From the IMG/VR virus record IMGVR_UViG_3300042013_000103: a stretch of DNA of 64,000 bases; one strand, given 5' to 3'. Positions 1 to 64,000 of the stretch are shown one piece after another. Made by a program: the position numbers and the translations under genes. How positions within the stretch are numbered: the first letter of the stretch is position 1; the number at the start of each line of letters is the position of its first letter. This DNA is from a virus (Duplodnaviria > Caudoviricetes). The notes under the pieces are model-generated. The model made no database searches, had not been told where the DNA came from, and saw only the letters and a program-made list of their open reading frames with translations.

Positions 1-803
1 GAATACAGTTGCAGGTACCGGGCAACACGCTCCAGTTCTTCCGCCACCATCGCCACGAACTCACGAGAGGCGCCTGAGTCGTCACGCTCCAGTCGTTGGA
101 TCAATGCTGTGGCGGTCAGTTGCATGCGCCCCACAGCGTGTTGTACGCGGTCTGGGCTGGCGGTGCTGTAAGAGTCCACGAGTTTCACCATCAGCGTTTC
201 ACACGCAACGAAATCATTCATCGAATCGAACAGGTTACCGAACTGCGACGCCGCTTCGTGGTTCCCCTGCACCATGACCTTGGACATGTTCGAACGGAAG
301 ATCGCTTCGGCGTCCACAGTGGTGTCCACGCCGTACATGAAGTCGCGGGTGTCGCCACGTTCGTCCGGGACTGACAGGTAATGACCGAAACGCTTGATCG
401 ACGGTTCGATGATGTCCGCGATCAAGTTGGTGGCAATCGGCGTGAGTTTCTCCAGCAGTTCCAGGTACTCTTTGTACCGGGCACAGAGGCCAGCCGGTTG
501 TGGCATCATCTGGTCGTCCACCGCGGTGTACTTGATGCTTTGTACGATGGTTTTCATCTGCGACGGGTTGAGCGGTTCGAACACGGGGAAGTTGTACGTG
601 GTCAACGAACGGAACGCTTCCTTGATCGAGATGGTCAGGCGTGCACCATGGTCCGAGAACCAACCTTCCACAGAGACGATGGAGGTGGCGTCGCTGCGCA
701 GGTTAGCCATGTCACGGTTGAACCGGTCAACGGGCGTGAGCGAAGCCTCGTGCGCTTCCAGGGCGGCTGTGTCGGGGGTCTGGTACTTTTTGAAACCTTT
801 CAT
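1..803 (-). CDS. putative virion head protein, 3'-truncated by the window edge (MKGFKKYQTPDTAALEAHEASLTPVDRFNRDMANLRSDATSIVSVEGWF...)
   Basis: Hand-translated ORF missing from the track: ATG at 803 after GAGGA, open to base 1. Has an S-V-E motif near the N-terminus, the S/A/G-x-E type cut by the phiKZ prohead protease. Divergent from uvsX as in phiKZ. Confidence 0.7.
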   Translation of the reverse strand, partial: MKGFKKYQTPDTAALEAHEASLTPVDRFNRDMANLRSDATSIVSVEGWFSDHGARLTISIKEAFRSLTTYNFPVFEPLNPSQMKTIVQSIKYTAVDDQMMPQPAGLCARYKEYLELLEKLTPIATNLIADIIEPSIKRFGHYLSVPDERGDTRDFMYGVDTTVDAEAIFRSNMSKVMVQGNHEAASQFGNLFDSMNDFVACETLMVKLVDSYSTASPDRVQHAVGRMQLTATALIQRLERDDSGASREFVAMVAEELERVARYLQLY

Positions 804-897
804 GGGGCGGTCCTCGTAAGGGCTAAGAATTCATTAACATAAAATTACGCTTAATCATTATCAATTGATAGTCATATACATTAAAAGGGAACTGCTC

Positions 898-2337
898 ATG
901 TTCAACAAATCGTTCCAACGACCGGCGTTTCGTCCATCGATCAACGTGGGTTGCATGTTTGATATTCCGACCGGTAAGTACGAGACCGGCAAACGTGGCG
1001 AACAGGTGCTGAACGGTGGCTTGGGTCCTTTGACGGGGATCGCTTCCCGTCCGAACAACTTTAAGTCGGCTATCGGTGTGTTCTTTACGGTCATGGTGCG
1101 TCGTGCCATGCCGCGCTCTGACGGCATCACTTACGACACCGAGGGTACCCTCGACCCAACGTCGCGTTACAAACAAATCAGCGACCAGTTCAGCGAACTG
1201 ACCGACATCGACTGGGACCACGACGAACAGTTCATGTTCACAGACTTGTCCCGTTACTCCGGTGACGAGTTCTTCAGCAAGTTCCGTGAAGTACTGGGGG
1301 CCAAGGCCAAGGACGAGAAGACTTATATCCGCACCACGCCGTTCCTCGACATGGAAGGCAAGCCGCGGCAGTGCCTGTACCCGACCACCGGGTTCATCGA
1401 CAGCTTCTCCAAGTTCATCGTGTCCGACGTCGACAAGATGTACGAGAAGAACAAAATCGGTGACTCGAAGAACAACACCGATGCCATGATGAACGGCAAG
1501 GCCAAGAACCAGCTGTTCAACCAACTGCCGCAGGTCTGTGCCAAAACCGGTTCGTACGTGATCCTCACCGCGCACGTCGGCGACATCATCCAAATGGAGA
1601 TGTACCCAACCGACAAACGCAACCTGTCGCACATGAAGAAAGACACCGTGTTGAAAGGCGTGTCCGGGGGGTTCTACAGCCTGCCTAACAACGTCTTCTC
1701 CATCGAGTCGAACAAACCCATGCTCAACAAAGAGAAGATGCCTCAGTATCCTCTCGACAACGCCACGGCGATGGAAGGCGACACCGACCTGCGTGAACTG
1801 ACCATCATGAACTTGCGTGGTAAAGCGGGCATGTCCGGTCTGCCGTTTAAAGTGATCGTGTCGCAGACTGAAGGTTTGCAAGTGGGTCTGACCGATTTCG
1901 ATTACGTCAAAGAAAACGGGTTCGGCATTGGCGGCAACGCTTTGAACTACTTCATCGAACTGCGTCCAGAAGTGAACCTGTCGCGGACCAAAGTGCGCCA
2001 GATCATCAACGGCGATGCCAAGCTGCGCCGTGCGTGTGAGTTCCAATCGGAAATGCTGCAACTGGTGCAGTTCCAACGGTGGACCAGCGAATACATCTGT
2101 GATCCGAAAGTCCTGTACGAAGACCTCAAAGCAATGGGCTACGACTGGGACGTGCTGCTGGACACCCGTGGTTACTGGATGTGCGAAGAAGACGAGAAAG
2201 AGCCAGGCGTCAAGCCGTTCCTCTCCACCTTCGACCTGTTGAAAATGCGCAAGTTTGAGTACGTGCCCTTCTGGTTCACCAAAGAACAGAAAGCGGCGAT
2301 CAAACCACTCGAGCTGGCCACCAAGAAAGCAGCATAA
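898..2337 (+). CDS. uvsX: UvsX/RecA-like recombinase (phiKZ gp152-like)
   Basis: Variant Walker A GIASRPNNFKS, YDTE motif, Walker B-like FIDSFS, VILTAH strand. ATG at 898 follows AAGGGAA. Confidence 0.85.
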   Translation: MFNKSFQRPAFRPSINVGCMFDIPTGKYETGKRGEQVLNGGLGPLTGIASRPNNFKSAIGVFFTVMVRRAMPRSDGITYDTEGTLDPTSRYKQISDQFSELTDIDWDHDEQFMFTDLSRYSGDEFFSKFREVLGAKAKDEKTYIRTTPFLDMEGKPRQCLYPTTGFIDSFSKFIVSDVDKMYEKNKIGDSKNNTDAMMNGKAKNQLFNQLPQVCAKTGSYVILTAHVGDIIQMEMYPTDKRNLSHMKKDTVLKGVSGGFYSLPNNVFSIESNKPMLNKEKMPQYPLDNATAMEGDTDLRELTIMNLRGKAGMSGLPFKVIVSQTEGLQVGLTDFDYVKENGFGIGGNALNYFIELRPEVNLSRTKVRQIINGDAKLRRACEFQSEMLQLVQFQRWTSEYICDPKVLYEDLKAMGYDWDVLLDTRGYWMCEEDEKEPGVKPFLSTFDLLKMRKFEYVPFWFTKEQKAAIKPLELATKKAA

Positions 2338-2352
2338 TCCATTGGGGGTACT

Positions 2353-2703
2353 ATGAATCTCTACACGTTCCAACTGGCTGCCTTTAAGTCAGCGGACGCT
2401 CAGGGTATCCCTTGGATCGACACCACGGTCAAAAGTGGGTTGCCGTTGCTCGCGCCCAGCTGGGAGATCGTCATGGGCGTAAAGTCCGGACGAATCACCC
2501 ACGAACAGTACACTGCCATTTATTGGCAAGGGTTGGTCGACCGTTACCATGACAACCCTGAATTTTTTGAGTGGTTAGTTGCCCACGAAGATCTGGCCCT
2601 GGGTTGTTATTGCGCAGCAGGGCTTTTTTGTCATCGACACATCATCGTCGAATTCTTAAAACACATCACAGAGGTCTGCTACTGTGGCGAACTAACAGAG
2701 TAG
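2353..2703 (+). CDS. DUF488-family protein
   Basis: LAPSWEIV...Y...Y and LGCYCAAGLFCHRH motifs are typical of DUF488. Confidence 0.7.
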   Translation: MNLYTFQLAAFKSADAQGIPWIDTTVKSGLPLLAPSWEIVMGVKSGRITHEQYTAIYWQGLVDRYHDNPEFFEWLVAHEDLALGCYCAAGLFCHRHIIVEFLKHITEVCYCGELTE

Positions 2704-2717
2704 ATGGAGTAGTTAGC

Positions 2718-3047
2718 ATGGACAATAGTCAAACGCTTCGAGCGCTGATCTTTCAGCGTGTAAGGTTCCTCGACACCGAGTTGGCCGAAGACCTGTACCG
2801 CCGTATGCCGGAAGTGGCGTCGGTGAGTGAACTGAATGGGTTCATGCACCAGTTGCTGGCCCAGTACGAAGAAAACACATTCCACTTGCGGACTAACCTC
2901 CAGGACACCGACTTCGTGACCTGGAACGCGTTCTTCCAAACAAGCGTGCTGCCGTTCTTGATCCAGCACCGTTTGCCGCCCATGACCAATGCCAACACCA
3001 CCCCTACGTACGCCGGTCTATCGTATGATCTCACCGTTAAGGGGTAA
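2718..3047 (+). CDS. hypothetical protein
   Basis: ATG at 2718 after GGAG, tightly packed in the operon. The upstream extension in the track overlaps the previous gene. Confidence 0.7.
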   Translation: MDNSQTLRALIFQRVRFLDTELAEDLYRRMPEVASVSELNGFMHQLLAQYEENTFHLRTNLQDTDFVTWNAFFQTSVLPFLIQHRLPPMTNANTTPTYAGLSYDLTVKG

Positions 3048-3052
3048 CGAGC

Positions 3053-3730
3053 ATGACTAACCGTGCTTTGGCTGAAAAGGAACTGTTGTATTTTGTGGAG
3101 TTGTTTCTACCGGGCTCGGAGAACCGACAGCTATACGTCGACCTGTTGAAGGACATGGACGACAAAGCGTTCGCGGCGTGGATGGACAAACTGGCGACGG
3201 GGGATGAGATCCTGGCGATCTACGCCCCCAACCTGCACCACGTGGTGCCGACCATCCCACAAGCGTACGTGGTGGCTGATGCCTTGGGCTTTGAGCTGTT
3301 CCAGCACTTGATCCTGACCGACCAGCACACGGGCCAAGTCTACCGGACGCAGAACAAACACTTGATCGGGTTGGTGCCGCTGCGCCGCCAAGTGCAGATG
3401 CTCGAGAAGAAGCGGTCGATCCCCGGGTCGATGTCCACGGCCGACGAGCGTTCCGGCCAAGCCGCGGGTGGGGCTAAGTCAGCACGGATGTCCGGACCTG
3501 AGATCCAAGTCAACGCCTCCAAAGGCCTGACCCAAATGTTGGTGGAGTTGGTGAAGTTCCGGGCCGGCGATGAACGGTCCTACAACGCCATGAACAAATC
3601 GATCTTGGAAACCGGGCGGTGTTCGTTGGATGCCATTATGTCCGATAACCCAGGCATGGTGAAAGCCAACAAAACCTTGTCCGTCTATTTGACGTCCATG
3701 CTGCTCGAGAACAACATGTTGAAGGAATGA
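3053..3730 (+). CDS. virion RNA polymerase beta-like subunit, C-terminal fragment (phiKZ gp149-like)
   Basis: DERSGQAAGGAKSARMSGPEIQVNASKGLTQMLVELVKFRAGD aligns by eye to the RpoB C-terminal [43 protein letters not shown]. Position near uvsX matches phiKZ. Confidence 0.8.
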   Translation: MTNRALAEKELLYFVELFLPGSENRQLYVDLLKDMDDKAFAAWMDKLATGDEILAIYAPNLHHVVPTIPQAYVVADALGFELFQHLILTDQHTGQVYRTQNKHLIGLVPLRRQVQMLEKKRSIPGSMSTADERSGQAAGGAKSARMSGPEIQVNASKGLTQMLVELVKFRAGDERSYNAMNKSILETGRCSLDAIMSDNPGMVKANKTLSVYLTSMLLENNMLKE

Positions 3731-3733
3731 GTC

Positions 3734-4198
3734 ATGTCAGAACACAGTGATCAAATGAAAGAAGCCTTGGCCGAGGCTGTGCGGGAAATGCTCATCGCTG
3801 AACACCAAGACGTCTTCAAACAGTTCAGTGACCTGGTCATGGACATTCGGGCGGTCCAGCGGCAGTACTTGATGCACCCGAAGAAGATTGACACCGAATA
3901 CTGGAAGCCGATCCGCAGCAACAACAAACTGATGCACGCGGTCATGGCCACGACCCAGGTGTTCTTGGGTGAGTTGACCGACGTGGACGCCAGTGTGGTT
4001 CGGTTTGCGAATACAGTGGTGCCGTTCACTCCCGAGAGCAGCATCTTGGCGGCGGTGGATTTGGAGAAGGCCCCTACCCAGCCGGAACTGGTCCAGATCT
4101 TTCGGACCAACCTGTGGTGGTTCTTCCTGAGTTACGCGGCGCAGAACCTGCGGGTGTTGGCGTACGTGCAAGCCGAGGCGACCAAGCATGTTAAATAA
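3734..4198 (+). CDS. hypothetical protein
   Basis: 154-aa ORF, operon-packed, genome-like codon usage. Confidence 0.75.
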   Translation: MSEHSDQMKEALAEAVREMLIAEHQDVFKQFSDLVMDIRAVQRQYLMHPKKIDTEYWKPIRSNNKLMHAVMATTQVFLGELTDVDASVVRFANTVVPFTPESSILAAVDLEKAPTQPELVQIFRTNLWWFFLSYAAQNLRVLAYVQAEATKHVK

Positions 4199-4907
4199 GA
4201 TCTTGATTTGTTTGGACACGTTACTGGACACACGCATTGGTACCGTTGCCCGACTGAACCAAGACGCCGCGCGGCTGATGCTGTCCAACACCGAATACCA
4301 CAACCGGGACTTTAACGATTGGGGGTTTCTGACCCAGGGTTTGGTCACCAACGAACAGTTTGCCGAAGCCTACGCCACTCGGGGGGGCGAGAACACCAAC
4401 CTGACGTTGGCAGCCTCGTTCGAAACGGGGATGCAACCCGTGATCGATCGGCTGCTGATTGAATGTTCGGTACTGGCCCGTGACCAACTGGTGGCCTCGG
4501 AGAATGAAGTCGCGATTGCAATCAACACGTGGCCTTATGACCTGAACGCCCAACAAGAAGAAGACCTGCTGGACATCATGCACGCCAAGTTTGGTCGGGA
4601 ACTCCCCATTGAGTTGGTGGAGATTTCCCTGGACGAGCTGACCCCCCAGGTGATGTACGCGTGCTTCGCGATGTTCGTGAGTTACCACTTCGTCGATTGG
4701 TTCAAGCACCATTATCTAGCAATCCTGCAGCAGTACATGTCGTGCTTCCAAGCGATCATGCCGATTCTGTTTGAAACGGACCCCGGCAAGCTGACGGCCC
4801 AGGAACGGGAATTCGAATACACCAAGTTACGGCACCATTCCCTGGAGCATTTGGACATTCAGTTCATTTCTGCCCGGTGCATGTCGCTGTTTCAAGTGGA
4901 CGCGTGA
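4188..4907 (+). CDS. conserved jumbo-phage hypothetical protein (N-terminal LDTLLDTR motif, possible HAD-like fold)
   Basis: 239-aa ORF overlapping the previous stop; a beta-strand followed by DxxxDTR at the N-terminus. Confidence 0.65.
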   Translation: MLNKILICLDTLLDTRIGTVARLNQDAARLMLSNTEYHNRDFNDWGFLTQGLVTNEQFAEAYATRGGENTNLTLAASFETGMQPVIDRLLIECSVLARDQLVASENEVAIAINTWPYDLNAQQEEDLLDIMHAKFGRELPIELVEISLDELTPQVMYACFAMFVSYHFVDWFKHHYLAILQQYMSCFQAIMPILFETDPGKLTAQEREFEYTKLRHHSLEHLDIQFISARCMSLFQVDA

Positions 4908-4914
4908 TGACAAC

Positions 4915-4949
4915 ATAAAGAGAGCCCCGTTAAGGGCTCTCTTATGCCG
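4915..4949. terminator. bidirectional hairpin terminator between convergent operons
   Basis: ATAAAGAGAGCCC-CGTTAA-GGGCTCTCTTATGCCG. Confidence 0.75.
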
Positions 4950-5034
4950 TCTACAGCCTTTTAACCATCAAGGTATAAACTGGTACCGATTAGCCTGTGG
5001 CGTCCAGCAGGAGCGCTCACAGACCTTGGCTTTA

Positions 5035-5970
5035 TCAGTACTCCAGTTCCAACACCGGCTTCCAGTTAAACTGCACCGAACCGTTACTGGTCAGGAACTT
5101 GGCAGGCAACCCGTCAATCCCTAAGGCGCCCGCAATGGTGGGCCGGTAGATGGCGTTAGCGCTGCCGCTGGCCCCATCGTAGTAGTCCGCGGTGGGGTAC
5201 CAGTTGCTTGTGCCCACGAGGCTGGTGGCGTCGTCGTAACGGCCGAGGTTAGCGTCGTTAAAATCCCGCCCTAAGTAGAAGCCGGCAAAGATGGCGTCGA
5301 CTTCCCCGCCACGCAGGTCGAGCGCTCCTACCGCGGTACTGAGCATGTTAGACCGGGAGGTCGGCAGGCGGACTGTGAAGCGATGCGTGCCGGAGCTGAT
5401 CATCACCCCTTGAGCAATGGTGCCCAGTTGAGTTTTGAACACCGTTGGCCAGTTCGCACTCGGGGTTTTGCCGTAGACCAGCCCCGCGTTGTACAGCGTG
5501 GCCCAGGAGATCCCCGTGCCGATGGAGTTGTTCGGGAAGAACAGAATCTTTCCACCGTACACCACCTTGTGCCAGTAGTTCCCCGCCGCGGTGTTGATAG
5601 TGATACTGGACGCGAGGTTGCACCCTTTGACCAACTCCGTGGCCGAGAACAAATCTTCCAAGGGCACTCGCCCGAAGTACCCGTATGACCAATCCCCTCG
5701 GATCAACGCTTGAGGACCCGGACCAGTGTAGGGGATGTACGCAATCACGTACTCTGCAGACGGGGCTTCGTCCGCTCCTTGGATGCTGGTGACCACGTAG
5801 TGATACGTAACGCCCCGAACGACGGTGTTGTCAGTGTAGGTTAAGGCGTCACCGGCCAACACGGCCAAGGGCGTGCCCAGATTACCTTGATCGATCTTGG
5901 TCAACGACCGGTAGACCTTACGGCTGTCCACGGTGACGTTGTGATCGATCCAATCCAGTTTAATTGGCAT
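5035..5970 (-). CDS. virion structural protein, paralog 4 of 4 (FN3-like N-domain + GPGP..L..G...GYFG domain)
   Basis: GPGPQALIRGDWSYGYFGRV, WHKVVYGGKILF, ISWATLYNAGLVYG and C-terminal WKPVLEL are shared with its three neighbours. Confidence 0.8.
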   Translation of the reverse strand: MPIKLDWIDHNVTVDSRKVYRSLTKIDQGNLGTPLAVLAGDALTYTDNTVVRGVTYHYVVTSIQGADEAPSAEYVIAYIPYTGPGPQALIRGDWSYGYFGRVPLEDLFSATELVKGCNLASSITINTAAGNYWHKVVYGGKILFFPNNSIGTGISWATLYNAGLVYGKTPSANWPTVFKTQLGTIAQGVMISSGTHRFTVRLPTSRSNMLSTAVGALDLRGGEVDAIFAGFYLGRDFNDANLGRYDDATSLVGTSNWYPTADYYDGASGSANAIYRPTIAGALGIDGLPAKFLTSNGSVQFNWKPVLELEY

Positions 5971-5980
5971 GGTTCAAACC

Positions 5981-6904
5981 TCAAAATTGTAATTCTAGAA
6001 ACGGGTGGTAACCGTAAGTAGCGGACGCAGCCGCGACCAAGTTAATGGAGTCGATGGTTGCTGCCCCCCGATGGAGTGCCGACTTTGGGGTGGTCGTGGC
6101 TACCGATAGGTGTTGGGTAAAGGTACCTTGGGTAGTCGCCGGGATCGTGGTGTTGTCGTCTTGGAGGATGCTCGTGTTCCACGCCAGTGTCGCGTTCGGG
6201 TTAATACGACCCATGGTCTGGTCCCACTCGGACCCTTGCTTGTCCGCAGTGGCCGAGGTTACCAGGTCCGTGGTAGCCGACGTGGAGCCTTTCGGCAGAC
6301 GGACCAGGAAACTGAAAGCCCCCACCGTGATCAGTTTCTTTTGGTTGGTCGGGGTCACCGTCGCCCCGGCAGGGTAGGCACCATTGTCATCTGTGCCGTA
6401 CACCAATCCAAGGTTGTACAGTTGATCCCACGTCACGGTGGTCAAGATGGCCCCGGCTGGACAGAACAGGATCTTCCCGTTGCGCACGAACTTGTAGTAG
6501 TAGGTGATGTTACTGTCCGCGATGGCCGAGCCAATGGTCCCAGCTCCCACGGCGGTACGGAGGGCTGAACCGGAAATCATGTCAGCCACAGGTACGCGTC
6601 CAAAGTAACCCAACTCCCACGACCCACGGACGATCTGCTGCGGGCCTGGACCGGTGGTGGTGAAATACCCAAAGGTTTGGTTGTCCCCGAGGAACGTATC
6701 GGCACCCCGATCGAAAGCAATGCGGAAATAATAAACTGTGTTGTCCGTGGGTGGTGCTGCCCACACGTAACTGACATCGGTCCCCGGTAATGTCGCAATG
6801 GGGGCCGGCAGCGCGCTCTCGAGGATCGGGGTGGTGGCTGCGTAGATCCGAATCTCGGTGGCCACCCCTGCATTAGAGGAAGGCCAGTTTAAGGTGATTG
6901 CCAT
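5981..6904 (-). CDS. virion structural protein, paralog 3 of 4
   Basis: GPGPQQIVRGSWELGYFGRV, YKFVRNGKILF, VTWDQLYNLGLVYG, YHPFLEL. Confidence 0.8.
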   Translation of the reverse strand: MAITLNWPSSNAGVATEIRIYAATTPILESALPAPIATLPGTDVSYVWAAPPTDNTVYYFRIAFDRGADTFLGDNQTFGYFTTTGPGPQQIVRGSWELGYFGRVPVADMISGSALRTAVGAGTIGSAIADSNITYYYKFVRNGKILFCPAGAILTTVTWDQLYNLGLVYGTDDNGAYPAGATVTPTNQKKLITVGAFSFLVRLPKGSTSATTDLVTSATADKQGSEWDQTMGRINPNATLAWNTSILQDDNTTIPATTQGTFTQHLSVATTTPKSALHRGAATIDSINLVAAASATYGYHPFLELQF

Positions 6905-6916
6905 GATGAACCTCTC

Positions 6917-7858
6917 TTAGATGGCTGGAGCGACCAGTTCCAAGATCGGGTACCAAGAACTGAGGTAAGCGTTGGTGTTGCAAATCCTGGTGGTCAACCC
7001 GACACGAGCCTCAGTAGCGAACCCACGACGAACTACCGGGTTACCCGCAGAATCACTGAGTTCTTGAATGGCGACTCCGGTGTAACCGTTCCAAGGCCCC
7101 GGTAATGTTTCTTGCACTCCTTGGTTGGCAACGTTCACCAACCGTTGGGCACCGGGGACAAATTTACACAGCGGGTAAATGAAATCGTTGTACTCGTTGG
7201 AGTATTCCGCCGGTTCGTTGACGGTGGCCAGTGGAACAATCCGGGTCACGTCATCGCTGTAACCTTTCATGCACCGCACGATAAAGGTGTCGGGACCAAT
7301 CGTTACGGTTTTACGTTGGTCCGTGACCGCCGCACCGTTGCGGTGTGGGCCCGGTCCGGTAACGCCGAACATGATGCCGGCGAGGTAGATCTCGGTCCAC
7401 TGCACCGACTGCCCCAAACAGGTGTTGGGCACGAAGTACACGATGCCGTTGCGCACGTACTTGTGCCAGGTCGGGGAAACGTTGTTGCCCGGACCGGCTT
7501 GGAAGTTGACAGCGTTGCGCAGGTTGGCAGTGTTAATGAAATCACTGGACGGGATAGAACCGAAGTACCCGTAGTTGTAATCCCCGTACTTCAGCTCGGA
7601 CGGACCTGGGCCCAAACGTGGCACCGCTTGGATGCGGTAGTTGGACGAAGTCACGGTGTCCACAGCGCTGGTGGTTTTAAACATGTAGTAGTAATACACC
7701 CCACGCACGGCATTCGGGTCGGTCCAGGTTTCTTCACCGGCCGACAGGGTGGCCACCGGCGCAGGCAGGGCCGCTGGGTCAATCGGCGTGTCGCTGCGGT
7801 AAATGTTGATGGTGACGTCGACCGTGTTGATGTCGGTCCAAAGCAATTTCAAATTCAT
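6917..7858 (-). CDS. virion structural protein, paralog 2 of 4
   Basis: GPGPSELKYGDYNYGYFGSI, WHKYVRNGIVYF, VQWTEIYLAG, WYPILEL. Confidence 0.8.
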   Translation of the reverse strand: MNLKLLWTDINTVDVTINIYRSDTPIDPAALPAPVATLSAGEETWTDPNAVRGVYYYYMFKTTSAVDTVTSSNYRIQAVPRLGPGPSELKYGDYNYGYFGSIPSSDFINTANLRNAVNFQAGPGNNVSPTWHKYVRNGIVYFVPNTCLGQSVQWTEIYLAGIMFGVTGPGPHRNGAAVTDQRKTVTIGPDTFIVRCMKGYSDDVTRIVPLATVNEPAEYSNEYNDFIYPLCKFVPGAQRLVNVANQGVQETLPGPWNGYTGVAIQELSDSAGNPVVRRGFATEARVGLTTRICNTNAYLSSWYPILELVAPAI

Positions 7859-7868
7859 GGAGTGCCTC

Positions 7869-8849
7869 TTAGGTGCGTGTGAAGGTCATGGAAACGGAAT
7901 TCAATGGATTGGCCACCCTTAAGTTCGAAGGGGGTTGTGCCGCATCGACAATGGCCACGGATTGAATGTTGATCTTCGGGGTATCTGTGTCGGTAACCCG
8001 GAACAGCGTTGGCGAATACACCACGTCCACGAAGGAGCCTGTCACGGACAGTGGACCCGCATTACCCGTGTATTCGGAATAGAGACGGTACGGGTTAAAT
8101 GCGTTAGCGTCACTGTCCAGCAATTCCAGCACGGGGCGCCACCCGGTGTCGGTGGAGATCACTGTGGCCTTCGCCCCCACTGCCGTGGTGCCGTTAGTGC
8201 TTCGGGTTAACGTTTGTAAGGTATTGGCCGACGACGATTCTTTGCACAGGGTATTGAGGGCAGGTGCCGCCCCGAGGGCCGTGATGGCCCATTGTTCAAA
8301 TACCCCCATGTTGGGCAGTCCCGCCGAGTTGATCAACCGGTAGAGCAGGTCGTTGTACTCGTTCCCGGTGGCCAACTTCAAGGCGTTGAGATCACCTGGT
8401 GCGAACGGGTCTGCCGTGGCGCCTTGGAGGGTACGGATGCTCATTTTCCAAGGCACATCGTACCCGGCCTCGGGTTTGATCATGACCTTCCATTGGCTGG
8501 TCGCGTTACTGGGCATGGGGTAAGTGCCGTTGCCTTTCACGCCGTACACACCGCCCGCCAAGTATAAATCGTTCCAGGTCAGGTTGTAACGCCAAACCTT
8601 TTCGGCAATGAACAAATACTTACCTTGGTAAACAAACTTCAACCAGTTGTTGTTGGTTTCGTTCAACACCGTACCCGCGGACAGACTCAAGGCAGTGCTC
8701 ACTTCCCAACCCTGGAACAGTTCGGCGCCGGTGACAATGCCAAACCACCCGATGGTGGCATCCCCCGCTTTCAGAACTTTCGTGCCCGGTCCAGAATTAG
8801 GGAAGTACATCTGTCCCTGATTCCCGGAAGATAGGAGCAATTCGTTCAT
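7869..8849 (-). CDS. virion structural protein, paralog 1 of 4 (no FN3-like N-domain; has a C-terminal extension)
   Basis: Start MNELLLSSG at 8849 after GGAG. GPGTKVLKAGDATIGWFG, WLKFVYQGKYLF, LTWNDLYLAGGVYG, WRPVLEL. Confidence 0.8.
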   Translation of the reverse strand: MNELLLSSGNQGQMYFPNSGPGTKVLKAGDATIGWFGIVTGAELFQGWEVSTALSLSAGTVLNETNNNWLKFVYQGKYLFIAEKVWRYNLTWNDLYLAGGVYGVKGNGTYPMPSNATSQWKVMIKPEAGYDVPWKMSIRTLQGATADPFAPGDLNALKLATGNEYNDLLYRLINSAGLPNMGVFEQWAITALGAAPALNTLCKESSSANTLQTLTRSTNGTTAVGAKATVISTDTGWRPVLELLDSDANAFNPYRLYSEYTGNAGPLSVTGSFVDVVYSPTLFRVTDTDTPKINIQSVAIVDAAQPPSNLRVANPLNSVSMTFTRT

Positions 8850-8894
8850 GGTGAAACTCCTGCTGTAGAATATCAAAACATAGTATTGACGGGA

Positions 8895-8924
8895 CATAAA
8901 GCCTCCCCGGGGGGAGGCGCATGG
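8895..8924 (-). terminator. hairpin terminator of the CATAAAG family
   Basis: CATAAAGCCTCCC-CGGG-GGGAGGC immediately after the 216-aa gene stop. Confidence 0.65.
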
Positions 8925-8925
8925 T

Positions 8926-9576
8926 TTACAAGGTAAACAGTTCTGCTGGCGGTACGGGGAGTTCTTCGATTGTGGTGGCTGCAGCCACGGCATCTTTAAA
9001 CACCCAGATAACCCGGTAACCGGCAGTCACGGCTTGGAACGCCGCGGTGGCCATGGTCACCATTTCCGCAGCGGTCAGGGAAACGCTGACGTTCTCATAG
9101 ACGCGGAACTCCACCGGGAACTCCACCGCCGCGTCCACGGCTTCCTTGGCCAGCATCCGCAGGGTGCTGATGTTCTGGCAATCCTTGTCCCGGATTTGAA
9201 CGTGGTAAACGTTCTCGCCGAACTGGTAAGGGAACCCTTGTTCAAAACGGTTGTCCCGCAACGTCTCTGCGTCGACCAGCAACTGGGCTTTCTTACTGAC
9301 CAGGTTGGCCGCTAATTCGGTTTCCGTAAACGGTCGGGCGAGCCACGTGCGGTAATAGCTACCGTCGCGCAGTTCGGGCACACCTTCCACCACAACGTCG
9401 CCCTGCGGCACGTCGGTGTCCAAGACTTCTTCGTAGCCCCATTCCAACAGGTCCGCCGCTTCCATGCGGGTGGGGAATTGGGCGTTGGGCAATCGTTCGC
9501 TCAACGCCGATAGGAACAACGGATACGTGCCCGTGGCCGTTTCAATAAGGCGGGTAGTGCGGGTGATGGTTGACAT
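8926..9576 (-). CDS. tail fibre assembly chaperone (DUF4376-like)
   Basis: WR..DN..V.LTAAEM-type pattern (FRVYENVSVSLTAAEMVTMA...KDAVAAATTIEEL); directly downstream of the long fibre gene. Confidence 0.7.
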   Translation of the reverse strand: MSTITRTTRLIETATGTYPLFLSALSERLPNAQFPTRMEAADLLEWGYEEVLDTDVPQGDVVVEGVPELRDGSYYRTWLARPFTETELAANLVSKKAQLLVDAETLRDNRFEQGFPYQFGENVYHVQIRDKDCQNISTLRMLAKEAVDAAVEFPVEFRVYENVSVSLTAAEMVTMATAAFQAVTAGYRVIWVFKDAVAAATTIEELPVPPAELFTL

Positions 9577-9636
9577 TAAAGAAAACCTCCTTATACAAAA
9601 TAGACAGCGCCCGGGTGGACGCTATCGCTATACGGC

Positions 9637-12600
9637 TTAGGCCTGTGTGGTTACCGCGCCTTGCGACGCAATCCAGATTTCCCCGTCCCACAGGAGGGTG
9701 ACCACAGTCTTCACACCAGTCAAGGCCGGTGGGGCACCAGCGTTCCACCGGATAGTGTTCCCGGCGGCGTTGCTGTAGCTCACCACACCCACAGTCCCTT
9801 TGATCACCAGTGTGATCACCATGGCCCGAGTGGCTCCGGGGTTGTTGATGATGGAGATGTCTTTCGCCGCGGACCCACTGTTGTCCAACGTGACCACTTG
9901 TTGCGTGGCGGCATCGATAATCACGGTAGCGGAAACCGCACGGATCGGCAGGCTATAGTTGTCGAACGACACCCACGCCAAGTTCTTCCGGACGTATTGT
10001 TTACCGTCGTTCGGAGCATCCACGATCCCAGCGGCCGGGGCCACGTACTGCACCCAGGTGTGGTCGCCTTTACGCAGGTACAGGTTGGCATCGGTAGGAA
10101 CGTCCGTGAATTCCACCCAGGTCGTATTTTGCCCACTGCGCAAGAAGGTTTTCCCAGCGGTGGTGGGGGCTTCTGGTACGCCCGCGGCAGGGATGACAAT
10201 CTCGGTCCACTTAGGTGCACCTTCGCCGGTGACCCAGTTCCGTGCATAGAGTTTGTCCTTGATCGCGATGTCCACAATACCCGGGCTGGCTTCCACCCAC
10301 GTACCAATCGCTTGCCCCACGGTCCGTACGCGAACGTACTGTTTGCCGTCATCGAGGGGTTCGTCGATCTGAGTGGGGAAGTCAATCACCACCCATTCGG
10401 TTTCGGTGGTGCTACCGTCCTTGCGACGACGCACATAGAACACGTCGGCTACCGGTGCGGTCACTTCATCAACCGGAAGGGCGACCCATTCGTTACCCAA
10501 ACGGACAACCTTGCCCAGACCCACCAACGGCGAGTTCACATCACCGGCCACCAAACGACCGACCTGCACCCAACCCGTACCTTCGACTTTGTAGAACGTA
10601 TCGAAGGTCTCGTTGACTGCCCAGTCGCCATCCACGCCGTACTGTGGCGTAGGTTCGTTCACGCCTTCCGGCAGCACCAACCACAGCGACCCACGTTCAC
10701 CTTTCTCACCGGTGTTACCTTTGAGACCGGTCAGGCCACGGATGCCTTGTTCACCTTGCGGACCCCGTACAGGACCTGCGTTGAACCACTCGGTGGCGCC
10801 GCCTACCGGGTTAACCCCGTAGAGGTACAGGTCACTGCCCACCAAATACCCCTCACCCGCGTTCCCGGTTGGGTGGGCGGCAATGAGCGCCGCTTCGGTC
10901 AGGTACGACCCCATAATGGTGATCGAAGTACCGGCAGCACCGGTTAAGCCAATCGGCCCTTCTTCACCCATCGGTCCGGTGATGTCCACACCCGGAGCGT
11001 ATACACCCGCTTCGGTCCGGACGTACATCAGTTTGGTGTCAGCGGTGAAATACGCGTCGCCGGTTTCCAAGGTCCCTGGGTTAGGCAATGCGGCCAGGTC
11101 GTCAACCGTGCCTTTGATGTTGATGCCATTGCCTTTTGGTCCGATGCCACCCACATCACCCGTTAACCCGGTGTCGCCTTTGAATTGACCGAGGTCAACC
11201 CAAGCCCCCGTGATCCACATGTACAGGTGCCCGGTGTCCAGCAGGGTGTACGCGTCCTGTTCGGCAGCCCCGACCGGGAGGGCGGCGAGGTTAGCAACCG
11301 CCCCTTTGATCTGAACGTTCGCCCCGTTGGTACCGTCCAGCGAAGCAACCCAAGCCGCCTCGGTCCCAACAAACCCGGCGTCCAACGCACTTTGATAAGC
11401 CGACTTACCGTCGGTGCCACGGAACGGACCTGCATCCACCCACGCATCGGTCACGTAAATGTAGAGATGACCGTTTTCCAATGCCACCCAAGCGTCTTGG
11501 TCCACACCCGGGAGGGCTTGGATTTCGGCGATGGTGGGTTTGGTGCCCTTGACCTGCAGGTTGGTGCCATCCGTACCGTTGGTCCCGTCGGTGCCATTGA
11601 GGGACAACAGCCATGCCGCTTCTGTGCCGACAAAACCACCCGCTACCGCGATTTGATAAGCGGAGTTCCCGTCGACGCCATCCGTACCGTTCAACGAATC
11701 CAACCACTGTTGCACAGTGCCCACGAACCCTTCGGTCACCGCGACTTGGTACGCCGATGGGCCGTTCAACGTGCCGATGTTCAAATAATCGGCCGTGTCG
11801 GTCAGCCAGACGTAAACACTCTGACCCACAATGTACGCATCGGTAGCCGTACCTGGACGGGGCAATGCGCCTTCATTGGCCACAGTGCCCACGATTTCGA
11901 AAGCCGGTACAGGATCGCCTTTATCGCCGGTATCACCCTTCGCGCCTTTCAGCGACAGGATCCACTGAGCTTCCGTGCCTACGAAACCGCCGTCGATGGC
12001 AATCTGGTAAGCGGACTTACCCGTGTCGCCGGTATCACCTCGGTCCCCCTGAATGGAGTCCAACCATTGTTGCTGGTTGCCCACGAACCCTGCATCGACC
12101 GCGATCTGGTAAGCAGACTTCCCTGGGAGCGACGCGATCCATTGCGCTTCGGTTCCGACGAACCCAGAATCGACAGCCGACTGGTACGCGGACTTACCGA
12201 CGGGACCCGGTACGCCGATGGACACCCATTCGCGCTCAGGAGCTTCTACCAAGGTCCACAGGTCATTGTTCCAGACGTAGGTATCACCCGCCACATAACC
12301 GACCCCCAGTGGCAACGGAACGCCGTTAGGCCACGTGCCCAAATAATTCAGGCCTTGGCCCGCTGGGCCAGTCAGGTCATTGGAAATCACCCAATCGGTG
12401 CCGTTGAAAATATTGAGGGTGGTGCCGACGATGTATGCATCGCCTTTAACAGCTTCGCCGTCCAAAACAATCTGGTCGTACTGTTCTTGTGAAACGGTGC
12501 CGATGACTGTGATGCCACTGCCTTGCAGGGATGCCAACCACTGAGCCTGAGTGCCGACGTAACCGCCGATGACCGCTAGGTCGTACGCAGACTTACCATC

Positions 12601-13671
12601 GTCGCCAGTCAGGCCGTCCTCGCCTTGCAGGGACGCTACCCACGCGGCTTCATCCCCTACGAAACCCAAATCCGTGGCGATCTGGTAAGCCGACTTGCCC
12701 ACCAATGTCGCCAACCACGCCGCTTCGCTCGGCAACGCTGGGTTCTCGAGTTTGGCCACGTCATACGCCGACAGACCCGGGAGACCGTCATCACCGTTGA
12801 GGCCATTATCACCCGTGAGTCCGGTGTCGCCTTTGAGGGAAGTGATCCACTGGGCTTCAGTGCCCACGAACCCCAACTCCACGGCCAGTTGATAGGCTGT
12901 TTTGCCTTCGAGCGACGTCAGCCATTGCTGCACCGTACCGCCGAAACCGGCATCGACTGCCACTTGGTAAGCCGTTTTACCTTTCAGGGTACCCAGCCAC
13001 TGGGCTTCAGTACCCACGTAGCCACCGTCCACTGCGGACTGATAAGCCGATTTGCCGTCTGGACCCACCAGGGTAAGCAACCATTCTCCAATGGTTCCAA
13101 CAAAGCCGTTTAACACAGCGTCGTCGTATGCGCTCAGACCAATCGGACCGATGTCCCCTTGATCGCCGTCTTCACCCTTATCACCCGTGGGGCCTTTTAA
13201 CGACGCCAACCATTGGGTGATGGTCCCTACATAACCCTCGGAAACTGCCAGTTCATAGGCGGTTTTGCCGATCAGCGAAGCAATCCACTGCGCTTCGGTC
13301 CCCACGTAGCCGCTCGACAGAGCAGACTCGTACGCCGATTTGCCGTTGTCGCCATCGTCACCTTTTACACCGACCAACGAAGCCAACCAGTCTGGCAGAG
13401 TACCGACAAAACCCAGTTCTTTAGCGAGGGTGTAAGCATCCTTGCCTGCCAAGCTGGTCAGCCATTGCTGAACGGTGCCGACGTAGCCGTTGTCAACAGC
13501 AACTTCGTACGCGGACTTACCCTCGTTATTGCGGATCTTAGAAACGAGCAGACGATAATTTTTAAAGGAACCGTCTTCCTCGCGTTTGATGACCTCAAGC
13601 ATCTCCTCACCGGTGATGGTGTTCAGTGGAGTCATATTAGAAATCATGCCTGGGTTTTCAGTATCTGCCAT
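9637..13671 (-). CDS. long collagen-like repeat tail fibre (1344 aa)
   Basis: 17 G(K/L/P/N)(S/T/D)AY..A...G(F/Y).GT...W..SL repeats, Gly-X-Y runs, 8 small beta nodes, 6 DAP.DGK.YVR-type repeats and a C-terminal LLWDGEIW domain. Confidence 0.85.
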   Translation of the reverse strand: MADTENPGMISNMTPLNTITGEEMLEVIKREEDGSFKNYRLLVSKIRNNEGKSAYEVAVDNGYVGTVQQWLTSLAGKDAYTLAKELGFVGTLPDWLASLVGVKGDDGDNGKSAYESALSSGYVGTEAQWIASLIGKTAYELAVSEGYVGTITQWLASLKGPTGDKGEDGDQGDIGPIGLSAYDDAVLNGFVGTIGEWLLTLVGPDGKSAYQSAVDGGYVGTEAQWLGTLKGKTAYQVAVDAGFGGTVQQWLTSLEGKTAYQLAVELGFVGTEAQWITSLKGDTGLTGDNGLNGDDGLPGLSAYDVAKLENPALPSEAAWLATLVGKSAYQIATDLGFVGDEAAWVASLQGEDGLTGDDGKSAYDLAVIGGYVGTQAQWLASLQGSGITVIGTVSQEQYDQIVLDGEAVKGDAYIVGTTLNIFNGTDWVISNDLTGPAGQGLNYLGTWPNGVPLPLGVGYVAGDTYVWNNDLWTLVEAPEREWVSIGVPGPVGKSAYQSAVDSGFVGTEAQWIASLPGKSAYQIAVDAGFVGNQQQWLDSIQGDRGDTGDTGKSAYQIAIDGGFVGTEAQWILSLKGAKGDTGDKGDPVPAFEIVGTVANEGALPRPGTATDAYIVGQSVYVWLTDTADYLNIGTLNGPSAYQVAVTEGFVGTVQQWLDSLNGTDGVDGNSAYQIAVAGGFVGTEAAWLLSLNGTDGTNGTDGTNLQVKGTKPTIAEIQALPGVDQDAWVALENGHLYIYVTDAWVDAGPFRGTDGKSAYQSALDAGFVGTEAAWVASLDGTNGANVQIKGAVANLAALPVGAAEQDAYTLLDTGHLYMWITGAWVDLGQFKGDTGLTGDVGGIGPKGNGINIKGTVDDLAALPNPGTLETGDAYFTADTKLMYVRTEAGVYAPGVDITGPMGEEGPIGLTGAAGTSITIMGSYLTEAALIAAHPTGNAGEGYLVGSDLYLYGVNPVGGATEWFNAGPVRGPQGEQGIRGLTGLKGNTGEKGERGSLWLVLPEGVNEPTPQYGVDGDWAVNETFDTFYKVEGTGWVQVGRLVAGDVNSPLVGLGKVVRLGNEWVALPVDEVTAPVADVFYVRRRKDGSTTETEWVVIDFPTQIDEPLDDGKQYVRVRTVGQAIGTWVEASPGIVDIAIKDKLYARNWVTGEGAPKWTEIVIPAAGVPEAPTTAGKTFLRSGQNTTWVEFTDVPTDANLYLRKGDHTWVQYVAPAAGIVDAPNDGKQYVRKNLAWVSFDNYSLPIRAVSATVIIDAATQQVVTLDNSGSAAKDISIINNPGATRAMVITLVIKGTVGVVSYSNAAGNTIRWNAGAPPALTGVKTVVTLLWDGEIWIASQGAVTTQA
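11335..13525 (-). repeat. in-frame ~25-aa SAY...GFVGT...WL repeats (17 copies) interleaved with Gly-X-Y tracts
   Basis: Counted by eye in the translation. Confidence 0.85.
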
Positions 13672-13764
13672 GTCTACGTTCCTTTAATGAAGAGAGTATT
13701 CGTCTATGGGACATTACGTCTCATCGAAATAAGACTCATAAATAAGGGCAGAACCCAAGCGGGA

Positions 13765-13800
13765 CGGCATAAAAGGCCCCTCCCCGAAGGGAAGAGCCCA
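13765..13800 (-). terminator. hairpin terminator of the CATAAA family
   Basis: Minus strand GGGCTCTTCCC-TTCG-GGGAGGGGCC-TTTTATGCCG. Confidence 0.7.
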
Positions 13801-13806
13801 GGTGAA

Positions 13807-14661
13807 TCACGGTGCGATGGTGCTCGCGGCGATGGTCCATGTACCATTACCTGCACGCACGGCACCCAGCTTCTCGGTCAAGAAGTCATGGAGTTGTTTT
13901 GCCGTCACGTACTTGGCGTCGTCAATGCCGAGGTCGATGTCGCCATCCACCCCCTTGACCACAGTGGAATCCGCGTTGACGTGCACATACGCTCCAGCCA
14001 CTTTCAGGTAGAGGCCTTCGGTGTCCAGGGTGTAGTAGAACGTATCCGCCAATGCGTCACCCACCACGGGCAATGCCGCAAAGTTTGCCACTTCAATGGT
14101 GACCTTACGAGCAGCGATCAGAGCGTCCACCGCGGCTTCGTCCAGACCGCTGACCAGTTTACCGCCGGCAGTCACGCCGTCGTGAATGTAAACCAGTTTC
14201 AACAGTTCGTCGTAGGAGAAACTTCCGACCGGGCCGACGTAGGTGGCGCTTTCAGCAGTGTCCAGTTGAACGACCGAGCGGTCCACGACTTTCCAAGAGC
14301 CGATACCTTCCACATCCGCAGTGAAGACCTTACCTGCGTTCGCGACGTCAGCTACGTACAGCCCGCGGAACAGTTCGGTCCATTGGGCTTCGGTGCCGAT
14401 AAACAGACCGGAATCCACGGCCAATTGGAAAGCCGACTTACCGGGCAAGGTGGCCACCCATTCCGCTTCCGTGCCCACGAACCCAGTGGCTACAGCCGAG
14501 TCATACGCAGAGGCCCCGGTGCGCAGCTTGTTGGAAAGAATCCGGTAGTTCTTGAACGTGCCATCGGCGGTGCGTTTCACCACCTCGACGTATTCGTCAC
14601 CGGCCAGCGATTGCAGCAGAGAAAACCCCGACAACATGTTCGGGTTGGTTAAGCTGGGCAT
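13807..14661 (-). CDS. short fibre/adaptor protein with the class-C N-terminus and an Mtd_N-like motif
   Basis: N-terminus is homologous to the 1344- and 1177-aa proteins. Has 2 SAY repeats, YVGPVGSFSYDELLKLVYIHDGVTAGG (Mtd N-terminal-like) and one beta node; no enzyme domain. Confidence 0.75.
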   Translation of the reverse strand: MPSLTNPNMLSGFSLLQSLAGDEYVEVVKRTADGTFKNYRILSNKLRTGASAYDSAVATGFVGTEAEWVATLPGKSAFQLAVDSGLFIGTEAQWTELFRGLYVADVANAGKVFTADVEGIGSWKVVDRSVVQLDTAESATYVGPVGSFSYDELLKLVYIHDGVTAGGKLVSGLDEAAVDALIAARKVTIEVANFAALPVVGDALADTFYYTLDTEGLYLKVAGAYVHVNADSTVVKGVDGDIDLGIDDAKYVTAKQLHDFLTEKLGAVRAGNGTWTIAASTIAP

Positions 14662-14706
14662 AAATCTATCCTTCTAGGTTTCAGTGAAATGTACTGCGGG
14701 TCAACG

Positions 14707-16536
14707 TCACACGGCTGGTGAAACGTGACTCTGTCTCAGGTAGGCCCAGTCGGTGCCGATCACACCTCCGGACCCGGTGGTTAACCGCTTGTGCCCGGTG
14801 AGCAGCATGGAGTTGGCGTCGAGGACCCCGTCCGTGCGTTCCACCAAGTCCCCTTGGGTAAAGGAACCGGCGTTGCCTGGCAGCGCATCCGACACCAGCT
14901 TGATCCGGCTACCGACGAAACGAATGAAACTGCCCATGCTGTTGATGGTGTTCATGGGACCGGCCGCGCGCGTTAGCCACAACACACCATTGACCGCATT
15001 GCCGTTGTCAAACATGAACGTGCTGCCCAGCGAATGGATGTCCACGTAGTGCGTGTACGTCCCGGCGACCGTGCCACGGTAGAGGCGAATGATCCCGTTG
15101 CGAGGAGACGTTGCAAACCCCACGTTGAGTACGTTCATCTTGTCCGCTTCGGCGACCAAGCTGGTTTCGGCGTTGACTGGGTTACGGCCCAAGGCACGTC
15201 CTGCGTCGTACAGCACCTGCACGTTGTAGTAGTAAGTGCCCACCGCCACTTTCCATTGGTTCACCCCAGTGCCGCGTACGCCCACTGCTTCCACTCGTGC
15301 CGAGGCAATGCCTTGGAACGTCGCATCGGCCATCCGTACACCGTGATCCAACGAGACAATGTTTGGAATGTCCACCACGCTTTTACGCGAGGTCAGGTAG
15401 GAGTAATTGTTGAAGCTCGGTACGGGGGTGATACCGTCCGCTTGGCAGATACGAATACCCGCCTGTTGATCACGCTGGAAGTCACCACGCACGGTCCACT
15501 GCTGCACTGCGTTGTCCACGATCAAGGACACCGAGTCCCCTTGCTGCACATGGAACCCCGACCAGTCCATGAGGTCTTCCACGTTCCGGAACCGGGTGTT
15601 CTGGAGCTTGACGGTAAACCGGGATTCGTTTGACGCCGAGGCAAAGGTCCCTTGGGTGATGATCGGGATGCGAGTGTCCGGCAAAAACTGACTGTCCACG
15701 GTTACGTCGGACGAATCGTAAATGTGCTGGGCGCGTTCGAAGTGCCCACCCACCAAGTTAATGTTGCCACACAGCTCGATCAAGTAATCACCGCCGATGC
15801 AACCTTCCACCGTCCCACCTTGGACGCCCCGCAACCGCATGGCTTTCATCGATTGCGCAGTGGCCACGGTGTACGGGCAGTGGATGTTCTTGGCGATGAA
15901 ACCGTCACCCAGCCCTAGGATGTCGAACTGGTAGGACAAGTTTCCCTGGGGGTTCTCGGCGATGATGTCACTCAGGTGGAAACTGTCCGTGTAGAAACCA
16001 GTCGGCCGCATGATGCTCTGGGTCAGGCCGTTGAACTTCAACTGTTCGAACTTCCCGGAACCGAAGCACTTGATTCCCTTGGCCGGGTTGACGCCATTGG
16101 GGTTGGTGAAGTTGCAGCGACTGAACCCACCGGTGTTCATGTTCGGGTAGGGGGTGGTCCAGGTGATCCCGTCCGCAGTGTTGATCATGAACATGCAACC
16201 ATCCACAAACGTACCGGTGTCCAGATGGAAGAACGACACATTGCGGGATTCACAGTCCACCCAGAAACCCGCAGGCAGGAAAACCGTGGACTCTACACCG
16301 TAGTTACCAGCGGGCACAAAGACCCCACGTTTTCCAGCGGCCACTGCCCGCGCAAAGGCCGGTTGCCAATTCTCCCCATCTGCAGGGCGCCAGAAGTCCA
16401 CCAAGCTGGGAGATTCATCCAGGCGATCCGCGATGGAACGGTTACCGTAGTTAATTTCACGTGCACCCTCCGGACCTAACAAGGCCAAGAGGTTGGGCAC
16501 ATACTTTGCCAACTTTGCTAATACGCCGAGAGCCAT
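14707..16536 (-). CDS. tailspike/depolymerase, predicted pectin-lyase-like beta-helix (class-B N-terminus)
   Basis: Start MALGVLAKLAK at 16536. The junction motif RSIADRLDESPSLVDFW...NWQPAFARAVAAG..GVFVPAG.Y precedes N/G/F/I-rich beta-helix coils. Confidence 0.8.
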   Translation of the reverse strand: MALGVLAKLAKYVPNLLALLGPEGAREINYGNRSIADRLDESPSLVDFWRPADGENWQPAFARAVAAGKRGVFVPAGNYGVESTVFLPAGFWVDCESRNVSFFHLDTGTFVDGCMFMINTADGITWTTPYPNMNTGGFSRCNFTNPNGVNPAKGIKCFGSGKFEQLKFNGLTQSIMRPTGFYTDSFHLSDIIAENPQGNLSYQFDILGLGDGFIAKNIHCPYTVATAQSMKAMRLRGVQGGTVEGCIGGDYLIELCGNINLVGGHFERAQHIYDSSDVTVDSQFLPDTRIPIITQGTFASASNESRFTVKLQNTRFRNVEDLMDWSGFHVQQGDSVSLIVDNAVQQWTVRGDFQRDQQAGIRICQADGITPVPSFNNYSYLTSRKSVVDIPNIVSLDHGVRMADATFQGIASARVEAVGVRGTGVNQWKVAVGTYYYNVQVLYDAGRALGRNPVNAETSLVAEADKMNVLNVGFATSPRNGIIRLYRGTVAGTYTHYVDIHSLGSTFMFDNGNAVNGVLWLTRAAGPMNTINSMGSFIRFVGSRIKLVSDALPGNAGSFTQGDLVERTDGVLDANSMLLTGHKRLTTGSGGVIGTDWAYLRQSHVSPAV

Positions 16537-16549
16537 ATATCCACCTTGT

Positions 16550-18295
16550 CTATGTTTGTGTACCCACAATGGTACCGTCTGTATCGCTGGTTGGAGCGCC
16601 ACTCTTTATACGTAGTCGTCCAAGAGCATCCACCCAGAGATAGTAGCCCCCTAATTTCAGAGGCTCAGGCCCATTGTAGGACGATGTAAAAGCCACAGCA
16701 CCAGTCAGGCATCTGATACCAACCCAATCCGTCCCAGCCACGTGGGTACTGCCTGTAGTCAAGCGACGCCAGCCTAGGGTAGTATACGGCGTACCATTGT
16801 TGACCAGTGCAGGTGATTCATTCAGCACCATATCGCCTTGAGTATAACTCCCCGTATTTGGGAACGTACTACCCCAACCAACATGACGGGTGGACAACAT
16901 CACACGTAACCATTGTGCTTGTGGTGATAACCAGACCTGGTCGAACTGACCATCTGTATTGCCTAAGTTCAGTTCTTTACGGAACAGTAAGTTCTTCCCG
17001 TAATAACCTGGTTTATTAGCATAGACCGATGACCAGGCACCTTCGCCGACTTCGTGAATACCCGGATCGATAGCTGAGAAACTATCACGCGTGTATGGAT
17101 CATCAATCAGTGTAGTATAGACATTGTTATTGGCAATACGTCCAGATGACTGATTGCTTGAAATGCCCGTAACTTTAAAACCAATACTGTTATCGATGGT
17201 GTAGTAACCTGATTCAGATACATTGTTCAAACCGATATCAAAACCTTTTACTTGGTCGATTGCCCCATGAATCTGGGCATCTTTCATGTCGTTATTCTTG
17301 ATCTCAAGACCAGTGATTAATGCAACGTTAATATGTGTTGAACCTATGAAAGTGCCGTCAGGTTGCTTACCTGCGCTTTCGAAGTGGCAATTCTGTACCG
17401 CCAAGTTACGCATGTTGCTAGACACGTTAGACAATGAACCTAGGGTATTACTGCCAAAACTTACATGCTCGAACTGTACATTGTCACAGATGTTCCCATC
17501 GTGCAACAACACAGCACCTTTACCAGCCATCCGTTGAATCAAACCATTATGTACTTTCAAATTGGAGCTATTCCACTCATCGCCGGCCCCAGAATTTTTC
17601 GAACCATATACCAAGCCATACTGACCTTGTGGTAAGGTAGCGCCCCCCGAGATATTGAACTTCTCAAGGTCTACGTTAAAGTAGTTGCGGATCTCGATGA
17701 TACGAGATGCAGGGTTAGCAAATGAGTCACAGGAAATACCGTACAGCTGCACTCGGTTAACTCGGTCCAAATGAATGCCACCAATTGGAACAGCGCTGTT
17801 CTGTGCGGTTACTCGGAAATTACTTAACTCAAACTGGGTAATGGGCGTATTGTCTTCAGTGCCCAATCCCAGCACGCTGAGGAAATGGCCCGTACCTGTA
17901 TAGATGATGCGATTCCGGCGAGTATGATTACCAACGATGCTAACACCACGTTGGTCAGTGATCATTGTGTAATCGATGAATAATGGACCTGCGAAGGCTA
18001 CATTGTGGAACTCCCATGGGAGCTCGATGATAAAGCCATTTGCTGCAGCGGCGATCAATGCCTTTTGGAATTTATCTGTATTGATAATACCATTATTGGC
18101 TGAACTCACTCCAAAGCGTTTGATAGATACTCGTTCATCGAGAACTGTAGCAACATCGCCACCTTCTAGTCCTGTACCCGGATAGCTCGGAAAATACCCT
18201 AGGGTAGCTGCACCTTTCGTAGTATCAGTCTTATCCCCTAAGCCGAGTAACATTGGTACGTGCTTTGCCAACTTAGTTAAAACACCGATTGACAT
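16550..18295 (-). CDS. tailspike/depolymerase, predicted beta-helix (class-B N-terminus), AT-rich
   Basis: VATVLDERVSIKRFG...NTDKFQKAL junction, beta-helix coils, and the common tailspike C-terminus GGYYLWVDALGRLRIKSGAPTSDTDG. Confidence 0.8.
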   Translation of the reverse strand: MSIGVLTKLAKHVPMLLGLGDKTDTTKGAATLGYFPSYPGTGLEGGDVATVLDERVSIKRFGVSSANNGIINTDKFQKALIAAAANGFIIELPWEFHNVAFAGPLFIDYTMITDQRGVSIVGNHTRRNRIIYTGTGHFLSVLGLGTEDNTPITQFELSNFRVTAQNSAVPIGGIHLDRVNRVQLYGISCDSFANPASRIIEIRNYFNVDLEKFNISGGATLPQGQYGLVYGSKNSGAGDEWNSSNLKVHNGLIQRMAGKGAVLLHDGNICDNVQFEHVSFGSNTLGSLSNVSSNMRNLAVQNCHFESAGKQPDGTFIGSTHINVALITGLEIKNNDMKDAQIHGAIDQVKGFDIGLNNVSESGYYTIDNSIGFKVTGISSNQSSGRIANNNVYTTLIDDPYTRDSFSAIDPGIHEVGEGAWSSVYANKPGYYGKNLLFRKELNLGNTDGQFDQVWLSPQAQWLRVMLSTRHVGWGSTFPNTGSYTQGDMVLNESPALVNNGTPYTTLGWRRLTTGSTHVAGTDWVGIRCLTGAVAFTSSYNGPEPLKLGGYYLWVDALGRLRIKSGAPTSDTDGTIVGTQT

Positions 18296-18296
18296 A

Positions 18297-18368
18297 GGTT
18301 CACCTCAAAATTTATCAGGGGGTTAGGGGAGGAACCTAGCCTCCCTTCCAGTTACACAACGGGCCCGA
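18297..18368 (-). repeat. imperfect ~70-bp direct repeat, copy 2 (relic gene end + hairpin + RBS)
   Basis: CGGGCCCGTTGTGTAACTGGAAGGGAGGCTAGGTTCCTCCCCTAACCCCCTGATAAATTTTGAGGT matches the copy at 18665-18730. Confidence 0.85.
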
Positions 18369-18391
18369 AACCCCTTAATGTGCGCTAGCCC

Positions 18392-18664
18392 TCATGGCTT
18401 AGGGTACCTGTCCTTGACAGACTGAACCAAAAGCCGCATGTCGTCCGCTTCGGTACCGCCTTTCCACAACGCATCCAGTTGATCCCGGATCGGAGGATAC
18501 GCGGCATAGCGCAACGCTTCGTAATCCGACGCCAGCACCACCGAACCTTTAACAGTAGTGGCCACTTCCACGTCCGCCTCCACCGCGCCTTCTGGCAGTC
18601 TCTCGGTGACCTCCCAATCCCCCACGCACAGCAGTTTCCCGTCCAGCAAATATACCTTAGCCAT
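18392..18664 (-). CDS. small tail fibre/spike assembly chaperone
   Basis: YEALRYAAYPPIRDQLDALWK...VKDRYPKP pattern typical of small fibre chaperones. Confidence 0.7.
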   Translation of the reverse strand: MAKVYLLDGKLLCVGDWEVTERLPEGAVEADVEVATTVKGSVVLASDYEALRYAAYPPIRDQLDALWKGGTEADDMRLLVQSVKDRYPKP

Positions 18665-18730
18665 AACTACCTCAAAATTTATCAGGGTTAGGGGAGATCT
18701 AGCCTCCCCCTCAGGTTACACAATGACCCG
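18665..18730 (-). repeat. imperfect ~70-bp direct repeat, copy 1
   Basis: CGGGTCATTGTGTAACCTGAGGGGGAGGCTAGATCTCCCCTAACCCTGATAAATTTTGAGGT, which includes the last codons of the upstream spike gene. Confidence 0.85.
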
Positions 18731-21052
18731 GACACTGTAACGCTCAAGCGTCATTATATCGGTGCCCACCGCCAACTGACCAGTGATGGTCACCGAAGCT
18801 GTCTGAGCCGTGTCAATGGCCGAGGTGTACGGTGCGTTAGCGTTAGTACCCCCTTGCGCTTGGTTGCTTGCCGCTTCACCCAGTTGACTATTGGCGACCC
18901 CACGGTTTTGCAGTTTCTTGACAAACGCCGCCGAGGCAGTCGCAGTAGCGGTGGTCGAGAAGAAGGCACCTCCTCCCAACCGATAACGCATTGTCTTGGT
19001 GTTTGCGCTGTTGCTGTAGCTGAACACCGCCTCCACTTCGAGGATGCCATTAAGGCCCATCAGGCCAGGCGGGATCGCCACGGTGACGAACGTGTACTCC
19101 GTGGTGATCGTACCCGGGTGTGGTCGTGCTACCGCGCTGGTTTCCAGCACGATGGTCTTGGGCTCCGCACCGTAACTGCGTGCCAACTCGACCCACACCG
19201 CACCGTCAAACTGGAGGGTCAGTGTTGCCTTCGCATTCTTTGGCGTAAAATCACGTCCATCCTGCAAATAGATGCTGCCGTTACTGGCAATGGTGGTCAG
19301 GTTGTTGGAGAACGAAAGCCGCAGGACTTGTTTGGTCTTACCCCCCAGGATGTTGGTCACCGTCAATGGAGTCTGGTTGTTGAAGTTCATGTTATCGATC
19401 GAGTCTGACGCCCACGCACCACCCATGGAAATGCTTGGCGTGGTTTGACCCGCGTTGCTGAGGTAACCCCCGGCTGCATAGCGGGAGAACTGTTCGATCG
19501 CCGCATCGTTGAACTGCACCAAGGGATTCTGGTTAAATACCGCATCAGTGCATTCGAACTTTTGAATAGCAGGGGCCGGACCGTACGAACAGAAACCCGT
19601 ACCGGAGGTAGCGCCGTAGGTGCGAACCGTACGGATCAACGGACGGATAATGTGCAGGTTGGTCACCAGTTCCGCGTTATACGCCAGACCGTTGCCCATT
19701 GTGTTGAAGGTCATCCCCTCGATGGTGATGCAGTCACCGTCCTGGATGTGAATGGCGTAGCTGTCGTAAGACCCATCTTCAACCAAACCAGATCCAGTGA
19801 TGTAGTTCTGCGAGAACTTAACATTGCGCACTATATCCGTAGATAACAGACCTGGTTCATATTCACGGCTAATTTTGATGGCGTTTCTCTGACAGCCTTC
19901 AAATTGCTGTCCGATAGAAGCGAAAGAAATAACGCCGCCATCCAACCACAAACCATGTTGGTCAGCCAGCGAGGTTTGCCCGCCAATGAAGACCAGTGGA
20001 CCAAACGTCCCTTGTACGGCTCCGCGGCGACCAATACGAATACCATAACCCATTTTGTAACAATCGACGTTGGTGTAACACTTCATGTTCGTCTGACCAA
20101 ACGTCCCGTCGGTGGTGATATCCAGGCCGACCCCTGTCCACGTGCCGTCACCCGTTGCACCGCCACGGATCAATCCGTTGATGTGTGTGGTTTCCCAGGT
20201 GGTCGACTCGACGATGCCATTACCCGCAGGGTTCTGCACTTTAACCGTGTAGTTCTGCAGGAAAATGCTGCCCTGGGACCCCTGCAGGCGCAGAACGTCC
20301 GAAGTCGATGTACCACCCACGAGGTTGAAGTTCATCAGAGAGAAGTAACCGCCCATGCCGGACGGGTTCTCAATGGAGAACAACCCCTTGAGTTCCACCA
20401 GTGGGGTGGTTGACCCATTGACGTGGACAAAAGCCGTACCGGGTTCTTCCAGTGCCCCTGTCGCGTGGCCGTTGCCGTGGCCTAAAATACTGACACGGCC
20501 GGAACGACCTGGCCAATTAGGGTTGAGCGCCGCATCGTAATACAAACGCAGGGTATCGGTTAAGTACTTACGACCAGCCATAGGGCGCAGGATCGAACCT
20601 TTGCGGTTGCAGAAACACAAGGCCGCCTGCAAGGCTGTGGTATTCACCGTCCCTTGCTTAGTGTCCCAGCTATAGTTGCCCACCGCCCCGAAATATTCCG
20701 GGCGCACTTCATCCGTCAACACCCGCTTCCAGCGACCCGCCCCCGCGTTACCCGGTGGATTGACCACCATGCATCCGTCGTGGACTTCGTTACTGTTACC
20801 CTCCCAGTACCAATCCCCTTCACCCCCGTCGCCGACGGTGTAGAAACCACCGACGTAAACGACCACGGTCCGTCCTGCTGCCACCACCGGAATCGGCAAT
20901 AACAAGAGGGACGCCATGTTCATCAAGGAAACCTTGGCCGAGGCCAGGTTGACCCCAGACGGACTCCCGATTTCCCCAGCCCCGTCGCTGGTACTCAACT
21001 TAAACAGGTTGGGGGCTATTTTTGCTAACTTAGTGAGCAGACCGACGCCCAT
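18716..21052 (-). CDS. tailspike/depolymerase, predicted beta-helix plus C-terminal beta-sandwich domains (class-B N-terminus)
   Basis: Start MGVGLLTKLAK after GGAGG. GFYTVGDGGEGDWYW...DGCMVVNP...GRWKR...PEYFGAVG is a typical tailspike head motif. Confidence 0.8.
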   Translation of the reverse strand: MGVGLLTKLAKIAPNLFKLSTSDGAGEIGSPSGVNLASAKVSLMNMASLLLLPIPVVAAGRTVVVYVGGFYTVGDGGEGDWYWEGNSNEVHDGCMVVNPPGNAGAGRWKRVLTDEVRPEYFGAVGNYSWDTKQGTVNTTALQAALCFCNRKGSILRPMAGRKYLTDTLRLYYDAALNPNWPGRSGRVSILGHGNGHATGALEEPGTAFVHVNGSTTPLVELKGLFSIENPSGMGGYFSLMNFNLVGGTSTSDVLRLQGSQGSIFLQNYTVKVQNPAGNGIVESTTWETTHINGLIRGGATGDGTWTGVGLDITTDGTFGQTNMKCYTNVDCYKMGYGIRIGRRGAVQGTFGPLVFIGGQTSLADQHGLWLDGGVISFASIGQQFEGCQRNAIKISREYEPGLLSTDIVRNVKFSQNYITGSGLVEDGSYDSYAIHIQDGDCITIEGMTFNTMGNGLAYNAELVTNLHIIRPLIRTVRTYGATSGTGFCSYGPAPAIQKFECTDAVFNQNPLVQFNDAAIEQFSRYAAGGYLSNAGQTTPSISMGGAWASDSIDNMNFNNQTPLTVTNILGGKTKQVLRLSFSNNLTTIASNGSIYLQDGRDFTPKNAKATLTLQFDGAVWVELARSYGAEPKTIVLETSAVARPHPGTITTEYTFVTVAIPPGLMGLNGILEVEAVFSYSNSANTKTMRYRLGGGAFFSTTATATASAAFVKKLQNRGVANSQLGEAASNQAQGGTNANAPYTSAIDTAQTASVTITGQLAVGTDIMTLERYSVRVIV

Positions 21053-21135
21053 ACACACCTCCAAAGTAAAGGGCCCTTATCCAGAGCCCTAGGTAATCAT
21101 TAACTGGCAACAAACCAAGGTTCCGTCCTCTACAC

Positions 21136-23631
21136 TCACATTACGTGCAGGTCACCTAAGGTGCTCGTGAAAAAGTTCCACGTGGCGTCCGGGTTAGTCG
21201 AGCCGATGGGCGTGGCCTTCAATTGATTGCTGTTGTCGATCGACCACGTGAATGACGGGAATGTAGGGCCCCCGCCCGTCAGCAACCCTGCTGCGCTCAC
21301 CTGAACCAACTGCGGCGCTAATGTGGTTGCTCCTTTGGCCACCTGAAGGATGTAGTGCGCGGTCTCTGAAGCATTCGCATCCACTTGTTTCACGGTGATA
21401 AATAGAACACCCGAGAAATTCGTAGCTGTCCCGTCCTGTGATACACATGTACCCACCACGTTACCGGACGTCGTCAGGTTCTTGGAAATCGTCTGAGCGG
21501 CGCTGTCGATCCGCTTCGACGAGTAGTCCCGTTTCATGGTGCTATTCTCGTCATGATTCCCGACACCGATGACAAAGTCGAAAGGGATACCGTTCGGCAC
21601 GTTGACCGTGTTGTAGCGGGCCCGCGCTCCTTTCGATCCTTCCGAGTCAGCAGAAATGGATATTCCGAGTACGTTCGCTACCCCTGACTTCACATAACAG
21701 CCTTCAACCAAGGCTTTGCCTTTATGTACCCGAACACCATACCCGTTGAACTGAAGGCACGTTACATCACGGATTTCCACATCCGGGAGCAGTTCAAGCC
21801 CCCCTGTAGGGGAGATGTCCCCAGTGGCGTCGGAGACGTTATTTAAAAAAGCACTGGTTACCATGACGCCAGCATTCTTGCTGCCGATGGCCGAGCAGTC
21901 TGAAATGACTGAGTTCTGCGCACCATACACAGAGAACGAGTGCGAACCAGAGGTCAGATTTCGTTCCACCACGTCCACATTACTGACGGTGATTTGTTCG
22001 TGATACCCGCCGGATGCTGCCGCAATGATCACAACCCCAGTCGCCGATCCAGCGACCGGCACATCGCCAACATTAATGGTGGATGGAAGCACTTTGATGT
22101 TTCTGGCGATGCCGCACTTGTAAAGACGGTGCGTGCCAGAAAAAGCACCAATAACCTTGGAGATGCCAGCCAGCGCATCCTCTTGGGTCTCGGCGAGTTT
22201 GATGGTGTCAGCATCAATCACGATGGCAAAATAGTAGTTAGCCCTACCAAAGCCACTGATAGCCGTATTGTTCTGCCGGGAGTAAATCAGCGGATAACCA
22301 GTGGTCAGTCCATGAGCTGTGAGAGTGAGTGCATCAGCGGCCGAGGTGGTGAAATCCCATTTACCTAAGGTGTAAGGTTCAATGCCCAGTACTTCCCGCA
22401 TGGTGTCTCTTGAAAACACCTGCATGCTTCCGTTATCAACGTTGCCATATTGCAGTGCAAAGTTCCCGCCCTTTTCACACACCAGCTTAGAGAAGCAGTT
22501 GGTCGAAGGTCGATTGTACGGGTAGAACGCACTCACCCCTAACGCGCCGCCCAGTGCCGTACCATCCGAAATGATCTTAAGATCAATAAAAAGTCCGTCT
22601 ACGTTATCAATCAAAATGCCATGTTCCGCGTGAGTGCCAATCCTCGCGATGGTGAATCCCTTAAGAACGATGTTGCTTAGGCGCCCCCCAGTAAACGGGC
22701 TGGCTATGAACAATTTTCCTGAAGATGAGAACTTACAATGGATTTCTGGGGAGTAACTATCATCGCCCAAAATGTCCATGGAGGACCATGCGCGGATAGT
22801 TTCGGTGATTAGATATTTCTTGTTCTTACCCAGCAGTATTGGAACCCCAGCCGCTTTAGCGAGAAGGAACGCGCCAGTGCAGTCTGTACCGGTTTGAGTG
22901 ACCGGATCATAGTCGCCAACAGCACCGAACAGCTCGATTGGTCGCCGAACGCCAGCAAGAACCGAATAGACCGTGGCTGGCGTTCCACCCTCTAACGGGA
23001 ACCCTACTTCCTCCGCTCCATTTGGTGACGTCAGGGTTTGACGCAGGGTGATGTCTTCGGCTTGTATCAACTTACCTTGGTCTGTTGCCCACGTGCCGGT
23101 AGTAAAGGGCAGGGCGGCGCGCACGGGACGGTAGTTGACATCCAGATACCGCACCACTTGGGTGGACCGCACCAGTTCGATGCCGGCAGAATAGGGAACT
23201 TCAGCTTCCAGCCCCAGCGACTCCAGGTAAGACAGATAGTCTTGAGTGCGTTTCTCTTTCTCGGCATCAAACAACGTGTCCAGTTGTTCGAACAGGTGAT
23301 CGTAGCGCGCATTCGTGATGACACGCATTTGCTGCCCATCGGCGTAGATTTCCGGGGTCACCAAGGTAAACTTGTGCATGGTGTCCACGGTAAAAGCGTA
23401 TTCAATCGCACCCTCCACCCACAATACCATTCCCGCAGTGGTGACCGAGGGGTCACCCGAGATGACACCGACGTCGTACTGGGTTTGACCCTGCACGAAG
23501 GTAAATGGGTAGGCGGCATTGACCTTGAGCTTGGCGGTGGCGACGGTTAGGACGTCACTGGCCATTTGGGTGAGTTCGGCGGTGCTAGCGGCAAGCTCGG
23601 TGATTTCCTGCGCCAGTTGTTCATAGGACAT
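21136..23631 (-). CDS. tailspike/depolymerase, predicted beta-helix (class-A N-terminus)
   Basis: MSYEQLAQ; DITLRQTL...GAEEVGF...IELFGAVGD...DCTGAF junction followed by beta-helix coils. Confidence 0.8.
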   Translation of the reverse strand: MSYEQLAQEITELAASTAELTQMASDVLTVATAKLKVNAAYPFTFVQGQTQYDVGVISGDPSVTTAGMVLWVEGAIEYAFTVDTMHKFTLVTPEIYADGQQMRVITNARYDHLFEQLDTLFDAEKEKRTQDYLSYLESLGLEAEVPYSAGIELVRSTQVVRYLDVNYRPVRAALPFTTGTWATDQGKLIQAEDITLRQTLTSPNGAEEVGFPLEGGTPATVYSVLAGVRRPIELFGAVGDYDPVTQTGTDCTGAFLLAKAAGVPILLGKNKKYLITETIRAWSSMDILGDDSYSPEIHCKFSSSGKLFIASPFTGGRLSNIVLKGFTIARIGTHAEHGILIDNVDGLFIDLKIISDGTALGGALGVSAFYPYNRPSTNCFSKLVCEKGGNFALQYGNVDNGSMQVFSRDTMREVLGIEPYTLGKWDFTTSAADALTLTAHGLTTGYPLIYSRQNNTAISGFGRANYYFAIVIDADTIKLAETQEDALAGISKVIGAFSGTHRLYKCGIARNIKVLPSTINVGDVPVAGSATGVVIIAAASGGYHEQITVSNVDVVERNLTSGSHSFSVYGAQNSVISDCSAIGSKNAGVMVTSAFLNNVSDATGDISPTGGLELLPDVEIRDVTCLQFNGYGVRVHKGKALVEGCYVKSGVANVLGISISADSEGSKGARARYNTVNVPNGIPFDFVIGVGNHDENSTMKRDYSSKRIDSAAQTISKNLTTSGNVVGTCVSQDGTATNFSGVLFITVKQVDANASETAHYILQVAKGATTLAPQLVQVSAAGLLTGGGPTFPSFTWSIDNSNQLKATPIGSTNPDATWNFFTSTLGDLHVM

Positions 23632-23652
23632 AATGCCTCCGTGTTAGCAAGG

Positions 23653-23677
23653 TAAAGCCCCCGTCACAGGGGGCTTA
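23653..23677 (-). terminator. hairpin between spike genes
   Basis: TAAAGCCCCC-GTCACA-GGGGGCTTA. Confidence 0.55.
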
Positions 23678-23685
23678 GGTAACGA

Positions 23686-26319
23686 TTAACAAGCAAGCCA
23701 GAGCGCGCCGTCCCACACCAGGTTCAAGGCGGTTTGTGCTGCGATCGCCCGACTGGCTGTGAGGTTAGTGGTGCCCCCCGCGGGCATGGTCAGCACCGCC
23801 GTCCCGGCATTGATGATAGTCATGCGTTGCCCGGCGTGTTTACCGCCGTCCGGCGTAGCCAGGGTGTAGGGCCCGCCCGAGAGTTTCAGGGTGATGTCAC
23901 CGTACAAGGTACCGGTCGCAACGAATTGTCCTGATGCGGTCAACACTCGTGCGATGAAGTTGCTGGTGGTGCCGAGTTGACTGTTGATGTACCGGTAGGC
24001 AATCGAGGTCTGGCCACTCTTGGTCCCTTCGGTATGCCGATCCACTTCCACTTTACGGAAGGTGACCTTAAACGCATCATCAATCAACTGCCCTTCACAG
24101 ATTGCCTGTGAGGTTACCTCAGCCGGTGCCCCGATGATGCGCATATCGGCGATGTCAATGTCGGTGAACGCACTGGTGATCGACCAGCACCGCACGTTGG
24201 TCAAGGTTGGACTGACCTGCGACAAGTCAAAGGTAACAGTCCCGGTTGCGCGGCCACGACCGAACGCCAAGCCTTTGGAGTAATCCCCAGCCTCAGGTGG
24301 CATGATAAAGGTAGGGTTTTCCAGGATCAAATGATCGATCCACAACAGGTTCGATTGAGTGATAGAACTAAACTTACCACCTTTAATGGTCACCTTGTCG
24401 ATGGTACGGCCCGCAGCCCCTGAGTTGATGACCGCTTGTGAGGTCACTCCTCGTGCTTCGCAGTTGATCAACGTTACGTTGCTCGTCTCGTTGGCGTAGG
24501 TGGAAATGAACGAGAACCCCACCCGCGTTTGAGCCGCAATACAACCGTTGAACACGCCATTACGCCCGCGCATTTGGAAACCGGCACCACTGCTTTGTGG
24601 ACCCCGAACCCCTGCATGCGCCGTGCAGTTGTGGAACTCAATGGAATCCGCCAGTTCGTGCGCATCAAACGGAGCGTTGGTGCAACCCATGCCAGTGCAG
24701 TCGCTGACTTTAGTAGCATAGGTCCGACCATAGCGGTGGGTGTCCGCACTGCCTGCGACTGGAACCCGGCTGGTGCCCGTGGTGTAGCCGTGACGACAAC
24801 CCATGAAGTGGGACGCCGTGACCGCACCAAACGCACATGACTTGTCCGAGATGCCGTAGCCGTACCGAAATGTCGCTGGATCGTTGATCAACCGACGAAC
24901 CATGATCCCTTTGGCCTTGTAGCGGAAGATGCTCTGCAGGTTCATGAAAATGCCGTAACCAAATTCCGCGGTCAGGTTTTCAAACTCACAGTTCTGTCCG
25001 TTCACCACCTGCAACAGGTCGGTGTTCCAACCCGCTGCGTTCCCTGTGGCTAAGGTATCGAAGGTAAACCCATACAACCCGATCATGTCGTCAACTTGCC
25101 GACGTGCCCGTACATTGAGGGTGTAGGGATCGCGCAACAGGTGCGTGATGTACACGTCATTGCCCACCACAGCGCCCACGAAGCCAAACTCGCCGGCCCG
25201 TTGCTCAGTGTTGGCCGAACCGAACAACACGTCGTCCGCTACCACTTTGATCACATCGCCGGTGACCCACGTAGGCGTTGTCTCAAAGGACAACTTGGTG
25301 CAGCTGGTGGCCGCATCTTCGCCACTGAAGTCGTACGACGAGGGCTCGGTGGCCACCACCGGGATGATGTCGTCCAAACGACCTTTCAACGTAATGGTTG
25401 GGGCATTCGCAATCTGCAGAAACGTAACGTCACCGCCCGCGTACATCCGCAAGGCCCCGATCCGGGTCGCCCCAGAAGAACGGTAGATCCCTGGGGTGAA
25501 CAACAGTTCCTCGCCCAACGGAACGTCGGTGAACGCTTTGGCGATGGCCGGGGTCCAGTCCCAGGTGTTAGGGTCATTCGCGTCCGGACGGTCCACCACA
25601 GCATCCGAGAATTCCCAGATGTTGTACGGTTGTGCCGACAGCATTTTGCTGACGGTGCTCATGGCCGTGGCCAAGGAACTGCGGGAGAACCCTAAGACCT
25701 CGGATCCTTGGGCCGAATAAAGGAACTGACGCAAGGTGATATCTTCGGCCTGCACCAACTTACCCTGATCACCGGCCCAGGTCGTGGTAGTGAACGGCAA
25801 GGCTGTCCGCAACGGGCGGTAGTTCACTTCTTGGTACCGCACCACTTGGGTTGTCCGCACCAGGCTGATCCCAGCGGCGTAAGGCACCTCGGCCTCCAGG
25901 CCCATTGCCTCTAAGTAGTTCAGGTAATCCTGAGTGCGTTTGGTTTTCTCGACCGTGTACAGGTTGTCGAGTTGTTCAAACATGTGGTCATAGCGGGCGT
26001 TGACTATGATGCGCATCTGTTGGCCGTCAGCATACAGCTCCGGCGTCACCAGGGTAAACTTGTGCATGGTGTCAACAGTGAACGCGTATTCAATTGCGCC
26101 TTCAACCCACAGGGATAAGCCGACCGTAGTGACTGAGGGATCGCCAGAGATCACCCCGACGTCGTACTGGTCTTGTCCAGCCACGAAAGTGAACGGGTAG
26201 GAGGCGTTCACTTTGATCATGGCCGACGCCGCAGTCATGGTCGCTTTGGCTTGTTCGGTTAATTCATCATTACTGGTGGCCAGGTCCGTTACCGCCTGAG
26301 CCAATTGTGCGTACGACAT
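23686..26319 (-). CDS. tailspike/depolymerase, predicted beta-helix (class-A N-terminus)
   Basis: MSYAQLAQ; first ~200 aa nearly identical to the 831-aa spike; TWDWTPAI module; RH/GTS-containing coils; C-terminal LVWDGALW. Confidence 0.8.
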   Translation of the reverse strand: MSYAQLAQAVTDLATSNDELTEQAKATMTAASAMIKVNASYPFTFVAGQDQYDVGVISGDPSVTTVGLSLWVEGAIEYAFTVDTMHKFTLVTPELYADGQQMRIIVNARYDHMFEQLDNLYTVEKTKRTQDYLNYLEAMGLEAEVPYAAGISLVRTTQVVRYQEVNYRPLRTALPFTTTTWAGDQGKLVQAEDITLRQFLYSAQGSEVLGFSRSSLATAMSTVSKMLSAQPYNIWEFSDAVVDRPDANDPNTWDWTPAIAKAFTDVPLGEELLFTPGIYRSSGATRIGALRMYAGGDVTFLQIANAPTITLKGRLDDIIPVVATEPSSYDFSGEDAATSCTKLSFETTPTWVTGDVIKVVADDVLFGSANTEQRAGEFGFVGAVVGNDVYITHLLRDPYTLNVRARRQVDDMIGLYGFTFDTLATGNAAGWNTDLLQVVNGQNCEFENLTAEFGYGIFMNLQSIFRYKAKGIMVRRLINDPATFRYGYGISDKSCAFGAVTASHFMGCRHGYTTGTSRVPVAGSADTHRYGRTYATKVSDCTGMGCTNAPFDAHELADSIEFHNCTAHAGVRGPQSSGAGFQMRGRNGVFNGCIAAQTRVGFSFISTYANETSNVTLINCEARGVTSQAVINSGAAGRTIDKVTIKGGKFSSITQSNLLWIDHLILENPTFIMPPEAGDYSKGLAFGRGRATGTVTFDLSQVSPTLTNVRCWSITSAFTDIDIADMRIIGAPAEVTSQAICEGQLIDDAFKVTFRKVEVDRHTEGTKSGQTSIAYRYINSQLGTTSNFIARVLTASGQFVATGTLYGDITLKLSGGPYTLATPDGGKHAGQRMTIINAGTAVLTMPAGGTTNLTASRAIAAQTALNLVWDGALWLAC

Positions 26320-26359
26320 GAAACCTCCGAGGTTTTCAGTTGGCGTCGGCAGAACTTAA

Positions 26360-28210
26360 TTAAGTCAAGTTCGCCATGGCTCTAAAGGTAGCACCGGCCC
26401 CGGCCAGACCAGGTGTTGTGCACACCCACCCCATTGGGTTGTTGAGCGTGGCGCCGGGTTGCCAAACCCGAGTACCCAGTGTGTAGTAGAACCCGTTTGC
26501 CGGGATCACGGTGGAGTAGTGTTCGGTACAGCTGACCATTACCCACTCGGCAGGGGATGCCCCGATCTGGAAAACCCGTAGCAGGGTGATCGCCCCGTAT
26601 TGCGGAACGGTGATGTTGCCCAACCCGTTCAACGAAATGTTCCCGGTGTTGCCGATTGTGATGTTCCCCGTGAGAGGGCGAATAGTCACCGTTTCCCCAG
26701 GGGCTGCGGTGGCCGCGATGTCGGTCAGCTTGATCGATTGATCCGCGGCTGGATTGACCACCACGTACCGGTGGGCTTTAAAATCCAACATGGTCCCGTC
26801 GATGAGCAGTGTCTTGTTAGACGCGGCTTTGTACTTACCAACGGTGTTCCCCGAAGGCATGCCTTTTAGGTTCATGCCTAAGATGGCGTTGAAGTCCACC
26901 GCGGGGTCGAGGTAGTTATCGACGATGCCCTGGGTTTCGTTGGTACCGTCGAACGACAGGTAAGCGTTGCCACTGAGGCTGTACAGGTAACCCTGAGTGA
27001 CGGTCGGTAGGAACCGCGTACCGTCGGCAGCGTTAGGGCAATGGTTCTTCTGCGCATGCACCCTAGCGTTAGCGGCCAAGGTAAACAATTTCCCGATGCC
27101 TTCAAACCAGCATTCTTGAGCGAAGATGGCCCGAACGTTCCGTGCGTACATCCCATACTGGGCCTTCTGCATGGAAAATTGACTGCCAAACGTCACGTTG
27201 ATCGGGGCCAACACCGCCGTGGCCTGCCCGGGGGTGTGCGTTGGGTCTTCGCCTTGACCGCTGGCCGCATCGGCCATGGTTGCTGGGTCCGGGTCCCAAT
27301 CCAACGTAATGCAGCGCCAGGCCGTCACACCATCTCGTCCTTCAGCACTGCCACCCCGGAAGTCGATCTGTCCATGTTGCCCGGTCATGCGCAAGGCTTC
27401 GCCACCCTCAGGGACTTGAAAGAACACCTTGTCGAACGTCAGGAACTGGATCGGGCGTTTGTAGTTACTGTTGGTGTAGCCGCCACGCGTCCAACCACCC
27501 TTATTAAAGTTGGAGAACCGTACATCGCGACATTCCGAGAACCACCACCCGCCATGAAAATACGCTTCGTCCCATTGGGCTTTGGCGTACAGGCCCCATT
27601 GATCAGGGTTGAGTGTCGGTTGAGCATGCCCCGGGATAACACTGCCTTGGAAGTGAATGCCCACGATGTGAGACGACGACACCGCTCCGCGTTCGATCTC
27701 CACCATGCCATACGGCACCGTGGAAGTCCGTGGCAACGCTGTGATGTACGTGCAACTCGACCCGTCACCGAGATCGCTCACCGAATGCAACTTGGTGAAC
27801 ACGGTGTGCGGATACGTGCCGGACGGGTATTTCACCCAACCACCGCCCTTGGATTTTACGTAGGCTGTGGCCGCGTTTCGAGCGGGGGTCCAATCCCACG
27901 TACTGGGTGACACCCCCGGTTTGTCGGTGATGCGGTCCGCGTATTCCCAGATGTTCACGGTGAGGCCCGACAACATGAGGCTAACGTTGGTGATGGTTTC
28001 GGCCAGGACCGTACGCTCGAAGCCCAGTTTCTCAGCCCCATCGGGATTAGTCAGTTCAGAGATGGCCGTAGATACCGCCACCTCTGCAGCCTGTTGCGCC
28101 TGGTCGCGGGCTTCAAACACCTCGTTCTTAGCCTGTATAACCGTGTTCTTTAAATCGTTATTGATGACGCCCAATGCGTCAATAGATGCCGCTAGTTGAT
28201 CGTACGACAT
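26360..28210 (-). CDS. tailspike/depolymerase, predicted beta-helix (class-A N-terminus)
   Basis: MSYDQLAA; LGFER..L..NIWE..TWDWTPA module; GGGWVKYPSGTY entry into the beta-helix. Confidence 0.8.
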   Translation of the reverse strand: MSYDQLAASIDALGVINNDLKNTVIQAKNEVFEARDQAQQAAEVAVSTAISELTNPDGAEKLGFERTVLAETITNVSLMLSGLTVNIWEYADRITDKPGVSPSTWDWTPARNAATAYVKSKGGGWVKYPSGTYPHTVFTKLHSVSDLGDGSSCTYITALPRTSTVPYGMVEIERGAVSSSHIVGIHFQGSVIPGHAQPTLNPDQWGLYAKAQWDEAYFHGGWWFSECRDVRFSNFNKGGWTRGGYTNSNYKRPIQFLTFDKVFFQVPEGGEALRMTGQHGQIDFRGGSAEGRDGVTAWRCITLDWDPDPATMADAASGQGEDPTHTPGQATAVLAPINVTFGSQFSMQKAQYGMYARNVRAIFAQECWFEGIGKLFTLAANARVHAQKNHCPNAADGTRFLPTVTQGYLYSLSGNAYLSFDGTNETQGIVDNYLDPAVDFNAILGMNLKGMPSGNTVGKYKAASNKTLLIDGTMLDFKAHRYVVVNPAADQSIKLTDIAATAAPGETVTIRPLTGNITIGNTGNISLNGLGNITVPQYGAITLLRVFQIGASPAEWVMVSCTEHYSTVIPANGFYYTLGTRVWQPGATLNNPMGWVCTTPGLAGAGATFRAMANLT

Positions 28211-28225
28211 AATGCCTCCACGGCT

Positions 28226-28987
28226 TCAAAAAGCGGTGATTCCGTAATTATCAGCTAACAGTTCGCTCAGGTAGGCCATGTTTTCATCAACTTGTGCCTG
28301 CGTAAGTATTACGTTTTGAAGGGCTACTAGCCCAACGTTCGACGTGCCGGTCTCAACCGATGGGGATGACCCGATCCGCAGTGTATCGCCGGTGTATACA
28401 GTCCTTGAAACCGATGCTGACGGGGCGGTCCATGTGGTTGTTCCGTTCTTGCGCCAGCCGGTCTTAGCTACACCGGTGGAATCGGTGATGGCTGCGAAAC
28501 CATTCCAAGCATCGGCTGCGCCGGCTACTGACAGCGCTGCGGCTTGGCCAGAGGTGGCCAAGGTCCTGTCGAATCGGTTGAGCAAGAGGTTTGGTTCTTC
28601 CCAGGTGAATGCATCACCCCGGTAGTTGCCACCAGTGTATCGTCTATTACTAACCAAAACCGATCGATCGGCACTCGCCGCCGCTAAGGATGGCTTGGCG
28701 ATTACCGTCCAAGTACGATCCGCGCCGGTCGTAATACCGGTATCGAAATAGTTAGCCGCGCTAAGGGTTGCTCCGAAGGCACCCATAACCGGAGCACCCG
28801 CAGCCACCAGCGGCTTGGTGCTATCTGCGAAATTTCGGAGTGATGCGCTGGCGCTTCCCCCTAGCAGATATAATCCAACGAGGCCCGCAGGATTCGGCAG
28901 GCTGATGTCAAGAAAACTCAGCAGGTTAGGGTGATTCCCTGGAAGAACCACTGCATCACCAAGCTTTAAATAATTTGAAATTGCCAT
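28226..28987 (-). CDS. concanavalin-A/LamG-like lectin-fold protein, partner of the SGNH spike
   Basis: Beta-rich with S..N..D...PL...G.P, YFDTG, LRIG and L...Q...N..Y pattern; starts 7 bp after the SGNH spike stop. Confidence 0.6.
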   Translation of the reverse strand: MAISNYLKLGDAVVLPGNHPNLLSFLDISLPNPAGLVGLYLLGGSASASLRNFADSTKPLVAAGAPVMGAFGATLSAANYFDTGITTGADRTWTVIAKPSLAAASADRSVLVSNRRYTGGNYRGDAFTWEEPNLLLNRFDRTLATSGQAAALSVAGAADAWNGFAAITDSTGVAKTGWRKNGTTTWTAPSASVSRTVYTGDTLRIGSSPSVETGTSNVGLVALQNVILTQAQVDENMAYLSELLADNYGITAF

Positions 28988-28993
28988 GTAAGT

Positions 28994-31018
28994 TTACCTG
29001 TCGTTAAGAAACAGCGTAGCCAGGCGCCCTGCACTAAGTGCGGCCCCAGAGTTACTTGGATGGAAACCATCATTAAAGCCACCCAAGGCATTCATTTGTG
29101 CCCATGTACCGAACTCGTCATACAGGCTATAAAACTCACAGCCTAGGGAAACCGCAAGCTGTGACAGGGCATCGCGGAACTGGACGAGCGGAACTGTCGC
29201 CACGCCATCAGTCCGCGCTGGGGCGATCAGGATAATGCCCATGTCCGGAACTGCGGCTCGGTAAGCGTTTACCAAGGTCGTTATGTGAGCCTTAAAGTCC
29301 GCAATGGTCACGCCAACACGATAGTCGTTGGTTGAGAGGATGATGCCCAGTAAACTTGGATTCATCTTGGCGGCGTAGTAGCCGATCTGGCTTGCATACA
29401 CCGCGAGATTCTGGGCGATAGCACCCGAGTTGCCGCATTTGCTGAGGACCGCCCCCGAGACGGCTGAGCGGGTAAAATACAACCCGTGTACACGTACAGT
29501 GCCGGTGTTGCCGATGGTCCTGACCTCTATCGTGCGGGGTGTATTGTCGGCCATGCCGGTGAGCTTGACTGACATGGTGGTATCCGTGTTGCCGCAGACC
29601 ACTGTGTTCCATGTGGCTGAGTCAGAAGCCTTGTATTGGAAGGTCCCGTCTAAGTCCTGATAGAAAATCTCAACCTCGGTGGAGGTAACCAGATTGACAA
29701 TGTAGCGTGCATCTGTCGCCGTTGTCCACATCGATCGCCCATCAATCCCACACCCGTGATCTGGGGCTACCCCAGCTAACCCACCCGTGGATGCATCGTA
29801 AGTATTCCATAGGCCCACCAATACGGCGGTTATTCCATTCAACGTATTCGTGCCGGTGTTTATGCTGACCCAACCGTCGGAACTCTTTCCGAATAAGGCG
29901 TAGAGCCTGTCCGCAATTGCTTGAGACATGGGGGATAGCTCAGCCCAGGAATCCCCAGTGATGATCACGTTTACCTGCGATAAACTCCCCGTTCGTAGTT
30001 TCGCAGCGTTAGCGCGGTATTTGTACAACGTTCGCGAGTCTGAATGCGACTTGGCTAAGTTGATGTTGGCGGTAACGTTGGGCAGGATGGCGGAGATCAA
30101 GCTCGGCGACAGACCCGAGGCTGCGAACAGCCCATTCTCCAGCCAAACCGGTACGTTATTAGCCGAATCGACGAAAAGAGGGACCAGCGCATTAGAACTG
30201 TTATTTGTGGGGATTACCCGTTTAAGTCCTACCGCATTAATAACCATATCCAAAAACGACTGTGCGAGTCCTGTGGCCGCTAACATCCCGTTCTCAAGCC
30301 AAACCGGCACGTTCTTTACCGAGTCAACCCAAAGCGGTACACGGTTATTACTGGTAGAGTAAGTTCCTAACTTGTTAGCTACCGCGTTCTGGCTTGGATA
30401 ACGCTTGATTTCCAACGCACTGCCAGCGTCATTTTTATACAGGATCAAGTATTCTGCACTCTCCGCTGAGGGCACACTGAAATACTCCCCGCTTACGGTG
30501 GCGGCGAGGCCTTGGGCCACGGTATCCTTGATGTTATTATTCAACAGGATGGCGTCATGTGCAGCCGCTGCGAGCACGGCGGAAGCTCCTGCCTCCGTTG
30601 CTGATTGCTGTGCCGTTGTCACTAAAGGCACAATGACGTTTTTAGTTTCTTCTACTTCATCCGCCGACTGTTGTACCTCCACCGCCACAGCTTGGACTGC
30701 TGTTTTTGCAGCCAAAGTATCCGCTGCAGATACTGCTGCCGAGTCGCGAGCACTGCCTGCTTGTACTGCAGCAGCTTCTGCGGTGGTTACCCCGGTAGCC
30801 AACGCCAGTGCAGAATCCGCGGCATCGAGCGCAGCCTGTTGGGCCTGTAGGGTCAAGTCTTGCGTTTCGGTGAGCGTCGTCAACACATCCACAGCGAAGC
30901 CTTGTGCTCTGTCGCGGGCGGTTTCCGAGGCCGTGCGCACAGACTCGGCAGCAGCGGTTAATTCGTTATTGCTGGCAGTCAACAAGTCTACCGCAATAGC
31001 AAGAGATTCGTATGACAT
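28994..31018 (-). CDS. tailspike with SGNH/GDSL esterase domain (putative O-antigen/capsule deacetylase; class-A N-terminus)
   Basis: MSYESLA; Ala-rich stalk; GLAATVSGEYFSVPS...LILYKN...EIKRYPS head domain; SGNH blocks VIITGDSWAE, CGNSG, LSTND and FNDGFHPS. Confidence 0.8.
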   Translation of the reverse strand: MSYESLAIAVDLLTASNNELTAAAESVRTASETARDRAQGFAVDVLTTLTETQDLTLQAQQAALDAADSALALATGVTTAEAAAVQAGSARDSAAVSAADTLAAKTAVQAVAVEVQQSADEVEETKNVIVPLVTTAQQSATEAGASAVLAAAAHDAILLNNNIKDTVAQGLAATVSGEYFSVPSAESAEYLILYKNDAGSALEIKRYPSQNAVANKLGTYSTSNNRVPLWVDSVKNVPVWLENGMLAATGLAQSFLDMVINAVGLKRVIPTNNSSNALVPLFVDSANNVPVWLENGLFAASGLSPSLISAILPNVTANINLAKSHSDSRTLYKYRANAAKLRTGSLSQVNVIITGDSWAELSPMSQAIADRLYALFGKSSDGWVSINTGTNTLNGITAVLVGLWNTYDASTGGLAGVAPDHGCGIDGRSMWTTATDARYIVNLVTSTEVEIFYQDLDGTFQYKASDSATWNTVVCGNTDTTMSVKLTGMADNTPRTIEVRTIGNTGTVRVHGLYFTRSAVSGAVLSKCGNSGAIAQNLAVYASQIGYYAAKMNPSLLGIILSTNDYRVGVTIADFKAHITTLVNAYRAAVPDMGIILIAPARTDGVATVPLVQFRDALSQLAVSLGCEFYSLYDEFGTWAQMNALGGFNDGFHPSNSGAALSAGRLATLFLNDR

Positions 31019-31065
31019 GATTTTTCCTTGTCGGATAAAGGGCCACTGAGTGACCCTGTATTGTG

Positions 31066-34000
31066 TTAACCGCCGTTGCGCTTGGTTACTAGAACGCGCA
31101 CAGACATTGATGGTAGATCTATGGCCGAGGCAGTGTTGTTACGCAAATACACCAACACGTTACCCGTGGTTACTACAAAAGCGTTAACCGCGATCAAACC
31201 CACATCGGCCGAAAAGGATACTTGTACAAAGTCTCCAACTTCGGCACCCAGAATAGCGAAGCTGGGTGCCACTTGGCTGCCCGCTGCAATACTTGGTGCG
31301 TCGTAGGTGAAGCTACCGTAGAGCTGAGCACGCATGGACTGCCGCTTAACGGTTGCGTTGTTCACCACTAGGCCCGTGGTGCCCGTACCGGTGTTACCGC
31401 CTTCGTAACCATTTTGCACGGTAGCTTCAATATCTACCACGAATGTCTGGTTACCGGTTACGCTCTCCATGTGGTTATCGAAGATACGTGCCGTTACCGC
31501 ATTTTGTACCCGGATGCCCAGGCCCGAGCCGGACTGTGCGTTGTCCACACCGATCACGTTGTGGATGTCCACGAGGTTAACGTAGTTAACATCAATGGCC
31601 CCTAAACCATTGCCCCCGATAATCGCACCGTCGACTTTGACCAACCCAGCGTTTTGCAGATAGTTAGCGCCGCCCGAGTTGCTGATGTTCACCCCGTAGT
31701 TATACTGAGCATTCACCTGCACTTTACCGTTGTTACGCACTTCCGTACCTGGTTCAAGGTGTAGGAAACTGACCCCTCGACCAAAGATACCCGAGGCATC
31801 GTTGTCGTTGAACTTACCTTTGGCATGGACCCGGATCAGGTTACCAGTACCGTTGAAGATAGCCAAGCCGGCATGACCACAGGCAGTATGTTCACCTTCT
31901 ACGCGTGCTGTGCCGACGTTAGCAATAACTACCCCGTTACCGAACAGGCCATTGGGGTTACTGCCGATATAACGAATGTTCCACGATTTGCAGTTAGGGT
32001 CAATGGTGATCCCATCTGCATCGATATAGAACCCTTGCTCACGGCAATTCCATGCCCAGCAACCGTAGAAACCACCATCGTATTTCTTGGTGTCCGGTGC
32101 CCCAAAGCTATCTTCATAGCTGTACCCAGCACGATTTCGCTGACTGCGGTTATTCAGGAAATAGATGCCCGAAGCGTTATAGGCCGTCATACCGAAGTCT
32201 TGGTTGTCTTCAGCCGTGCAATTAGACACCACACCGTAGCTGTAGGTATCAAAGTTACCGTATTCCCACACTGGTCCCCAATCCGTGGTGGCCGAGAAAC
32301 CATTGTCTTCTTTGGCCCGGGTGAATTTGCAGCCATCGATGATCTGGTTGCGGCAACGCATGGTGGAGAACGAGTCGATAGGGCCGTTGTCAGCCCACAC
32401 GTTGTACACCCGCAGGTTGTCGATGTAGCTAAAGCGCACGGCACTGTCGTTGTCCGAACCATCGCCATGAGCGTAGGTGAAGGTCATCTGGTCGGCGTTA
32501 CCATTGATGTAGGCCCCGTTACCAAATACCGTCACATTCTTCAAGGCCACCGCCGGGACGTTGATGGTGTCCGAAGCGAACACAAAAGTCTTCTGCCGCG
32601 TCGTTGCCGTCAATCGAACGTTGCCATGGTGGAACAATGTGAAGTCGGAGATGTCGAACAGCACTTGACTGTCCACCGTCCATTCACCCACGGTAAATGG
32701 GATCAACAATACCCGTGACTTGGTCTTGTTTTCTCTCAGCGCCTCGATGGCCCGGAGCAAGGCAGGTCTGATGTTGGACCCTTCAGCCGGTAACTTGAAG
32801 TCGTCAATCGAAACCGCCTGTTCCAACAACTTGTCCTGAATGAATCGGGACACTGCGTTGTCGCCCCCTTGAATAGTAGTTACTACGGAAGCACCCGGTG
32901 TTACCCCTGTGGCGATCAACAATTGCTTGAAGGCATTGACTTCCGCTTGCGCGGCATCAGCTGCAGCCGGTACAGCAGCCTGCGCTAACAACTTACTGGC
33001 GTTTGCCTCCGCCGATGCCGCCACCGCAGTAATGGCATTCGCTTCAGCATCATCCCGGGCATCCAGAGACTGATCACGGTAACCGGCGGCTTGTTGCGTG
33101 CTGGCTAGAACCAGGTCCTCAGTGGCCTTGGCATTGATCTCTGCTTGCTCTGCTGCTGTCTGTGCAGTTTCTGCCCGGGTTGCTGAAGTGTCAGCTGAGG
33201 CAGCGGCAGCATCAACGGTAGCGGCACCTTCAATGGCCTCGACTGCCGCTTGTTGGGCTTGCAATGTCAAGGTTTGCGTGGTCGTTAGCGACTCCAAGGC
33301 GTCAACCGCGAACGCTTCCGACGCGTCCCGCGCAGTGACTGCTTGCAGCGCAGCGGTTTGCGTGGACGTTACTGCCAGGTCCGTGGCTTCTTTGGCGGTG
33401 CTAGCCAGCAGCGCGGCGGCCTGTGCTTCCGTCCGTGCCGATAACGAATCGATGGCAAAGGCTTCGGAGGCGTCCCGCGCCGTAAGGGATTCCAACGCAG
33501 AAGCCCCGGCGGCATCTTTGGAAACCACAGCTTCCGCAGCAGCAGCTTCGACTTCGCCCTTGGTAACCACGGCGGCTGCTGCGATGACTTCAGTGGCGTC
33601 CTTAGCAGCGACCGTTAACTGGAGTGCTGCTTCAGCCCCGTCTTTGGCAGTGGTTGCATCCGTCACCAACCCTTCGAGATCCCCTACGGTGTTCGCCGCA
33701 TTGGCTGCGAACGCTTCAGCTGAATCCCGCGCCTCGCCAGCCTGTTGGGCCGCGGTTTGGGCAGTAGAGGAAAACCCTTGCGCCGCATTCCGTGCCGTAA
33801 CCGTTTGACCCAACGCTGTTTGGACGTCAGCGGCCAGCGTCACGGTGGTGTCTTTAGCAGCAACTGCTTGACCGGCGGCGGTTGCTGCCGCCCCTGCACT
33901 GGTGCCTGCGTGCTGTTCCGAAAGCAAGGCTGCAGCTGCGCTGGCCTCCGCCTCGTCTTTACTTTGGACCGTCAGGTTCTTTGCTGCTTCCACTGTTGCA

Positions 34001-34599
34001 GCGGCTGCCACCACGGCAGTATGGGCATTAACCACGATGGTGCGGTCGGTGGCCACTTCTTCAGCTAACTCTTCCGTCCGCTGCGCATCGCCTGAGGCTT
34101 GGGACGCAGCGATCAAGGCAGAGTCTCTGGCAGCATTGGCACCGGTAACGGCCCCAGCGGCTTGTGCGGCCGAGGTATTAGCCGCCCCTGCGGAGGCTTG
34201 GGCAGCGGCAGCCGAGGTGTAGACCTGGAGCAAAACGCTGTCCAGTTCTTCTTGCAGTCCTTCCACAATCGCGATGTCAACGGTGGTCCACCGCCCCACA
34301 CCCTGTTGGTCGGCCATCAAGACCTTGCCGTACATGGAACTGTTTCGCGCGTACAGCGCGTGCGTGCAATCCAGCCACTGTTGCAAGGTACCAATGAAAC
34401 CGTTACTCACGGCAAAGTCATAGGCAGTTGCGGCAGCTCGGAGTTTGTTAGCCAACACCCGGTAGTTCGTATAGACACCCGCCGAGTTGCGCTTGACCAC
34501 TTCTACGTATTCTTCCCCGGACACGGTTTGCAGAAGTGGAAAGCCCGACAGTTTGTTCGGGTTGGCTGGAGGGTCCGGCAACAGGTTTGGAGCGGTCAT
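31066..34599 (-). CDS. long-stalk tailspike: class-C N-terminus, ~450-aa Ala-rich coiled coil, beta-helix depolymerase
   Basis: GASVVTTIQGGDNAVSRFIQDKLLEQAVSIDDF junction, then N/D/G-rich right-handed beta-helix coils. Confidence 0.8.
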   Translation of the reverse strand: MTAPNLLPDPPANPNKLSGFPLLQTVSGEEYVEVVKRNSAGVYTNYRVLANKLRAAATAYDFAVSNGFIGTLQQWLDCTHALYARNSSMYGKVLMADQQGVGRWTTVDIAIVEGLQEELDSVLLQVYTSAAAAQASAGAANTSAAQAAGAVTGANAARDSALIAASQASGDAQRTEELAEEVATDRTIVVNAHTAVVAAAATVEAAKNLTVQSKDEAEASAAAALLSEQHAGTSAGAAATAAGQAVAAKDTTVTLAADVQTALGQTVTARNAAQGFSSTAQTAAQQAGEARDSAEAFAANAANTVGDLEGLVTDATTAKDGAEAALQLTVAAKDATEVIAAAAVVTKGEVEAAAAEAVVSKDAAGASALESLTARDASEAFAIDSLSARTEAQAAALLASTAKEATDLAVTSTQTAALQAVTARDASEAFAVDALESLTTTQTLTLQAQQAAVEAIEGAATVDAAAASADTSATRAETAQTAAEQAEINAKATEDLVLASTQQAAGYRDQSLDARDDAEANAITAVAASAEANASKLLAQAAVPAAADAAQAEVNAFKQLLIATGVTPGASVVTTIQGGDNAVSRFIQDKLLEQAVSIDDFKLPAEGSNIRPALLRAIEALRENKTKSRVLLIPFTVGEWTVDSQVLFDISDFTLFHHGNVRLTATTRQKTFVFASDTINVPAVALKNVTVFGNGAYINGNADQMTFTYAHGDGSDNDSAVRFSYIDNLRVYNVWADNGPIDSFSTMRCRNQIIDGCKFTRAKEDNGFSATTDWGPVWEYGNFDTYSYGVVSNCTAEDNQDFGMTAYNASGIYFLNNRSQRNRAGYSYEDSFGAPDTKKYDGGFYGCWAWNCREQGFYIDADGITIDPNCKSWNIRYIGSNPNGLFGNGVVIANVGTARVEGEHTACGHAGLAIFNGTGNLIRVHAKGKFNDNDASGIFGRGVSFLHLEPGTEVRNNGKVQVNAQYNYGVNISNSGGANYLQNAGLVKVDGAIIGGNGLGAIDVNYVNLVDIHNVIGVDNAQSGSGLGIRVQNAVTARIFDNHMESVTGNQTFVVDIEATVQNGYEGGNTGTGTTGLVVNNATVKRQSMRAQLYGSFTYDAPSIAAGSQVAPSFAILGAEVGDFVQVSFSADVGLIAVNAFVVTTGNVLVYLRNNTASAIDLPSMSVRVLVTKRNGG

Positions 34600-34617
34600 G
34601 GTGCATCCTCCTTATCG

Positions 34618-35430
34618 TTAAGCGAGACTGTCGTAGCAGTCCTGCATCTTTTTGCTGTACTTGGCGACCGCCCCTACCCCGTTGTAATACCGAGCAAAGG
34701 TTACGAAGTCTTTCGCTCGAATGGCTTTGAGCAACGCTGGTTGTGACTGGATGAACCGGACGAACGCGGCCAATTGACCCTGTTCTGAACGGGACATGTC
34801 CGCCACCATGTCTTGCACCGAGGCGTACCCCAGCAACTTCCAGTGGTAGCCCATGATCTGGTAAGCGCCCCACGAGCACGCTTCCAATGCAGAAGCCTCG
34901 TCCAACGTTTTGGCAATGGCCAAGCGGTCGTATTCTGCTTCGTCGCCCAAGTACCCACCCGTGGACGCATTCACTATGTTCGGGTAGCGCTTCTCGGCGT
35001 CCGCGGTACTCTGGCCTTTGGCCAGCATCTGTTTGCGCATCCAGTGGCGTTCGAACAGGATTGTCGGGCGGCCATCGGGGAGGAACCCGCCTTTCGGGGA
35101 TTCCACTTTGTTCACGGTGGCCACCGCCCGGGGTTCAGCCCCCAGGGTCTTGGCCGCATCGTCGATGTCAGCTTGGGTCAAACGACCCGGAGTAGACGTA
35201 CGCGACAACGCTGCTGTGATCTTTGGGACACGCAGGGCATCCCAGGTGTCCTTGCCGACGATACCGTCAGCGTCCAGACCACGGGCTTTTTGAAAGGCTT
35301 TGACTGCGGTGTTGGTACCGCCCCCGAAGTCCCCGTCATCGTTGACAGGAAACCCCTGGGCGGTGAGTAAACGTTGCAATGAAAACACCGCATCGCCTTG
35401 GTCTTTCAACCGTAGTGTTTTATCGGCCAT
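34618..35430 (-). CDS. modular endolysin: PG_binding_1 + DUF3380 N-acetylmuramidase
   Basis: LRLKDQGDAVFSLQRLL...DGDFGGGT..AVKAFQ..GL.ADGIVG..TW, then VES..GGF..DGRPTILFERH and SWGAYQIMGYHW. Confidence 0.9.
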   Translation of the reverse strand: MADKTLRLKDQGDAVFSLQRLLTAQGFPVNDDGDFGGGTNTAVKAFQKARGLDADGIVGKDTWDALRVPKITAALSRTSTPGRLTQADIDDAAKTLGAEPRAVATVNKVESPKGGFLPDGRPTILFERHWMRKQMLAKGQSTADAEKRYPNIVNASTGGYLGDEAEYDRLAIAKTLDEASALEACSWGAYQIMGYHWKLLGYASVQDMVADMSRSEQGQLAAFVRFIQSQPALLKAIRAKDFVTFARYYNGVGAVAKYSKKMQDCYDSLA

Positions 35431-35431
35431 G

Positions 35432-35968
35432 TTAGCCTTCCTCGTGTTCAAGTTCGCGGATGCCGCCGTTCTCGTTCAGGCGGATACCGCCGTCTTCCAG
35501 TACGCGGGCATACGGGGAGACACTCAGGATTTCCAGGGTGATCTCCACCTCACCATAATAGGCATAAGAGCCGGTCATGGCACGCAGCATATATTTCACG
35601 ACGGTTTCGCCATTGAGTTCAATCAACGCGGTGGAGAAACTGATGTCGTCCGGACCCAACTGCATGTTGAGCGCGCGGTTGATTTCGATGGCGATCGAGG
35701 CCGGAGATGGACGGCCCATTAAGCGGAACACCGCTGTGTCACCAAATACTTTCTTTATGTCCAAACGACGGAATACGTACCACTCTTTCCGTTGGGTTCG
35801 GGTATTGATCATCTCAATGTAAGTACGACCGGGAACACTTTGCAATGGGGCGAAGAACATATCTTCGAACGTCACTGTCTCTGCCGTGATGGTAGATTGA
35901 GTGGTTTCTTGTATAAGTCGCACCAAAGCGTCGCGTGACGGCAGGTCGTAAGGAAAGCGATCGCTCAT
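35432..35968 (-). CDS. virion structural protein (Y.R.D...DDI...S(Y/L).(Y/W).G domain)
   Basis: Domain shared with 53638-54516 and 54526-54957; ends RVLEDGGIRLNENGGIRELE. Start at 35968 follows GAGGG. Confidence 0.7.
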   Translation of the reverse strand: MSDRFPYDLPSRDALVRLIQETTQSTITAETVTFEDMFFAPLQSVPGRTYIEMINTRTQRKEWYVFRRLDIKKVFGDTAVFRLMGRPSPASIAIEINRALNMQLGPDDISFSTALIELNGETVVKYMLRAMTGSYAYYGEVEITLEILSVSPYARVLEDGGIRLNENGGIRELEHEEG

Positions 35969-36022
35969 GTTCATCCCTCGGTTGACGTGGCTTATGAATT
36001 TAAGGTAACCCACATAGCATTA

Positions 36023-36050
36023 TAAAGCCCCTCCCATAAAGGGAGGGGCA
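36023..36050 (-). terminator. hairpin terminator
   Basis: TAAAGCCCCTCCC-ATAAA-GGGAGGGGC. Confidence 0.7.
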
Positions 36051-36060
36051 GTATTATTAT

Positions 36061-36477
36061 TCAAGGGGGAGGCGGTGGAGCTGAAAGTCGTTCACTGACC
36101 ACACCGGTGATGGAGTCCACGATGTGGTTGATGATGATCACGGCGTTACCGCTCAGTGGGACGTCGGATTGCAGCTCCCGGAAGCCCATCACACAGAATC
36201 CACACACACCCACCAGTGCCATCCCCACCATCAAGTTCTTATAGTTGTTGCTGTCCCGTACAGTCCCAAACACTTTGTTCAACATGGCCGTTTGACGTTC
36301 CATGTCTTTGACTTTATAAATCCGATTTAACACGGACTCGCCCGTGCTTGACAGATTGATCGCGTCTTCGCCAGTGGTTTCTAACATGCTGTTGAGGTAA
36401 GTACGAATTACCTTGCCTTGCTTGTCTTTGGCGAGTGGGCTGTCTCCCAAGTTAATGAGCGTTTCCTCTAGGGTCAT
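36061..36477 (-). CDS. single-TMD membrane protein, holin/antiholin candidate
   Basis: Hydrophobic LMVGMALVGVCGFCVMGF segment; lies between the spanins and the endolysin. Confidence 0.5.
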   Translation of the reverse strand: MTLEETLINLGDSPLAKDKQGKVIRTYLNSMLETTGEDAINLSSTGESVLNRIYKVKDMERQTAMLNKVFGTVRDSNNYKNLMVGMALVGVCGFCVMGFRELQSDVPLSGNAVIIINHIVDSITGVVSERLSAPPPPP

Positions 36478-36820
36478 GATTCTGCTCCAACTTACGTTGT
36501 AGTTGGTCCCAGCTCCACAGCTTCCTTACTTGTAAATTACACAGCCCCAGTTCAGCAGTTCGTACTTCCGAAAATTCGTACATCAACAGGAAGCGAGCTT
36601 CCCAGACATTCGTGATACCCTGACCTTTGTACTGCGCCAAAGCGTTCTTTAATTCGGTTTCGGTGGGCGGGTCACTTACGGCGCACGGCAGCAGGAGAAT
36701 CGACGGGACGGGCTTGTGACGAGTTATCACCACGGGCTCGGGAGGCGGATGCGCGCATGCGTTTAGCAATAACACCAATGCCATGATCAGCAGCAGCCGC
36801 GGGAAAGGATGGGAGCACAA
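36452..36820 (-). CDS. o-spanin (Rz1-like outer-membrane lipoprotein)
   Basis: Lipobox LLLNA-C, Pro-rich linker HPPPEP, LLLPC and L.LCN cysteines. Probable TTG start at 36820, or ATG at 36784. Its 5' end lies inside the i-spanin gene. Confidence 0.75.
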   Translation of the reverse strand: MCSHPFPRLLLIMALVLLLNACAHPPPEPVVITRHKPVPSILLLPCAVSDPPTETELKNALAQYKGQGITNVWEARFLLMYEFSEVRTAELGLCNLQVRKLWSWDQLQRKLEQNHDPRGNAH

Positions 36821-37205
36821 CGCCGCCGGGCTGCACCACGCCCAGGTAGGTGCCGTCGTCTTCGGTGACCTTGGCAGGGGTTGCCAGCCGGGGAGTGATG
36901 TACTCATGGATAAAAGTCTTCCGTTGTTTTTCGGTTTTGATTTGAGCCTCTGCTTTTTCCACGGCGTAAGTAGCCACCGTGGAATCTGTGACGATCGCAG
37001 TGACCGCGTCTTGTTTCGCCTCCGTGGTCAATACCCCGACCGAGGTGGCCAACTTGGCGTTGTTGGACCAAGCGGTTTTCACCGTACCCGCCAACAGGTA
37101 CACCGCCAACCCACCGGCAACAAGGACACCGACCAATAGCCATTCGTGCCATTTGAGTCCGGACAGTTTAAGTCCTGCCAGTGCAATGCCAGGTAGTGCT
37201 AACAT
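36672..37205 (-). CDS. i-spanin (Rz-like)
   Basis: N-terminal TMD WLLVGVLVAGGLAVYLLAG followed by a helical periplasmic region; overlaps the lipoprotein gene in another frame. Confidence 0.7.
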   Translation of the reverse strand: MLALPGIALAGLKLSGLKWHEWLLVGVLVAGGLAVYLLAGTVKTAWSNNAKLATSVGVLTTEAKQDAVTAIVTDSTVATYAVEKAEAQIKTEKQRKTFIHEYITPRLATPAKVTEDDGTYLGVVQPGGVVLPSFPAAAADHGIGVIAKRMRASASRARGDNSSQARPVDSPAAVRRK

Positions 37206-37218
37206 AAGTAAGCTCCCG

Positions 37219-37782
37219 TTAAACGACGTCCGTCAGGTAGTACAGCCCAATCATGCTGGCGTCGACGGCGTGTTCATCCAGATCTTCCAGAGGAACCCAC
37301 CATTCAATGTCAGTACGGGCCCGTGCAGCTCGACGTACGTCTTCTTTGTCCGTCCCTTTGATTTTCTTCATCCCGGCATTGATCTTCACGGTCGTGGGGT
37401 CCACGAGGTAAAGGGGGGCGAAGGGATCCACTTCAAAGAGGGCGGACCTACATGCCGCGACGCACTCCACCAGAGCGGCGAAGGCGTTAACGAATCGTCC
37501 TTTATAGTTAGATTCTACAATCACAGCATTGGGCCGGATCGTGCGGATCATGTTGGTTACGGTATCCCGTAAGATCATCAATCTAACCTGCCGTGACCCG
37601 TGCAGGTCAGCGAAGGCTGTATAACCTGGGTGCGTGTCCCGGAGATGTTCCGTGAAGGCATGACGCACAATCTTCTTTGACCCGTCCAGCAGGTCGTCGA
37701 GGATGGCTATACCTAGATGTGACGATCCGGGGTCAAACGCCAAGACCGTGAAGGGCTTGATTGAAACCGGCATCGTCAACAT
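37219..37782 (-). CDS. ruvC: RuvC-like Holliday junction resolvase
   Basis: VLAFDPGSSHLGIA, VIVES, P..VK..AG...DKEDV and DEHAVDA acidic catalytic motifs. Confidence 0.85.
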   Translation of the reverse strand: MLTMPVSIKPFTVLAFDPGSSHLGIAILDDLLDGSKKIVRHAFTEHLRDTHPGYTAFADLHGSRQVRLMILRDTVTNMIRTIRPNAVIVESNYKGRFVNAFAALVECVAACRSALFEVDPFAPLYLVDPTTVKINAGMKKIKGTDKEDVRRAARARTDIEWWVPLEDLDEHAVDASMIGLYYLTDVV

Positions 37783-37791
37783 GGTAAATCC

Positions 37792-38679
37792 TTAAGCAAA
37801 CTGCGCTACGTTGAGGGCGGTGGTGCCCAGCGTAGGTTCCACGCCGCCGACGTCGAAGCTCAGGGTGAGGCCTTTGGAGTTGTAGCCCACTGGGTGGTTG
37901 GTGGCGATGTGCACGTTGATCTGGCATGCGATCACTTCGTCGTACATGAACGCCCCGGCAGTACCGGACTGCCCTTCCACCGACACGGTCACGCCCGAAC
38001 ACAGGCCGATCTCGGAGATCACGGGGGAGTTCATCGACCCGGTACGAATGCGGTGCGCCTCGGTGATTTCTTTGATCTCTTCGGCCGAGAGCTTGACGGT
38101 GACGATCGCTGACGCAGAGATGGTCTTGTTGGAACCGACCACGGTGCCGTTGTTGGAGATGACTGGCGGGATTGGGTTCAGGTCGTCGGCCGTAGGCACG
38201 TACGGACGGGTCACCACTTGGTTATCGATGATCTCGATTTCCAACAGTTGTGGCACCACGGTCGCTACGTCCATACCCCGGGCATAGTACGCGAAGTACT
38301 GTACGCCTTGGTGGACTTCGATCCGACGCAGGTGGAAGTTCTGGCGACGGGACGCGTCGAAGTCGTTGGTGAGTTCACGCAACGCCCACGGGATGTGGTT
38401 GTACAGACCCATGTGGTTGGTGCGGTGACGGCGGTTCACGGTTTCGTCCGAACCGTCATCAGCCCGAACGGTGTAGTGACCCATGTTGCCAATCACCAAG
38501 TACCGCACGTAAGGCGACACGCCCACAGCTGGCTTGACGTTGTTCTGGATACCGAACTTTTCGTTCAGGGTGGTGTGGGGAATGATGTCAAACTTCAACC
38601 CCAAGAACTTGGTGGTCTGAAGGTAGGCACCCGCGTACGTGCGCGTGACGTTGATAATTTGTTGGTCAATAGCCGACAT
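37792..38679 (-). CDS. conserved virion structural protein (phiKZ gp139-like by position)
   Basis: TLNEKF.I, YL.IGN.GH, H.P...R...ND, YFAYY and I.EIGLCSG motifs seen in jumbo-phage virion proteins. Confidence 0.7.
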
Positions 38680-38741
38680 GTTCTATTTCCTGAACTGAGG
38701 TGGTTAGGCGAAGTACTGTTGTACCATTGGGTAAGGACGTA

Positions 38742-39230
38742 TTACTTGAGTGATTCCAAATCGCCACGCACCATAATGCACGCCCACAACTGCCCGGCTT
38801 CGCTCGGTTTGATCTCGTGGAGTTCGCGCAGGCTGAAGCCAATGGTGTCGCCTCGGTTCAACACAAGCGGGTTGCCATTGATCAAAAACGTTTGGTTGTC
38901 TTGCAACGACACGGTGATGATCTTGCCGGCCATGAACTTGTCGACCCAGTAATTCATCAGGTCCAGGAAACCGGTGCCCGCCGGGATCTCCAGGAAGTGC
39001 CCGATCACGGCTTTGGCCACGACCTTTTCAGGGAAGGCGTCTTTGAACGCCCGGCGCTGTGCACTGGTCCAGTTGAACCATTTCGAGTAGTTATAAATGC
39101 TGCAGGCTTTGCTGCCATTCGCCCCCATGCGGCAACGGTTGCCGTAGGAGTCTTTGAAAGGGACTGCGCCTTTCACGGACAGCAAGGCGTCCACTTGGGC
39201 CTCGCTGCGTTTCTCGTAACGTGTGTACAT
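38742..39230 (-). CDS. double-stranded beta-helix protein, probably a degenerate 2OG-Fe(II) oxygenase fold
   Basis: L.L.RGD.I.F....LHEI.P pattern with a distal His, but no clear HxD and no terminal Arg. Confidence 0.55.
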   Translation of the reverse strand: MYTRYEKRSEAQVDALLSVKGAVPFKDSYGNRCRMGANGSKACSIYNYSKWFNWTSAQRRAFKDAFPEKVVAKAVIGHFLEIPAGTGFLDLMNYWVDKFMAGKIITVSLQDNQTFLINGNPLVLNRGDTIGFSLRELHEIKPSEAGQLWACIMVRGDLESLK

Positions 39231-39241
39231 AACGACTCACC

Positions 39242-39724
39242 TTATTCGTAGAGGAACACCAGGACGTACCGTTTGTGTTGCACGGGGGGCACGCGGTGGG
39301 GCACGGAGCGGGAAGGGAAACAAATCCCTTCCCCGGGCACGTCAGCGACGAATTCCCCTTGGATCTCTATGCCGTCCCCACAGTCGTTCAGAGCGACGAC
39401 CATGTTGTGGCGGTACCTTGCGAGGTCCACGTGCTCCGGCATCCCCATACCCACGTCGTAGCGGTTCACACACGCTTCTGCGAGCTTACACGTGGGGATC
39501 TTGGGGGCGAGGGCAAACAAATACTCTGCCAGCTCCTTGGGCATCTGTTTATCGCCCATGAACAGGTAGTTGGCTTCGGTGGTGCCCTGGGTGGGAATGC
39601 TGTTGATCTTCTTGCGGTTGTAGAAGTAGCAATCAGGAACCGTGTCCAATACCGCGACGAGTTCCTGCGCAACCTCAGCCGAAAACGCGACCACCCTCAA
39701 TTGTTCTTGGGCCAAGCGATTCAT
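39242..39724 (-). CDS. 2OG-Fe(II) oxygenase superfamily protein (start uncertain, 39724-39802)
   Basis: VNRY..G.GMPEHVD (HxD), PHRVPPV (distal His) and KRYVLVF (2OG-binding Arg). Confidence 0.75.
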   Translation of the reverse strand: MNRLAQEQLRVVAFSAEVAQELVAVLDTVPDCYFYNRKKINSIPTQGTTEANYLFMGDKQMPKELAEYLFALAPKIPTCKLAEACVNRYDVGMGMPEHVDLARYRHNMVVALNDCGDGIEIQGEFVADVPGEGICFPSRSVPHRVPPVQHKRYVLVFLYE

Positions 39725-40235
39725 GGACACCGCCAGCGTATCGGCGGGCAGCCGCTTCTTCAGATTCTGCATTTGTGATGTAAATGTAGTCAGGAGATTC
39801 AATGTAGTGTTCCTTCTGCACTTTGTTCAACTGCTTCACTTCAGCAATGAAGTCCAACAGCTCGGCCAGCTCCGGCAATTCGATGCCGTGTTCTTTGGCC
39901 AACAGCTGCACAGCACGCCCGACGATGTTGACTTGTTCGGCCACCGGATACGCTTTGGTGATCTTGTACGCGACCTGGGTGTCCAGCTGGGCCTCGTACA
40001 CTTTCTGCGGACCTTCCAGCTTGTTTTTGATGACGTAGTCCGGGTACGTACCCTCCACCTCATCCTCGAGCAGGTCAAACTGACCTTCCTCGTAAATGTA
40101 CAGCTCCTGACCCGACAAGGTGGCCGGGTCCATCCATGGGAATTGGGCCAGCGGTTCACCCGAGGCTTTGTTGAACACCAAGATCACACGTTGACGGCCG
40201 GTGAGCGAGGCCAGTTTTTTGATTGTATCGTCCAT
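39675..40235 (-). CDS. hypothetical protein, possible fibre chaperone
   Basis: ATG at 40235 after GGAG; KITKAYPVAEQVN resembles the I...YP...Q.N chaperone motif; follows the gp131-like genes. Confidence 0.6.
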   Translation of the reverse strand: MDDTIKKLASLTGRQRVILVFNKASGEPLAQFPWMDPATLSGQELYIYEEGQFDLLEDEVEGTYPDYVIKNKLEGPQKVYEAQLDTQVAYKITKAYPVAEQVNIVGRAVQLLAKEHGIELPELAELLDFIAEVKQLNKVQKEHYIESPDYIYITNAESEEAAARRYAGGVHESLGPRTIEGGRVFG

Positions 40236-40256
40236 AGGGTTCTCCACGAAAAAGTA

Positions 40257-41588
40257 TTAAGCCAGGTAGTACCAAAGTTGCCAACCGCCAGGGCCACGCA
40301 AGAAGGTGATTAAAGTGTAGATCCCGCGCCAACTGTTCACCGGTTGGTAGCAGTTGCCCACGGCGACGGACATCACGGGGTAACTGGACAAATTCATCAT
40401 GTGCGTGTTCAGGAACACGTGCATGGCGTCGATGGAAGCGTGTTGCCCCGTGAACACTAACCCTTGTGCATTCTGGCGCAAGGAGGCCATCAGGTCGTTG
40501 TACACGTGCCGACACTGGTTGGTGCCGACCAACACGTAGTTGGGATCACCCACGCCCGCACCTGCCGCCAAACGACTCATGGGGAAACGGCCGCTGATCA
40601 CGGCATCGGCCGGGATGTTGAACCGGGACGCGTTGAACGCAGTCACGTAGCTTTGCCCGCCCAAAAGAAGGGTGGATGACGCGGGGTCAGACCACTTCTG
40701 CCGCAGGCCGAACTTGGTGTCCACAGCCGTCTTCAGCGGGATGCCAACGAGCGCAGCGGTTGTCCCGTGGGGGTTGGCCTTGTTCTTCACGTGCGCGTCC
40801 AGAGCAGCCGCCTGAGCGGCTAGCTGGTTGAACACCCCACCGATCGGCAGGTACAGGTTGTCGGCTTGGGTGAAGGTTTCCGCGTTGTTCGCCATGCGCC
40901 AGTTGTTCAGTTGCTCCAACTGCAGTTTCAAGGCTGTGGTTTCGTGCGGGTTGTTGAAGTCGTTGACATGCGCCGACACGGCGAGTTTGTAGTCATCCAA
41001 CAGCGCCTGCGCTTCCGCCAAGTACAGTTGGTAATAGTCCACGCTGGCTTCAATCACCGGGGTCATGCCAACGGCACAGGAATCCGCAATGCGCTGCAGC
41101 TCGGTGACGGTCGTGTCCAAGCCGTACAACTGCCAGTATTCGTCTGCGTGCGGGGCAGCGGGGTACGCCTCGGGTTTCCCCACAATCCCTTCCCAAGTGA
41201 AGTGCAGTTCGTCCAACGCCAGTTTGTCCATCACCGCTTGCAGTTCGAACACACTCGGGCTGAAGAACCCACCGACCGCGTTGTAGTTGCAAGAAACAGG
41301 CGACGGGACCGAGGCCCGGGTGATCACCACCAGCGCCATGACTTCTTTCCCGGTCATCCGAGACAGCGTGTCGTAATGGAAGGTGCAGTCGTAATCCGTC
41401 CCGGGCACCAGGGGCACTCCGTTGGCGTCTCGCAGTTCGAAGGTCTCGGTGTAGAAACCGCCAAAGGTGGGGACAAAGATGCGGTTGGTTTTACCTGGCA
41501 CTACAACCAAGGGGTGGATCTCGTTGGACACTCGGTTCGACGATCGCGTCCCGGTCAAGTCCAACGGATAAAACGTTACGTCAGCCAT
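40257..41588 (-). CDS. gp131-like tail-tip/baseplate protein
   Basis: YPLDLTG....N.V..E.H N-terminus and two H....NPH repeats. Confidence 0.8.
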   Translation of the reverse strand: MADVTFYPLDLTGTRSSNRVSNEIHPLVVVPGKTNRIFVPTFGGFYTETFELRDANGVPLVPGTDYDCTFHYDTLSRMTGKEVMALVVITRASVPSPVSCNYNAVGGFFSPSVFELQAVMDKLALDELHFTWEGIVGKPEAYPAAPHADEYWQLYGLDTTVTELQRIADSCAVGMTPVIEASVDYYQLYLAEAQALLDDYKLAVSAHVNDFNNPHETTALKLQLEQLNNWRMANNAETFTQADNLYLPIGGVFNQLAAQAAALDAHVKNKANPHGTTAALVGIPLKTAVDTKFGLRQKWSDPASSTLLLGGQSYVTAFNASRFNIPADAVISGRFPMSRLAAGAGVGDPNYVLVGTNQCRHVYNDLMASLRQNAQGLVFTGQHASIDAMHVFLNTHMMNLSSYPVMSVAVGNCYQPVNSWRGIYTLITFLRGPGGWQLWYYLA

Positions 41589-41603
41589 TGTCGGGCTCCC
41601 TAG

Positions 41604-42995
41604 TTATTGAAGGACTGAACTCGTGTAGGTCCAGTCTGCGGCTGTACCGGAAGTCCCACTGCGGGCAACGGTGACCAAGGTGCGCAGGGTGGAGGTTTGG
41701 GACCCGTTACTGGTACCGATGTCCCAAGACGACTGCTCATAGAACAGGATCATCGTTCCCCGTGGGTACGCGGTGGCGTTGCCGTAAGCGTTGGAGATAA
41801 TTTGCAACACCTGGGCGTGCGACGCTGCGTCCGGCCCAAAGATCCCGCCCATGTAGTACATGCGCACGGGCTTTGGTGCCAAGGTGGCGAAGGTCGTGGC
41901 GATGTGTGACCAGTTGCCCGCCCCGTTCAACACGTAGTCTGCGTTGGCCCCACTCACGGCGTAGCGCACTTGCGCCAGTCGTCCAGAGGTGATGTTCGCT
42001 GCATTGTTACCCGCCCGGGCTTGGTTGTACTTGGCAAGGTACGTGGCCCCTTCCCACAGGGTGGATTGGTTCAGCGTAGCGCCGCGGTCCGCGTACAGGG
42101 CGGCAATGTTGTTGAACTCGGGGATGGTGTAGGCCAGCAACTGAGCCGCCGTGAGTTCATGCGGGTTGTTTAAGTTGTTGACGTGACTGGTCATCAACGG
42201 GGTGAAGTTCGCGTCCACCGAGAGTTTCAAACTCCAGGGGGTGGCGTAGCGGTTCAAGATCGACGCGTTGGCTTGACGGGCATCGTCGTCCGTGGCCTTC
42301 GGGAAGTTCTGCACGTTACCCAACTGCACCTGGACGGCCGTCAACCGGTGAGGGTTGTCTTGGTTGGCGATGTGCACCTGCAACTGTTGCTCGGTCAGGG
42401 CCAGGTCGTCCGAGATGATCTTCAACAACCGTTTATAGTCGTCCAAGTTAGCCTCGAACAACCGGTCCCCCATGGTCTCGATCGCCGTGGTCATGCGCTT
42501 CAGCTGCACGGTGCGGTCGGTGAACTCGTGGAGGTCCCACAGAGCGTGCTGGTGACCGTTAGGGTTGAACGCATCGGGTTTGTGTTCGATGTTGTTCCAA
42601 TGCACCTTGCGGGTGTTGTTCAACAGCCCCCGCGCCAACTCGACGATGGTGTACGCCATGTTGCAGTACAACCCCCCGACCATTTGGGCGTCGATGTAGA
42701 TTTCCGGGTGCACTTGGCGGTTCAAGATCACCACCACGCCACACACGGTTTTGGCCGTGTCTTTCACCGCGTCCGGGTTGAGCCCGGTGCACTGGTAGTC
42801 CACGTCCCGTTGCAGTTCATAACCACGCCCGTCGACCACTTTTAAGTCGTCGGTGTAGAAGTACCCTTTGTCCATGGCGATGACGCGAAACGGCAAATTC
42901 ATCTGGTCGGACAAATCGTGGTATTCGCGTTTGGTGCGGTTGTTCACCGCCATGCCCGTGAGGTCAAGGGGCAGTGCGTGAATTAACGGATTCAT
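41604..42995 (-). CDS. gp131-like tail-tip/baseplate protein
   Basis: LPLDLTG..VNN and HIANQDNPHRLTAVQVQLGNVQN repeats. Confidence 0.8.
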   Translation of the reverse strand: MNPLIHALPLDLTGMAVNNRTKREYHDLSDQMNLPFRVIAMDKGYFYTDDLKVVDGRGYELQRDVDYQCTGLNPDAVKDTAKTVCGVVVILNRQVHPEIYIDAQMVGGLYCNMAYTIVELARGLLNNTRKVHWNNIEHKPDAFNPNGHQHALWDLHEFTDRTVQLKRMTTAIETMGDRLFEANLDDYKRLLKIISDDLALTEQQLQVHIANQDNPHRLTAVQVQLGNVQNFPKATDDDARQANASILNRYATPWSLKLSVDANFTPLMTSHVNNLNNPHELTAAQLLAYTIPEFNNIAALYADRGATLNQSTLWEGATYLAKYNQARAGNNAANITSGRLAQVRYAVSGANADYVLNGAGNWSHIATTFATLAPKPVRMYYMGGIFGPDAASHAQVLQIISNAYGNATAYPRGTMILFYEQSSWDIGTSNGSQTSTLRTLVTVARSGTSGTAADWTYTSSVLQ

Positions 42996-43005
42996 AAAAA
43001 GCCCC

Positions 43006-44373
43006 TTAGCCTAGGTAAACCCAGCCGCTAGCCGTGCGCAAAATCGCACGCTGAACGAAGTGACGCATCCAGAAGGACCCGTTACCGTTGCCCCACAAAG
43101 TGTTCTGGTTGATTACGAAGAACATGAGGGAACCCACCGGGTAGGTGTTGATGTTTTGGTACGCGGGAATGGTCCAGAAGAACGCCATGGCTTGGTCTGC
43201 GTTGTCCCACAGCCCGGAGATTCGTTCAATTCGGGTCGGGGCCACGTCAGCGTACTGGGTCACCAGCGACTGCCACTGCACCCACTGTCCGTTACCGCGC
43301 AACAGGGCGTTGTAATCCGGTGTCCCCAACCCCAACCGTGCGGGGTTCACGTAGCCCACCGAGAAATGGCTGGTGTCCAGATTGTTCCGGGCCGCTGAGA
43401 CGAACTGGCTGTAGTTGTACCACCCACCGTTGTGGTTCAGTGCCAAGGCGTTGGCCACTTGTTCGGTCTTCAGGTATTTGGCTGCAATCAATTCATCTGA
43501 TTTGGCGATGGTGTAACTGTTCACCTGAACCGGGGTGGTTTGATGCGCGTTCGCTGGGTTGAGTGCCACGTGAGCGTTCAGCGGTTTGGCGGCAAACTCA
43601 TCAATGCCGTAATACCCGCGTTTGGGTGTCAGGTACCAGTCGTTCGAGACGCCTGCCCGCACCACGGCTTCACTCGCCACGCCTTGGTTGAACATGTCCT
43701 GCAAACCGATGTCGGCTTTGACGTCAACGTGCGGGTTGAGCTTGTTGGCGATGTGGTCCGCCAACGTGGTGTCGTATTCGGCCACGTACGCATCAAACAG
43801 GTCCCGGACTTCTTGTCGGAAGTCTTCTTCCGCCGCCGGGGACCCGGTGGTGATGCTCAGCTTGATGTTTTCCAGTTCGATGTTGTATGGCTGGAACATG
43901 TCCAACCCCCACCGTCGCTCGTCGAGTTCCCCTGGGGCCCACATGGGTTCTTCCCCCAGGTAGTCCAGCCGGACAGGGACATAACCCGCCGGACGGGTTC
44001 CATAGAAAGCGACGTAATCGTCGATCGCTGTGAAACTGAATGCCAAGTCCCCGCCTACCATCTGTGCCGATACGTAGACAATCCCAGAAAGTGTTTGATT
44101 CAGAAAAACAATAGCGCTGCAGACTCTCAACCCGTTCCGTTCGGAGAATTGTTTGTGGTAATAGGTCACGACGTAATCTTCGTCCGCCATCAGCAGGTTG
44201 TAATCGGCGTCGTACACCCGCAGCCCTTGGGTGTAGAAGCCCCCGTGGTTTAACGTGATGATCGCGTAAGGCAAGCCGACGTACTGGACCAGCAAATGTT
44301 CTTCGCTCCCCACGTGGTTGGCCGGGTCGGTCCCGGTCAAGTCCAACGGAAGCTTGTTGTATACCGGATTCAT
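43006..44373 (-). CDS. gp131-like tail-tip/baseplate protein
   Basis: LPLDLTGTDPANHVGSEEH and HIANKLNPH repeat. Confidence 0.8.
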   Translation of the reverse strand: MNPVYNKLPLDLTGTDPANHVGSEEHLLVQYVGLPYAIITLNHGGFYTQGLRVYDADYNLLMADEDYVVTYYHKQFSERNGLRVCSAIVFLNQTLSGIVYVSAQMVGGDLAFSFTAIDDYVAFYGTRPAGYVPVRLDYLGEEPMWAPGELDERRWGLDMFQPYNIELENIKLSITTGSPAAEEDFRQEVRDLFDAYVAEYDTTLADHIANKLNPHVDVKADIGLQDMFNQGVASEAVVRAGVSNDWYLTPKRGYYGIDEFAAKPLNAHVALNPANAHQTTPVQVNSYTIAKSDELIAAKYLKTEQVANALALNHNGGWYNYSQFVSAARNNLDTSHFSVGYVNPARLGLGTPDYNALLRGNGQWVQWQSLVTQYADVAPTRIERISGLWDNADQAMAFFWTIPAYQNINTYPVGSLMFFVINQNTLWGNGNGSFWMRHFVQRAILRTASGWVYLG

Positions 44374-44444
44374 TTAAAGCTCCTAACGAAGTAAACATAG
44401 AGAGAATCACGCACGTTTAAGGCGCCGTGATTCCCCCTAGTTTG

Positions 44445-44765
44445 TTATAGCTGGTCCGCGGCATTACCAAAAGCTTCAGCAATCGGACCGTAGACGTTCT
44501 CTTCGGCCCAATCGTTGGTGCGTGCAGGTGTCATCACCGTGGTGTTGTTTGCAGCACCCGCAGCTTCTAACAAAGTGGCAGGGGCGTAGTTGGGGGTCAA
44601 CTCGAGGCCGATGTCGGCTGGGCTCAAGTCGTGTACGTTCCCTGTCGCTTCGGTGTGAGCGTTGAGACGGGTCAACATCGTTTGGATTTTCCCCACCAAG
44701 GTAGTGAAGACCGTAACGACGGTGGCTTTAACCGTGTCTAGCTCGGGTTTCCAATCGATGCTCAT
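44445..44765 (-). CDS. small virion protein with one gp131-family H..N.H repeat
   Basis: AHTEATGNVHDLSPADIGL..TPNYAPAT..EA......VMTP. Confidence 0.7.
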   Translation of the reverse strand: MSIDWKPELDTVKATVVTVFTTLVGKIQTMLTRLNAHTEATGNVHDLSPADIGLELTPNYAPATLLEAAGAANNTTVMTPARTNDWAEENVYGPIAEAFGNAADQL

Positions 44766-47014
44766 TCTGGAATACTCCGATGATCAAACAACAAAGCGTT
44801 GTCCGAGGAATCTCCCCAGAACTGCACAAGGTGTTTGCTGTTTACCGTTACTGTGAATTTGTACCCTGCGGCCACATCCACGAATGGACCGGCTTCTACC
44901 GGGATGTCGCATTGGCCCCGGTCGTTGGTCCCAAAGAACGCCGCCTTGCCGTATGGCAGGATCTCGCTGTTGGTCCCAATCTCCGCCATGACAAAACTGA
45001 AGTGGTCGTACGTACCCGAGATTTGCAGCACGTTGTCCAACGCGTCGAGGTTGTAGGTTTGGCCGGCGCCGTCTTTAATGACTGCACCCACCACCCGCAC
45101 CAAGTTCACGTTAGGGGTCCGACGCAACTCGTACAAGAACACTTGGTTGGCTTCGTTCAAGAAGACCACGTGCGTGGTACCGATCATGATGTCGCGGATC
45201 GGCGCCCCTTGTGCGGCCACAAAGTTAATCGCGGTGGTGGCACTGCTGACCCAGTTCGGGTCCCCACGGCACACGTAACTCAGGAGCGGTGGAGCTTCAC
45301 CCGGTTGCGGGGTTTCAAACTCAATGATGGCCAGTTCCCCAGCGTGGGAGAATTCAGTGCCCAAGAAAATCCCGGACACCCGTGCGCTTGAGTTGTACAA
45401 GGTCGCCACCCCGTTGACGTCGTAACGACGGACGGAGCCGTACGTGCGTTCATCAACGACTGGTGGTGCGTCGTCCATCATCAACCACACCGCCGTTTTG
45501 GTTGCCCAAATCGTGTTCACCTTGTTCGCTGGGTTGAAACTTACATCATCGGCGTAACCGGCGGGGGTAGGGATGTGTTCCGACCCTTCCGCAACGATCG
45601 CGCCGTTTGCAGCAACGTAGTAGCCCGCATTCCTCAACTGTGCCCAACGGTTCACCACAGCACGAATGTACTCTGGGAAGATGGTCATATCTGACGATGT
45701 TACCAACACCGAATCACCGTTGCCGTCCCAAGGAGCGTACATCGAGTAGCCGACCTGAGTCGCCTGAATCAATTGCCTTAGTCGAGCAGCCAGTACAGCC
45801 GGTGTAACGGGATCAAGCGGGTTTAGCAGGTTCACCTGTGCCAGGCTGGTGACAAAGGCTGCATCGAGCCCTTGCAACAGGAAGACCATGTCGTCGAAAG
45901 ACGGCAAGGACTCGCGCCACTCCGCTTCGGTTTGCCCCGCGAACTTCGGGGTGTCCTGGGCCGAGACGTTGGCCAACAGCTCATCGATCTCGTCACGGTT
46001 GTACGCGCCGCCGTCCGCCAACCCACCGGGGGTTAACTGGTGCGGGTTGTTCCGGTCGTTGATGTGAGCATTGAGGTCGTTGACGACTTCATCGATCCGT
46101 CCCGAATCCGAACTCTGCTGCAACAGCAGTGACACGGTGTACGGGGTCATCAGCACCGAGTTGTTGGTGATGTCCAGCGCTTCAATGTCCGAGGCCGCCG
46201 GGTAGTTCGGCACCTTGTCCAGCCCGATGTGGATCGCCCGCACTTCGTGGGGGTTGGCCTTGTCGAGCAAATGCTGGTTGAGCTTTTTGATGGCGTGTTC
46301 TTGGATGGCCAAGTACACACCCGCCGGCGAAATGTACAGGTCCGCTTGGGTCGCCAGGGTGGCCTGTTGGTTGTCCGCCATGGGGTAGTTTTGCACGTTG
46401 CCCAGCAGCACGTGCTGTTTGGTGGTGCGGTGCGGGTTGTTGAAATCCAGCAAGTGCTGTTCGGTGGTGCCCGCTGCCGACGCTTCCAGCACGTCCGCGA
46501 TGCGTTCCAGCCCCGCCAACAGCTCCACGCTGCCGACCAACCCCGTGCCGATCGGCTGAGAGTGCTCCAACGACGGGAACGAGTGTGGCAAGACGTCAAT
46601 CGAGCCCCAGGTCCGGATCAGTGGGTTGTACTGACGCCGGGCCAGTTCAGCCAGAATCGCCGCGTCACTGAACCCCCATGGACCACCGAGGGTACGGTAC
46701 TCCAGGCGCAGGATCCCCTGAATGGTCCGTTTCATCAACCGGATGGAGCCCGCAATGGGACGCCCGGTGGACTTCATGGCGTCGATGAATTTGTGCCCGA
46801 CGTTGTAATCGGCACCCTCCACCAACAACGCACCCGTCAGGTGGTTAAACACCTTGATGGAATCTACGAAGAATGGAGCTGCACGTGGGATGAAGAAATA
46901 GAAGTCATCCTTACCCGGTGTCACCACCGTATGCCGCTCGTCTGTGACCAGGTTTAACGGGTTCGTCCCGTTCAGATCTTCTTCGTAAAGCCCCGTTGTA
47001 CTAACAGTGGCCAT
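44762..47014 (-). CDS. gp131-like tail-tip protein with a C-terminal beta-propeller-like (RCC1-like) domain
   Basis: YEEDLNGTNP.N.V..E.H, three NPH repeats, and C-terminal FFGTNDRGQCD.P...F.DVAAG..FTV. Confidence 0.8.
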   Translation of the reverse strand: MATVSTTGLYEEDLNGTNPLNLVTDERHTVVTPGKDDFYFFIPRAAPFFVDSIKVFNHLTGALLVEGADYNVGHKFIDAMKSTGRPIAGSIRLMKRTIQGILRLEYRTLGGPWGFSDAAILAELARRQYNPLIRTWGSIDVLPHSFPSLEHSQPIGTGLVGSVELLAGLERIADVLEASAAGTTEQHLLDFNNPHRTTKQHVLLGNVQNYPMADNQQATLATQADLYISPAGVYLAIQEHAIKKLNQHLLDKANPHEVRAIHIGLDKVPNYPAASDIEALDITNNSVLMTPYTVSLLLQQSSDSGRIDEVVNDLNAHINDRNNPHQLTPGGLADGGAYNRDEIDELLANVSAQDTPKFAGQTEAEWRESLPSFDDMVFLLQGLDAAFVTSLAQVNLLNPLDPVTPAVLAARLRQLIQATQVGYSMYAPWDGNGDSVLVTSSDMTIFPEYIRAVVNRWAQLRNAGYYVAANGAIVAEGSEHIPTPAGYADDVSFNPANKVNTIWATKTAVWLMMDDAPPVVDERTYGSVRRYDVNGVATLYNSSARVSGIFLGTEFSHAGELAIIEFETPQPGEAPPLLSYVCRGDPNWVSSATTAINFVAAQGAPIRDIMIGTTHVVFLNEANQVFLYELRRTPNVNLVRVVGAVIKDGAGQTYNLDALDNVLQISGTYDHFSFVMAEIGTNSEILPYGKAAFFGTNDRGQCDIPVEAGPFVDVAAGYKFTVTVNSKHLVQFWGDSSDNALLFDHRSIPE

Positions 47015-47184
47015 TACGCCCTCCTTTAAACCGCGCGCAGCGGTTGTTAGCGTTAATGATGTGAAATGCTCAAGGGTGTAACTTAGGCATTCATCTAAAC
47101 TCTTGGGTTTTACCGTTACTATAAGACGGTGAAATATCTATTCACATAGGATTATTTAATCTGACGCAGAACGGAGAAGCCGTT

Positions 47185-48432
47185 ATGTACATTCTAATCA
47201 GGGGTCGTCACCGGACCAATCGGCAAACAGGACGTTGGGTTGACGCGGACCTTGCTGCGGTTCCGGTTGCCACCCTGACCTCGGTCTACGGGGATGTTTA
47301 CCTGTATGTCACTTACCCCAACCCCGGGGATCAAGTCTTTGCCCTCCGTTTTGACAAAGTCTCGCACCTGATCGCCTCCGCCAACGCTAACATGACGGTG
47401 CAACAGTGGTTGACGTCGCTGGGCAACCTCACGTTGCCGTTTGAACCGGCCTTGCCCGATGAAACCGTCAAGTACGTGTACTACGGCAACACCTGGCACG
47501 CAGGGTACCGCGTCCAACCGGTCGCCCGCACCGGGCACGTGGACGACATCACGTCGAGTTATAAGAAAGAAGACTTGCTGTTGACCCACCCCAAACACGA
47601 CTACCAAAAGATCATGGACCATTGCCTGCAGTCGGTGAACGGGTACTACCATTTGTCCGACGCCGGACCGGATGGGATTCGGGTCGTGGACGGCAACACC
47701 ACGGTGCGCATTGCCAACGACAACCAACTGGGGATGACCTCGTTCGAGAAGGTGGCCAAACTCAAGTGTTACCCGATCACCGCCGAGATGGTGCACGCAC
47801 AGCGCCCTGGGGCACCGCTCTACGACGCGTGCTATGTGAAGTTGCCCATGTCCATTGACCTGACCGACAAGACCGTGCTGTTGGTGTTGGGGGGTTATCT
47901 CCATGTGATGGGCAAGAGTTATCTGCAGGTGGCGGAGCACGCGTACCGGATCGAACTGGGGTCGTTGCTGTTTGTGGACCGGTTGCTGAACTCCCGCACC
48001 ACGATCGACCTCTCGTCCTTGGACCTGACCGAAGACCCCGAGAACCCCAGCCTGCTGTCGGTGGCTGAACTCAAACGGGATTCCACGGTGTTGGCGTACT
48101 TGACGCTGTCGCAAAGTTTCTTCGTGGTGGTGGACACCCCGACCCTCTTCCACGAATTCGAGCAGCTGGAATCGTTGCGTGCTCCCGGTCGTTACATGGG
48201 GCATGAGCGATTGTATTACCCGGTGGTCGGGGCGTACGGCAAACAGCTCGAGTACCACATCATCGAGGAGCATGGCCAGTACGTGTACGCTTGCACCAAC
48301 AACCGTCGGGCCAACTACGACGCCAACCGTCGGAACTGGCAAGCCGGTAGCACGGTAGACGGTGGTCGTTACCCTGCCCATCCGTTCCGAGAAGCGTCGG
48401 CGTTCCTGCGGGTCATGGGCACGCAAGGCTGA
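47185..48432 (+). CDS. conserved virion structural protein (phiKZ gp130-like by position)
   Basis: 415 aa; DLLLTH, L.SVNGYYH and VLLVLGGYLH motifs; convergent with the portal gene. Confidence 0.7.
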   Translation: MYILIRGRHRTNRQTGRWVDADLAAVPVATLTSVYGDVYLYVTYPNPGDQVFALRFDKVSHLIASANANMTVQQWLTSLGNLTLPFEPALPDETVKYVYYGNTWHAGYRVQPVARTGHVDDITSSYKKEDLLLTHPKHDYQKIMDHCLQSVNGYYHLSDAGPDGIRVVDGNTTVRIANDNQLGMTSFEKVAKLKCYPITAEMVHAQRPGAPLYDACYVKLPMSIDLTDKTVLLVLGGYLHVMGKSYLQVAEHAYRIELGSLLFVDRLLNSRTTIDLSSLDLTEDPENPSLLSVAELKRDSTVLAYLTLSQSFFVVVDTPTLFHEFEQLESLRAPGRYMGHERLYYPVVGAYGKQLEYHIIEEHGQYVYACTNNRRANYDANRRNWQAGSTVDGGRYPAHPFREASAFLRVMGTQG

Positions 48433-48434
48433 GA

Positions 48435-48473
48435 CAGCATAAAGCCCTCCCGCAAAGGAGGGCTATTATGTCG
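48435..48473. terminator. bidirectional hairpin terminator
   Basis: CAGCATAAAGCCCTCC-CGCAAA-GGAGGGCTATTATGTCG between convergent genes. Confidence 0.75.
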
Positions 48474-51428
48474 TTACTCGGATTTCAGCCGTTTGGCTTC
48501 GGCTTCTTCCTTCTCACGCTGGGCTTGCTCTTCCGGGGTTTCTTCGACTTCGGCTTCCGTGTCGTCGAGTTCTTCCTCTTCAGGTTCCGCCGTGGCGCTG
48601 CGAGCATTGGGTTGCTCGTCTTGGTTCAGCAGGTCTTCGTCCGCAGGGTTTGGCACTTCACTGCCTTGTTCCGCGTCCGTGGCCGCTGCGGCTACCGGAT
48701 TGTCCAACCCGTCGGCCGTGCTGCTGGGGGTATCCGCGGTGGCGTCTGCCGAGCTGTCAGTGGAGAACGAATCGTCCCCGCCTAAACTGGCGTCTGCATC
48801 ACTGCCTCCCATGGTGCCTGCGGTTGGGTCGAACCCATCGTCACCACCCAGGGCGTCGGTCTCCCCGCCCCCGCCTGCATCAAAGCCACCGTCACCACCA
48901 CTGTCGAAGGTGTCACCACCGCCTCCAGCGCTGCCACCGGATGCATCGACGTCGGTCCCACCCGCTGTGTCATCGAAACCACCGCCACCGCCATTGGCTT
49001 CTTCAATCACCTTGCTATACTTCTTGGCAAACTCGGCTTTGGTGGCCTGGGTTTGACGCACGAAGTCCAACAACGCGGCGCCGAGGGTTTCCTGACGCAA
49101 CGCCTGGAAGTCCAACAGACTGAACGCCGGTTTATCACCGTCCATTTCCGTCAGCACGTTGAGTTCCGGCATGATGTTGTTGGTCGCCAAGAACTGACGT
49201 TTGAAGTGGGCACGGATCTGGTTGATGCCCATGTCCGCCAACCCACTAACGCCCATGACCTCATCCGGGAACAGGTCCGGAGTGATGTACGCTTCCAAGC
49301 ACATGTCCAGCAATCGGTTAAAGCCTTCAAACGCTTCGGCTTGTTTCTCGTGTTGGGTGGTGTCTGGCGACGGCAGGCTCACTTCAATCGCTTGAATGAA
49401 CTCGTCGATCACCTCGTTGACCGTCATGGTCTTGTACGCCCCGGCCAGCATGTTAGCGTTGGCCGCGATGATGGCGTTCATCTGATCCCGAATGATCGAA
49501 CTGTACTTCGAGAAGGTTTGGATGTACTTGGACAAGTGCCCACAGAACACCTTTTGCTTCTCTTTCACCCGACGGGCCATGACCAAGTCATTCTGCACCG
49601 CTGAGGTGGCGAAGTCCGGAGACGACATCGGGTCAACTTTCTCCGGTGGAACGCCCATGGCGGAGATGTGCATCCGGCGCAGGCGATCCTGCAGGTCCGG
49701 ATTGCCCGCTTGTTGGTTGGTGTTGTAGTCGTCGAACTCGACCTTCGTTTCCGCGTAGTCCGCCCCGTTGACGTTAATTGCAAAGTCAAAGCCCGAACGG
49801 ATCAGGTGATCCATGGCCTGGGTCGGGTCGGGTGCTGCCAACGGGAACGCCCGGTGGGCGGATTCCATGATGTTGGATTGAATGTTCGAGATCGTTTGTT
49901 CCGGGTCGATGTCTTCCGGGTCCAAGGTGATGTTGACCTTCTTACGGCCTACCGCGTTGCGCATGCCCCCGACGGTGTCAGCCATGAGCAAAGTACTGCG
50001 CATGGTGGCGATCAGCTTGGAGCGGGCCAACAGGGTCTCACCGATGCCGCGGTCGTTGTAGTCGAACGCGATGTAGGTCACCAGTTCCGCCGGGATGAAC
50101 ACCAGTTGCGTGTTCTTGGCTTTCCAGGTGCGGTAGAGCATGATGCGTTGGATTTCTTCCGTCATCCCCACTTCGAGCTCTTGATCGTACATGCCGTTGC
50201 GCATGCGGTTGTTCAGGTCGTTCACCAGGATCGCGTTGTAGGTCGACTGGATCTCGTTGAACTCGAACTCCGACGTGGTGCCCGTGCCGCCATGGCCCAT
50301 CGCCTCCCGCGTCATTCGCAACAGTTCGGAGTTGGAATCACCGCCTTTCGACCCTTTCCAACCCGCCTGCATTTCCCCGAAGAAGTCCCGGGACGTGTCC
50401 TTCGACACTGGGTAACCATTCTGGTCGGTCAGCAGCAAGTACGCAATGTGCACGTGCGGTTGACCCACGGGGAAGATCGGCACCAACGATTCGACTGGCA
50501 GCTCCAACCCGAGGGGGTGACCCACGGAACGCCGGGACATAAACTCGGGGGCCGTGATGATCTGAGTTTGCTGCGACCCTGCACCCCGCCGTTGGAACAG
50601 CGCTTCGATTTCGTCGTTGGTGAACTTGTGGACTTCCTTGGCCTGGGACTCCATGGACGCCGACGCCCCTTTCAACTTGTCGGCAATGCGCAACTTGCGC
50701 ACGTGACTGGACAGGTTCGGGCCTTTCAGCACGTTGAAGTTGTCGGTGATGGTCACGAAGTTGGACTTGAAGCCATCGGCCTGCAGGTAGTTCGAGTTGT
50801 CCTGGGCCGTGTTGTACGACTCCATCGACACGTGGGCCTTGGCCGGGTCTGGGTGACCCAGGAACCCGAGGGGTGTGCCGTTGACCAGGTTCTTGTGAAT
50901 CGCTTCGTAGCGCTCCATGGAGACCTGACGACCGCCGTTGACCAAGCTGTCCAAGACGTTCTCGGGCAAGACGGCCAGGATGTGCGCGCCTTTGCGGAAC
51001 AAAATCCGGCGCAGCCACAGGTCCAAGTGGTCGTTAATCTTATAGTCTCGTTTGAAGTAGCTCTCCACCGGCTCCATGAGCAGTCGCGATATTTCGCTGT
51101 CAAAGACGGCCGGGTCCACTGCAAAGGTCAGGTCTGTGTCGGACAGGTCCTTCGGTGACAGGATGCTCCCCACCAGTACGGTTTCAACCAGTTCCAGATC
51201 AGGCAACAACTGCATGATCGCATCGGCGTCAATCCCGTCTTGGGAAGTTTGACGGGAGATCTTATCTAATGAGTGACGGGCGATGTTGATGCGAGGTTTG
51301 TTGACGCTGCGACTGGAGTCCATCGGATCTTTTTGGAGCAAGTTCGTCAGTGCCGCAAAAGGGGTCGCGGGACCTCCTCGCTCCAATGGAGGCAGAGCGG
51401 TCTGTTGTTTGTTACCTGACCAGGCCAT
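48474..51428 (-). CDS. portal protein (phiKZ gp129-like) with an acidic Gly-rich C-terminal tail
   Basis: I.QLLPD.E....VLVGSILSPKD, GHPL...LP.ES..P, P.ELV.YIAF.Y...GIG..L motifs; three S-M-E protease-type sites; position relative to the MCP gene. Confidence 0.75.
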   Translation of the reverse strand: MAWSGNKQQTALPPLERGGPATPFAALTNLLQKDPMDSSRSVNKPRINIARHSLDKISRQTSQDGIDADAIMQLLPDLELVETVLVGSILSPKDLSDTDLTFAVDPAVFDSEISRLLMEPVESYFKRDYKINDHLDLWLRRILFRKGAHILAVLPENVLDSLVNGGRQVSMERYEAIHKNLVNGTPLGFLGHPDPAKAHVSMESYNTAQDNSNYLQADGFKSNFVTITDNFNVLKGPNLSSHVRKLRIADKLKGASASMESQAKEVHKFTNDEIEALFQRRGAGSQQTQIITAPEFMSRRSVGHPLGLELPVESLVPIFPVGQPHVHIAYLLLTDQNGYPVSKDTSRDFFGEMQAGWKGSKGGDSNSELLRMTREAMGHGGTGTTSEFEFNEIQSTYNAILVNDLNNRMRNGMYDQELEVGMTEEIQRIMLYRTWKAKNTQLVFIPAELVTYIAFDYNDRGIGETLLARSKLIATMRSTLLMADTVGGMRNAVGRKKVNITLDPEDIDPEQTISNIQSNIMESAHRAFPLAAPDPTQAMDHLIRSGFDFAINVNGADYAETKVEFDDYNTNQQAGNPDLQDRLRRMHISAMGVPPEKVDPMSSPDFATSAVQNDLVMARRVKEKQKVFCGHLSKYIQTFSKYSSIIRDQMNAIIAANANMLAGAYKTMTVNEVIDEFIQAIEVSLPSPDTTQHEKQAEAFEGFNRLLDMCLEAYITPDLFPDEVMGVSGLADMGINQIRAHFKRQFLATNNIMPELNVLTEMDGDKPAFSLLDFQALRQETLGAALLDFVRQTQATKAEFAKKYSKVIEEANGGGGGFDDTAGGTDVDASGGSAGGGGDTFDSGGDGGFDAGGGGETDALGGDDGFDPTAGTMGGSDADASLGGDDSFSTDSSADATADTPSSTADGLDNPVAAAATDAEQGSEVPNPADEDLLNQDEQPNARSATAEPEEEELDDTEAEVEETPEEQAQREKEEAEAKRLKSE

Positions 51429-51463
51429 TTGAAACTCCTATCTTTCAATAAGTGAGTGTAATC

Positions 51464-53626
51464 ATGAGCAATATGTTTTTTGAGGTGTATCGCGATGACG
51501 TGATGCGCTTGGCGCGCTCCATCGTTATCAAGTTCGATCATGTTGCCGAACAGATTAACACCCGGTTAAAAGAAGTGGGGCTGGAGGTGGATCCGGACCA
51601 CCCTGAAACGTGGAAGTACTACCTGCACCTGGCGGGGGAATACCACCCAACGGACGTGACGATGTCCGTGCGCTCGATGGACACGCTGGAGATGATTGAC
51701 TTCACAAAAGCCAACCTCGCGATCCACCGTGCCACTGCCCGGGAATACAAACCCGGCAGCATCTACTACAACAACCTGGTGCGCAGTTACCCGGATCAAG
51801 CCACCTTGATTAATGGGATTCTATATCCCATTGAACTCCAAACAGCCATTGATTCAAACAATGGTGATATTTTGTACTATGATCCTAAGTACGTGGAGGA
51901 TAACGAATACACCTTTGCTCACGATCTGCAGTCGTGGGTCACCACCTTTTATACCCGCTGGTACAACGACCAGTTCAACTTCATCGACGACCTGTACCTG
52001 GCCGCGTTCTTGGGTCACCTGTACATGCGCCTGCCGATGGGGATCCTGTTGATCCGTTTGAAGAACGCCAAGACCCCCAAGGCCCACAGCTTTCACATCC
52101 GGGAATACCTGGCGTCGCACGGCAAGCTGGACGAGTTCATCCCGTACCTGACCAAGGCCCAGCAACTGTACCTGTACCGCAACATTGCTTACCTGTTGCG
52201 CAACGCCGGCAAACAGCACATCTGGGACGAACTGGTGGACAAGATCCTCACGCCCCGGGGCATTCCGCTGGTCAAGTACGAACTGAAGCAAAACACCGAG
52301 TTCATGCCCGACTCGATCTATTCCCAGGTGGACATGGTCAAGAGCGACATCAACTTCAAAACCGTGACCGAGGACCAGAACAAATCCACGGTGGGGTACA
52401 TCCTGGAGCGGGAAGACGAATTGGCCCGGGACAACCCGTTGGTGCGTTTCGATGCCGAAAAGGAAATCATCGACAAAGTCCGTTCGGACAAGTACTCCAC
52501 GCTGCCGACCAAGGTCTTCGACTCGGCGGTGATCGACCGCTCCGCGTCATCGGTGCGCACCCGCACCAACGTGCTGTTGAACGAATGGTTGCACTTGGCG
52601 GCCAGCAACCGCTACCGGGCGTACATTCAACTGCCCAACCCACGGACCGGGGACTTGATGTCGGTGTCGGTGCGGGACGCGTACATCATCATGCTTTACG
52701 CGCACCAACGGGCCCACGAGATCGACCAACCGAACATCCCGAGTGTGGTGGCCTACGAGGTGCTGCGCGACCCGTTGCCGAACAAGCTCGAACTGAAAAC
52801 ACTGGTGGATCCGCGCTTGGTGCCGGACAAAGTGATCGACGCGATCATGGACCGCACCACGCCGATGCGCAACTACATTTCCACCGAGCAGTTTTATTTG
52901 GACTGCGTGCAGTTCCACTCGGAGTACGTGCGCAACTGGGAACTGTATTCGTTCCAGGAACACATGCTGGCCCGGGCGCTGTGCGAGAACGTGGTGAAAG
53001 CCAACTACATCGATCGGATGTGCAAGCTGGCGGAACCCAACACCAAGTTCGTCGACTACTTCAAGGAACAAGGCCTGGAGATCACGGACTTCACCCAGAC
53101 CGAATACGAAGAATTGACGGTCAATTGCATCAACATCGCCACCGGGGCCAACCTGTACCGGGTAATTACCCTCGGAGAGATCCAGAGAGAGCTCCTGCGC
53201 TTGATGGCACGCCTTTCCTCATACCCGTTGCAGTACTTGCGCAACGTGGCGTACACGGACTTCCACGTCCTTGGGATTGTGTGCACCCGCCTCGGGGACA
53301 TTGAAGCCGAAGCGGGGGATGACATGAAACTCACCCTCAACTACACCACCGTGCAGAACGTGTGGTCGGAAGGCTTCACCGGGGTCAACATTCCGGACTT
53401 GGGGGTGATGCCCAACATCACGTTGGAAACGGAAGACACGGGGGATTGGGTGATTCCCGTGTGGCCGTGCATCTCGGACCTGTCCCTGTCAGAAGGGCAT
53501 TACTGTTTGAACATCAGCCAGATCAACGTGCAGAACGTTTCCATCGTGGCCGACAACGAACCGAGCACCACGGGCGAGTTGCCTGAGTACGACAATTCCA
53601 CGGACCCTACGTGGCCGAAACCTTAA
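51464..53626 (+). CDS. virion/baseplate structural protein (phiKZ gp128-like)
   Basis: MSNMFFEVY...V..LA..IVIK, WKYYLHLAGEYH, HSFHIREYLASH and LYRNI.Y motifs; ATG at 51464. Confidence 0.75.
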   Translation: MSNMFFEVYRDDVMRLARSIVIKFDHVAEQINTRLKEVGLEVDPDHPETWKYYLHLAGEYHPTDVTMSVRSMDTLEMIDFTKANLAIHRATAREYKPGSIYYNNLVRSYPDQATLINGILYPIELQTAIDSNNGDILYYDPKYVEDNEYTFAHDLQSWVTTFYTRWYNDQFNFIDDLYLAAFLGHLYMRLPMGILLIRLKNAKTPKAHSFHIREYLASHGKLDEFIPYLTKAQQLYLYRNIAYLLRNAGKQHIWDELVDKILTPRGIPLVKYELKQNTEFMPDSIYSQVDMVKSDINFKTVTEDQNKSTVGYILEREDELARDNPLVRFDAEKEIIDKVRSDKYSTLPTKVFDSAVIDRSASSVRTRTNVLLNEWLHLAASNRYRAYIQLPNPRTGDLMSVSVRDAYIIMLYAHQRAHEIDQPNIPSVVAYEVLRDPLPNKLELKTLVDPRLVPDKVIDAIMDRTTPMRNYISTEQFYLDCVQFHSEYVRNWELYSFQEHMLARALCENVVKANYIDRMCKLAEPNTKFVDYFKEQGLEITDFTQTEYEELTVNCINIATGANLYRVITLGEIQRELLRLMARLSSYPLQYLRNVAYTDFHVLGIVCTRLGDIEAEAGDDMKLTLNYTTVQNVWSEGFTGVNIPDLGVMPNITLETEDTGDWVIPVWPCISDLSLSEGHYCLNISQINVQNVSIVADNEPSTTGELPEYDNSTDPTWPKP

Positions 53627-53637
53627 GGAGCTAACCC

Positions 53638-54516
53638 ATGGCTGACACCAGGGACTATTTAAAGCAACATCCTTGGGCAGCGTTGTGTGACATGATCAAT
53701 GCCGAGTGCTTCCTCCAGCTGTATCCGGGAAGCACACGGTTGGTCGAGTTCGCGGCGATCGGTCCTAAACGCACCCGCATCAAAATTGAAGCGGACCGTT
53801 CCACCGACGCGACTAACTCCATGCCCGAGGTGACGCTCACCGAGTTCACTTACGACCGGCTTCGGCTCCAAGAGTTCTTTGCGTTGTCCCCCGTGATCAA
53901 CATCGAGGGGTTGTACCTGCCGATCACCACGCAAACCATCGTGGAGATTCTGGCAGAGCGCACGGGGATCTTCTTCACCTTGGACGATTTCATTCACGAG
54001 GAGTTGAAGGCTTACACCGGGAACAACAACTACACGTTGGTGGCCAACCCCAAATCGTTGCGCTGGACAGGGTTCTTGCAGATCAAGTTGACCAACACCG
54101 TCAAGGAAGACTTGGCCTCGCTCACCACGGGGTTGTCGTTTCCTTCCTTGTTGTCGTTGCCGAGCAACAACAAGTGGATCACCCGGTTCCAAACCGCAGG
54201 GTACGATTTCACGGAATACCGGGCGTATTTGGAATCCATCGGGAACGGTGTGTTCCACCCGTCAGCCAAGAAGCTTGCGGCCATCATGGCCAAGGTAACC
54301 AAACAAACTTGGGTGGCCATGCCCGTCACGGTCAGTCGGAACATCGTGCACTCGGTGATTGACGGCGAGTTGCATTACAAGGTGATCTACAACGGCCCGG
54401 CCTGGGATCGGTTCACCGTTCGCACAGACATGCGCAAAGTGATGGTGATCGAACTCTCGGGCGAGTACTGCGTGGAACAAGATCAGACCGGTTGGTTACT
54501 GTTGCATTACAACTAA
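53638..54516 (+). CDS. virion structural protein (phiKZ gp127-like by position)
   Basis: YDRL.L...DDF...SLRW.G domain; operon-packed after AAGGAG. Confidence 0.7.
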   Translation: MADTRDYLKQHPWAALCDMINAECFLQLYPGSTRLVEFAAIGPKRTRIKIEADRSTDATNSMPEVTLTEFTYDRLRLQEFFALSPVINIEGLYLPITTQTIVEILAERTGIFFTLDDFIHEELKAYTGNNNYTLVANPKSLRWTGFLQIKLTNTVKEDLASLTTGLSFPSLLSLPSNNKWITRFQTAGYDFTEYRAYLESIGNGVFHPSAKKLAAIMAKVTKQTWVAMPVTVSRNIVHSVIDGELHYKVIYNGPAWDRFTVRTDMRKVMVIELSGEYCVEQDQTGWLLLHYN

Positions 54517-54525
54517 GGGGGCGGT

Positions 54526-54957
54526 ATGTACATCACGGATTTAAAAGTGGCCTTGATTGCCGCGTTCAACACCGCCAACAAACCCAAGGTGCCGTTGCAA
54601 GTGGCGGACGTGGACTTTGTGAACCCACGGTTGCAGTTGCTGGGCAGTTGCAACGCGGCGGTGACGTTACGGGCCAAGCTGGGGTCCATGACCTTTAAAG
54701 GCACCCAAGACATTCACTACAACCGCGTGCGCATCGACACCGTGTGCCGGAACGTGGTGATCCCTGGGCGGTCCACGGATTACGCGTCCACCCACGCCGT
54801 GATCGCCGTCTTGCGGAAAAACTACGGGTTGCCCATCGACCTTGACGACATTGACTACGCGGTCGTGCCACAGGCGGCAACCTTGACCCTGCGCCCTAAG
54901 GTGGCCAGCTTGGGATACCTGTTCACTTCTTCAGCTATTATCCCGTTCGAATACTAA
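54526..54957 (+). CDS. small virion structural protein
   Basis: F.GTQDIHYNRV...YGL.I..DDI...SLGY domain, homologous to its neighbour. Confidence 0.65.
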   Translation: MYITDLKVALIAAFNTANKPKVPLQVADVDFVNPRLQLLGSCNAAVTLRAKLGSMTFKGTQDIHYNRVRIDTVCRNVVIPGRSTDYASTHAVIAVLRKNYGLPIDLDDIDYAVVPQAATLTLRPKVASLGYLFTSSAIIPFEY

Positions 54958-54965
54958 AAAAAATA

Positions 54966-55005
54966 CGGCATAAGCCCCCTCCGCGATGGAGGGGGCAATA
55001 TGTCG
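54966..55005. terminator. bidirectional hairpin terminator
   Basis: CGGCATAAGCCCCCTCC-GCGAT-GGAGGGGGCAATATGTCG. Confidence 0.75.
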
Positions 55006-55006
55006 T

Positions 55007-55312
55007 TTAACGCAAAGAACTCAACACCGGCAGTGCTACGCTGATCACCATGTAAACCACCATGGTGAAGACCCCGTATTTCACCATCCGAATGTATTCC
55101 GCCAACACGTGGTCCCAGTGTTCGAACCGCGCCTTTAACTGGGCTTCGGCGATCTGGTACCCCGACGGTAGCTGGGACAACAGCTCGTCTAACTTTTTGG
55201 CGTGGCGTTCTTGGAGGAAGTGGCGGATAAACATGACCACCAGCATGACCGAGAACAACCCCACGGTAAAGGGCAGTGCACCCACGGGGATCAATGAAAG
55301 AATAGCCATCAT
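55007..55312 (-). CDS. hypothetical two-TMD membrane protein
   Basis: Two hydrophobic ~22-aa segments. Confidence 0.65.
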   Translation of the reverse strand: MMAILSLIPVGALPFTVGLFSVMLVVMFIRHFLQERHAKKLDELLSQLPSGYQIAEAQLKARFEHWDHVLAEYIRMVKYGVFTMVVYMVISVALPVLSSLR

Positions 55313-55323
55313 GGGCGGTCCCC

Positions 55324-55686
55324 TTAAGCGAAGCGGATGTATGAGAGGTACAGGTGGCGGTACTTGTTGCGGATGCGTTTGCCTTTCACTGCCATTTCGG
55401 CGAACAGTGCACGGTAGTCATCGAAGTACATCATGCGCAGGGCCATCGATTGGGTGAACTCTCGCTGTACTTGTTGCACCGCTTGGAACTCGTTCAGGCG
55501 ATCCTGCAGTTTCTTTTGCACCCGGGCTTTCCGAGGGCGACGACGAGGGTGGTGGAACGTATTGGTGCGCGTGACCACGAAGTGATACCGTCCGGCATTG
55601 TTACCGGCTTCGTGGGCCACCTTTTCCATTAGAGCCACCACACGGGGAATTACCCGTTCGCTGCCGTATGTTTCTTGTTCAGTCAT
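55324..55686 (-). CDS. hypothetical protein with a basic patch
   Basis: HHPRRRPRKARVQKK; operon-packed. Confidence 0.6.
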   Translation of the reverse strand: MTEQETYGSERVIPRVVALMEKVAHEAGNNAGRYHFVVTRTNTFHHPRRRPRKARVQKKLQDRLNEFQAVQQVQREFTQSMALRMMYFDDYRALFAEMAVKGKRIRNKYRHLYLSYIRFA

Positions 55687-55695
55687 GCGGGTTCC

Positions 55696-56307
55696 TTAAA
55701 AGGTGGCGACGAAGTCCCCGTCACGGAAAGTGAGGGAACGGGACTTCGGGTTGTAGACGATGCTGATGCCCAGTTTGGCAATGGCGGATTCGATTTCTCG
55801 CTGCACCAAACCGTCTGGACCCACGGTTTCACGGATCTGTTTGACCAAAGCGCTGTGGTTCACGCACAACCATGCCGTAGAAAGGTCGTAGGCGTTGGTT
55901 ATAGGCGATTTACCGAGCAGGGAACGCAGGTCTAGCTGTAGACGCTTGATCAAGCTCAGATCGCTTCTCAGGGACCACAGGTTGTACAGCAGCCCCACGC
56001 GCAGGTCCCCACCATGGGGCATGAACACGGAGTCGTCTTCAATCAAAGGCCGCAGTTTCTGAGAAGCATACGGTTGGTACGCGATGAACAGGCCGTTCTC
56101 CGCGATGTAGAGTTCTTGGGTGTCCAGGGTTTTGTACACGCATTCGCTGGATACCACGGACAACGCGTACAGTTCGGCGATGTTAGGGACTTCCACCACC
56201 GGCAGGGCTTCCAACCGAAGAAACAACCCAGAGTTGTCCACTGTGGGTTCGGTCCGCAGTGCAGGGCCGACATAGAACAGCTTATCAGTAATGAATTGCT
56301 TAAACAT
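55696..56307 (-). CDS. hypothetical protein
   Basis: ATG at 56307 after AAAGGAA (MFKQFITDK...). Confidence 0.65.
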   Translation of the reverse strand: MFKQFITDKLFYVGPALRTEPTVDNSGLFLRLEALPVVEVPNIAELYALSVVSSECVYKTLDTQELYIAENGLFIAYQPYASQKLRPLIEDDSVFMPHGGDLRVGLLYNLWSLRSDLSLIKRLQLDLRSLLGKSPITNAYDLSTAWLCVNHSALVKQIRETVGPDGLVQREIESAIAKLGISIVYNPKSRSLTFRDGDFVATF

Positions 56308-56338
56308 TAGAAAGTTCCTTTTAGATTGGGAGTGGGAC

Positions 56339-56596
56339 TTAGACAGTCCCGAGTGATCGTTTACGGGTGTATGGCTGTTGTTGTAACTCGCCGAAGATTT
56401 GGGCATAAAGAATATCGTACGTGCGTTGGTAAATCTCTACGTGCGAAAGTGGGTAATGCACTGCGTCCAAGACATGAGGTAACGCATCGTTACCCTGCGC
56501 CATGGAGCGGATGGAGTAGGTCGGTTCTTTGAGTGTACCGAAAAACCACTCGGGATCCACCAGCGGAACGTTGCAAATGGTGAAGTGTTCCATCAC
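56339..56596 (-). CDS. hypothetical protein
   Basis: 85 aa; start overlaps the upstream stop (GTGATG) after GGAGG. Confidence 0.6.
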   Translation of the reverse strand: MMEHFTICNVPLVDPEWFFGTLKEPTYSIRSMAQGNDALPHVLDAVHYPLSHVEIYQRTYDILYAQIFGELQQQPYTRKRSLGTV

Positions 56597-57006
56597 GTGC
56601 GTTTCCTCCAGCCTTTGGGTGGATGGTAGTTGGTTTTGTATACCAGCCGAGATCGTCGACCCCTGGGGTCATGGACTTGGAAATGGTTGATTTCACCCAA
56701 GCCCAGTTCAATGAAGATCACATCGACTCGAGTAGTGCCGGTCCCAGTATCGATAGTGAGGTGCAGCACTGCCTTACGCCATACTGGGTTCTCGAAATCG
56801 AAATTCTCGTACTGACCGATTTCCACTAGGTGGTAATTGTCGACCTTGGTACGACCAACAATGACAAAACCTGGGTCGCGCACCATTTGGTAGTGGGCCT
56901 CCAGCTCACCGTCATCGCGGATGAAACCAAACCCCCGAAAGTTTATCAGGGTTGTGCCTGGAAGAATCAAGTGACGCTGTTTCTGTTTGCGTTTGGAGAC
57001 AGCCAT
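56593..57006 (-). CDS. hypothetical protein
   Basis: 137 aa; ATG after GAGG. Confidence 0.65.
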   Translation of the reverse strand: MAVSKRKQKQRHLILPGTTLINFRGFGFIRDDGELEAHYQMVRDPGFVIVGRTKVDNYHLVEIGQYENFDFENPVWRKAVLHLTIDTGTGTTRVDVIFIELGLGEINHFQVHDPRGRRSRLVYKTNYHPPKGWRKRT

Positions 57007-57048
57007 TGCTCAACCTCGGTGGTTGGATCGAATTACATTGCCACGCCT

Positions 57049-57081
57049 CATAAAAGCCCTCCCGGTGAGGAGAGGGCTTTT
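57049..57081 (-). terminator. hairpin terminator
   Basis: CATAAAAGCCCTC-C-CGGTGA-GGAGAGGGCTTTT. Confidence 0.65.
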
Positions 57082-57087
57082 GGCGAG

Positions 57088-59088
57088 TTACGCGCGTTTC
57101 AACAGGATAGCGCCTTCCACCAGGTACCCACGGATCACGTCCAGGTAAATGCCGTCAGCCGTGATCAGACGCATGCGGCGTTTGCCCAAGGCGTTCGCTT
57201 CTTTCGCACGCTTCCACATACCTTTAACGATTTCCACGATCAGTTCATTCGACTGACGGGCCAGCAGGACCGGCTCGCGTTGAATGTTCTGGGTGCAGAT
57301 GTCGGCCAACAGCCACGGCAGCTGGAAGTTGGTGTAGTGGTCGATGGCGAAGATGTCGTCACGATCGTCCCCGTCCATGGAGAAACGTTCCACGGTCAGG
57401 CCGCGGGCCAGGATCAGTGGGGTGGCGTTGGTGAGCAGGTCACGCAGTTCGGTGCTGTAGTGCTGGGCCAGCACGTCCATGAGCTCCACCACGTCGGTCG
57501 CGAACGATTCGATGGTGCAGTTCTTCACGGACAGGCTGTCACGCACAAAGGCGTTGACGGTGTCGGTCAGGCGCTTGTCCAGGAAACGGAAGTAGCGCGC
57601 GGGCAACAGGCCTTGGGCAACCAAAGCATTCAGTTCGTGTGCGGCCAAACCCAGCGAACCGGAGGTGGCGATCTTTTGCAGCTCTTCCATCGTGTCGAAG
57701 CTGATGTCGAGCTGGTGCATGCACATGCTCTGGTATTCGTGGGCCGGGACAATGTCGTCGGCATCGAGTTCCAGGAGCTCGCGAACTTTCTTCACGGCAG
57801 CCACTTCGTTTTCCAGGTCCGAGCAACCGACGAACGCGCTTTCCACAACCACCGGGTTGGTGGCTTGGGCCAGTTTGGTTTTGTCCACCATTGGCGCAGC
57901 CGGGATGGCGGCGACGGTTTCTTTGGAGATGTTCGCCAGCACGAACGCGTTGGCTTTCACCACGCCATTCGGGCGGTATGCTTGACGCTTCAGTTCGTCG
58001 TCGATTTCATGGTTCAGGTAGTTCAACATTGGGGACCACTCAACGAAAGTGTCCTTGATCGTCCCGTCCGGGAACTTGACCAAGAACCAGCAGTATTTCA
58101 ACGGGTCGGCCGCTGGGGTGTACGGGGCTTCGTCGCCCACGGTACGGCGCCAGTCAGGAACCAGGTGAGCGGGACAGATTTCGATGCCACCTGGGTTATA
58201 GATAAGGTCGAAAGGACGGTCCTTGTTTGGTGTGTAGCCCGTTGGGATATAATAGAACGGATCCACTTTGATCTGGGTGACGTCCATCGGCACCGGGAGG
58301 GTGGTGTCGAGGAACTTGACCGCTGGCGCAGCAGGTTGCTGAGAATGCATGATGGCGTTGCCCTGTTGTGGAGTGTTGGATTGACCGGAAGTCCACTCGG
58401 CCACTGGCACCATGACGTCCGGCGGAGGAATGTCCGCGTTGTCAGGGTAGTCCACGTAGCTGGTGGGGGCTGGGGCATGGTGGGCACCTTGCAGCGCCGT
58501 CCCCGAGAAGTTGTTCATGGCCATGTTGATTTGTGGACCCCCCATCACGCTCTGGGCTTGTTGCATGCCGCCCATCACACCGCCGCCCATGGTCGGGTTG
58601 TAACCCATGGGTGCTTGTTGACGGTTACGGAACGCTTGCAGGTCCTGCTGGATAGCCCCGATCATGTTGATCGATTCTTGCAGCTGTTGGATCATCGGCT
58701 GGGGGAACTGGCCGTTGTAGCCCTGTGGGTTGTTGGCGAAGGTCATGCCCAGGAAGCCTTTGTAGATCTGCTTCACGGCGATCGCCACGGCTTGTGCCGG
58801 GTTGTTGTACCCCGGTTGCCCTTGGGTGCACATCTGGAACTCACAGAAGTCAATGGCCATCTGGCACCATTGGTTCCACTGCGGGTTCTGGAAGTTGTTT
58901 TGGGCCAGGTGCTGCAGCGCGTGTTGGTGCAGGATGGTCTTGGCTGCTTGACCAGCCCCGCCGCCCGACATCATCACGGTTTGGAACAACCCTGCCATAA
59001 CAGCCTGAGCGACCCCCTGCTGCATCTGCATGAACTGCGACAACTGGACTTGGGCGGGTGGTACTTGCATCTGCTGTTGGTTGTACAT
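57088..59088 (-). CDS. conserved jumbo-phage protein downstream of the nvRNAP beta subunit; Q/M/G/P-rich N-terminal half
   Basis: 666 aa; low-complexity N-terminus, W......PY..A.DP..Y..F.V..PDG motif, Y..HE.D. Confidence 0.7.
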   Translation of the reverse strand: MYNQQQMQVPPAQVQLSQFMQMQQGVAQAVMAGLFQTVMMSGGGAGQAAKTILHQHALQHLAQNNFQNPQWNQWCQMAIDFCEFQMCTQGQPGYNNPAQAVAIAVKQIYKGFLGMTFANNPQGYNGQFPQPMIQQLQESINMIGAIQQDLQAFRNRQQAPMGYNPTMGGGVMGGMQQAQSVMGGPQINMAMNNFSGTALQGAHHAPAPTSYVDYPDNADIPPPDVMVPVAEWTSGQSNTPQQGNAIMHSQQPAAPAVKFLDTTLPVPMDVTQIKVDPFYYIPTGYTPNKDRPFDLIYNPGGIEICPAHLVPDWRRTVGDEAPYTPAADPLKYCWFLVKFPDGTIKDTFVEWSPMLNYLNHEIDDELKRQAYRPNGVVKANAFVLANISKETVAAIPAAPMVDKTKLAQATNPVVVESAFVGCSDLENEVAAVKKVRELLELDADDIVPAHEYQSMCMHQLDISFDTMEELQKIATSGSLGLAAHELNALVAQGLLPARYFRFLDKRLTDTVNAFVRDSLSVKNCTIESFATDVVELMDVLAQHYSTELRDLLTNATPLILARGLTVERFSMDGDDRDDIFAIDHYTNFQLPWLLADICTQNIQREPVLLARQSNELIVEIVKGMWKRAKEANALGKRRMRLITADGIYLDVIRGYLVEGAILLKRA

Positions 59089-59112
59089 GAAGGATACCTT
59101 TTAGCTGCGGAA

Positions 59113-60747
59113 TTATGGATTACGTTTAAAGCGTTTCTGGGTCCGGTCGATGAGCTCGCGGATCTCAGGACGGCGTTTGATCAACCCGGTGAAGTGCACG
59201 TTGGCGTACATGTTAAGACGCCCACGGCCATCGGGGTTGTTCTTCGGTTGGTTCTTGTACTGCACCACTTCGGCCAACGACGCGTGGATCAGACGAGAGC
59301 TGTCACCAATCAAAGACTTGTTATGGCCTTTGCTGGACTTCGCTCGGTCTTGTGGGACCAGCAACGACGTGACCCGAATGACTTTGTTGTCCCCTGGGAT
59401 GTTCAGCGTATCGAACTCGCCGTGTTCCGAGGTCAGCTTCTTGATACACGTGTTGAGTTTGAACGACCGCTTGAGGCCTTCGTTCAAGGCTTGTGCGGTC
59501 CAGACAATGTCCCGACGCGATTGGAACATGTACGCAAACATACTGACGGCGTAGTTGAACTCGTCCATCACGTAGCGCAACACCGACAGTCGCTTGTTGT
59601 ACATGGACGTTTCATCAATGTCCGTGTCGTAGAAGTGGTGCGCCATCTTGGTCAACAAGCAATGCAGCAGTTCCCAGATGTCCGTGACCTCAATGCCGAC
59701 GGTCGCCAGTTCATCAATGGTCATGCCATCCAGGGATTTGTCAAACCCCGCCAAGTGCGTTTCGATGTTCTCTTCCACCTTGCCTTGGTGTTCGAAATCC
59801 CCGAAGACCATGTGGCCGAGCAACGTCCGCCAGAGCTTGTAGTTGTCCGCCCACGACGGTTCCACGAAGCGCCCTGGAAAGACATCGACCACGTACCAGA
59901 AACCCGCCACCAGCGACGACACGAGCTCCGAGTCTTGGTGGGTTGGAATCACCAACACCATGTCACCGGTAGGGTGCTTGCCCAGCAACGAGGCGGACTG
60001 GAACACAGTCCATTGGTCACGGGGGTATTGTGCTTCCGGGAAGTCTTTCAGGTACCCGATCTGCACGTCCGCGTTCGCCCAACGCTTGAAAGTCTGGATC
60101 ACCCCAAACTGGCAGAAGAAGTAATGCGCGATGCACGACTCAATCCGTTCCCGTTGGTTGAGGTCTTTCTTGGTGCGTTTCCCCATTTCGTTGTGGATTT
60201 GACTCCAGATCACGTAACGGATTTCACGCTTCCCATTTTTGAAGAAGTGTTTGTCGGTTTGCTTGAACGTTAGCTTGGTGCGCCGAAACGGAATGAAGAT
60301 CGCACCATTGAGGACCGAGAACCCCACGTCGGTGGCCACTGGAGAAACGGTGTACGACGCTCCGTTCAACGTGGTGATGCCACCGGGCCTTACAAACGGC
60401 AACAGCACGCACCGGGGCATCAGATCGATCCCTTGGTACGAGAACTGCAGCTCCACCATGTACGTGTTCGAGGGCGCAATGTTGGCAATGCGCTTCGAGC
60501 CGTACTCCCGTGTGATCTCGGCGAAGTGCCGGAACGGATCACACATCTTGTTCCCTTTGTACTTAAAGTCTTTCGGGAACAAGGCCGTGTTGATATGGAA
60601 CAGTTGATCGATGTACTTACGGGTGTTATTCAAGCCCGTTTCTAAATCGTCGATCGTCATCATGTGCTCGCACGCCAAGCCTTCAGCTAAGGACTTGTTG
60701 AATGCGGGCGTCCGGTCTTTGATACGTTTAATGAGTTCCACGTCCAT
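59113..60747 (-). CDS. non-virion RNA polymerase beta-like subunit, N-terminal part (phiKZ gp123-like)
   Basis: TPAFN..LAEGLA, LPFVRPGG...LNG.SY.VSPV..D.GFS, RTKLTF, H.S.AEV..Y.NQPK.NPDGRGRLN; lies three genes from the MCP gene. Confidence 0.8.
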   Translation of the reverse strand: MDVELIKRIKDRTPAFNKSLAEGLACEHMMTIDDLETGLNNTRKYIDQLFHINTALFPKDFKYKGNKMCDPFRHFAEITREYGSKRIANIAPSNTYMVELQFSYQGIDLMPRCVLLPFVRPGGITTLNGASYTVSPVATDVGFSVLNGAIFIPFRRTKLTFKQTDKHFFKNGKREIRYVIWSQIHNEMGKRTKKDLNQRERIESCIAHYFFCQFGVIQTFKRWANADVQIGYLKDFPEAQYPRDQWTVFQSASLLGKHPTGDMVLVIPTHQDSELVSSLVAGFWYVVDVFPGRFVEPSWADNYKLWRTLLGHMVFGDFEHQGKVEENIETHLAGFDKSLDGMTIDELATVGIEVTDIWELLHCLLTKMAHHFYDTDIDETSMYNKRLSVLRYVMDEFNYAVSMFAYMFQSRRDIVWTAQALNEGLKRSFKLNTCIKKLTSEHGEFDTLNIPGDNKVIRVTSLLVPQDRAKSSKGHNKSLIGDSSRLIHASLAEVVQYKNQPKNNPDGRGRLNMYANVHFTGLIKRRPEIRELIDRTQKRFKRNP

Positions 60748-60757
60748 TCGATGCTAC

Positions 60758-61894
60758 CTACTGATCATACGACGATTTTACTTTTTGGTAGTTGGTGCGT
60801 GCAGTAGATACGTGGTTAGTAAGTGATGCGATACGTCCCAGGTAGTCCACCCCGATCCTCAACCATTTCCCCAGCGGACCCAGTGCAGCCATGATCTCCC
60901 GTTCATCGTTAATGCGACTCCGTTCATTCCCCACTTTCAACCCATCCACATCCAATTTGCGCCCTTCCAGTTCCAACCGCCGAATGTCCAAGGCCAGCTT
61001 CCTTTCCGTGATGGAAACGTAGTCGTGGTCAAACAAAGCGTAGAACCGGTCTTGGTCGTCCTTATCTTTGGGATCCGCGCCCATCGATACGCGGAGCCGC
61101 TCTATGTCCAAGAAGAACCCATATTCCCGATAGTCTTCTGGAGCAATGTACTTCACGTGGACATCATTCTCAAACAGCAATGTGCCCTCCCGCGCACCGT
61201 ACTTTCGAATGTAGATCCCATCTGCCCGTTCCGGGTCTTGTACGGGTTCCAGAAACTCGATCTCATTGCGCACCCGGTAGTACAAACGTTTCGCCCGTTT
61301 GGACGAACTGACGTACGTGCTGACGGTGCCGAACGACAGGTGTTCTTCTACGTCCCTGCCTTTAAACAAGGTTTGTTGCTGAGTCCGGTGCTGGGTCAGG
61401 ACAATGTTGTCCCGATAGCGTGGGTCCCAAATGGTCATGCCCAGTTCTTCCAGATAGATCCCGTTCACGGCATCCCGGATAACGTGCCCTTCCAATTCAA
61501 AGAACACGTCGTATTCAAAGCAGCGTGTGGCGCACAGCTGGTTGTCGTTAATGGCTTTGGCAATGGTGCGTTCAAACCCTTCGTCAAACCACGGGTAGTT
61601 GGCCCGCATCATCTCGAAGTCAAACTTCACGTCCCCGGAAATCTTGAACGTGACCTGCACCACCACCCGGTCCCCCGTCTGGTGTAAATCCGAACAGGGT
61701 TGGATCTGTCCCGCAAAGCCCATGGACGTTGCCGAGGCGTAGCGGTAGCGACTGAGGTTGTACACGTTCGCCGTGATGGTAATGTCAGGAAAGAAACCAC
61801 CGCCATTGTGCCGCGTCCGCGTTTGGTGAAACGCCAACGGGCAATTGACCGCCGGTGGGCCGGTAACGTAGAGGGGTTCAATGGATTCTTGCAC
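60758..61894 (-). CDS. conserved hypothetical protein (phiKZ gp122-like by position) with a C-terminal coiled coil
   Basis: GTG start after AGGAGG; ERKLALDIRRLELEGRKL heptads. Confidence 0.7.
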   Translation of the reverse strand: MQESIEPLYVTGPPAVNCPLAFHQTRTRHNGGGFFPDITITANVYNLSRYRYASATSMGFAGQIQPCSDLHQTGDRVVVQVTFKISGDVKFDFEMMRANYPWFDEGFERTIAKAINDNQLCATRCFEYDVFFELEGHVIRDAVNGIYLEELGMTIWDPRYRDNIVLTQHRTQQQTLFKGRDVEEHLSFGTVSTYVSSSKRAKRLYYRVRNEIEFLEPVQDPERADGIYIRKYGAREGTLLFENDVHVKYIAPEDYREYGFFLDIERLRVSMGADPKDKDDQDRFYALFDHDYVSITERKLALDIRRLELEGRKLDVDGLKVGNERSRINDEREIMAALGPLGKWLRIGVDYLGRIASLTNHVSTARTNYQKVKSSYDQ

Positions 61895-62552
61895 GGATAG
61901 CCCCTCCTGTGAAGGCCAGCTGTTTGAGGGACATCACAAGTGGACCGGTATTCCGCCGATGGTCCCCGTTCGTTTCTTCCGCCTTAGGAGCACCAGCTCG
62001 GGTTGGGATTGAAGTCGTACTTCTTGATACCTCGAGTTCAACCCCTGAGGAGCACTTTGCTGGGAGTACCTCCGCAACAACTGGTACAGCAGCGGGAGCG
62101 TCTGGGACGGCTCCTGCAGGTCCGAGAATACAATCGCTCGGTTGTTCGGGTGCCCCGAGAAATCGACTGGGGGTGGTGTCCACCTCCTGGTCCCCTGGGG
62201 TCGTTACGGCAGCGATCTTTGCCAACAGTTGAGGCGGCATAAACCCAGCATTCGAAATGCCGGTGTAAGAAGTAATGTGGTGCTGTAATCCAGACAGCGG
62301 TGGGGGACTCACAGAGTTATAGCGTCCGGTATAATCTTGTTTTGACAGGGGGTCCTCGCTCAGATAGTCAACGAATATCTCACACAATTCCGTTTGCATT
62401 GAAGGGGTTAGCGGCTGGGTCATTTCAATGACCAGTTCCGCCGCGTGGTTTACAGCCAGGTCATGTGCTTCCATGACGAATGCATGGGTCAGCGCAATGC
62501 CCGTATCCAGTGCCGCTTCCAGCACGGCGCCTAGGCGTTCAAAGTAATTCAT
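61878..62552 (-). CDS. hypothetical early protein with a P/S/T/A-rich disordered C-terminus
   Basis: First ORF after the predicted early promoter; ATG after AAGGGA. Confidence 0.6.
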   Translation of the reverse strand: MNYFERLGAVLEAALDTGIALTHAFVMEAHDLAVNHAAELVIEMTQPLTPSMQTELCEIFVDYLSEDPLSKQDYTGRYNSVSPPPLSGLQHHITSYTGISNAGFMPPQLLAKIAAVTTPGDQEVDTTPSRFLGAPEQPSDCILGPAGAVPDAPAAVPVVAEVLPAKCSSGVELEVSRSTTSIPTRAGAPKAEETNGDHRRNTGPLVMSLKQLAFTGGAIRARIH

Positions 62553-62604
62553 GGTTAGTCCCTTAGATAAAAAGATAATAGGCTAAGCTCTTTGCGTCCC
62601 TTCT

Positions 62605-62630
62605 GTAATATAGTTCTGACTTTTTTTATA
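62605..62630 (-). promoter_or_regulatory. putative phiKZ-type early promoter (TATATTAC with an upstream A-tract)
   Basis: Minus strand TATAAAAAAAGTCAGAAC-TATATTAC in an AT-rich intergenic gap. TATTAC is the known phiKZ early motif, and the operon contains an nvRNAP subunit. Confidence 0.7.
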
Positions 62631-62640
62631 ATGCATCGAA

Positions 62641-62673
62641 CGGCATAAAGCCTCCCCGGAGGGAGGCTTTATG
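62641..62673 (-). terminator. hairpin terminator closing the MCP transcript
   Basis: CGGCATAAAGCCTCCC-CGGA-GGGAGGCTTTATG. Confidence 0.8.
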
Positions 62674-62720
62674 AATGTTACCCTAGGTATCGCTTGGTAA
62701 CACCGTCTTCTAGGTACCGG

Positions 62721-62744
62721 AAAAGACCGCCTTCTACAAGACGG
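62721..62744 (-). terminator. first terminator-like hairpin after the MCP stop
   Basis: Minus strand CCGTCTT-GTAG-AAGGCGG-TCTTTT. Confidence 0.5.
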
Positions 62745-62761
62745 ACATTAACCGGATTCCT

Positions 62762-64000
62762 TCAAGGCTGCAGAGCTTCGATCAGCGGCTTGTTGAAGCG
62801 GGATTCGCCCATCACTTCTTGGAAGCCAGTGATGTCGATTTCGATTGCGAACGGAATGTTGTTGACGTGCAGGTTGAACGGGATCGCAGCGATCTCGCGG
62901 GTAACCTGGTTGCCGCCACGGGTGATCGGCAGGTCAGCAATCACGGTCGGAACGTAGTAGAACTGACCGAACGACAGGATGTCGTTTTCCTGTGGGTTCT
63001 TGCGAGTTGGGATGATTACCAGCTTGCCGTCCCACAGTTCGTTGTTGGTGCACACCAGGTCGTATTCCAGCACAGCGCCGAGGGTACGGTCATCGCCCTG
63101 AGTCATCAGGTAGTTGCCGATCTCTTTGTCAGCCAGGAACAGGAACATTGGCTTCTCATCTTGGTTGCCCGAGATGACGCGGAATGCAGCTTCGATGTTC
63201 GAATCGCGGTAGGCCGGGAACAGCTTGCCTTTCGCGAAGTTGAGGATCGCGTTGCAGACGTCGGACCAACGATCGGTCGAAGTCAGGGTGTCGATCACGT
63301 CAGGCAGGTGCAGCGCGCCGTAACGGTAGGTGGTGCGGATCATGGTGCTGAGAGCGCCTTCCACTTCGCCGAAAGCAGGACGGTCGAAACCGTTACCAGT
63401 TGCTTCTTTCAGCTGACCCAGGTAGTTCAGCAGGCGAGTGATCGCGTTGTTGCTGTTACGCAGGTTGGTGTTGACGGTCAGAGCTTTGACCACTTCGCCT
63501 GGACCTTCGTCATCCAGAGTCGACATCGGCAGGGTAACCGGCGCGTGCATCGGGATTGGGTGACGGAACTGCAGGGCGCGGGTTTGCAGCAGGTGGCCGC
63601 GCTGACGACGGTTGGTGTTGGTGAAACGCAGATCGAGCTCGTAGCCGATCACTTCCAGGTCGCCCAGGGCGGTGATCATGGCCAGGCCAGCACCGGTGGT
63701 CAGGTCGATACGGTTACGGTCTTCGTCGCGGATCTCGGCAACTTCAATGCCGCCATCGGAGAAGCGTGCGTCACCGCGGGACAGACTCACGTGACCGGTG
63801 AAGGTGCAGCTCAGGCGCATGTTCCACTTGGAAGCAGCGAGTTGAGCCATGACCGCGGTAACCGATTCGTCGGTCGCTTTGGTCGAACCGTTGACCGGCA
63901 GGCTTTCGGTGGTGAACACCAGTTGCGAAGTGCGGGTGTCGCCGACCAGTGCAGGCTGGAACACAGCCGATGGCATGCGGTCAACCTTGAACTTGACAAC
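62762..64000 (-). CDS. major capsid protein, C-terminal part (phiKZ gp120-like; 5' end outside the window)
   Basis: Frame stays open to base 64000. RQRGHLL, NSNNAI..LL, R..NIEAA and REIAAIPFNLHVNNIP motifs; strongly biased codons; followed by double terminators. Confidence 0.85.
   Translation of the reverse strand, partial: VVKFKVDRMPSAVFQPALVGDTRTSQLVFTTESLPVNGSTKATDESVTAVMAQLAASKWNMRLSCTFTGHVSLSRGDARFSDGGIEVAEIRDEDRNRIDLTTGAGLAMITALGDLEVIGYELDLRFTNTNRRQRGHLLQTRALQFRHPIPMHAPVTLPMSTLDDEGPGEVVKALTVNTNLRNSNNAITRLLNYLGQLKEATGNGFDRPAFGEVEGALSTMIRTTYRYGALHLPDVIDTLTSTDRWSDVCNAILNFAKGKLFPAYRDSNIEAAFRVISGNQDEKPMFLFLADKEIGNYLMTQGDDRTLGAVLEYDLVCTNNELWDGKLVIIPTRKNPQENDILSFGQFYYVPTVIADLPITRGGNQVTREIAAIPFNLHVNNIPFAIEIDITGFQEVMGESRFNKPLIEALQP

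Follow-up and report, generated by a model that had tools for sequence, protein, structure and literature searches.

Gene content of the locus

Thirteen genes, all on the minus strand, form one co-directional block at positions 8926-34599 of the window, the whole 64,000-nucleotide stretch of DNA that was analysed. The block is bordered upstream by an endolysin gene (34618..35451, minus strand; PG_binding_1 and N-acetylmuramidase domains, Pfam PF11860 1.6e-57 and PF01471 5.5e-16), which occupies the phiKZ gp144 position and is placed as in Psa21, PhiPA3, RVTF4 and D6; gaps between genes in the series from the endolysin to g216 range from 6 to 135 bp. The major capsid gene is 82% identical in nucleotides to that of PhiPA3 and the locus is syntenic with those of Psa21, PhiPA3, RVTF4 and D6. 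The phage is therefore phiKZ-like, and the block is best explained as the module for receptor binding in an uncultivated jumbo phage of the PhiPA3/Psa21 type, with Pseudomonas probably its host. The standard locus of this lineage comprises the endolysin, a gp145-like adaptor, a gp146-like long fibre and a DUF4376 protein. Psa21, D6 and RVTF4 carry only an adaptor and a long fibre after the endolysin, and PhiPA3 has a few additional gp145/146-like fibre genes. Here, about 19.9 kb (14707-34599) lie between the endolysin and the adaptor, holding eight tailspike genes, a lectin-like gene of LamG type and a reading frame of 90 aa.

Gene calls and BLASTP bear out an earlier note on this DNA in that the block encodes ten fibre or spike proteins with three kinds of N-terminus (four of class A, three of class B, three of class C) and unrelated bodies. 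The insert begins with the class C spike g1177 (31066..34599), followed by the class A SGNH/GDSL esterase spike g674 (28994..31018), the LamG/ConA-like jelly-roll protein g253 (28226..28987), the short class A spike g616 (26360..28210) and two long class A spikes, g877 (23686..26319) and g831 (21136..23631). The class B spikes come next, g782 (18716..21052), g581 (16550..18295) and g631 (14707..16536), with the small reading frame g90 (18392..18664) between the first two. The start of g782 (778 aa) was placed at 21052, at an ATG with a GGAGG 4 codons into the listed TTG frame, and that of g631 (609 aa) at 16536, at an ATG with a ribosome-binding site 22 codons into the listed GTG frame. Beyond the insert lie the class C adaptor-like protein g284 (13807..14661), the class C long fibre g1344 of gp146 type (9637..13671; phrog_3904, 8e-188) and the DUF4376 protein g216 (8926..9576; Pfam PF14301, 3e-13). 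The g216 type always follows the long fibre; homologues 36-61% identical occupy the same position in Psa21, in the complete IMG/VR jumbo genomes G001 and G002, and in G003.

Two genes of the insert stand apart from the spikes. The product of g253, a member of phrog_4390, has no anchor peptide and is absent from G001-G003; its atlas feature scores to LamG clusters (0.98-0.99) and structural TM (0.7-0.8) agree with the lectin-like gene claimed earlier. The g90 product matched only a family of unknown function (phrog_9114, 2e-10) and has no homologue in G001-G003, and the 19 bp upstream of its gene are repeated exactly before g581. As g216 is a DUF4376 protein and g90 lacks an informative match, the two chaperones proposed for the block were not borne out.

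N-terminal classes and spike bodies

Class A (g831, g877, g616 and g674) starts with MSY[EAD][QS]LA and is 36-60% identical over the first 25 aa, the likeness of g831 and g877 extending over 211 aa (75% identity). Class B (g782, g581 and g631) starts with M.[IV]G[VL]L[TA]KLAK, with 55-65% identity over 20 aa. Class C (g1177, g284 and g1344) displays 41-47% identity over 66-127 aa (E 2e-15 to 8e-28), the N-terminus of g1177 being 42% identical to that of g284 (E 8e-28) and 47% to that of g1344. The class starts are also visible as DNA repeats (families D4, D10 and D12), and conservation ends abruptly at the module borders. All-against-all BLASTP found no similarity between the bodies apart from a 49-aa C-terminal motif common to g581 and g631 and a 90-aa neck common to g616 and g877.

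Class C is not a new peptide. By sequence homology it is the known tail-fibre N-domain of phiKZ gp145/gp146, found across phiKZ-like Pseudomonas phages: tblastn with the head gave 40-53% identity to Psa21, PhiPA3 gp164/165, 201phi2-1 and phiKZ-group records, PhiPA3 annotations name gp145/gp146, and the family members in relatives are annotated as 'virion structural protein'. The head, the position after the endolysin and the 25-aa repeats are those of phiKZ gp145/gp146, PhiPA3 gp164-166 and 201phi2-1 gp230. All known members are fibres or adaptors, whereas this stretch and G001-G003 also have the head joined to a coiled-coil stalk and a predicted enzymatic beta-helix body. In phiKZ the gp145 and gp146 genes, termed putative tail fibres, received no transposon insertions in TnSeq (bioRxiv 10.1101/2025.11.23.690004), and the structural atlas of phiKZ identifies the fibres that can be seen as gp131/133/134/135, leaving gp145/146 without a position (PMC13250141). 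Of the other class C proteins, g284 is conserved in the lineage, where some relatives have two genes of about 200 and 160 aa in its place through a split, and g1344 aligns with the Psa21 fibre along its whole length at 48% identity. The earlier description of g1344 as collagen-like holds for short G-x-y runs, but most of the protein consists of at least 12 copies of the 25-aa repeat SAY..AV..GF.GT...W..SL.G. No support was found for this fibre and the four paralogs at 5035-8993 as docking nodes; the multi-copy family of virion proteins to which the paralogs belong is widespread among jumbo phages that lack spikes of this kind.

Support for the seven beta-helix spikes proposed earlier is uneven. 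Structure modelling shows directly that g831 is a beta-helix tailspike: the AF2 model (pLDDT 78.9) matches phage tailspike 6e1r in Foldseek at E 4e-13, with CBA120 TSP3/TSP2 among the matches and further ones by VIA-align, and consists of a helix (3-33), a jellyroll (39-106), a second helix (113-138), a small domain (144-192), the beta-helix (230-690) and a C-terminal sandwich (712-830). Family-level evidence extends the assignment to four further spikes. Homologues of g631 carry PF12708, as do those of g782, which have Phage_depo_C as well and T7, P22 or TSP1-type anchors. In g877, which matches Phage_depo_C (8e-9) and a tailspike PHROG, the class A helix is followed by an XD-like jellyroll, a TSP1/gp63.1-like head domain, the beta-helix and Phage_depo_C. 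In g1177 the class C head (1-130) and an Ala-rich coiled-coil stalk (about 130-555) precede a beta-helix tailspike body with a weak Beta_helix match; a more distant relative with the same N-module, P0025, has PF13229/NosD. The remaining two have leads only: g581 scores 0.91-0.93 in the atlas to Tail_spike_N and PF12708 clusters, and g616 has a pectate-lyase-like start motif. The claim of one SGNH spike stands. In g674 a class A helix and a coiled coil lead to an SGNH/GDSL esterase body (Lipase_GDSL_2, 1.2e-9) with its catalytic motifs GDS at residue 355 and DxxH at 650; this body has no homologue in G001-G003. The best explanation of these sequences is eight tailspikes with differing predicted glycan-degrading bodies, seven of beta-helix type and one SGNH esterase. 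The phage could probably recognise many host surface types, and it is a reasonable inference that up to eight glycan types would be attacked.

Module exchange and the jellyroll-class B pairing

Comparison with the same locus in the cultured relatives Psa21, PhiPA3, RVTF4 and D6 found no class A or class B spikes there. In G001 and G002 the cassette has the same order (class C, class A spikes, a long class A spike, class B spikes) and every class A and B gene falls within it. The cassette of G001 lies about 130 kb away from the fibre locus and is thus self-contained. The bodies recur behind other N-termini. That of g616, class A here, follows a class C head in G001 (77% identity) and an N4 anchor with the jellyroll module in L088 (53%), and that of g581, class B here, follows a long class A module in G001 (84%). 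The g631 body is found with class B, class A, PF08400 or MSxIMxxNPFxFF-type anchors, the last type bearing a Pfam annotation as P22 Head_binding solely in P0012, a homologue of the g831 body. The body of g831 occurs with class A, B', P22 Head_binding, Tail_spike_N or PF08400 anchors, and an N4-like contig and a fragment of a 183-kb phage type have spikes with 60-72% identity to the g1177 body. The recurrence of the same body behind differing N-terminal classes in related phages supports the view that the N-termini behave as exchangeable anchors.

The long class A spikes g831 and g877 share a 200-aa module in which structure comparison places, N-terminal to the tailspike body, a beta-jellyroll of the XD2/XD3 type of T4 gp10 and CBA120; residues 35-110 of the two proteins drew no Pfam, PHROG or PDB-sequence match, and no homology to the XD domains of gp10, TSP4 or gp66 was found at the sequence level. 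All eight complete loci with a class B or B' spike encode, directly upstream of it, a protein with the jellyroll module (this stretch, G001, G002, the N4-like L031, L084 and L088, and the 183-kb-type L034 and L085; L033, a locus at a contig end with a B' spike, is outside this count). The module with class B directly downstream is present in three N4-like podophage contigs and a 183-kb contig. The strict linkage of the two and their order on the DNA, seen in three unrelated kinds of virion, imply that class B would plug into the jellyroll, as in the gp66/gp63.1 pair of G7C. The earlier proposal of an architecture without gp10-like docking is not supported, the XD-like jellyroll and class B pairing being shared with N4-like podophages, the group of G7C.

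A proposed branched spike cluster and its alternatives

The reading of the block as a receptor-binding cassette with multiple tailspikes, in a phiKZ-like jumbo phage, is supported, and for its origin and assembly we find it rather probable that the locus was expanded, that a three-class plug-and-socket code builds a branched spike cluster and that recombination swaps its parts. The spike insert of about 19.9 kb would have expanded a standard phiKZ-like fibre locus between the endolysin and the adaptor, and the N-terminal modules would form the code by which the cluster assembles. The class C head, as the gp145/146 domain, would fix g1177, g284 and g1344 to the virion. The class A plug, a helix of about 25 aa, would attach g674, g616, g877 and g831 to a putative socket, for which our best guess, weakly inferred, is the Ala-rich stalk of the class C spike; this placement is weakened by G003, which has a stalked class C spike and no class A spike. 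The class B peptide of g782, g581 and g631, about 20 aa long, would dock on the jellyroll of g877 and g831. Whole bodies and anchors may be exchanged by recombination at the module borders, with N4-like podophages from the same sample series among the partners.

The same classes might instead mark three kinds of direct attachment site on a large phiKZ-type baseplate or neck, with no branching; spikes of one class would compete for or divide equivalent sites, giving mixed or variable spike sets. An identical short peptide would be expected to mean an identical socket, and phiKZ does have a very large baseplate periphery, where there are twelve fibre sites and some density is unassigned (PMC13250141). 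Passengers are missing from the class C spike of G003, and L083 has a class A spike with a jellyroll and no class B gene nearby. Complex prediction for three copies each of the long class A module and the class B peptide scored 0.00, a result that gave branching no support and no verdict in either direction. We nevertheless regard direct attachment as doubtful, since class B peptides (55-84% identical) also occur in N4-like podophages and the 183-kb phage type, in gene orders that always place the socket protein first and the guest second. Among the proteins of L031, only three spikes have homologues in the compared jumbo DNA (this stretch and the fetched G001 and G002 loci), one of them 79% identical to g631, class B peptide included. 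As these loci share only spike proteins with the compared jumbo DNA, a socket specific to the phiKZ baseplate cannot be the class B partner.

It is very unlikely that the eight enzymes, or some of them, are soluble depolymerases or esterases freed at lysis to strip capsule or biofilm, their shared N-termini serving as oligomerisation helices or leader helices irrelevant to export. The phage is known here from its genes, g253 and g90 have no anchor, and in two related loci anchor-less beta-helix genes adjoin genes for an anchor plus stalk. Against this, the bodies are elsewhere fused to P22 Head_binding, a T7 tail-fibre N-terminus, a TSP1/gp66 N-terminus or PF08400, the head of g1177 is that of the essential fibres of the lineage, and the genes lie within the late structural block. 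Least credible is recent tandem duplication with gene conversion of 5' ends and no docking meaning, to which the 71% nucleotide identity of g831 and g877 over their 5' 300 nt (family D4) and the 19-bp repeat would lend themselves, but distant genomes keep the same peptides on differing bodies, which themselves diverge or are replaced, and conservation drops sharply at the module borders.

The branched cluster that we favour resembles known systems in part. G7C gp63.1, studied by Prokhorov et al. in 2017, is reportedly an SGNH esterase spike, and g674 is likewise an SGNH spike. In this N4-like podophage, the anchor spike gp66 holds gp63.1 through XD-type domains (PMC8825819), and the N4-like contigs L031, L084 and L088 have the jellyroll module and class B peptides found here. 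The class B peptide has no detectable homology to any solved gp63.1 N-terminus and, unlike in G7C, the jellyroll spike is itself proposed to be a guest through class A, which would add a tier. In the branched complex of the Kuttervirus CBA120, host and guest spikes form a hierarchy (PMC8825819). The cassette shares with the TSP1-4 genes of that phage the adjacency of tailspikes whose beta-helix bodies are unrelated, an N-terminal beta-jellyroll that matches TSP4 XD2 and XD3 in their entirety and precedes a TSP1/TSP3-type head domain, and a proposed hierarchy of this kind. Unlike CBA120, it has no sequence-detectable XD/gp10 homology, a single jellyroll per host spike, guests with peptides of about 20-25 aa in place of folded head/XD domains, the gp145/146 head in place of the TSP4 anchor domain as primary anchor, and eight enzymes against four. 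The Alcyoneusvirus phages phiK64-1, RaK2 and phiKp24 have hyperbranched fibres and many depolymerase spikes (PMC9700779, PMC10253068). They too are jumbo myophages with many such spikes on a branched apparatus, as proposed here, but belong to another family, do not form a nucleus and infect Klebsiella, the phage described here probably infecting Pseudomonas; none of their anchor modules was recognised in the cassette.

A multi-tailspike cassette of this kind is not known to have been described for nucleus-forming phages. More tentatively, the three tiers (the gp145/146 head, the class A helix, and the XD-like jellyroll with its class B peptide) may constitute a peptide/socket code that moves whole tailspikes between nucleus-forming jumbo myophages, N4-like podophages and the 183-kb type in one habitat. 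If so, the attachment site of gp145/146, which has not yet been located in the cryo-EM maps of phiKZ and Goslar, would in chimalliviruses carry a tree with as many as eight enzymes, and the cassette would mark this site and offer a way to study it.

The spike block and its three N-terminal classes

Thirteen co-directional minus-strand genes, separated by gaps of 6-135 bp, lie between the endolysin gene (34618-35451) and four structural paralogs (5035-8993). The genome contig of 308,580 bp belongs to a phiKZ-like jumbo phage, and its major capsid gene is 82% identical at the nucleotide level to those of PhiPA3 and RVTF4. Sequence comparison confirms three N-terminal classes among the ten fibre and spike proteins of the block, which are named here by their length in amino acids. 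Class A (MSY[EAD][QS]LA..., in g831, g877, g616 and g674) is a ~25-aa amphipathic helix. The class B peptide of g782, g581 and g631 (M.[IV]G[VL]L[TA]KLAK...) is about 20 aa long, and the class C head, on g1177, g284 and g1344, measures 75-130 aa. Ribosome-binding sites place the starts of g782 (21052) and g631 (16536) inside the mechanically listed ORFs. In agreement with the earlier note, the spike bodies are mutually dissimilar, except for a 49-aa C-terminal motif common to g581 and g631 and a 90-aa neck common to g616 and g877.

The g831 model, built from an alignment of 23 homologues (pLDDT 78.9), is a classical tailspike; its best Foldseek match is the Acinetobacter phage P1 tailspike (E 4e-13), followed by CBA120 TSP3/TSP2, LKA1 gp49 and HK620. 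Homologues of g631 bear PF12708, the g782 family bears PF12708 and Phage_depo_C, and g877 matches Phage_depo_C at 8e-9 together with tailspike PHROGs. A weak Beta_helix match was obtained for g1177, and P0025, a more distant relative with the same N-module, has PF13229/NosD; the folds of g581 and g616 are represented by leads only. By family, g674 is an SGNH esterase (GDS-355, DxxH-650), g253 a LamG/ConA-like jelly roll and g216 a DUF4376 protein, and g90 was uninformative in family searches. PDB sequence searches with g631, g581, g782, g284 and the g616 family profile yielded no useful match, NCBIfam had no match for eight of the proteins, and by megablast the block matched none of 50,697 phage records. 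At its C-terminus g782 has an extremely widespread domain of about 140 aa (residues ~635-777, 18716-19140): more than 1,000 representatives match at E <1e-10, and many of these are free-standing proteins 155-200 aa long.

A scan for sigma-70 promoters and terminators gave nothing above chance. An exact 19-bp direct repeat, CCCTGATAAATTTTGAGGT, is found at 18302-18320 and 18669-18687 (minus strand), just upstream of g581 and g90, where chance alone would give 0.01 matches. Acquisition of g90/g581 may have left it as a scar of recombination, or it may be a common expression signal.

The gp145/146 family and the recurrence of the cassette

The class C head, one of the three recurring peptides of the earlier note, belongs to the already known gp145/146 family: it has matches in 98 phage records, mainly phiKZ-like Pseudomonas and Ralstonia phages with several per genome, and the class C genes of PhiPA3 are annotated as phiKZ gp145/gp146. 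Transposon insertions are absent from gp145 and gp146 of phiKZ, which are named putative tail fibres (bioRxiv 10.1101/2025.11.23.690004). The 2026 phiKZ structural atlas, in which gp145/146 go unmentioned, builds the fibres from gp131/133/134/135 (PMC13250141), and tail fibres were not assignable in the Goslar preprint; both 2026 structures, of phiKZ and of Goslar, leave fibres unresolved, and neither places gp145/146-type fibres. DUF7941, the family of the Goslar 'fibre cloud', was rejected as an identity for class C, as it gave no Pfam match and maps to phiKZ gp126/127/143, not gp145/146.

In the cultured relatives Psa21, D6 and RVTF4, the endolysin gene is followed only by a small adaptor of class C and by a fibre of 1,360-1,500 aa, with a DUF4376 gene or three paralogs behind the fibre in some cases; PhiPA3 has a few additional gp145/146-like fibre genes. 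Class A and B spikes are absent from the locus in all four, and the region 14707-34599 (~19.9 kb) is therefore an insertion into the standard locus. The adaptor, compared at 13807-14661 in the window and at 19980-21090 and 16966-18076 in loci L001 and L003, is fused here (284 aa, 13807-14661) and in RVTF4 (339 aa), and consists of two genes (~200 and ~160 aa) in Psa21, D6, the related genome G002 and loci L004/L005. In the fibre g1344 (9637-13671) a 75-nt (25-aa) unit, SAY..AV..GF.GT...W..SL.G, is repeated at least 12 times; this unit occurs singly in g284 and g1177 and is general in fibres of the gp145/146 family.

The four tandem paralogs at 5035-8993 (311, 307, 313 and ~326 aa, the last counted from the ATG at 8849) had been proposed as specific docking nodes. 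Their multi-copy family ('virion structural protein') is found in 114 phage records, with 4-8 copies in Erwinia and Pseudomonas jumbo phages among the matches listed; this role was rejected, since those jumbo phages have no such spikes and the family also follows the fibre in RVTF4. The listed 374-aa paralog ORF overlaps g216, and its true start is probably an internal ATG with a ribosome-binding site.

The same kind of cassette is present in two complete IMG/VR jumbo genomes, G001 (283,622 bp) and G002 (317,367 bp). A motif census over whole genomes counted one class C, three class A and two class B proteins in G001, and four, four and two in G002; a third genome, G003 (310,743 bp), has class C proteins only (a 977-aa spike, an adaptor and a fibre). 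All A and B genes of G001 and G002 lie within the cassette, invariably in the order class C spike, short A, long A, B. Since the G001 cassette is ~130 kb away from the endolysin-fibre-DUF4376 locus, it behaves as a unit complete in itself, with a class C spike of its own at the head.

Bodies change class from genome to genome. Here and in G002 the g616 body stands behind class A; its G001 counterpart (77% identity) is preceded by a class C head with a stalk. The g581 body, attached to class B here, is joined in G001 to a long module of class A (84% identity). In the databases, homologues of the bodies of g831, g631, g616 and g782 are found behind anchors of the P22 Head_binding, TSP1/gp66 Tail_spike_N, T7 tail-fibre N-terminal or PF08400 type. 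Judged from the sequences, such swaps are the usual signature of particle-binding N-modules with exchangeable receptor-binding bodies. The LamG protein g253 and the SGNH body of g674 (28226-31018), plus g90, have no homologue in G001-G003 and appear to be acquisitions specific to the window phage. G002 encodes an additional protein of 444 aa that has a class C head plus a stalk (L026 17648-18982), followed by a ~410-aa anchorless beta-helix-like protein (L026 19167 to L003 764); the pair (G002 221647-224395 overall) may be a split spike, and a 183-kb phage type has a comparable pair, of 188 and 683 aa (L034 12045-14659).

Candidate docking sites of class B and class A

Branched multi-tailspike systems are well known from CBA120, G7C and phiK64-1/RaK2/phiKp24. 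The earlier note saw no gp10-like docking domain in the block; by predicted fold, g831 and g877 do contain one. Their 200-aa N-module has 48 invariant columns among 13 sequences. Folded alone (pLDDT 70, beta domains 78-88), it has a beta-jellyroll at residues 37-108, and residues 141-205 resemble, in predicted structure, the head domain of G7C gp63.1 and CBA120 TSP1/TSP3. In TSP4 and gp10, partner trimers are bound by the XD2 and XD3 surfaces (PMC8825819).

The jellyroll module and class B travel together in three virion backgrounds. On L031, a 70.8-kb N4-like contig with N4 gp1/gp2 and an SU10-type portal, the anchor spike consists of 68 aa matching P. putida N4-like phages, the jellyroll module (40% identity) and a body that shares 60% identity with g1177. 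The next two genes downstream encode class B spikes, and one of these is 79% identical to g631, peptide included. Of the L031 proteins, only these three spikes have homologues in the compared jumbo DNA (the window and the fetched G001/G002 loci). Two other N4-like contigs (L084, L088) have the anchor and jellyroll followed by one or two class B spikes. In the 183-kb type (L034, L085; contig 182,859 bp), a 'MELKNYF' anchor is fused to the jellyroll, and the next spike, of B' type (MSIGKITSLVNL...), bears a g831 or g782 body at 68-90% identity. A jellyroll-bearing spike is immediately upstream of the B/B' spike in all eight complete loci; the ninth, L033, ends at a contig edge with its upstream region not covered. 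On L083, a class A spike with the jellyroll has no class B gene nearby. A complex prediction of three g831 N-modules with three class B peptides scored 0.00, which speaks neither for nor against the pairing. The simplest reading of the sequences is that the class B peptide would dock on the jellyroll module, by analogy with gp63.1 on gp66 in the N4-like phage G7C. The L083 spike (9974-12424, IMG/VR contig of 84,719 bp) comes from a fourth phage background, and the preceding 935-aa protein shares a repeated 'FSVPSAE...' segment of g674.

In alignment, class A occupies the slot held by the virion anchors of other phage types, before the jellyroll module; replacing these anchors is what a plug would do. 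Within the 183-kb type, class A comes one gene past a protein with the MELKNYF anchor and an Ala-rich stalk (L034, L085) or directly after it (L033), and in jumbo phages it follows a class C spike with a long Ala-rich stalk. The stalk motif ARD[SA][AS]EAFA is common to g1177 and the class C spikes of G001 and G002, and a looser likeness of the surrounding ~36-aa segment reaches the stalk proteins of the 183-kb type. Motif sites and class A spikes number 4 and 4 in the window, 4 and 4 in G002, and 4 and 3 in G001, a correspondence that is suggestive only; G003 has the stalk and no class A spike. The stalk is the best guess for the docking site of class A, with the balance still leaning against it.

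Proposed architecture and its meaning

In the arrangement we propose, the class C head would attach to the virion, the class A spikes might plug into a socket travelling with the class C spike, and the two long class A spikes would hold the class B spikes on their XD-like jellyroll, as co-occurrence, synteny and fold suggest. Eight different enzymatic bodies, to go by their folds, would provide a broad glycan repertoire. The host is probably Pseudomonas: the relatives infect this genus, and the spike bodies share 53-90% identity with those on contigs whose anchors match P. putida N4-like phages. GC content is 53-60%.

No description of such a cassette was found in the phage records searched or in the literature consulted, and in a 2026 jumbo-phage review tailspikes and depolymerases go unmentioned for the phiKZ-like group. 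What is new is a putative branched multi-tailspike system in the nucleus-forming phiKZ-like lineage, its three tiers, two of them short peptides, and the middle and lower tiers held in common with podophages. Host recognition by nucleus-forming phages is poorly understood. A chimallivirus lineage with eight predicted enzymatic spikes would mean that the capsule and O-antigen depolymerase strategy of Klebsiella phages and kutterviruses is open to these phages as well. The shared short peptides, as putative docking elements, offer concrete and testable handles for locating gp145/146-type proteins, and could serve to retarget spikes in laboratory phage-host systems.

Follow-up and report, generated by a model that had tools for sequence, protein, structure and literature searches.

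A peptide of ~20 residues shared by the N termini of three secondary spikes probably plugs these spikes onto a socket module within two primary spikes encoded upstream. The genes lie in the window, the whole 64,000-nucleotide stretch of phage DNA that was analyzed, which belongs to a phiKZ-like jumbo myophage. The best reading of the analysis is that tag and module are an instance of a known phage design, the conserved peptide and branching domain, in a new sequence family. The genes and parts concerned are:

14707 to 16536, minus strand: tagged secondary spike P0001, 609 aa, from the open reading frame and its translation; the tag is codons 1 to 20, at 16477 to 16536
16550 to 18295, minus strand: tagged secondary spike P0002, 581 aa, AT-rich, from the open reading frame and its translation; tag at 18236 to 18295
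18716 to 21052, minus strand: tagged secondary spike P0003, 778 aa, from the open reading frame and its translation; tag at 20993 to 21052
21136 to 23631, minus strand: primary ("class-A long") spike, or hub, 831 aa; candidate socket module at residues 36 to 200 (23032 to 23526), from alignment A1 and tblastn with the module
23686 to 26319, minus strand: primary spike P0006, 877 aa; candidate socket module at residues 36 to 200 (25720 to 26214)
25999 to 26208, minus strand: acidic beta-domain D1 of P0006, residues 38 to 107

The 609-, 581- and 778-aa spike genes are consecutive on the minus strand, with starts at positions 16536, 18295 and 21052. The three starts and N termini are as the initial annotation described them, each start being preceded by a Shine-Dalgarno site (AAGGTGG, GAGGTG or GGAGGTG) 5 to 8 nt to its 5′ side, and the AAGGTGG of the 609-aa gene lies immediately past the stop codon of the 581-aa gene. 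The shared N terminus reads M-x-[ILV]-G-x-L-[TA]-K-L-A-K-x-[VA]-P-x-L, and a six-frame regular-expression scan of the window detected the peptide at these three N termini only. Initiation downstream of the tag was rejected, as an in-frame methionine (residue 15) was present only in the 581-aa gene; conservation of residues 1 to 14 with synonymous changes also argued against it. Among relatives, the tag ATG was the earliest start codon after a stop, and the family was aligned from M1 throughout. A signal peptide was likewise rejected, as lysines occur within the hydrophobic stretch.

Behind the tag, the three bodies are unrelated. An Acinetobacter phage protein shares 30% identity with the P0001 body, and orthologues of 608 or 609 aa are present in the related genomes L001, G001 and G002. 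The P0003 body is 49 to 51% identical to Klebsiella phage depolymerases. An orthologue of P0002 (P0004, Pfam Cap_depo) was found only in L001 and was absent from G001 and G002, which indicates that the 581-aa gene is a recent insertion. GC content is 44.5% over positions 17001 to 18000, within that gene, versus about 55% elsewhere; the gene is AT-rich and tag bearing, as had been claimed. Neither the three tagged spikes nor the hub N-terminal region matched a Pfam family, no anchor domain was detected in the tagged genes with Pfam or PHROG, tblastn detected no homology to the module within them, and the locus had no match among phage records by megablast. Two of the tagged genes are separated by a small open reading frame and by copies of an intergenic cassette:

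18296 to 18372, minus strand: second copy of the ~75-bp intergenic cassette, consisting of a relic 3′ end of the 778-aa gene, a GC hairpin and a ribosome binding site
18392 to 18664, minus strand: 90-aa open reading frame (phrog_9114), inserted between two tagged spikes
18665 to 18735: first copy of the ~75-bp intergenic cassette

Alignment A6 sets the two cassette copies of the window against the single-copy junctions of L001, G001 and G002, and the 90-aa open reading frame is absent at the corresponding place in all three. When translations were compared by eye, similar small open reading frames were seen beside the hub or tagged spikes in L049, with a looser likeness in L047 and L051.

The tag is found at residue 1 in about 38 proteins, the bodies of which are unrelated, vary in length and Pfam content, and include an SGNH esterase and one protein of 134 aa. 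In an alignment of 21 tag members (A5) and in one of paralogues (A2), similarity stops near residue 24, before the unrelated bodies begin. A profile search of 1.84 billion proteins returned 18 matches, 17 of which were located at residues 1 to 25/31 of the protein. The initial annotation had suggested a motif search across phage genomes; tblastn of the tag against 50,697 phage records gave no relevant match, and no phage paper with the motif string turned up in the literature search. A word-based protein search with tag residues 1 to 40 recovered one orthologue only, the method being too insensitive for a 20-aa motif, and in DNA scans that demanded [AV]-P after KLAK the remaining matches were internal or out of frame and were rejected as chance. 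All relatives are metagenome derived.

Wherever enough flanking sequence was available, the tag was accompanied by a module-bearing spike encoded directly upstream (15 of 15 contexts, on four phage backbones). Searches begun from the tag led to G001, G002, G003, L043, L001, L049 and L050, all with the module in the gene directly upstream, and searches begun from the module led to L032, L034, L036, L038, L046, L047 and L048, all with one or two tagged genes directly downstream. The backbones are those of phiKZ-like phages, N4-like podophages, one phage whose portal is of the P22 type and another that encodes an integrase, and only the module and the tag are common to contexts on all four. Tagged spikes and hubs occur in a ratio of 3:2 in the window, 2:1 in G002, G003, L038 and L048, and 1:1 elsewhere, such that tagged spikes never outnumber hubs by more than two to one. 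Hub and tagged genes were adjacent in every case, and part of the co-occurrence could therefore reflect transfer as one block. The idea in the initial annotation of a docking tag on interchangeable enzymes fits these data, as the tag is the sole part common to unrelated bodies, is always at residue 1 and is always paired with the module, to which it would bind.

In the primary spike, the module follows an anchor specific to the backbone and precedes the spike's own enzyme. Four kinds of anchor precede it, measuring about 30, 85 to 120, 177 and 320 aa, and the one in the window's jumbo phage is a ~30-aa MSYEQLA helix. An AF2 model of the module was built from a 21-row alignment (pLDDT 77) and replaced an unusable model built from 8 rows (pLDDT 50); it predicts an acidic beta-sandwich domain (D1), a long helix and a second small beta domain (D2). 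D1 is fixed in length and is the most conserved part of the module; it is acidic in all 21 homologues, with invariant acidic residues that include E73. A structural search of the model against 48,161 chains returned XD2 and XD3 of CBA120 TSP4, which are documented gp10-like docking domains (PMC8825819), as top matches, and matches in BFVD were to "TSP1/Gp66 N-terminal domain" spikes with E values down to 7.5e-6. On the model, D1 appears to match XD2 and XD3 best, and D2 appears to resemble the head D2 domains of TSP1, TSP3 and gp63.1. Foldseek of the model against the PDB gave no match at an E value of ≤0.001, the hub profile found nothing below an E value of 0.37 among PDB sequences, and phmmer with the hub N terminus gave no match. 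Likewise, tblastn of the hub N-terminal region and D1 against the 50,697 phage records found nothing relevant, and the second domain was the sole part of the module with any matches there (weak, at 29 to 38%).

We propose that each trimeric secondary spike, which has no anchor domain of its own, is plugged by its tag onto the conserved module of the 831- and 877-aa primary spikes. D1 may be the socket, its negative charge facing lysines 8 and 11 of the tag; branched complexes with a negatively charged socket and a positive partner surface have been described in CBA120 and G7C (PMC8825819). The virion would carry a branched enzyme set, running from anchor to primary spike to tagged secondary spikes, at a presumed stoichiometry. 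Complex prediction with three copies each of hub residues 1 to 215 and tag residues 1 to 40 gave an ipSAE of 0.00, which speaks neither for nor against binding.

A docking tag might instead find its socket in the second beta domain, in both domains (with two sockets per hub), in the central helix or in another baseplate protein, which we consider unlikely though worth keeping in view. Phages with a single hub have up to two tagged spikes, as would fit either two sockets or competition for one, and the second domain is conserved too, with E142, R155, R168 and D184 invariant. The central helix, however, is the least conserved part of the module and changes in length, no further gene is shared by the four backbones, and it is D1 that combines the strongest conservation and uniform acidity with a predicted similarity to known docking domains.

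The proposed arrangement has a precedent in the dual receptor-binding proteins (RBPs) of KP32-, K11- and KP34-type Klebsiella podophages, in which a "conserved peptide" of RBP2 docks on a T4gp10-like "branching domain" of RBP1 (Latka 2019, PMC6872550; PMC13352976, 2026), a design validated in those phages (PMC6872550, PMC13352976). There, as here, a secondary depolymerase that lacks an anchor begins with a short N-terminal peptide (7 to 29 aa), and only this peptide is conserved among swappable enzymes. The gene of the primary RBP comes first and directly adjoins that of the secondary one, and its product is composed of anchor, branching domain and enzyme, as is predicted for the present hubs. 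The KP34-group heptapeptide MALxxLV (PMC6872550) has the hydrophobic spacing of the tag's first seven residues, a resemblance only. By tblastn, neither tag nor module had detectable sequence similarity to the deposited phages, apart from the weak second-domain matches, and the pair was not assigned to the sequence family of the published Klebsiella and Escherichia coli docking peptides and branching domains. Moreover, two lysines are conserved in the present tag, in contrast to the Klebsiella peptides, for which a lack of positive charge is described; up to three tagged spikes are encoded for two hubs, and the pair is found in a phiKZ-like jumbo myophage and in N4-like and other phages.

Two further known systems invite comparison. 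In CBA120 (Kuttervirus) TSP1 to TSP4 and in G7C gp66/gp63.1, the gp10-like XD2/XD3 beta-jellyrolls of a primary spike recruit other trimeric spikes, as is proposed here. The partners in those phages dock by a folded head of about 100 to 160 aa, whereas a 20-aa peptide is proposed to dock the present spikes, and the present module is predicted to have a single XD-like domain as against the two or three XD domains of their hubs. Peptides of 7 to 11 aa serve in docking in K1-5 and KP34 (PMC6872550). In K1-5, K1E and SP6, a gp37 adaptor with a gp10-like domain receives a heptapeptide and an undecapeptide on two spikes, such that one socket protein can carry alternative enzymes by means of very short N-terminal peptides, as is proposed here. 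That socket is a separate adaptor without an enzyme, whereas the present candidate is part of an active spike.

It is improbable that the tag acts within its own protein, as an N-terminal trimerizing cap, or as a chaperone signal, for example for the 90-aa protein, with the pairing to the module reflecting movement of a gene block. The hydrophobic spacing would be compatible with a short coiled coil, hub and tagged genes are always neighbors, and a small open reading frame like the 90-aa one is found beside these spikes in several lineages. Yet the backbone, the anchors and the enzyme bodies of primary and secondary spikes alike are all swapped between contexts while only tag and module remain constant, and linkage within a block is therefore insufficient to explain the pairing. 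The small open reading frame is missing from three relatives, and beta-helix spikes trimerize without such a cap.

The tag is an amphipathic segment with hydrophobic positions 3, 6, 9/10, 13, 16 and 17 and lysines 8 and 11. The initial annotation had described a cationic amphipathic peptide with a proline, which held for the three copies in the window (hydrophobic moment, 0.30 to 0.48; net charge, +2 or +3; P14 in 3 of 3). Neither charge nor proline is conserved across the family: charge ranges from −1 to +3, and only 11 of 21 members and few of the further profile matches have P14. The membrane role raised as an alternative thereby loses its basis. A melittin-like, membrane-active peptide aimed at the host envelope or lipids during infection would suit the window copies, but the invariant G4, K8, L9 and L16 make up no charge pattern, the tag is fused to the virion-facing end of a large trimeric enzyme and the strict pairing with an upstream module would be left unexplained; we consider such a role very improbable.

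At the DNA level, AAGTT(G/A)GCAAA was present in all three genes as claimed, with three occurrences in the window, all of them there, versus 0.07 expected, and this 11-mer encodes K-L-A-K in identical codons. The DNA-level conservation that had been proposed on this basis did not extend to the family. Across the 21 members, in which M1, G4, K8, L9 and L16 are invariant, between 2 and 6 synonymous codons are in use for each invariant residue, and every synonymous codon is used at G4, K8, L9 and L16. We conclude that the tag is constrained at the protein level. A nucleic-acid element with an incidental peptide, whether a cassette-exchange recombination site or a translation-initiation signal, would account for the shared 11-mer, the duplicated and conserved cassette adjoining it and the insertion of the 581-aa gene at a tag boundary, but it is scarcely credible given that the amino acids are fixed while synonymous sites vary freely, that tags of different lineages are far less similar as DNA than as peptide and that the intergenic cassette is the better source of recombination homology.

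Branched receptor-binding complexes fix phage host range, and plug-socket pairs are handles for retargeting phages. The present pair, which was not found among the 50,697 deposited phage records, is the first of its kind to be traced in a phiKZ-like (nucleus-forming) jumbo phage and is common to N4-like and other phages. With ~20 residues and five invariant positions, the tag would be a compact and testable docking element. More tentatively, and with doubt prevailing, the pair may be exchanged among unrelated phage families while near-identical tags compete for sockets within one phage. If so, virions of one type could directly take on a spike that had evolved on those of another, and competition of two or three near-identical tags for the same sockets would cause the particles of one burst to differ in their enzyme sets, a built-in bet-hedging of host range. 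Residues 1 to 628 of P0003 are 63% identical to a tagged spike on an N4-like phage fragment from the same sample series, which suggests that ready-to-mount spikes have recently moved from one phage family to another.

The window comes from an uncultivated jumbo phage of the nucleus-forming type, whose 984-aa virion protein shares 66% identity with PhiPA3 gp148. No near DNA match to the locus was found among 50,697 phage records; a 307-kb metagenomic contig also carries the 877-aa spike. Receptor-binding genes lie in a run on the minus strand, at about 9.6 to 35 kb of the window, and three of them begin with a shared peptide of ~20 residues, here called the tag:

14707-16536, minus strand, tagged spike of 609 aa
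16550-18295, minus strand, tagged spike of 581 aa, AT-rich
18716-21052, minus strand, tagged spike of 778 aa

Translation confirmed that the peptides quoted in the initial annotation are the N termini of these spikes, and a strong Shine-Dalgarno site was found 5 to 8 nt upstream of the ATG in each gene. The same peptide is present on the orthologous spikes of close relatives, namely a Logan contig (L001) and the jumbo genomes G001 and G002, both complete. Among 21 tags aligned after wider searching, M1, G4, K8, L9, and L16 were invariant, and T7 and K11 were nearly so. The peptide had been described as conserved at the DNA level, and AAGTTRGCAAA does have three occurrences in the window, all at tag sites, against 0.07 expected. 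The family, however, uses all synonymous codons at the invariant residues (four for G4, both for K8 at 12 versus 9, four for L9, and six for L16), and thus the DNA-level conservation is trivial, reflecting three window copies that happen to have the same codons. Likewise, the 21 tags vary in net charge between −1 and +3, and 11 of them have proline at position 14, such that a cationic helix with a proline kink describes the window copies and not the family. A profile of 32-residue tag N termini, searched against 1.84 billion representative proteins (E ≤ 0.001), returned 18 matches, in 17 of which profile position 1 was residue 1 of the protein, and the bodies that followed varied in length and family. 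The tag is a protein-level module with a fixed place at residue 1. A degenerate DNA pattern also matched ...GATAKLAKLAPKLLKF... within large Hint-domain-like proteins on metagenome or genome contigs (L016, L020, and L030), which was judged a chance resemblance because the match was internal and lacked spike context.

A candidate partner for the tag was found in an N4-like fragment (G003/L031) that shares its sample series with the jumbo relatives. The terminase of the fragment has 82% identity to the terminase of Pseudomonas phage CRC2. The fragment encodes two tagged spikes with a 793-aa spike directly upstream. Residues 1 to 50 of the 793-aa spike match N4-like tail spikes, and the ~170 residues that follow show homology to residues 36 to 200 of the window's 831- and 877-aa primary spikes. 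We refer to the homologous region as the module and to spikes that bear it as hubs. A search with the module returned 22 proteins, in which it was preceded by N-terminal regions of about 30, 85 to 120, 177, or 320 residues. The contexts were as follows:

L038, L045, and L048, jumbo-phage relatives
L034, L036, and L046, N4-like phages
L047, a phage with a P22-type portal
L032, an integrase-bearing phage

Wherever downstream DNA was present, one or two spike genes beginning with the tag came directly after. Conversely, in all contexts found by the tag and having enough upstream DNA (G001, G002, G003, L043, L001, L049, and L050), the module lay in the preceding spike. Between backbones, the anchors, primary enzymes, secondary enzymes, and all neighboring genes differ and only module and tag persist, the signature expected of two parts made to fit. 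The initial annotation had proposed a docking role, which is supported by the module in the adjoining upstream spike in 15 of 15 contexts (window included; L045 and L051, which are cut by contig ends, are left out of the count), by the unrelated bodies, and by the fixed position at residue 1. We conclude that the ~20-residue N terminus is quite probably a docking tag for the module, its candidate socket. Tagged spikes and hubs occur at 3:2 (window and L001), 2:2 (G001), 2:1 (G002, G003, L038, and L048), and 1:1 elsewhere; the maximum of 2:1 is compatible with two sockets on each hub or with competition for a single socket. The jumbo-phage contig L045 encodes three module-bearing spikes in tandem (7344-13557) and ends before any tagged gene.

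In the proposed mechanism, a backbone-specific anchor, which in this phage would be the MSYEQLA helix, attaches each primary spike; the primary spike would offer the module as a socket, and secondary spikes without an anchor would plug into it by the tag. The helix also occurs on spikes without the module: those at 26360-28210 (616 aa) and 28994-31018 (674 aa) start with MSY(D/E)(Q/S)LA and have no socket module, indicating that helix and module are separable parts. The arrangement is the anchor-branch design of receptor-binding proteins modelled by Latka et al. (PMC6872550) and verified in KP32, K11, and KP34, work in which removal of the 29-aa peptide of RBP2 abolished its incorporation and the peptide could mount a foreign enzyme (PMC13352976). 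No sequence relation of the tag/module pair to any deposited phage was detectable, and thus the pair is, by sequence, a new family of a known design.

An AF2 model of the module built with a 21-row alignment (pLDDT 77) consisted of a 70-residue beta domain (D1), a helix of roughly 30 residues, and a second beta domain (D2) of roughly 50 residues. Matches in BFVD, with E values down to 7.5e-6, were spikes annotated "TSP1/Gp66 N-terminal domain." D1 is constant in length and the most conserved part, and the helix varies in length and is the least conserved. Moreover, D1 is acidic in 21 of 21 homologues (net charge −2 to −7) and may lie opposite the two conserved tag lysines, a pairing that would resemble the complementary charges described in CBA120 and G7C.

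The 581-aa gene has 44.5% GC compared to about 55% around it, is present in the window and L001 only, and is missing from G001 and G002. Its upstream junction is identical to the one ahead of the 608/609-aa gene in G001 and G002, which indicates insertion at a tag boundary. Thirteen nucleotides separate its end from the next start, and the Shine-Dalgarno site of that start lies between stop and ATG. The sequence features point to a recent acquisition with possible translational coupling to the next gene. A second insertion lies beside it:

18296-18372 and 18665-18735, two copies of a ~75-bp intergenic cassette flanking a 90-aa ORF
18392-18664, the 90-aa ORF (phrog_9114), between the cassette copies

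The cassette is made up of the final codons of the 778-aa gene together with a GC-rich hairpin and a ribosome-binding site. It is single in L001, G001, and G002, and the ORF therefore arrived through duplication or recombination. The small phrog_9114 protein (ending ...QLDAL...YPKP) accompanies clusters of hub and tagged spikes in jumbo, N4-like, and P22-portal phages, at a varying place and sometimes absent, and may be an assembly factor. The window ORF and those similar to it, with likeness judged by eye and clear for L049 only, are:

window, 18392-18664
L049, 10088-10399
L047, 11084-11479
L051, 622-1002

The window's 778-aa spike (18716-21052) and the 631-aa spike of the N4-like phage (L031, 5372-7261), which comes from the same sample series, share 63% identity across 628 residues that include the tag. 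The hub beside the 631-aa spike has a module only 43% identical to that of the window (tblastn), and tags therefore appear interchangeable between distant sockets. The likeness of the two spikes suggests a recent exchange; spikes apparently pass from one phage family to another. The relatives compared are all from metagenomes. As to the host, the backbones point to Pseudomonas-type phages, whereas one enzyme body resembles Klebsiella depolymerases. Finally, fibre-like proteins at 9637-13671, 13807-14661, and 31066-34599 (1344, 284, and 1177 aa) have in common a third type of N terminus, ..N.LSG...L.T.SG.EY.EV.KR.., which is present too in G001, G002, and L045.
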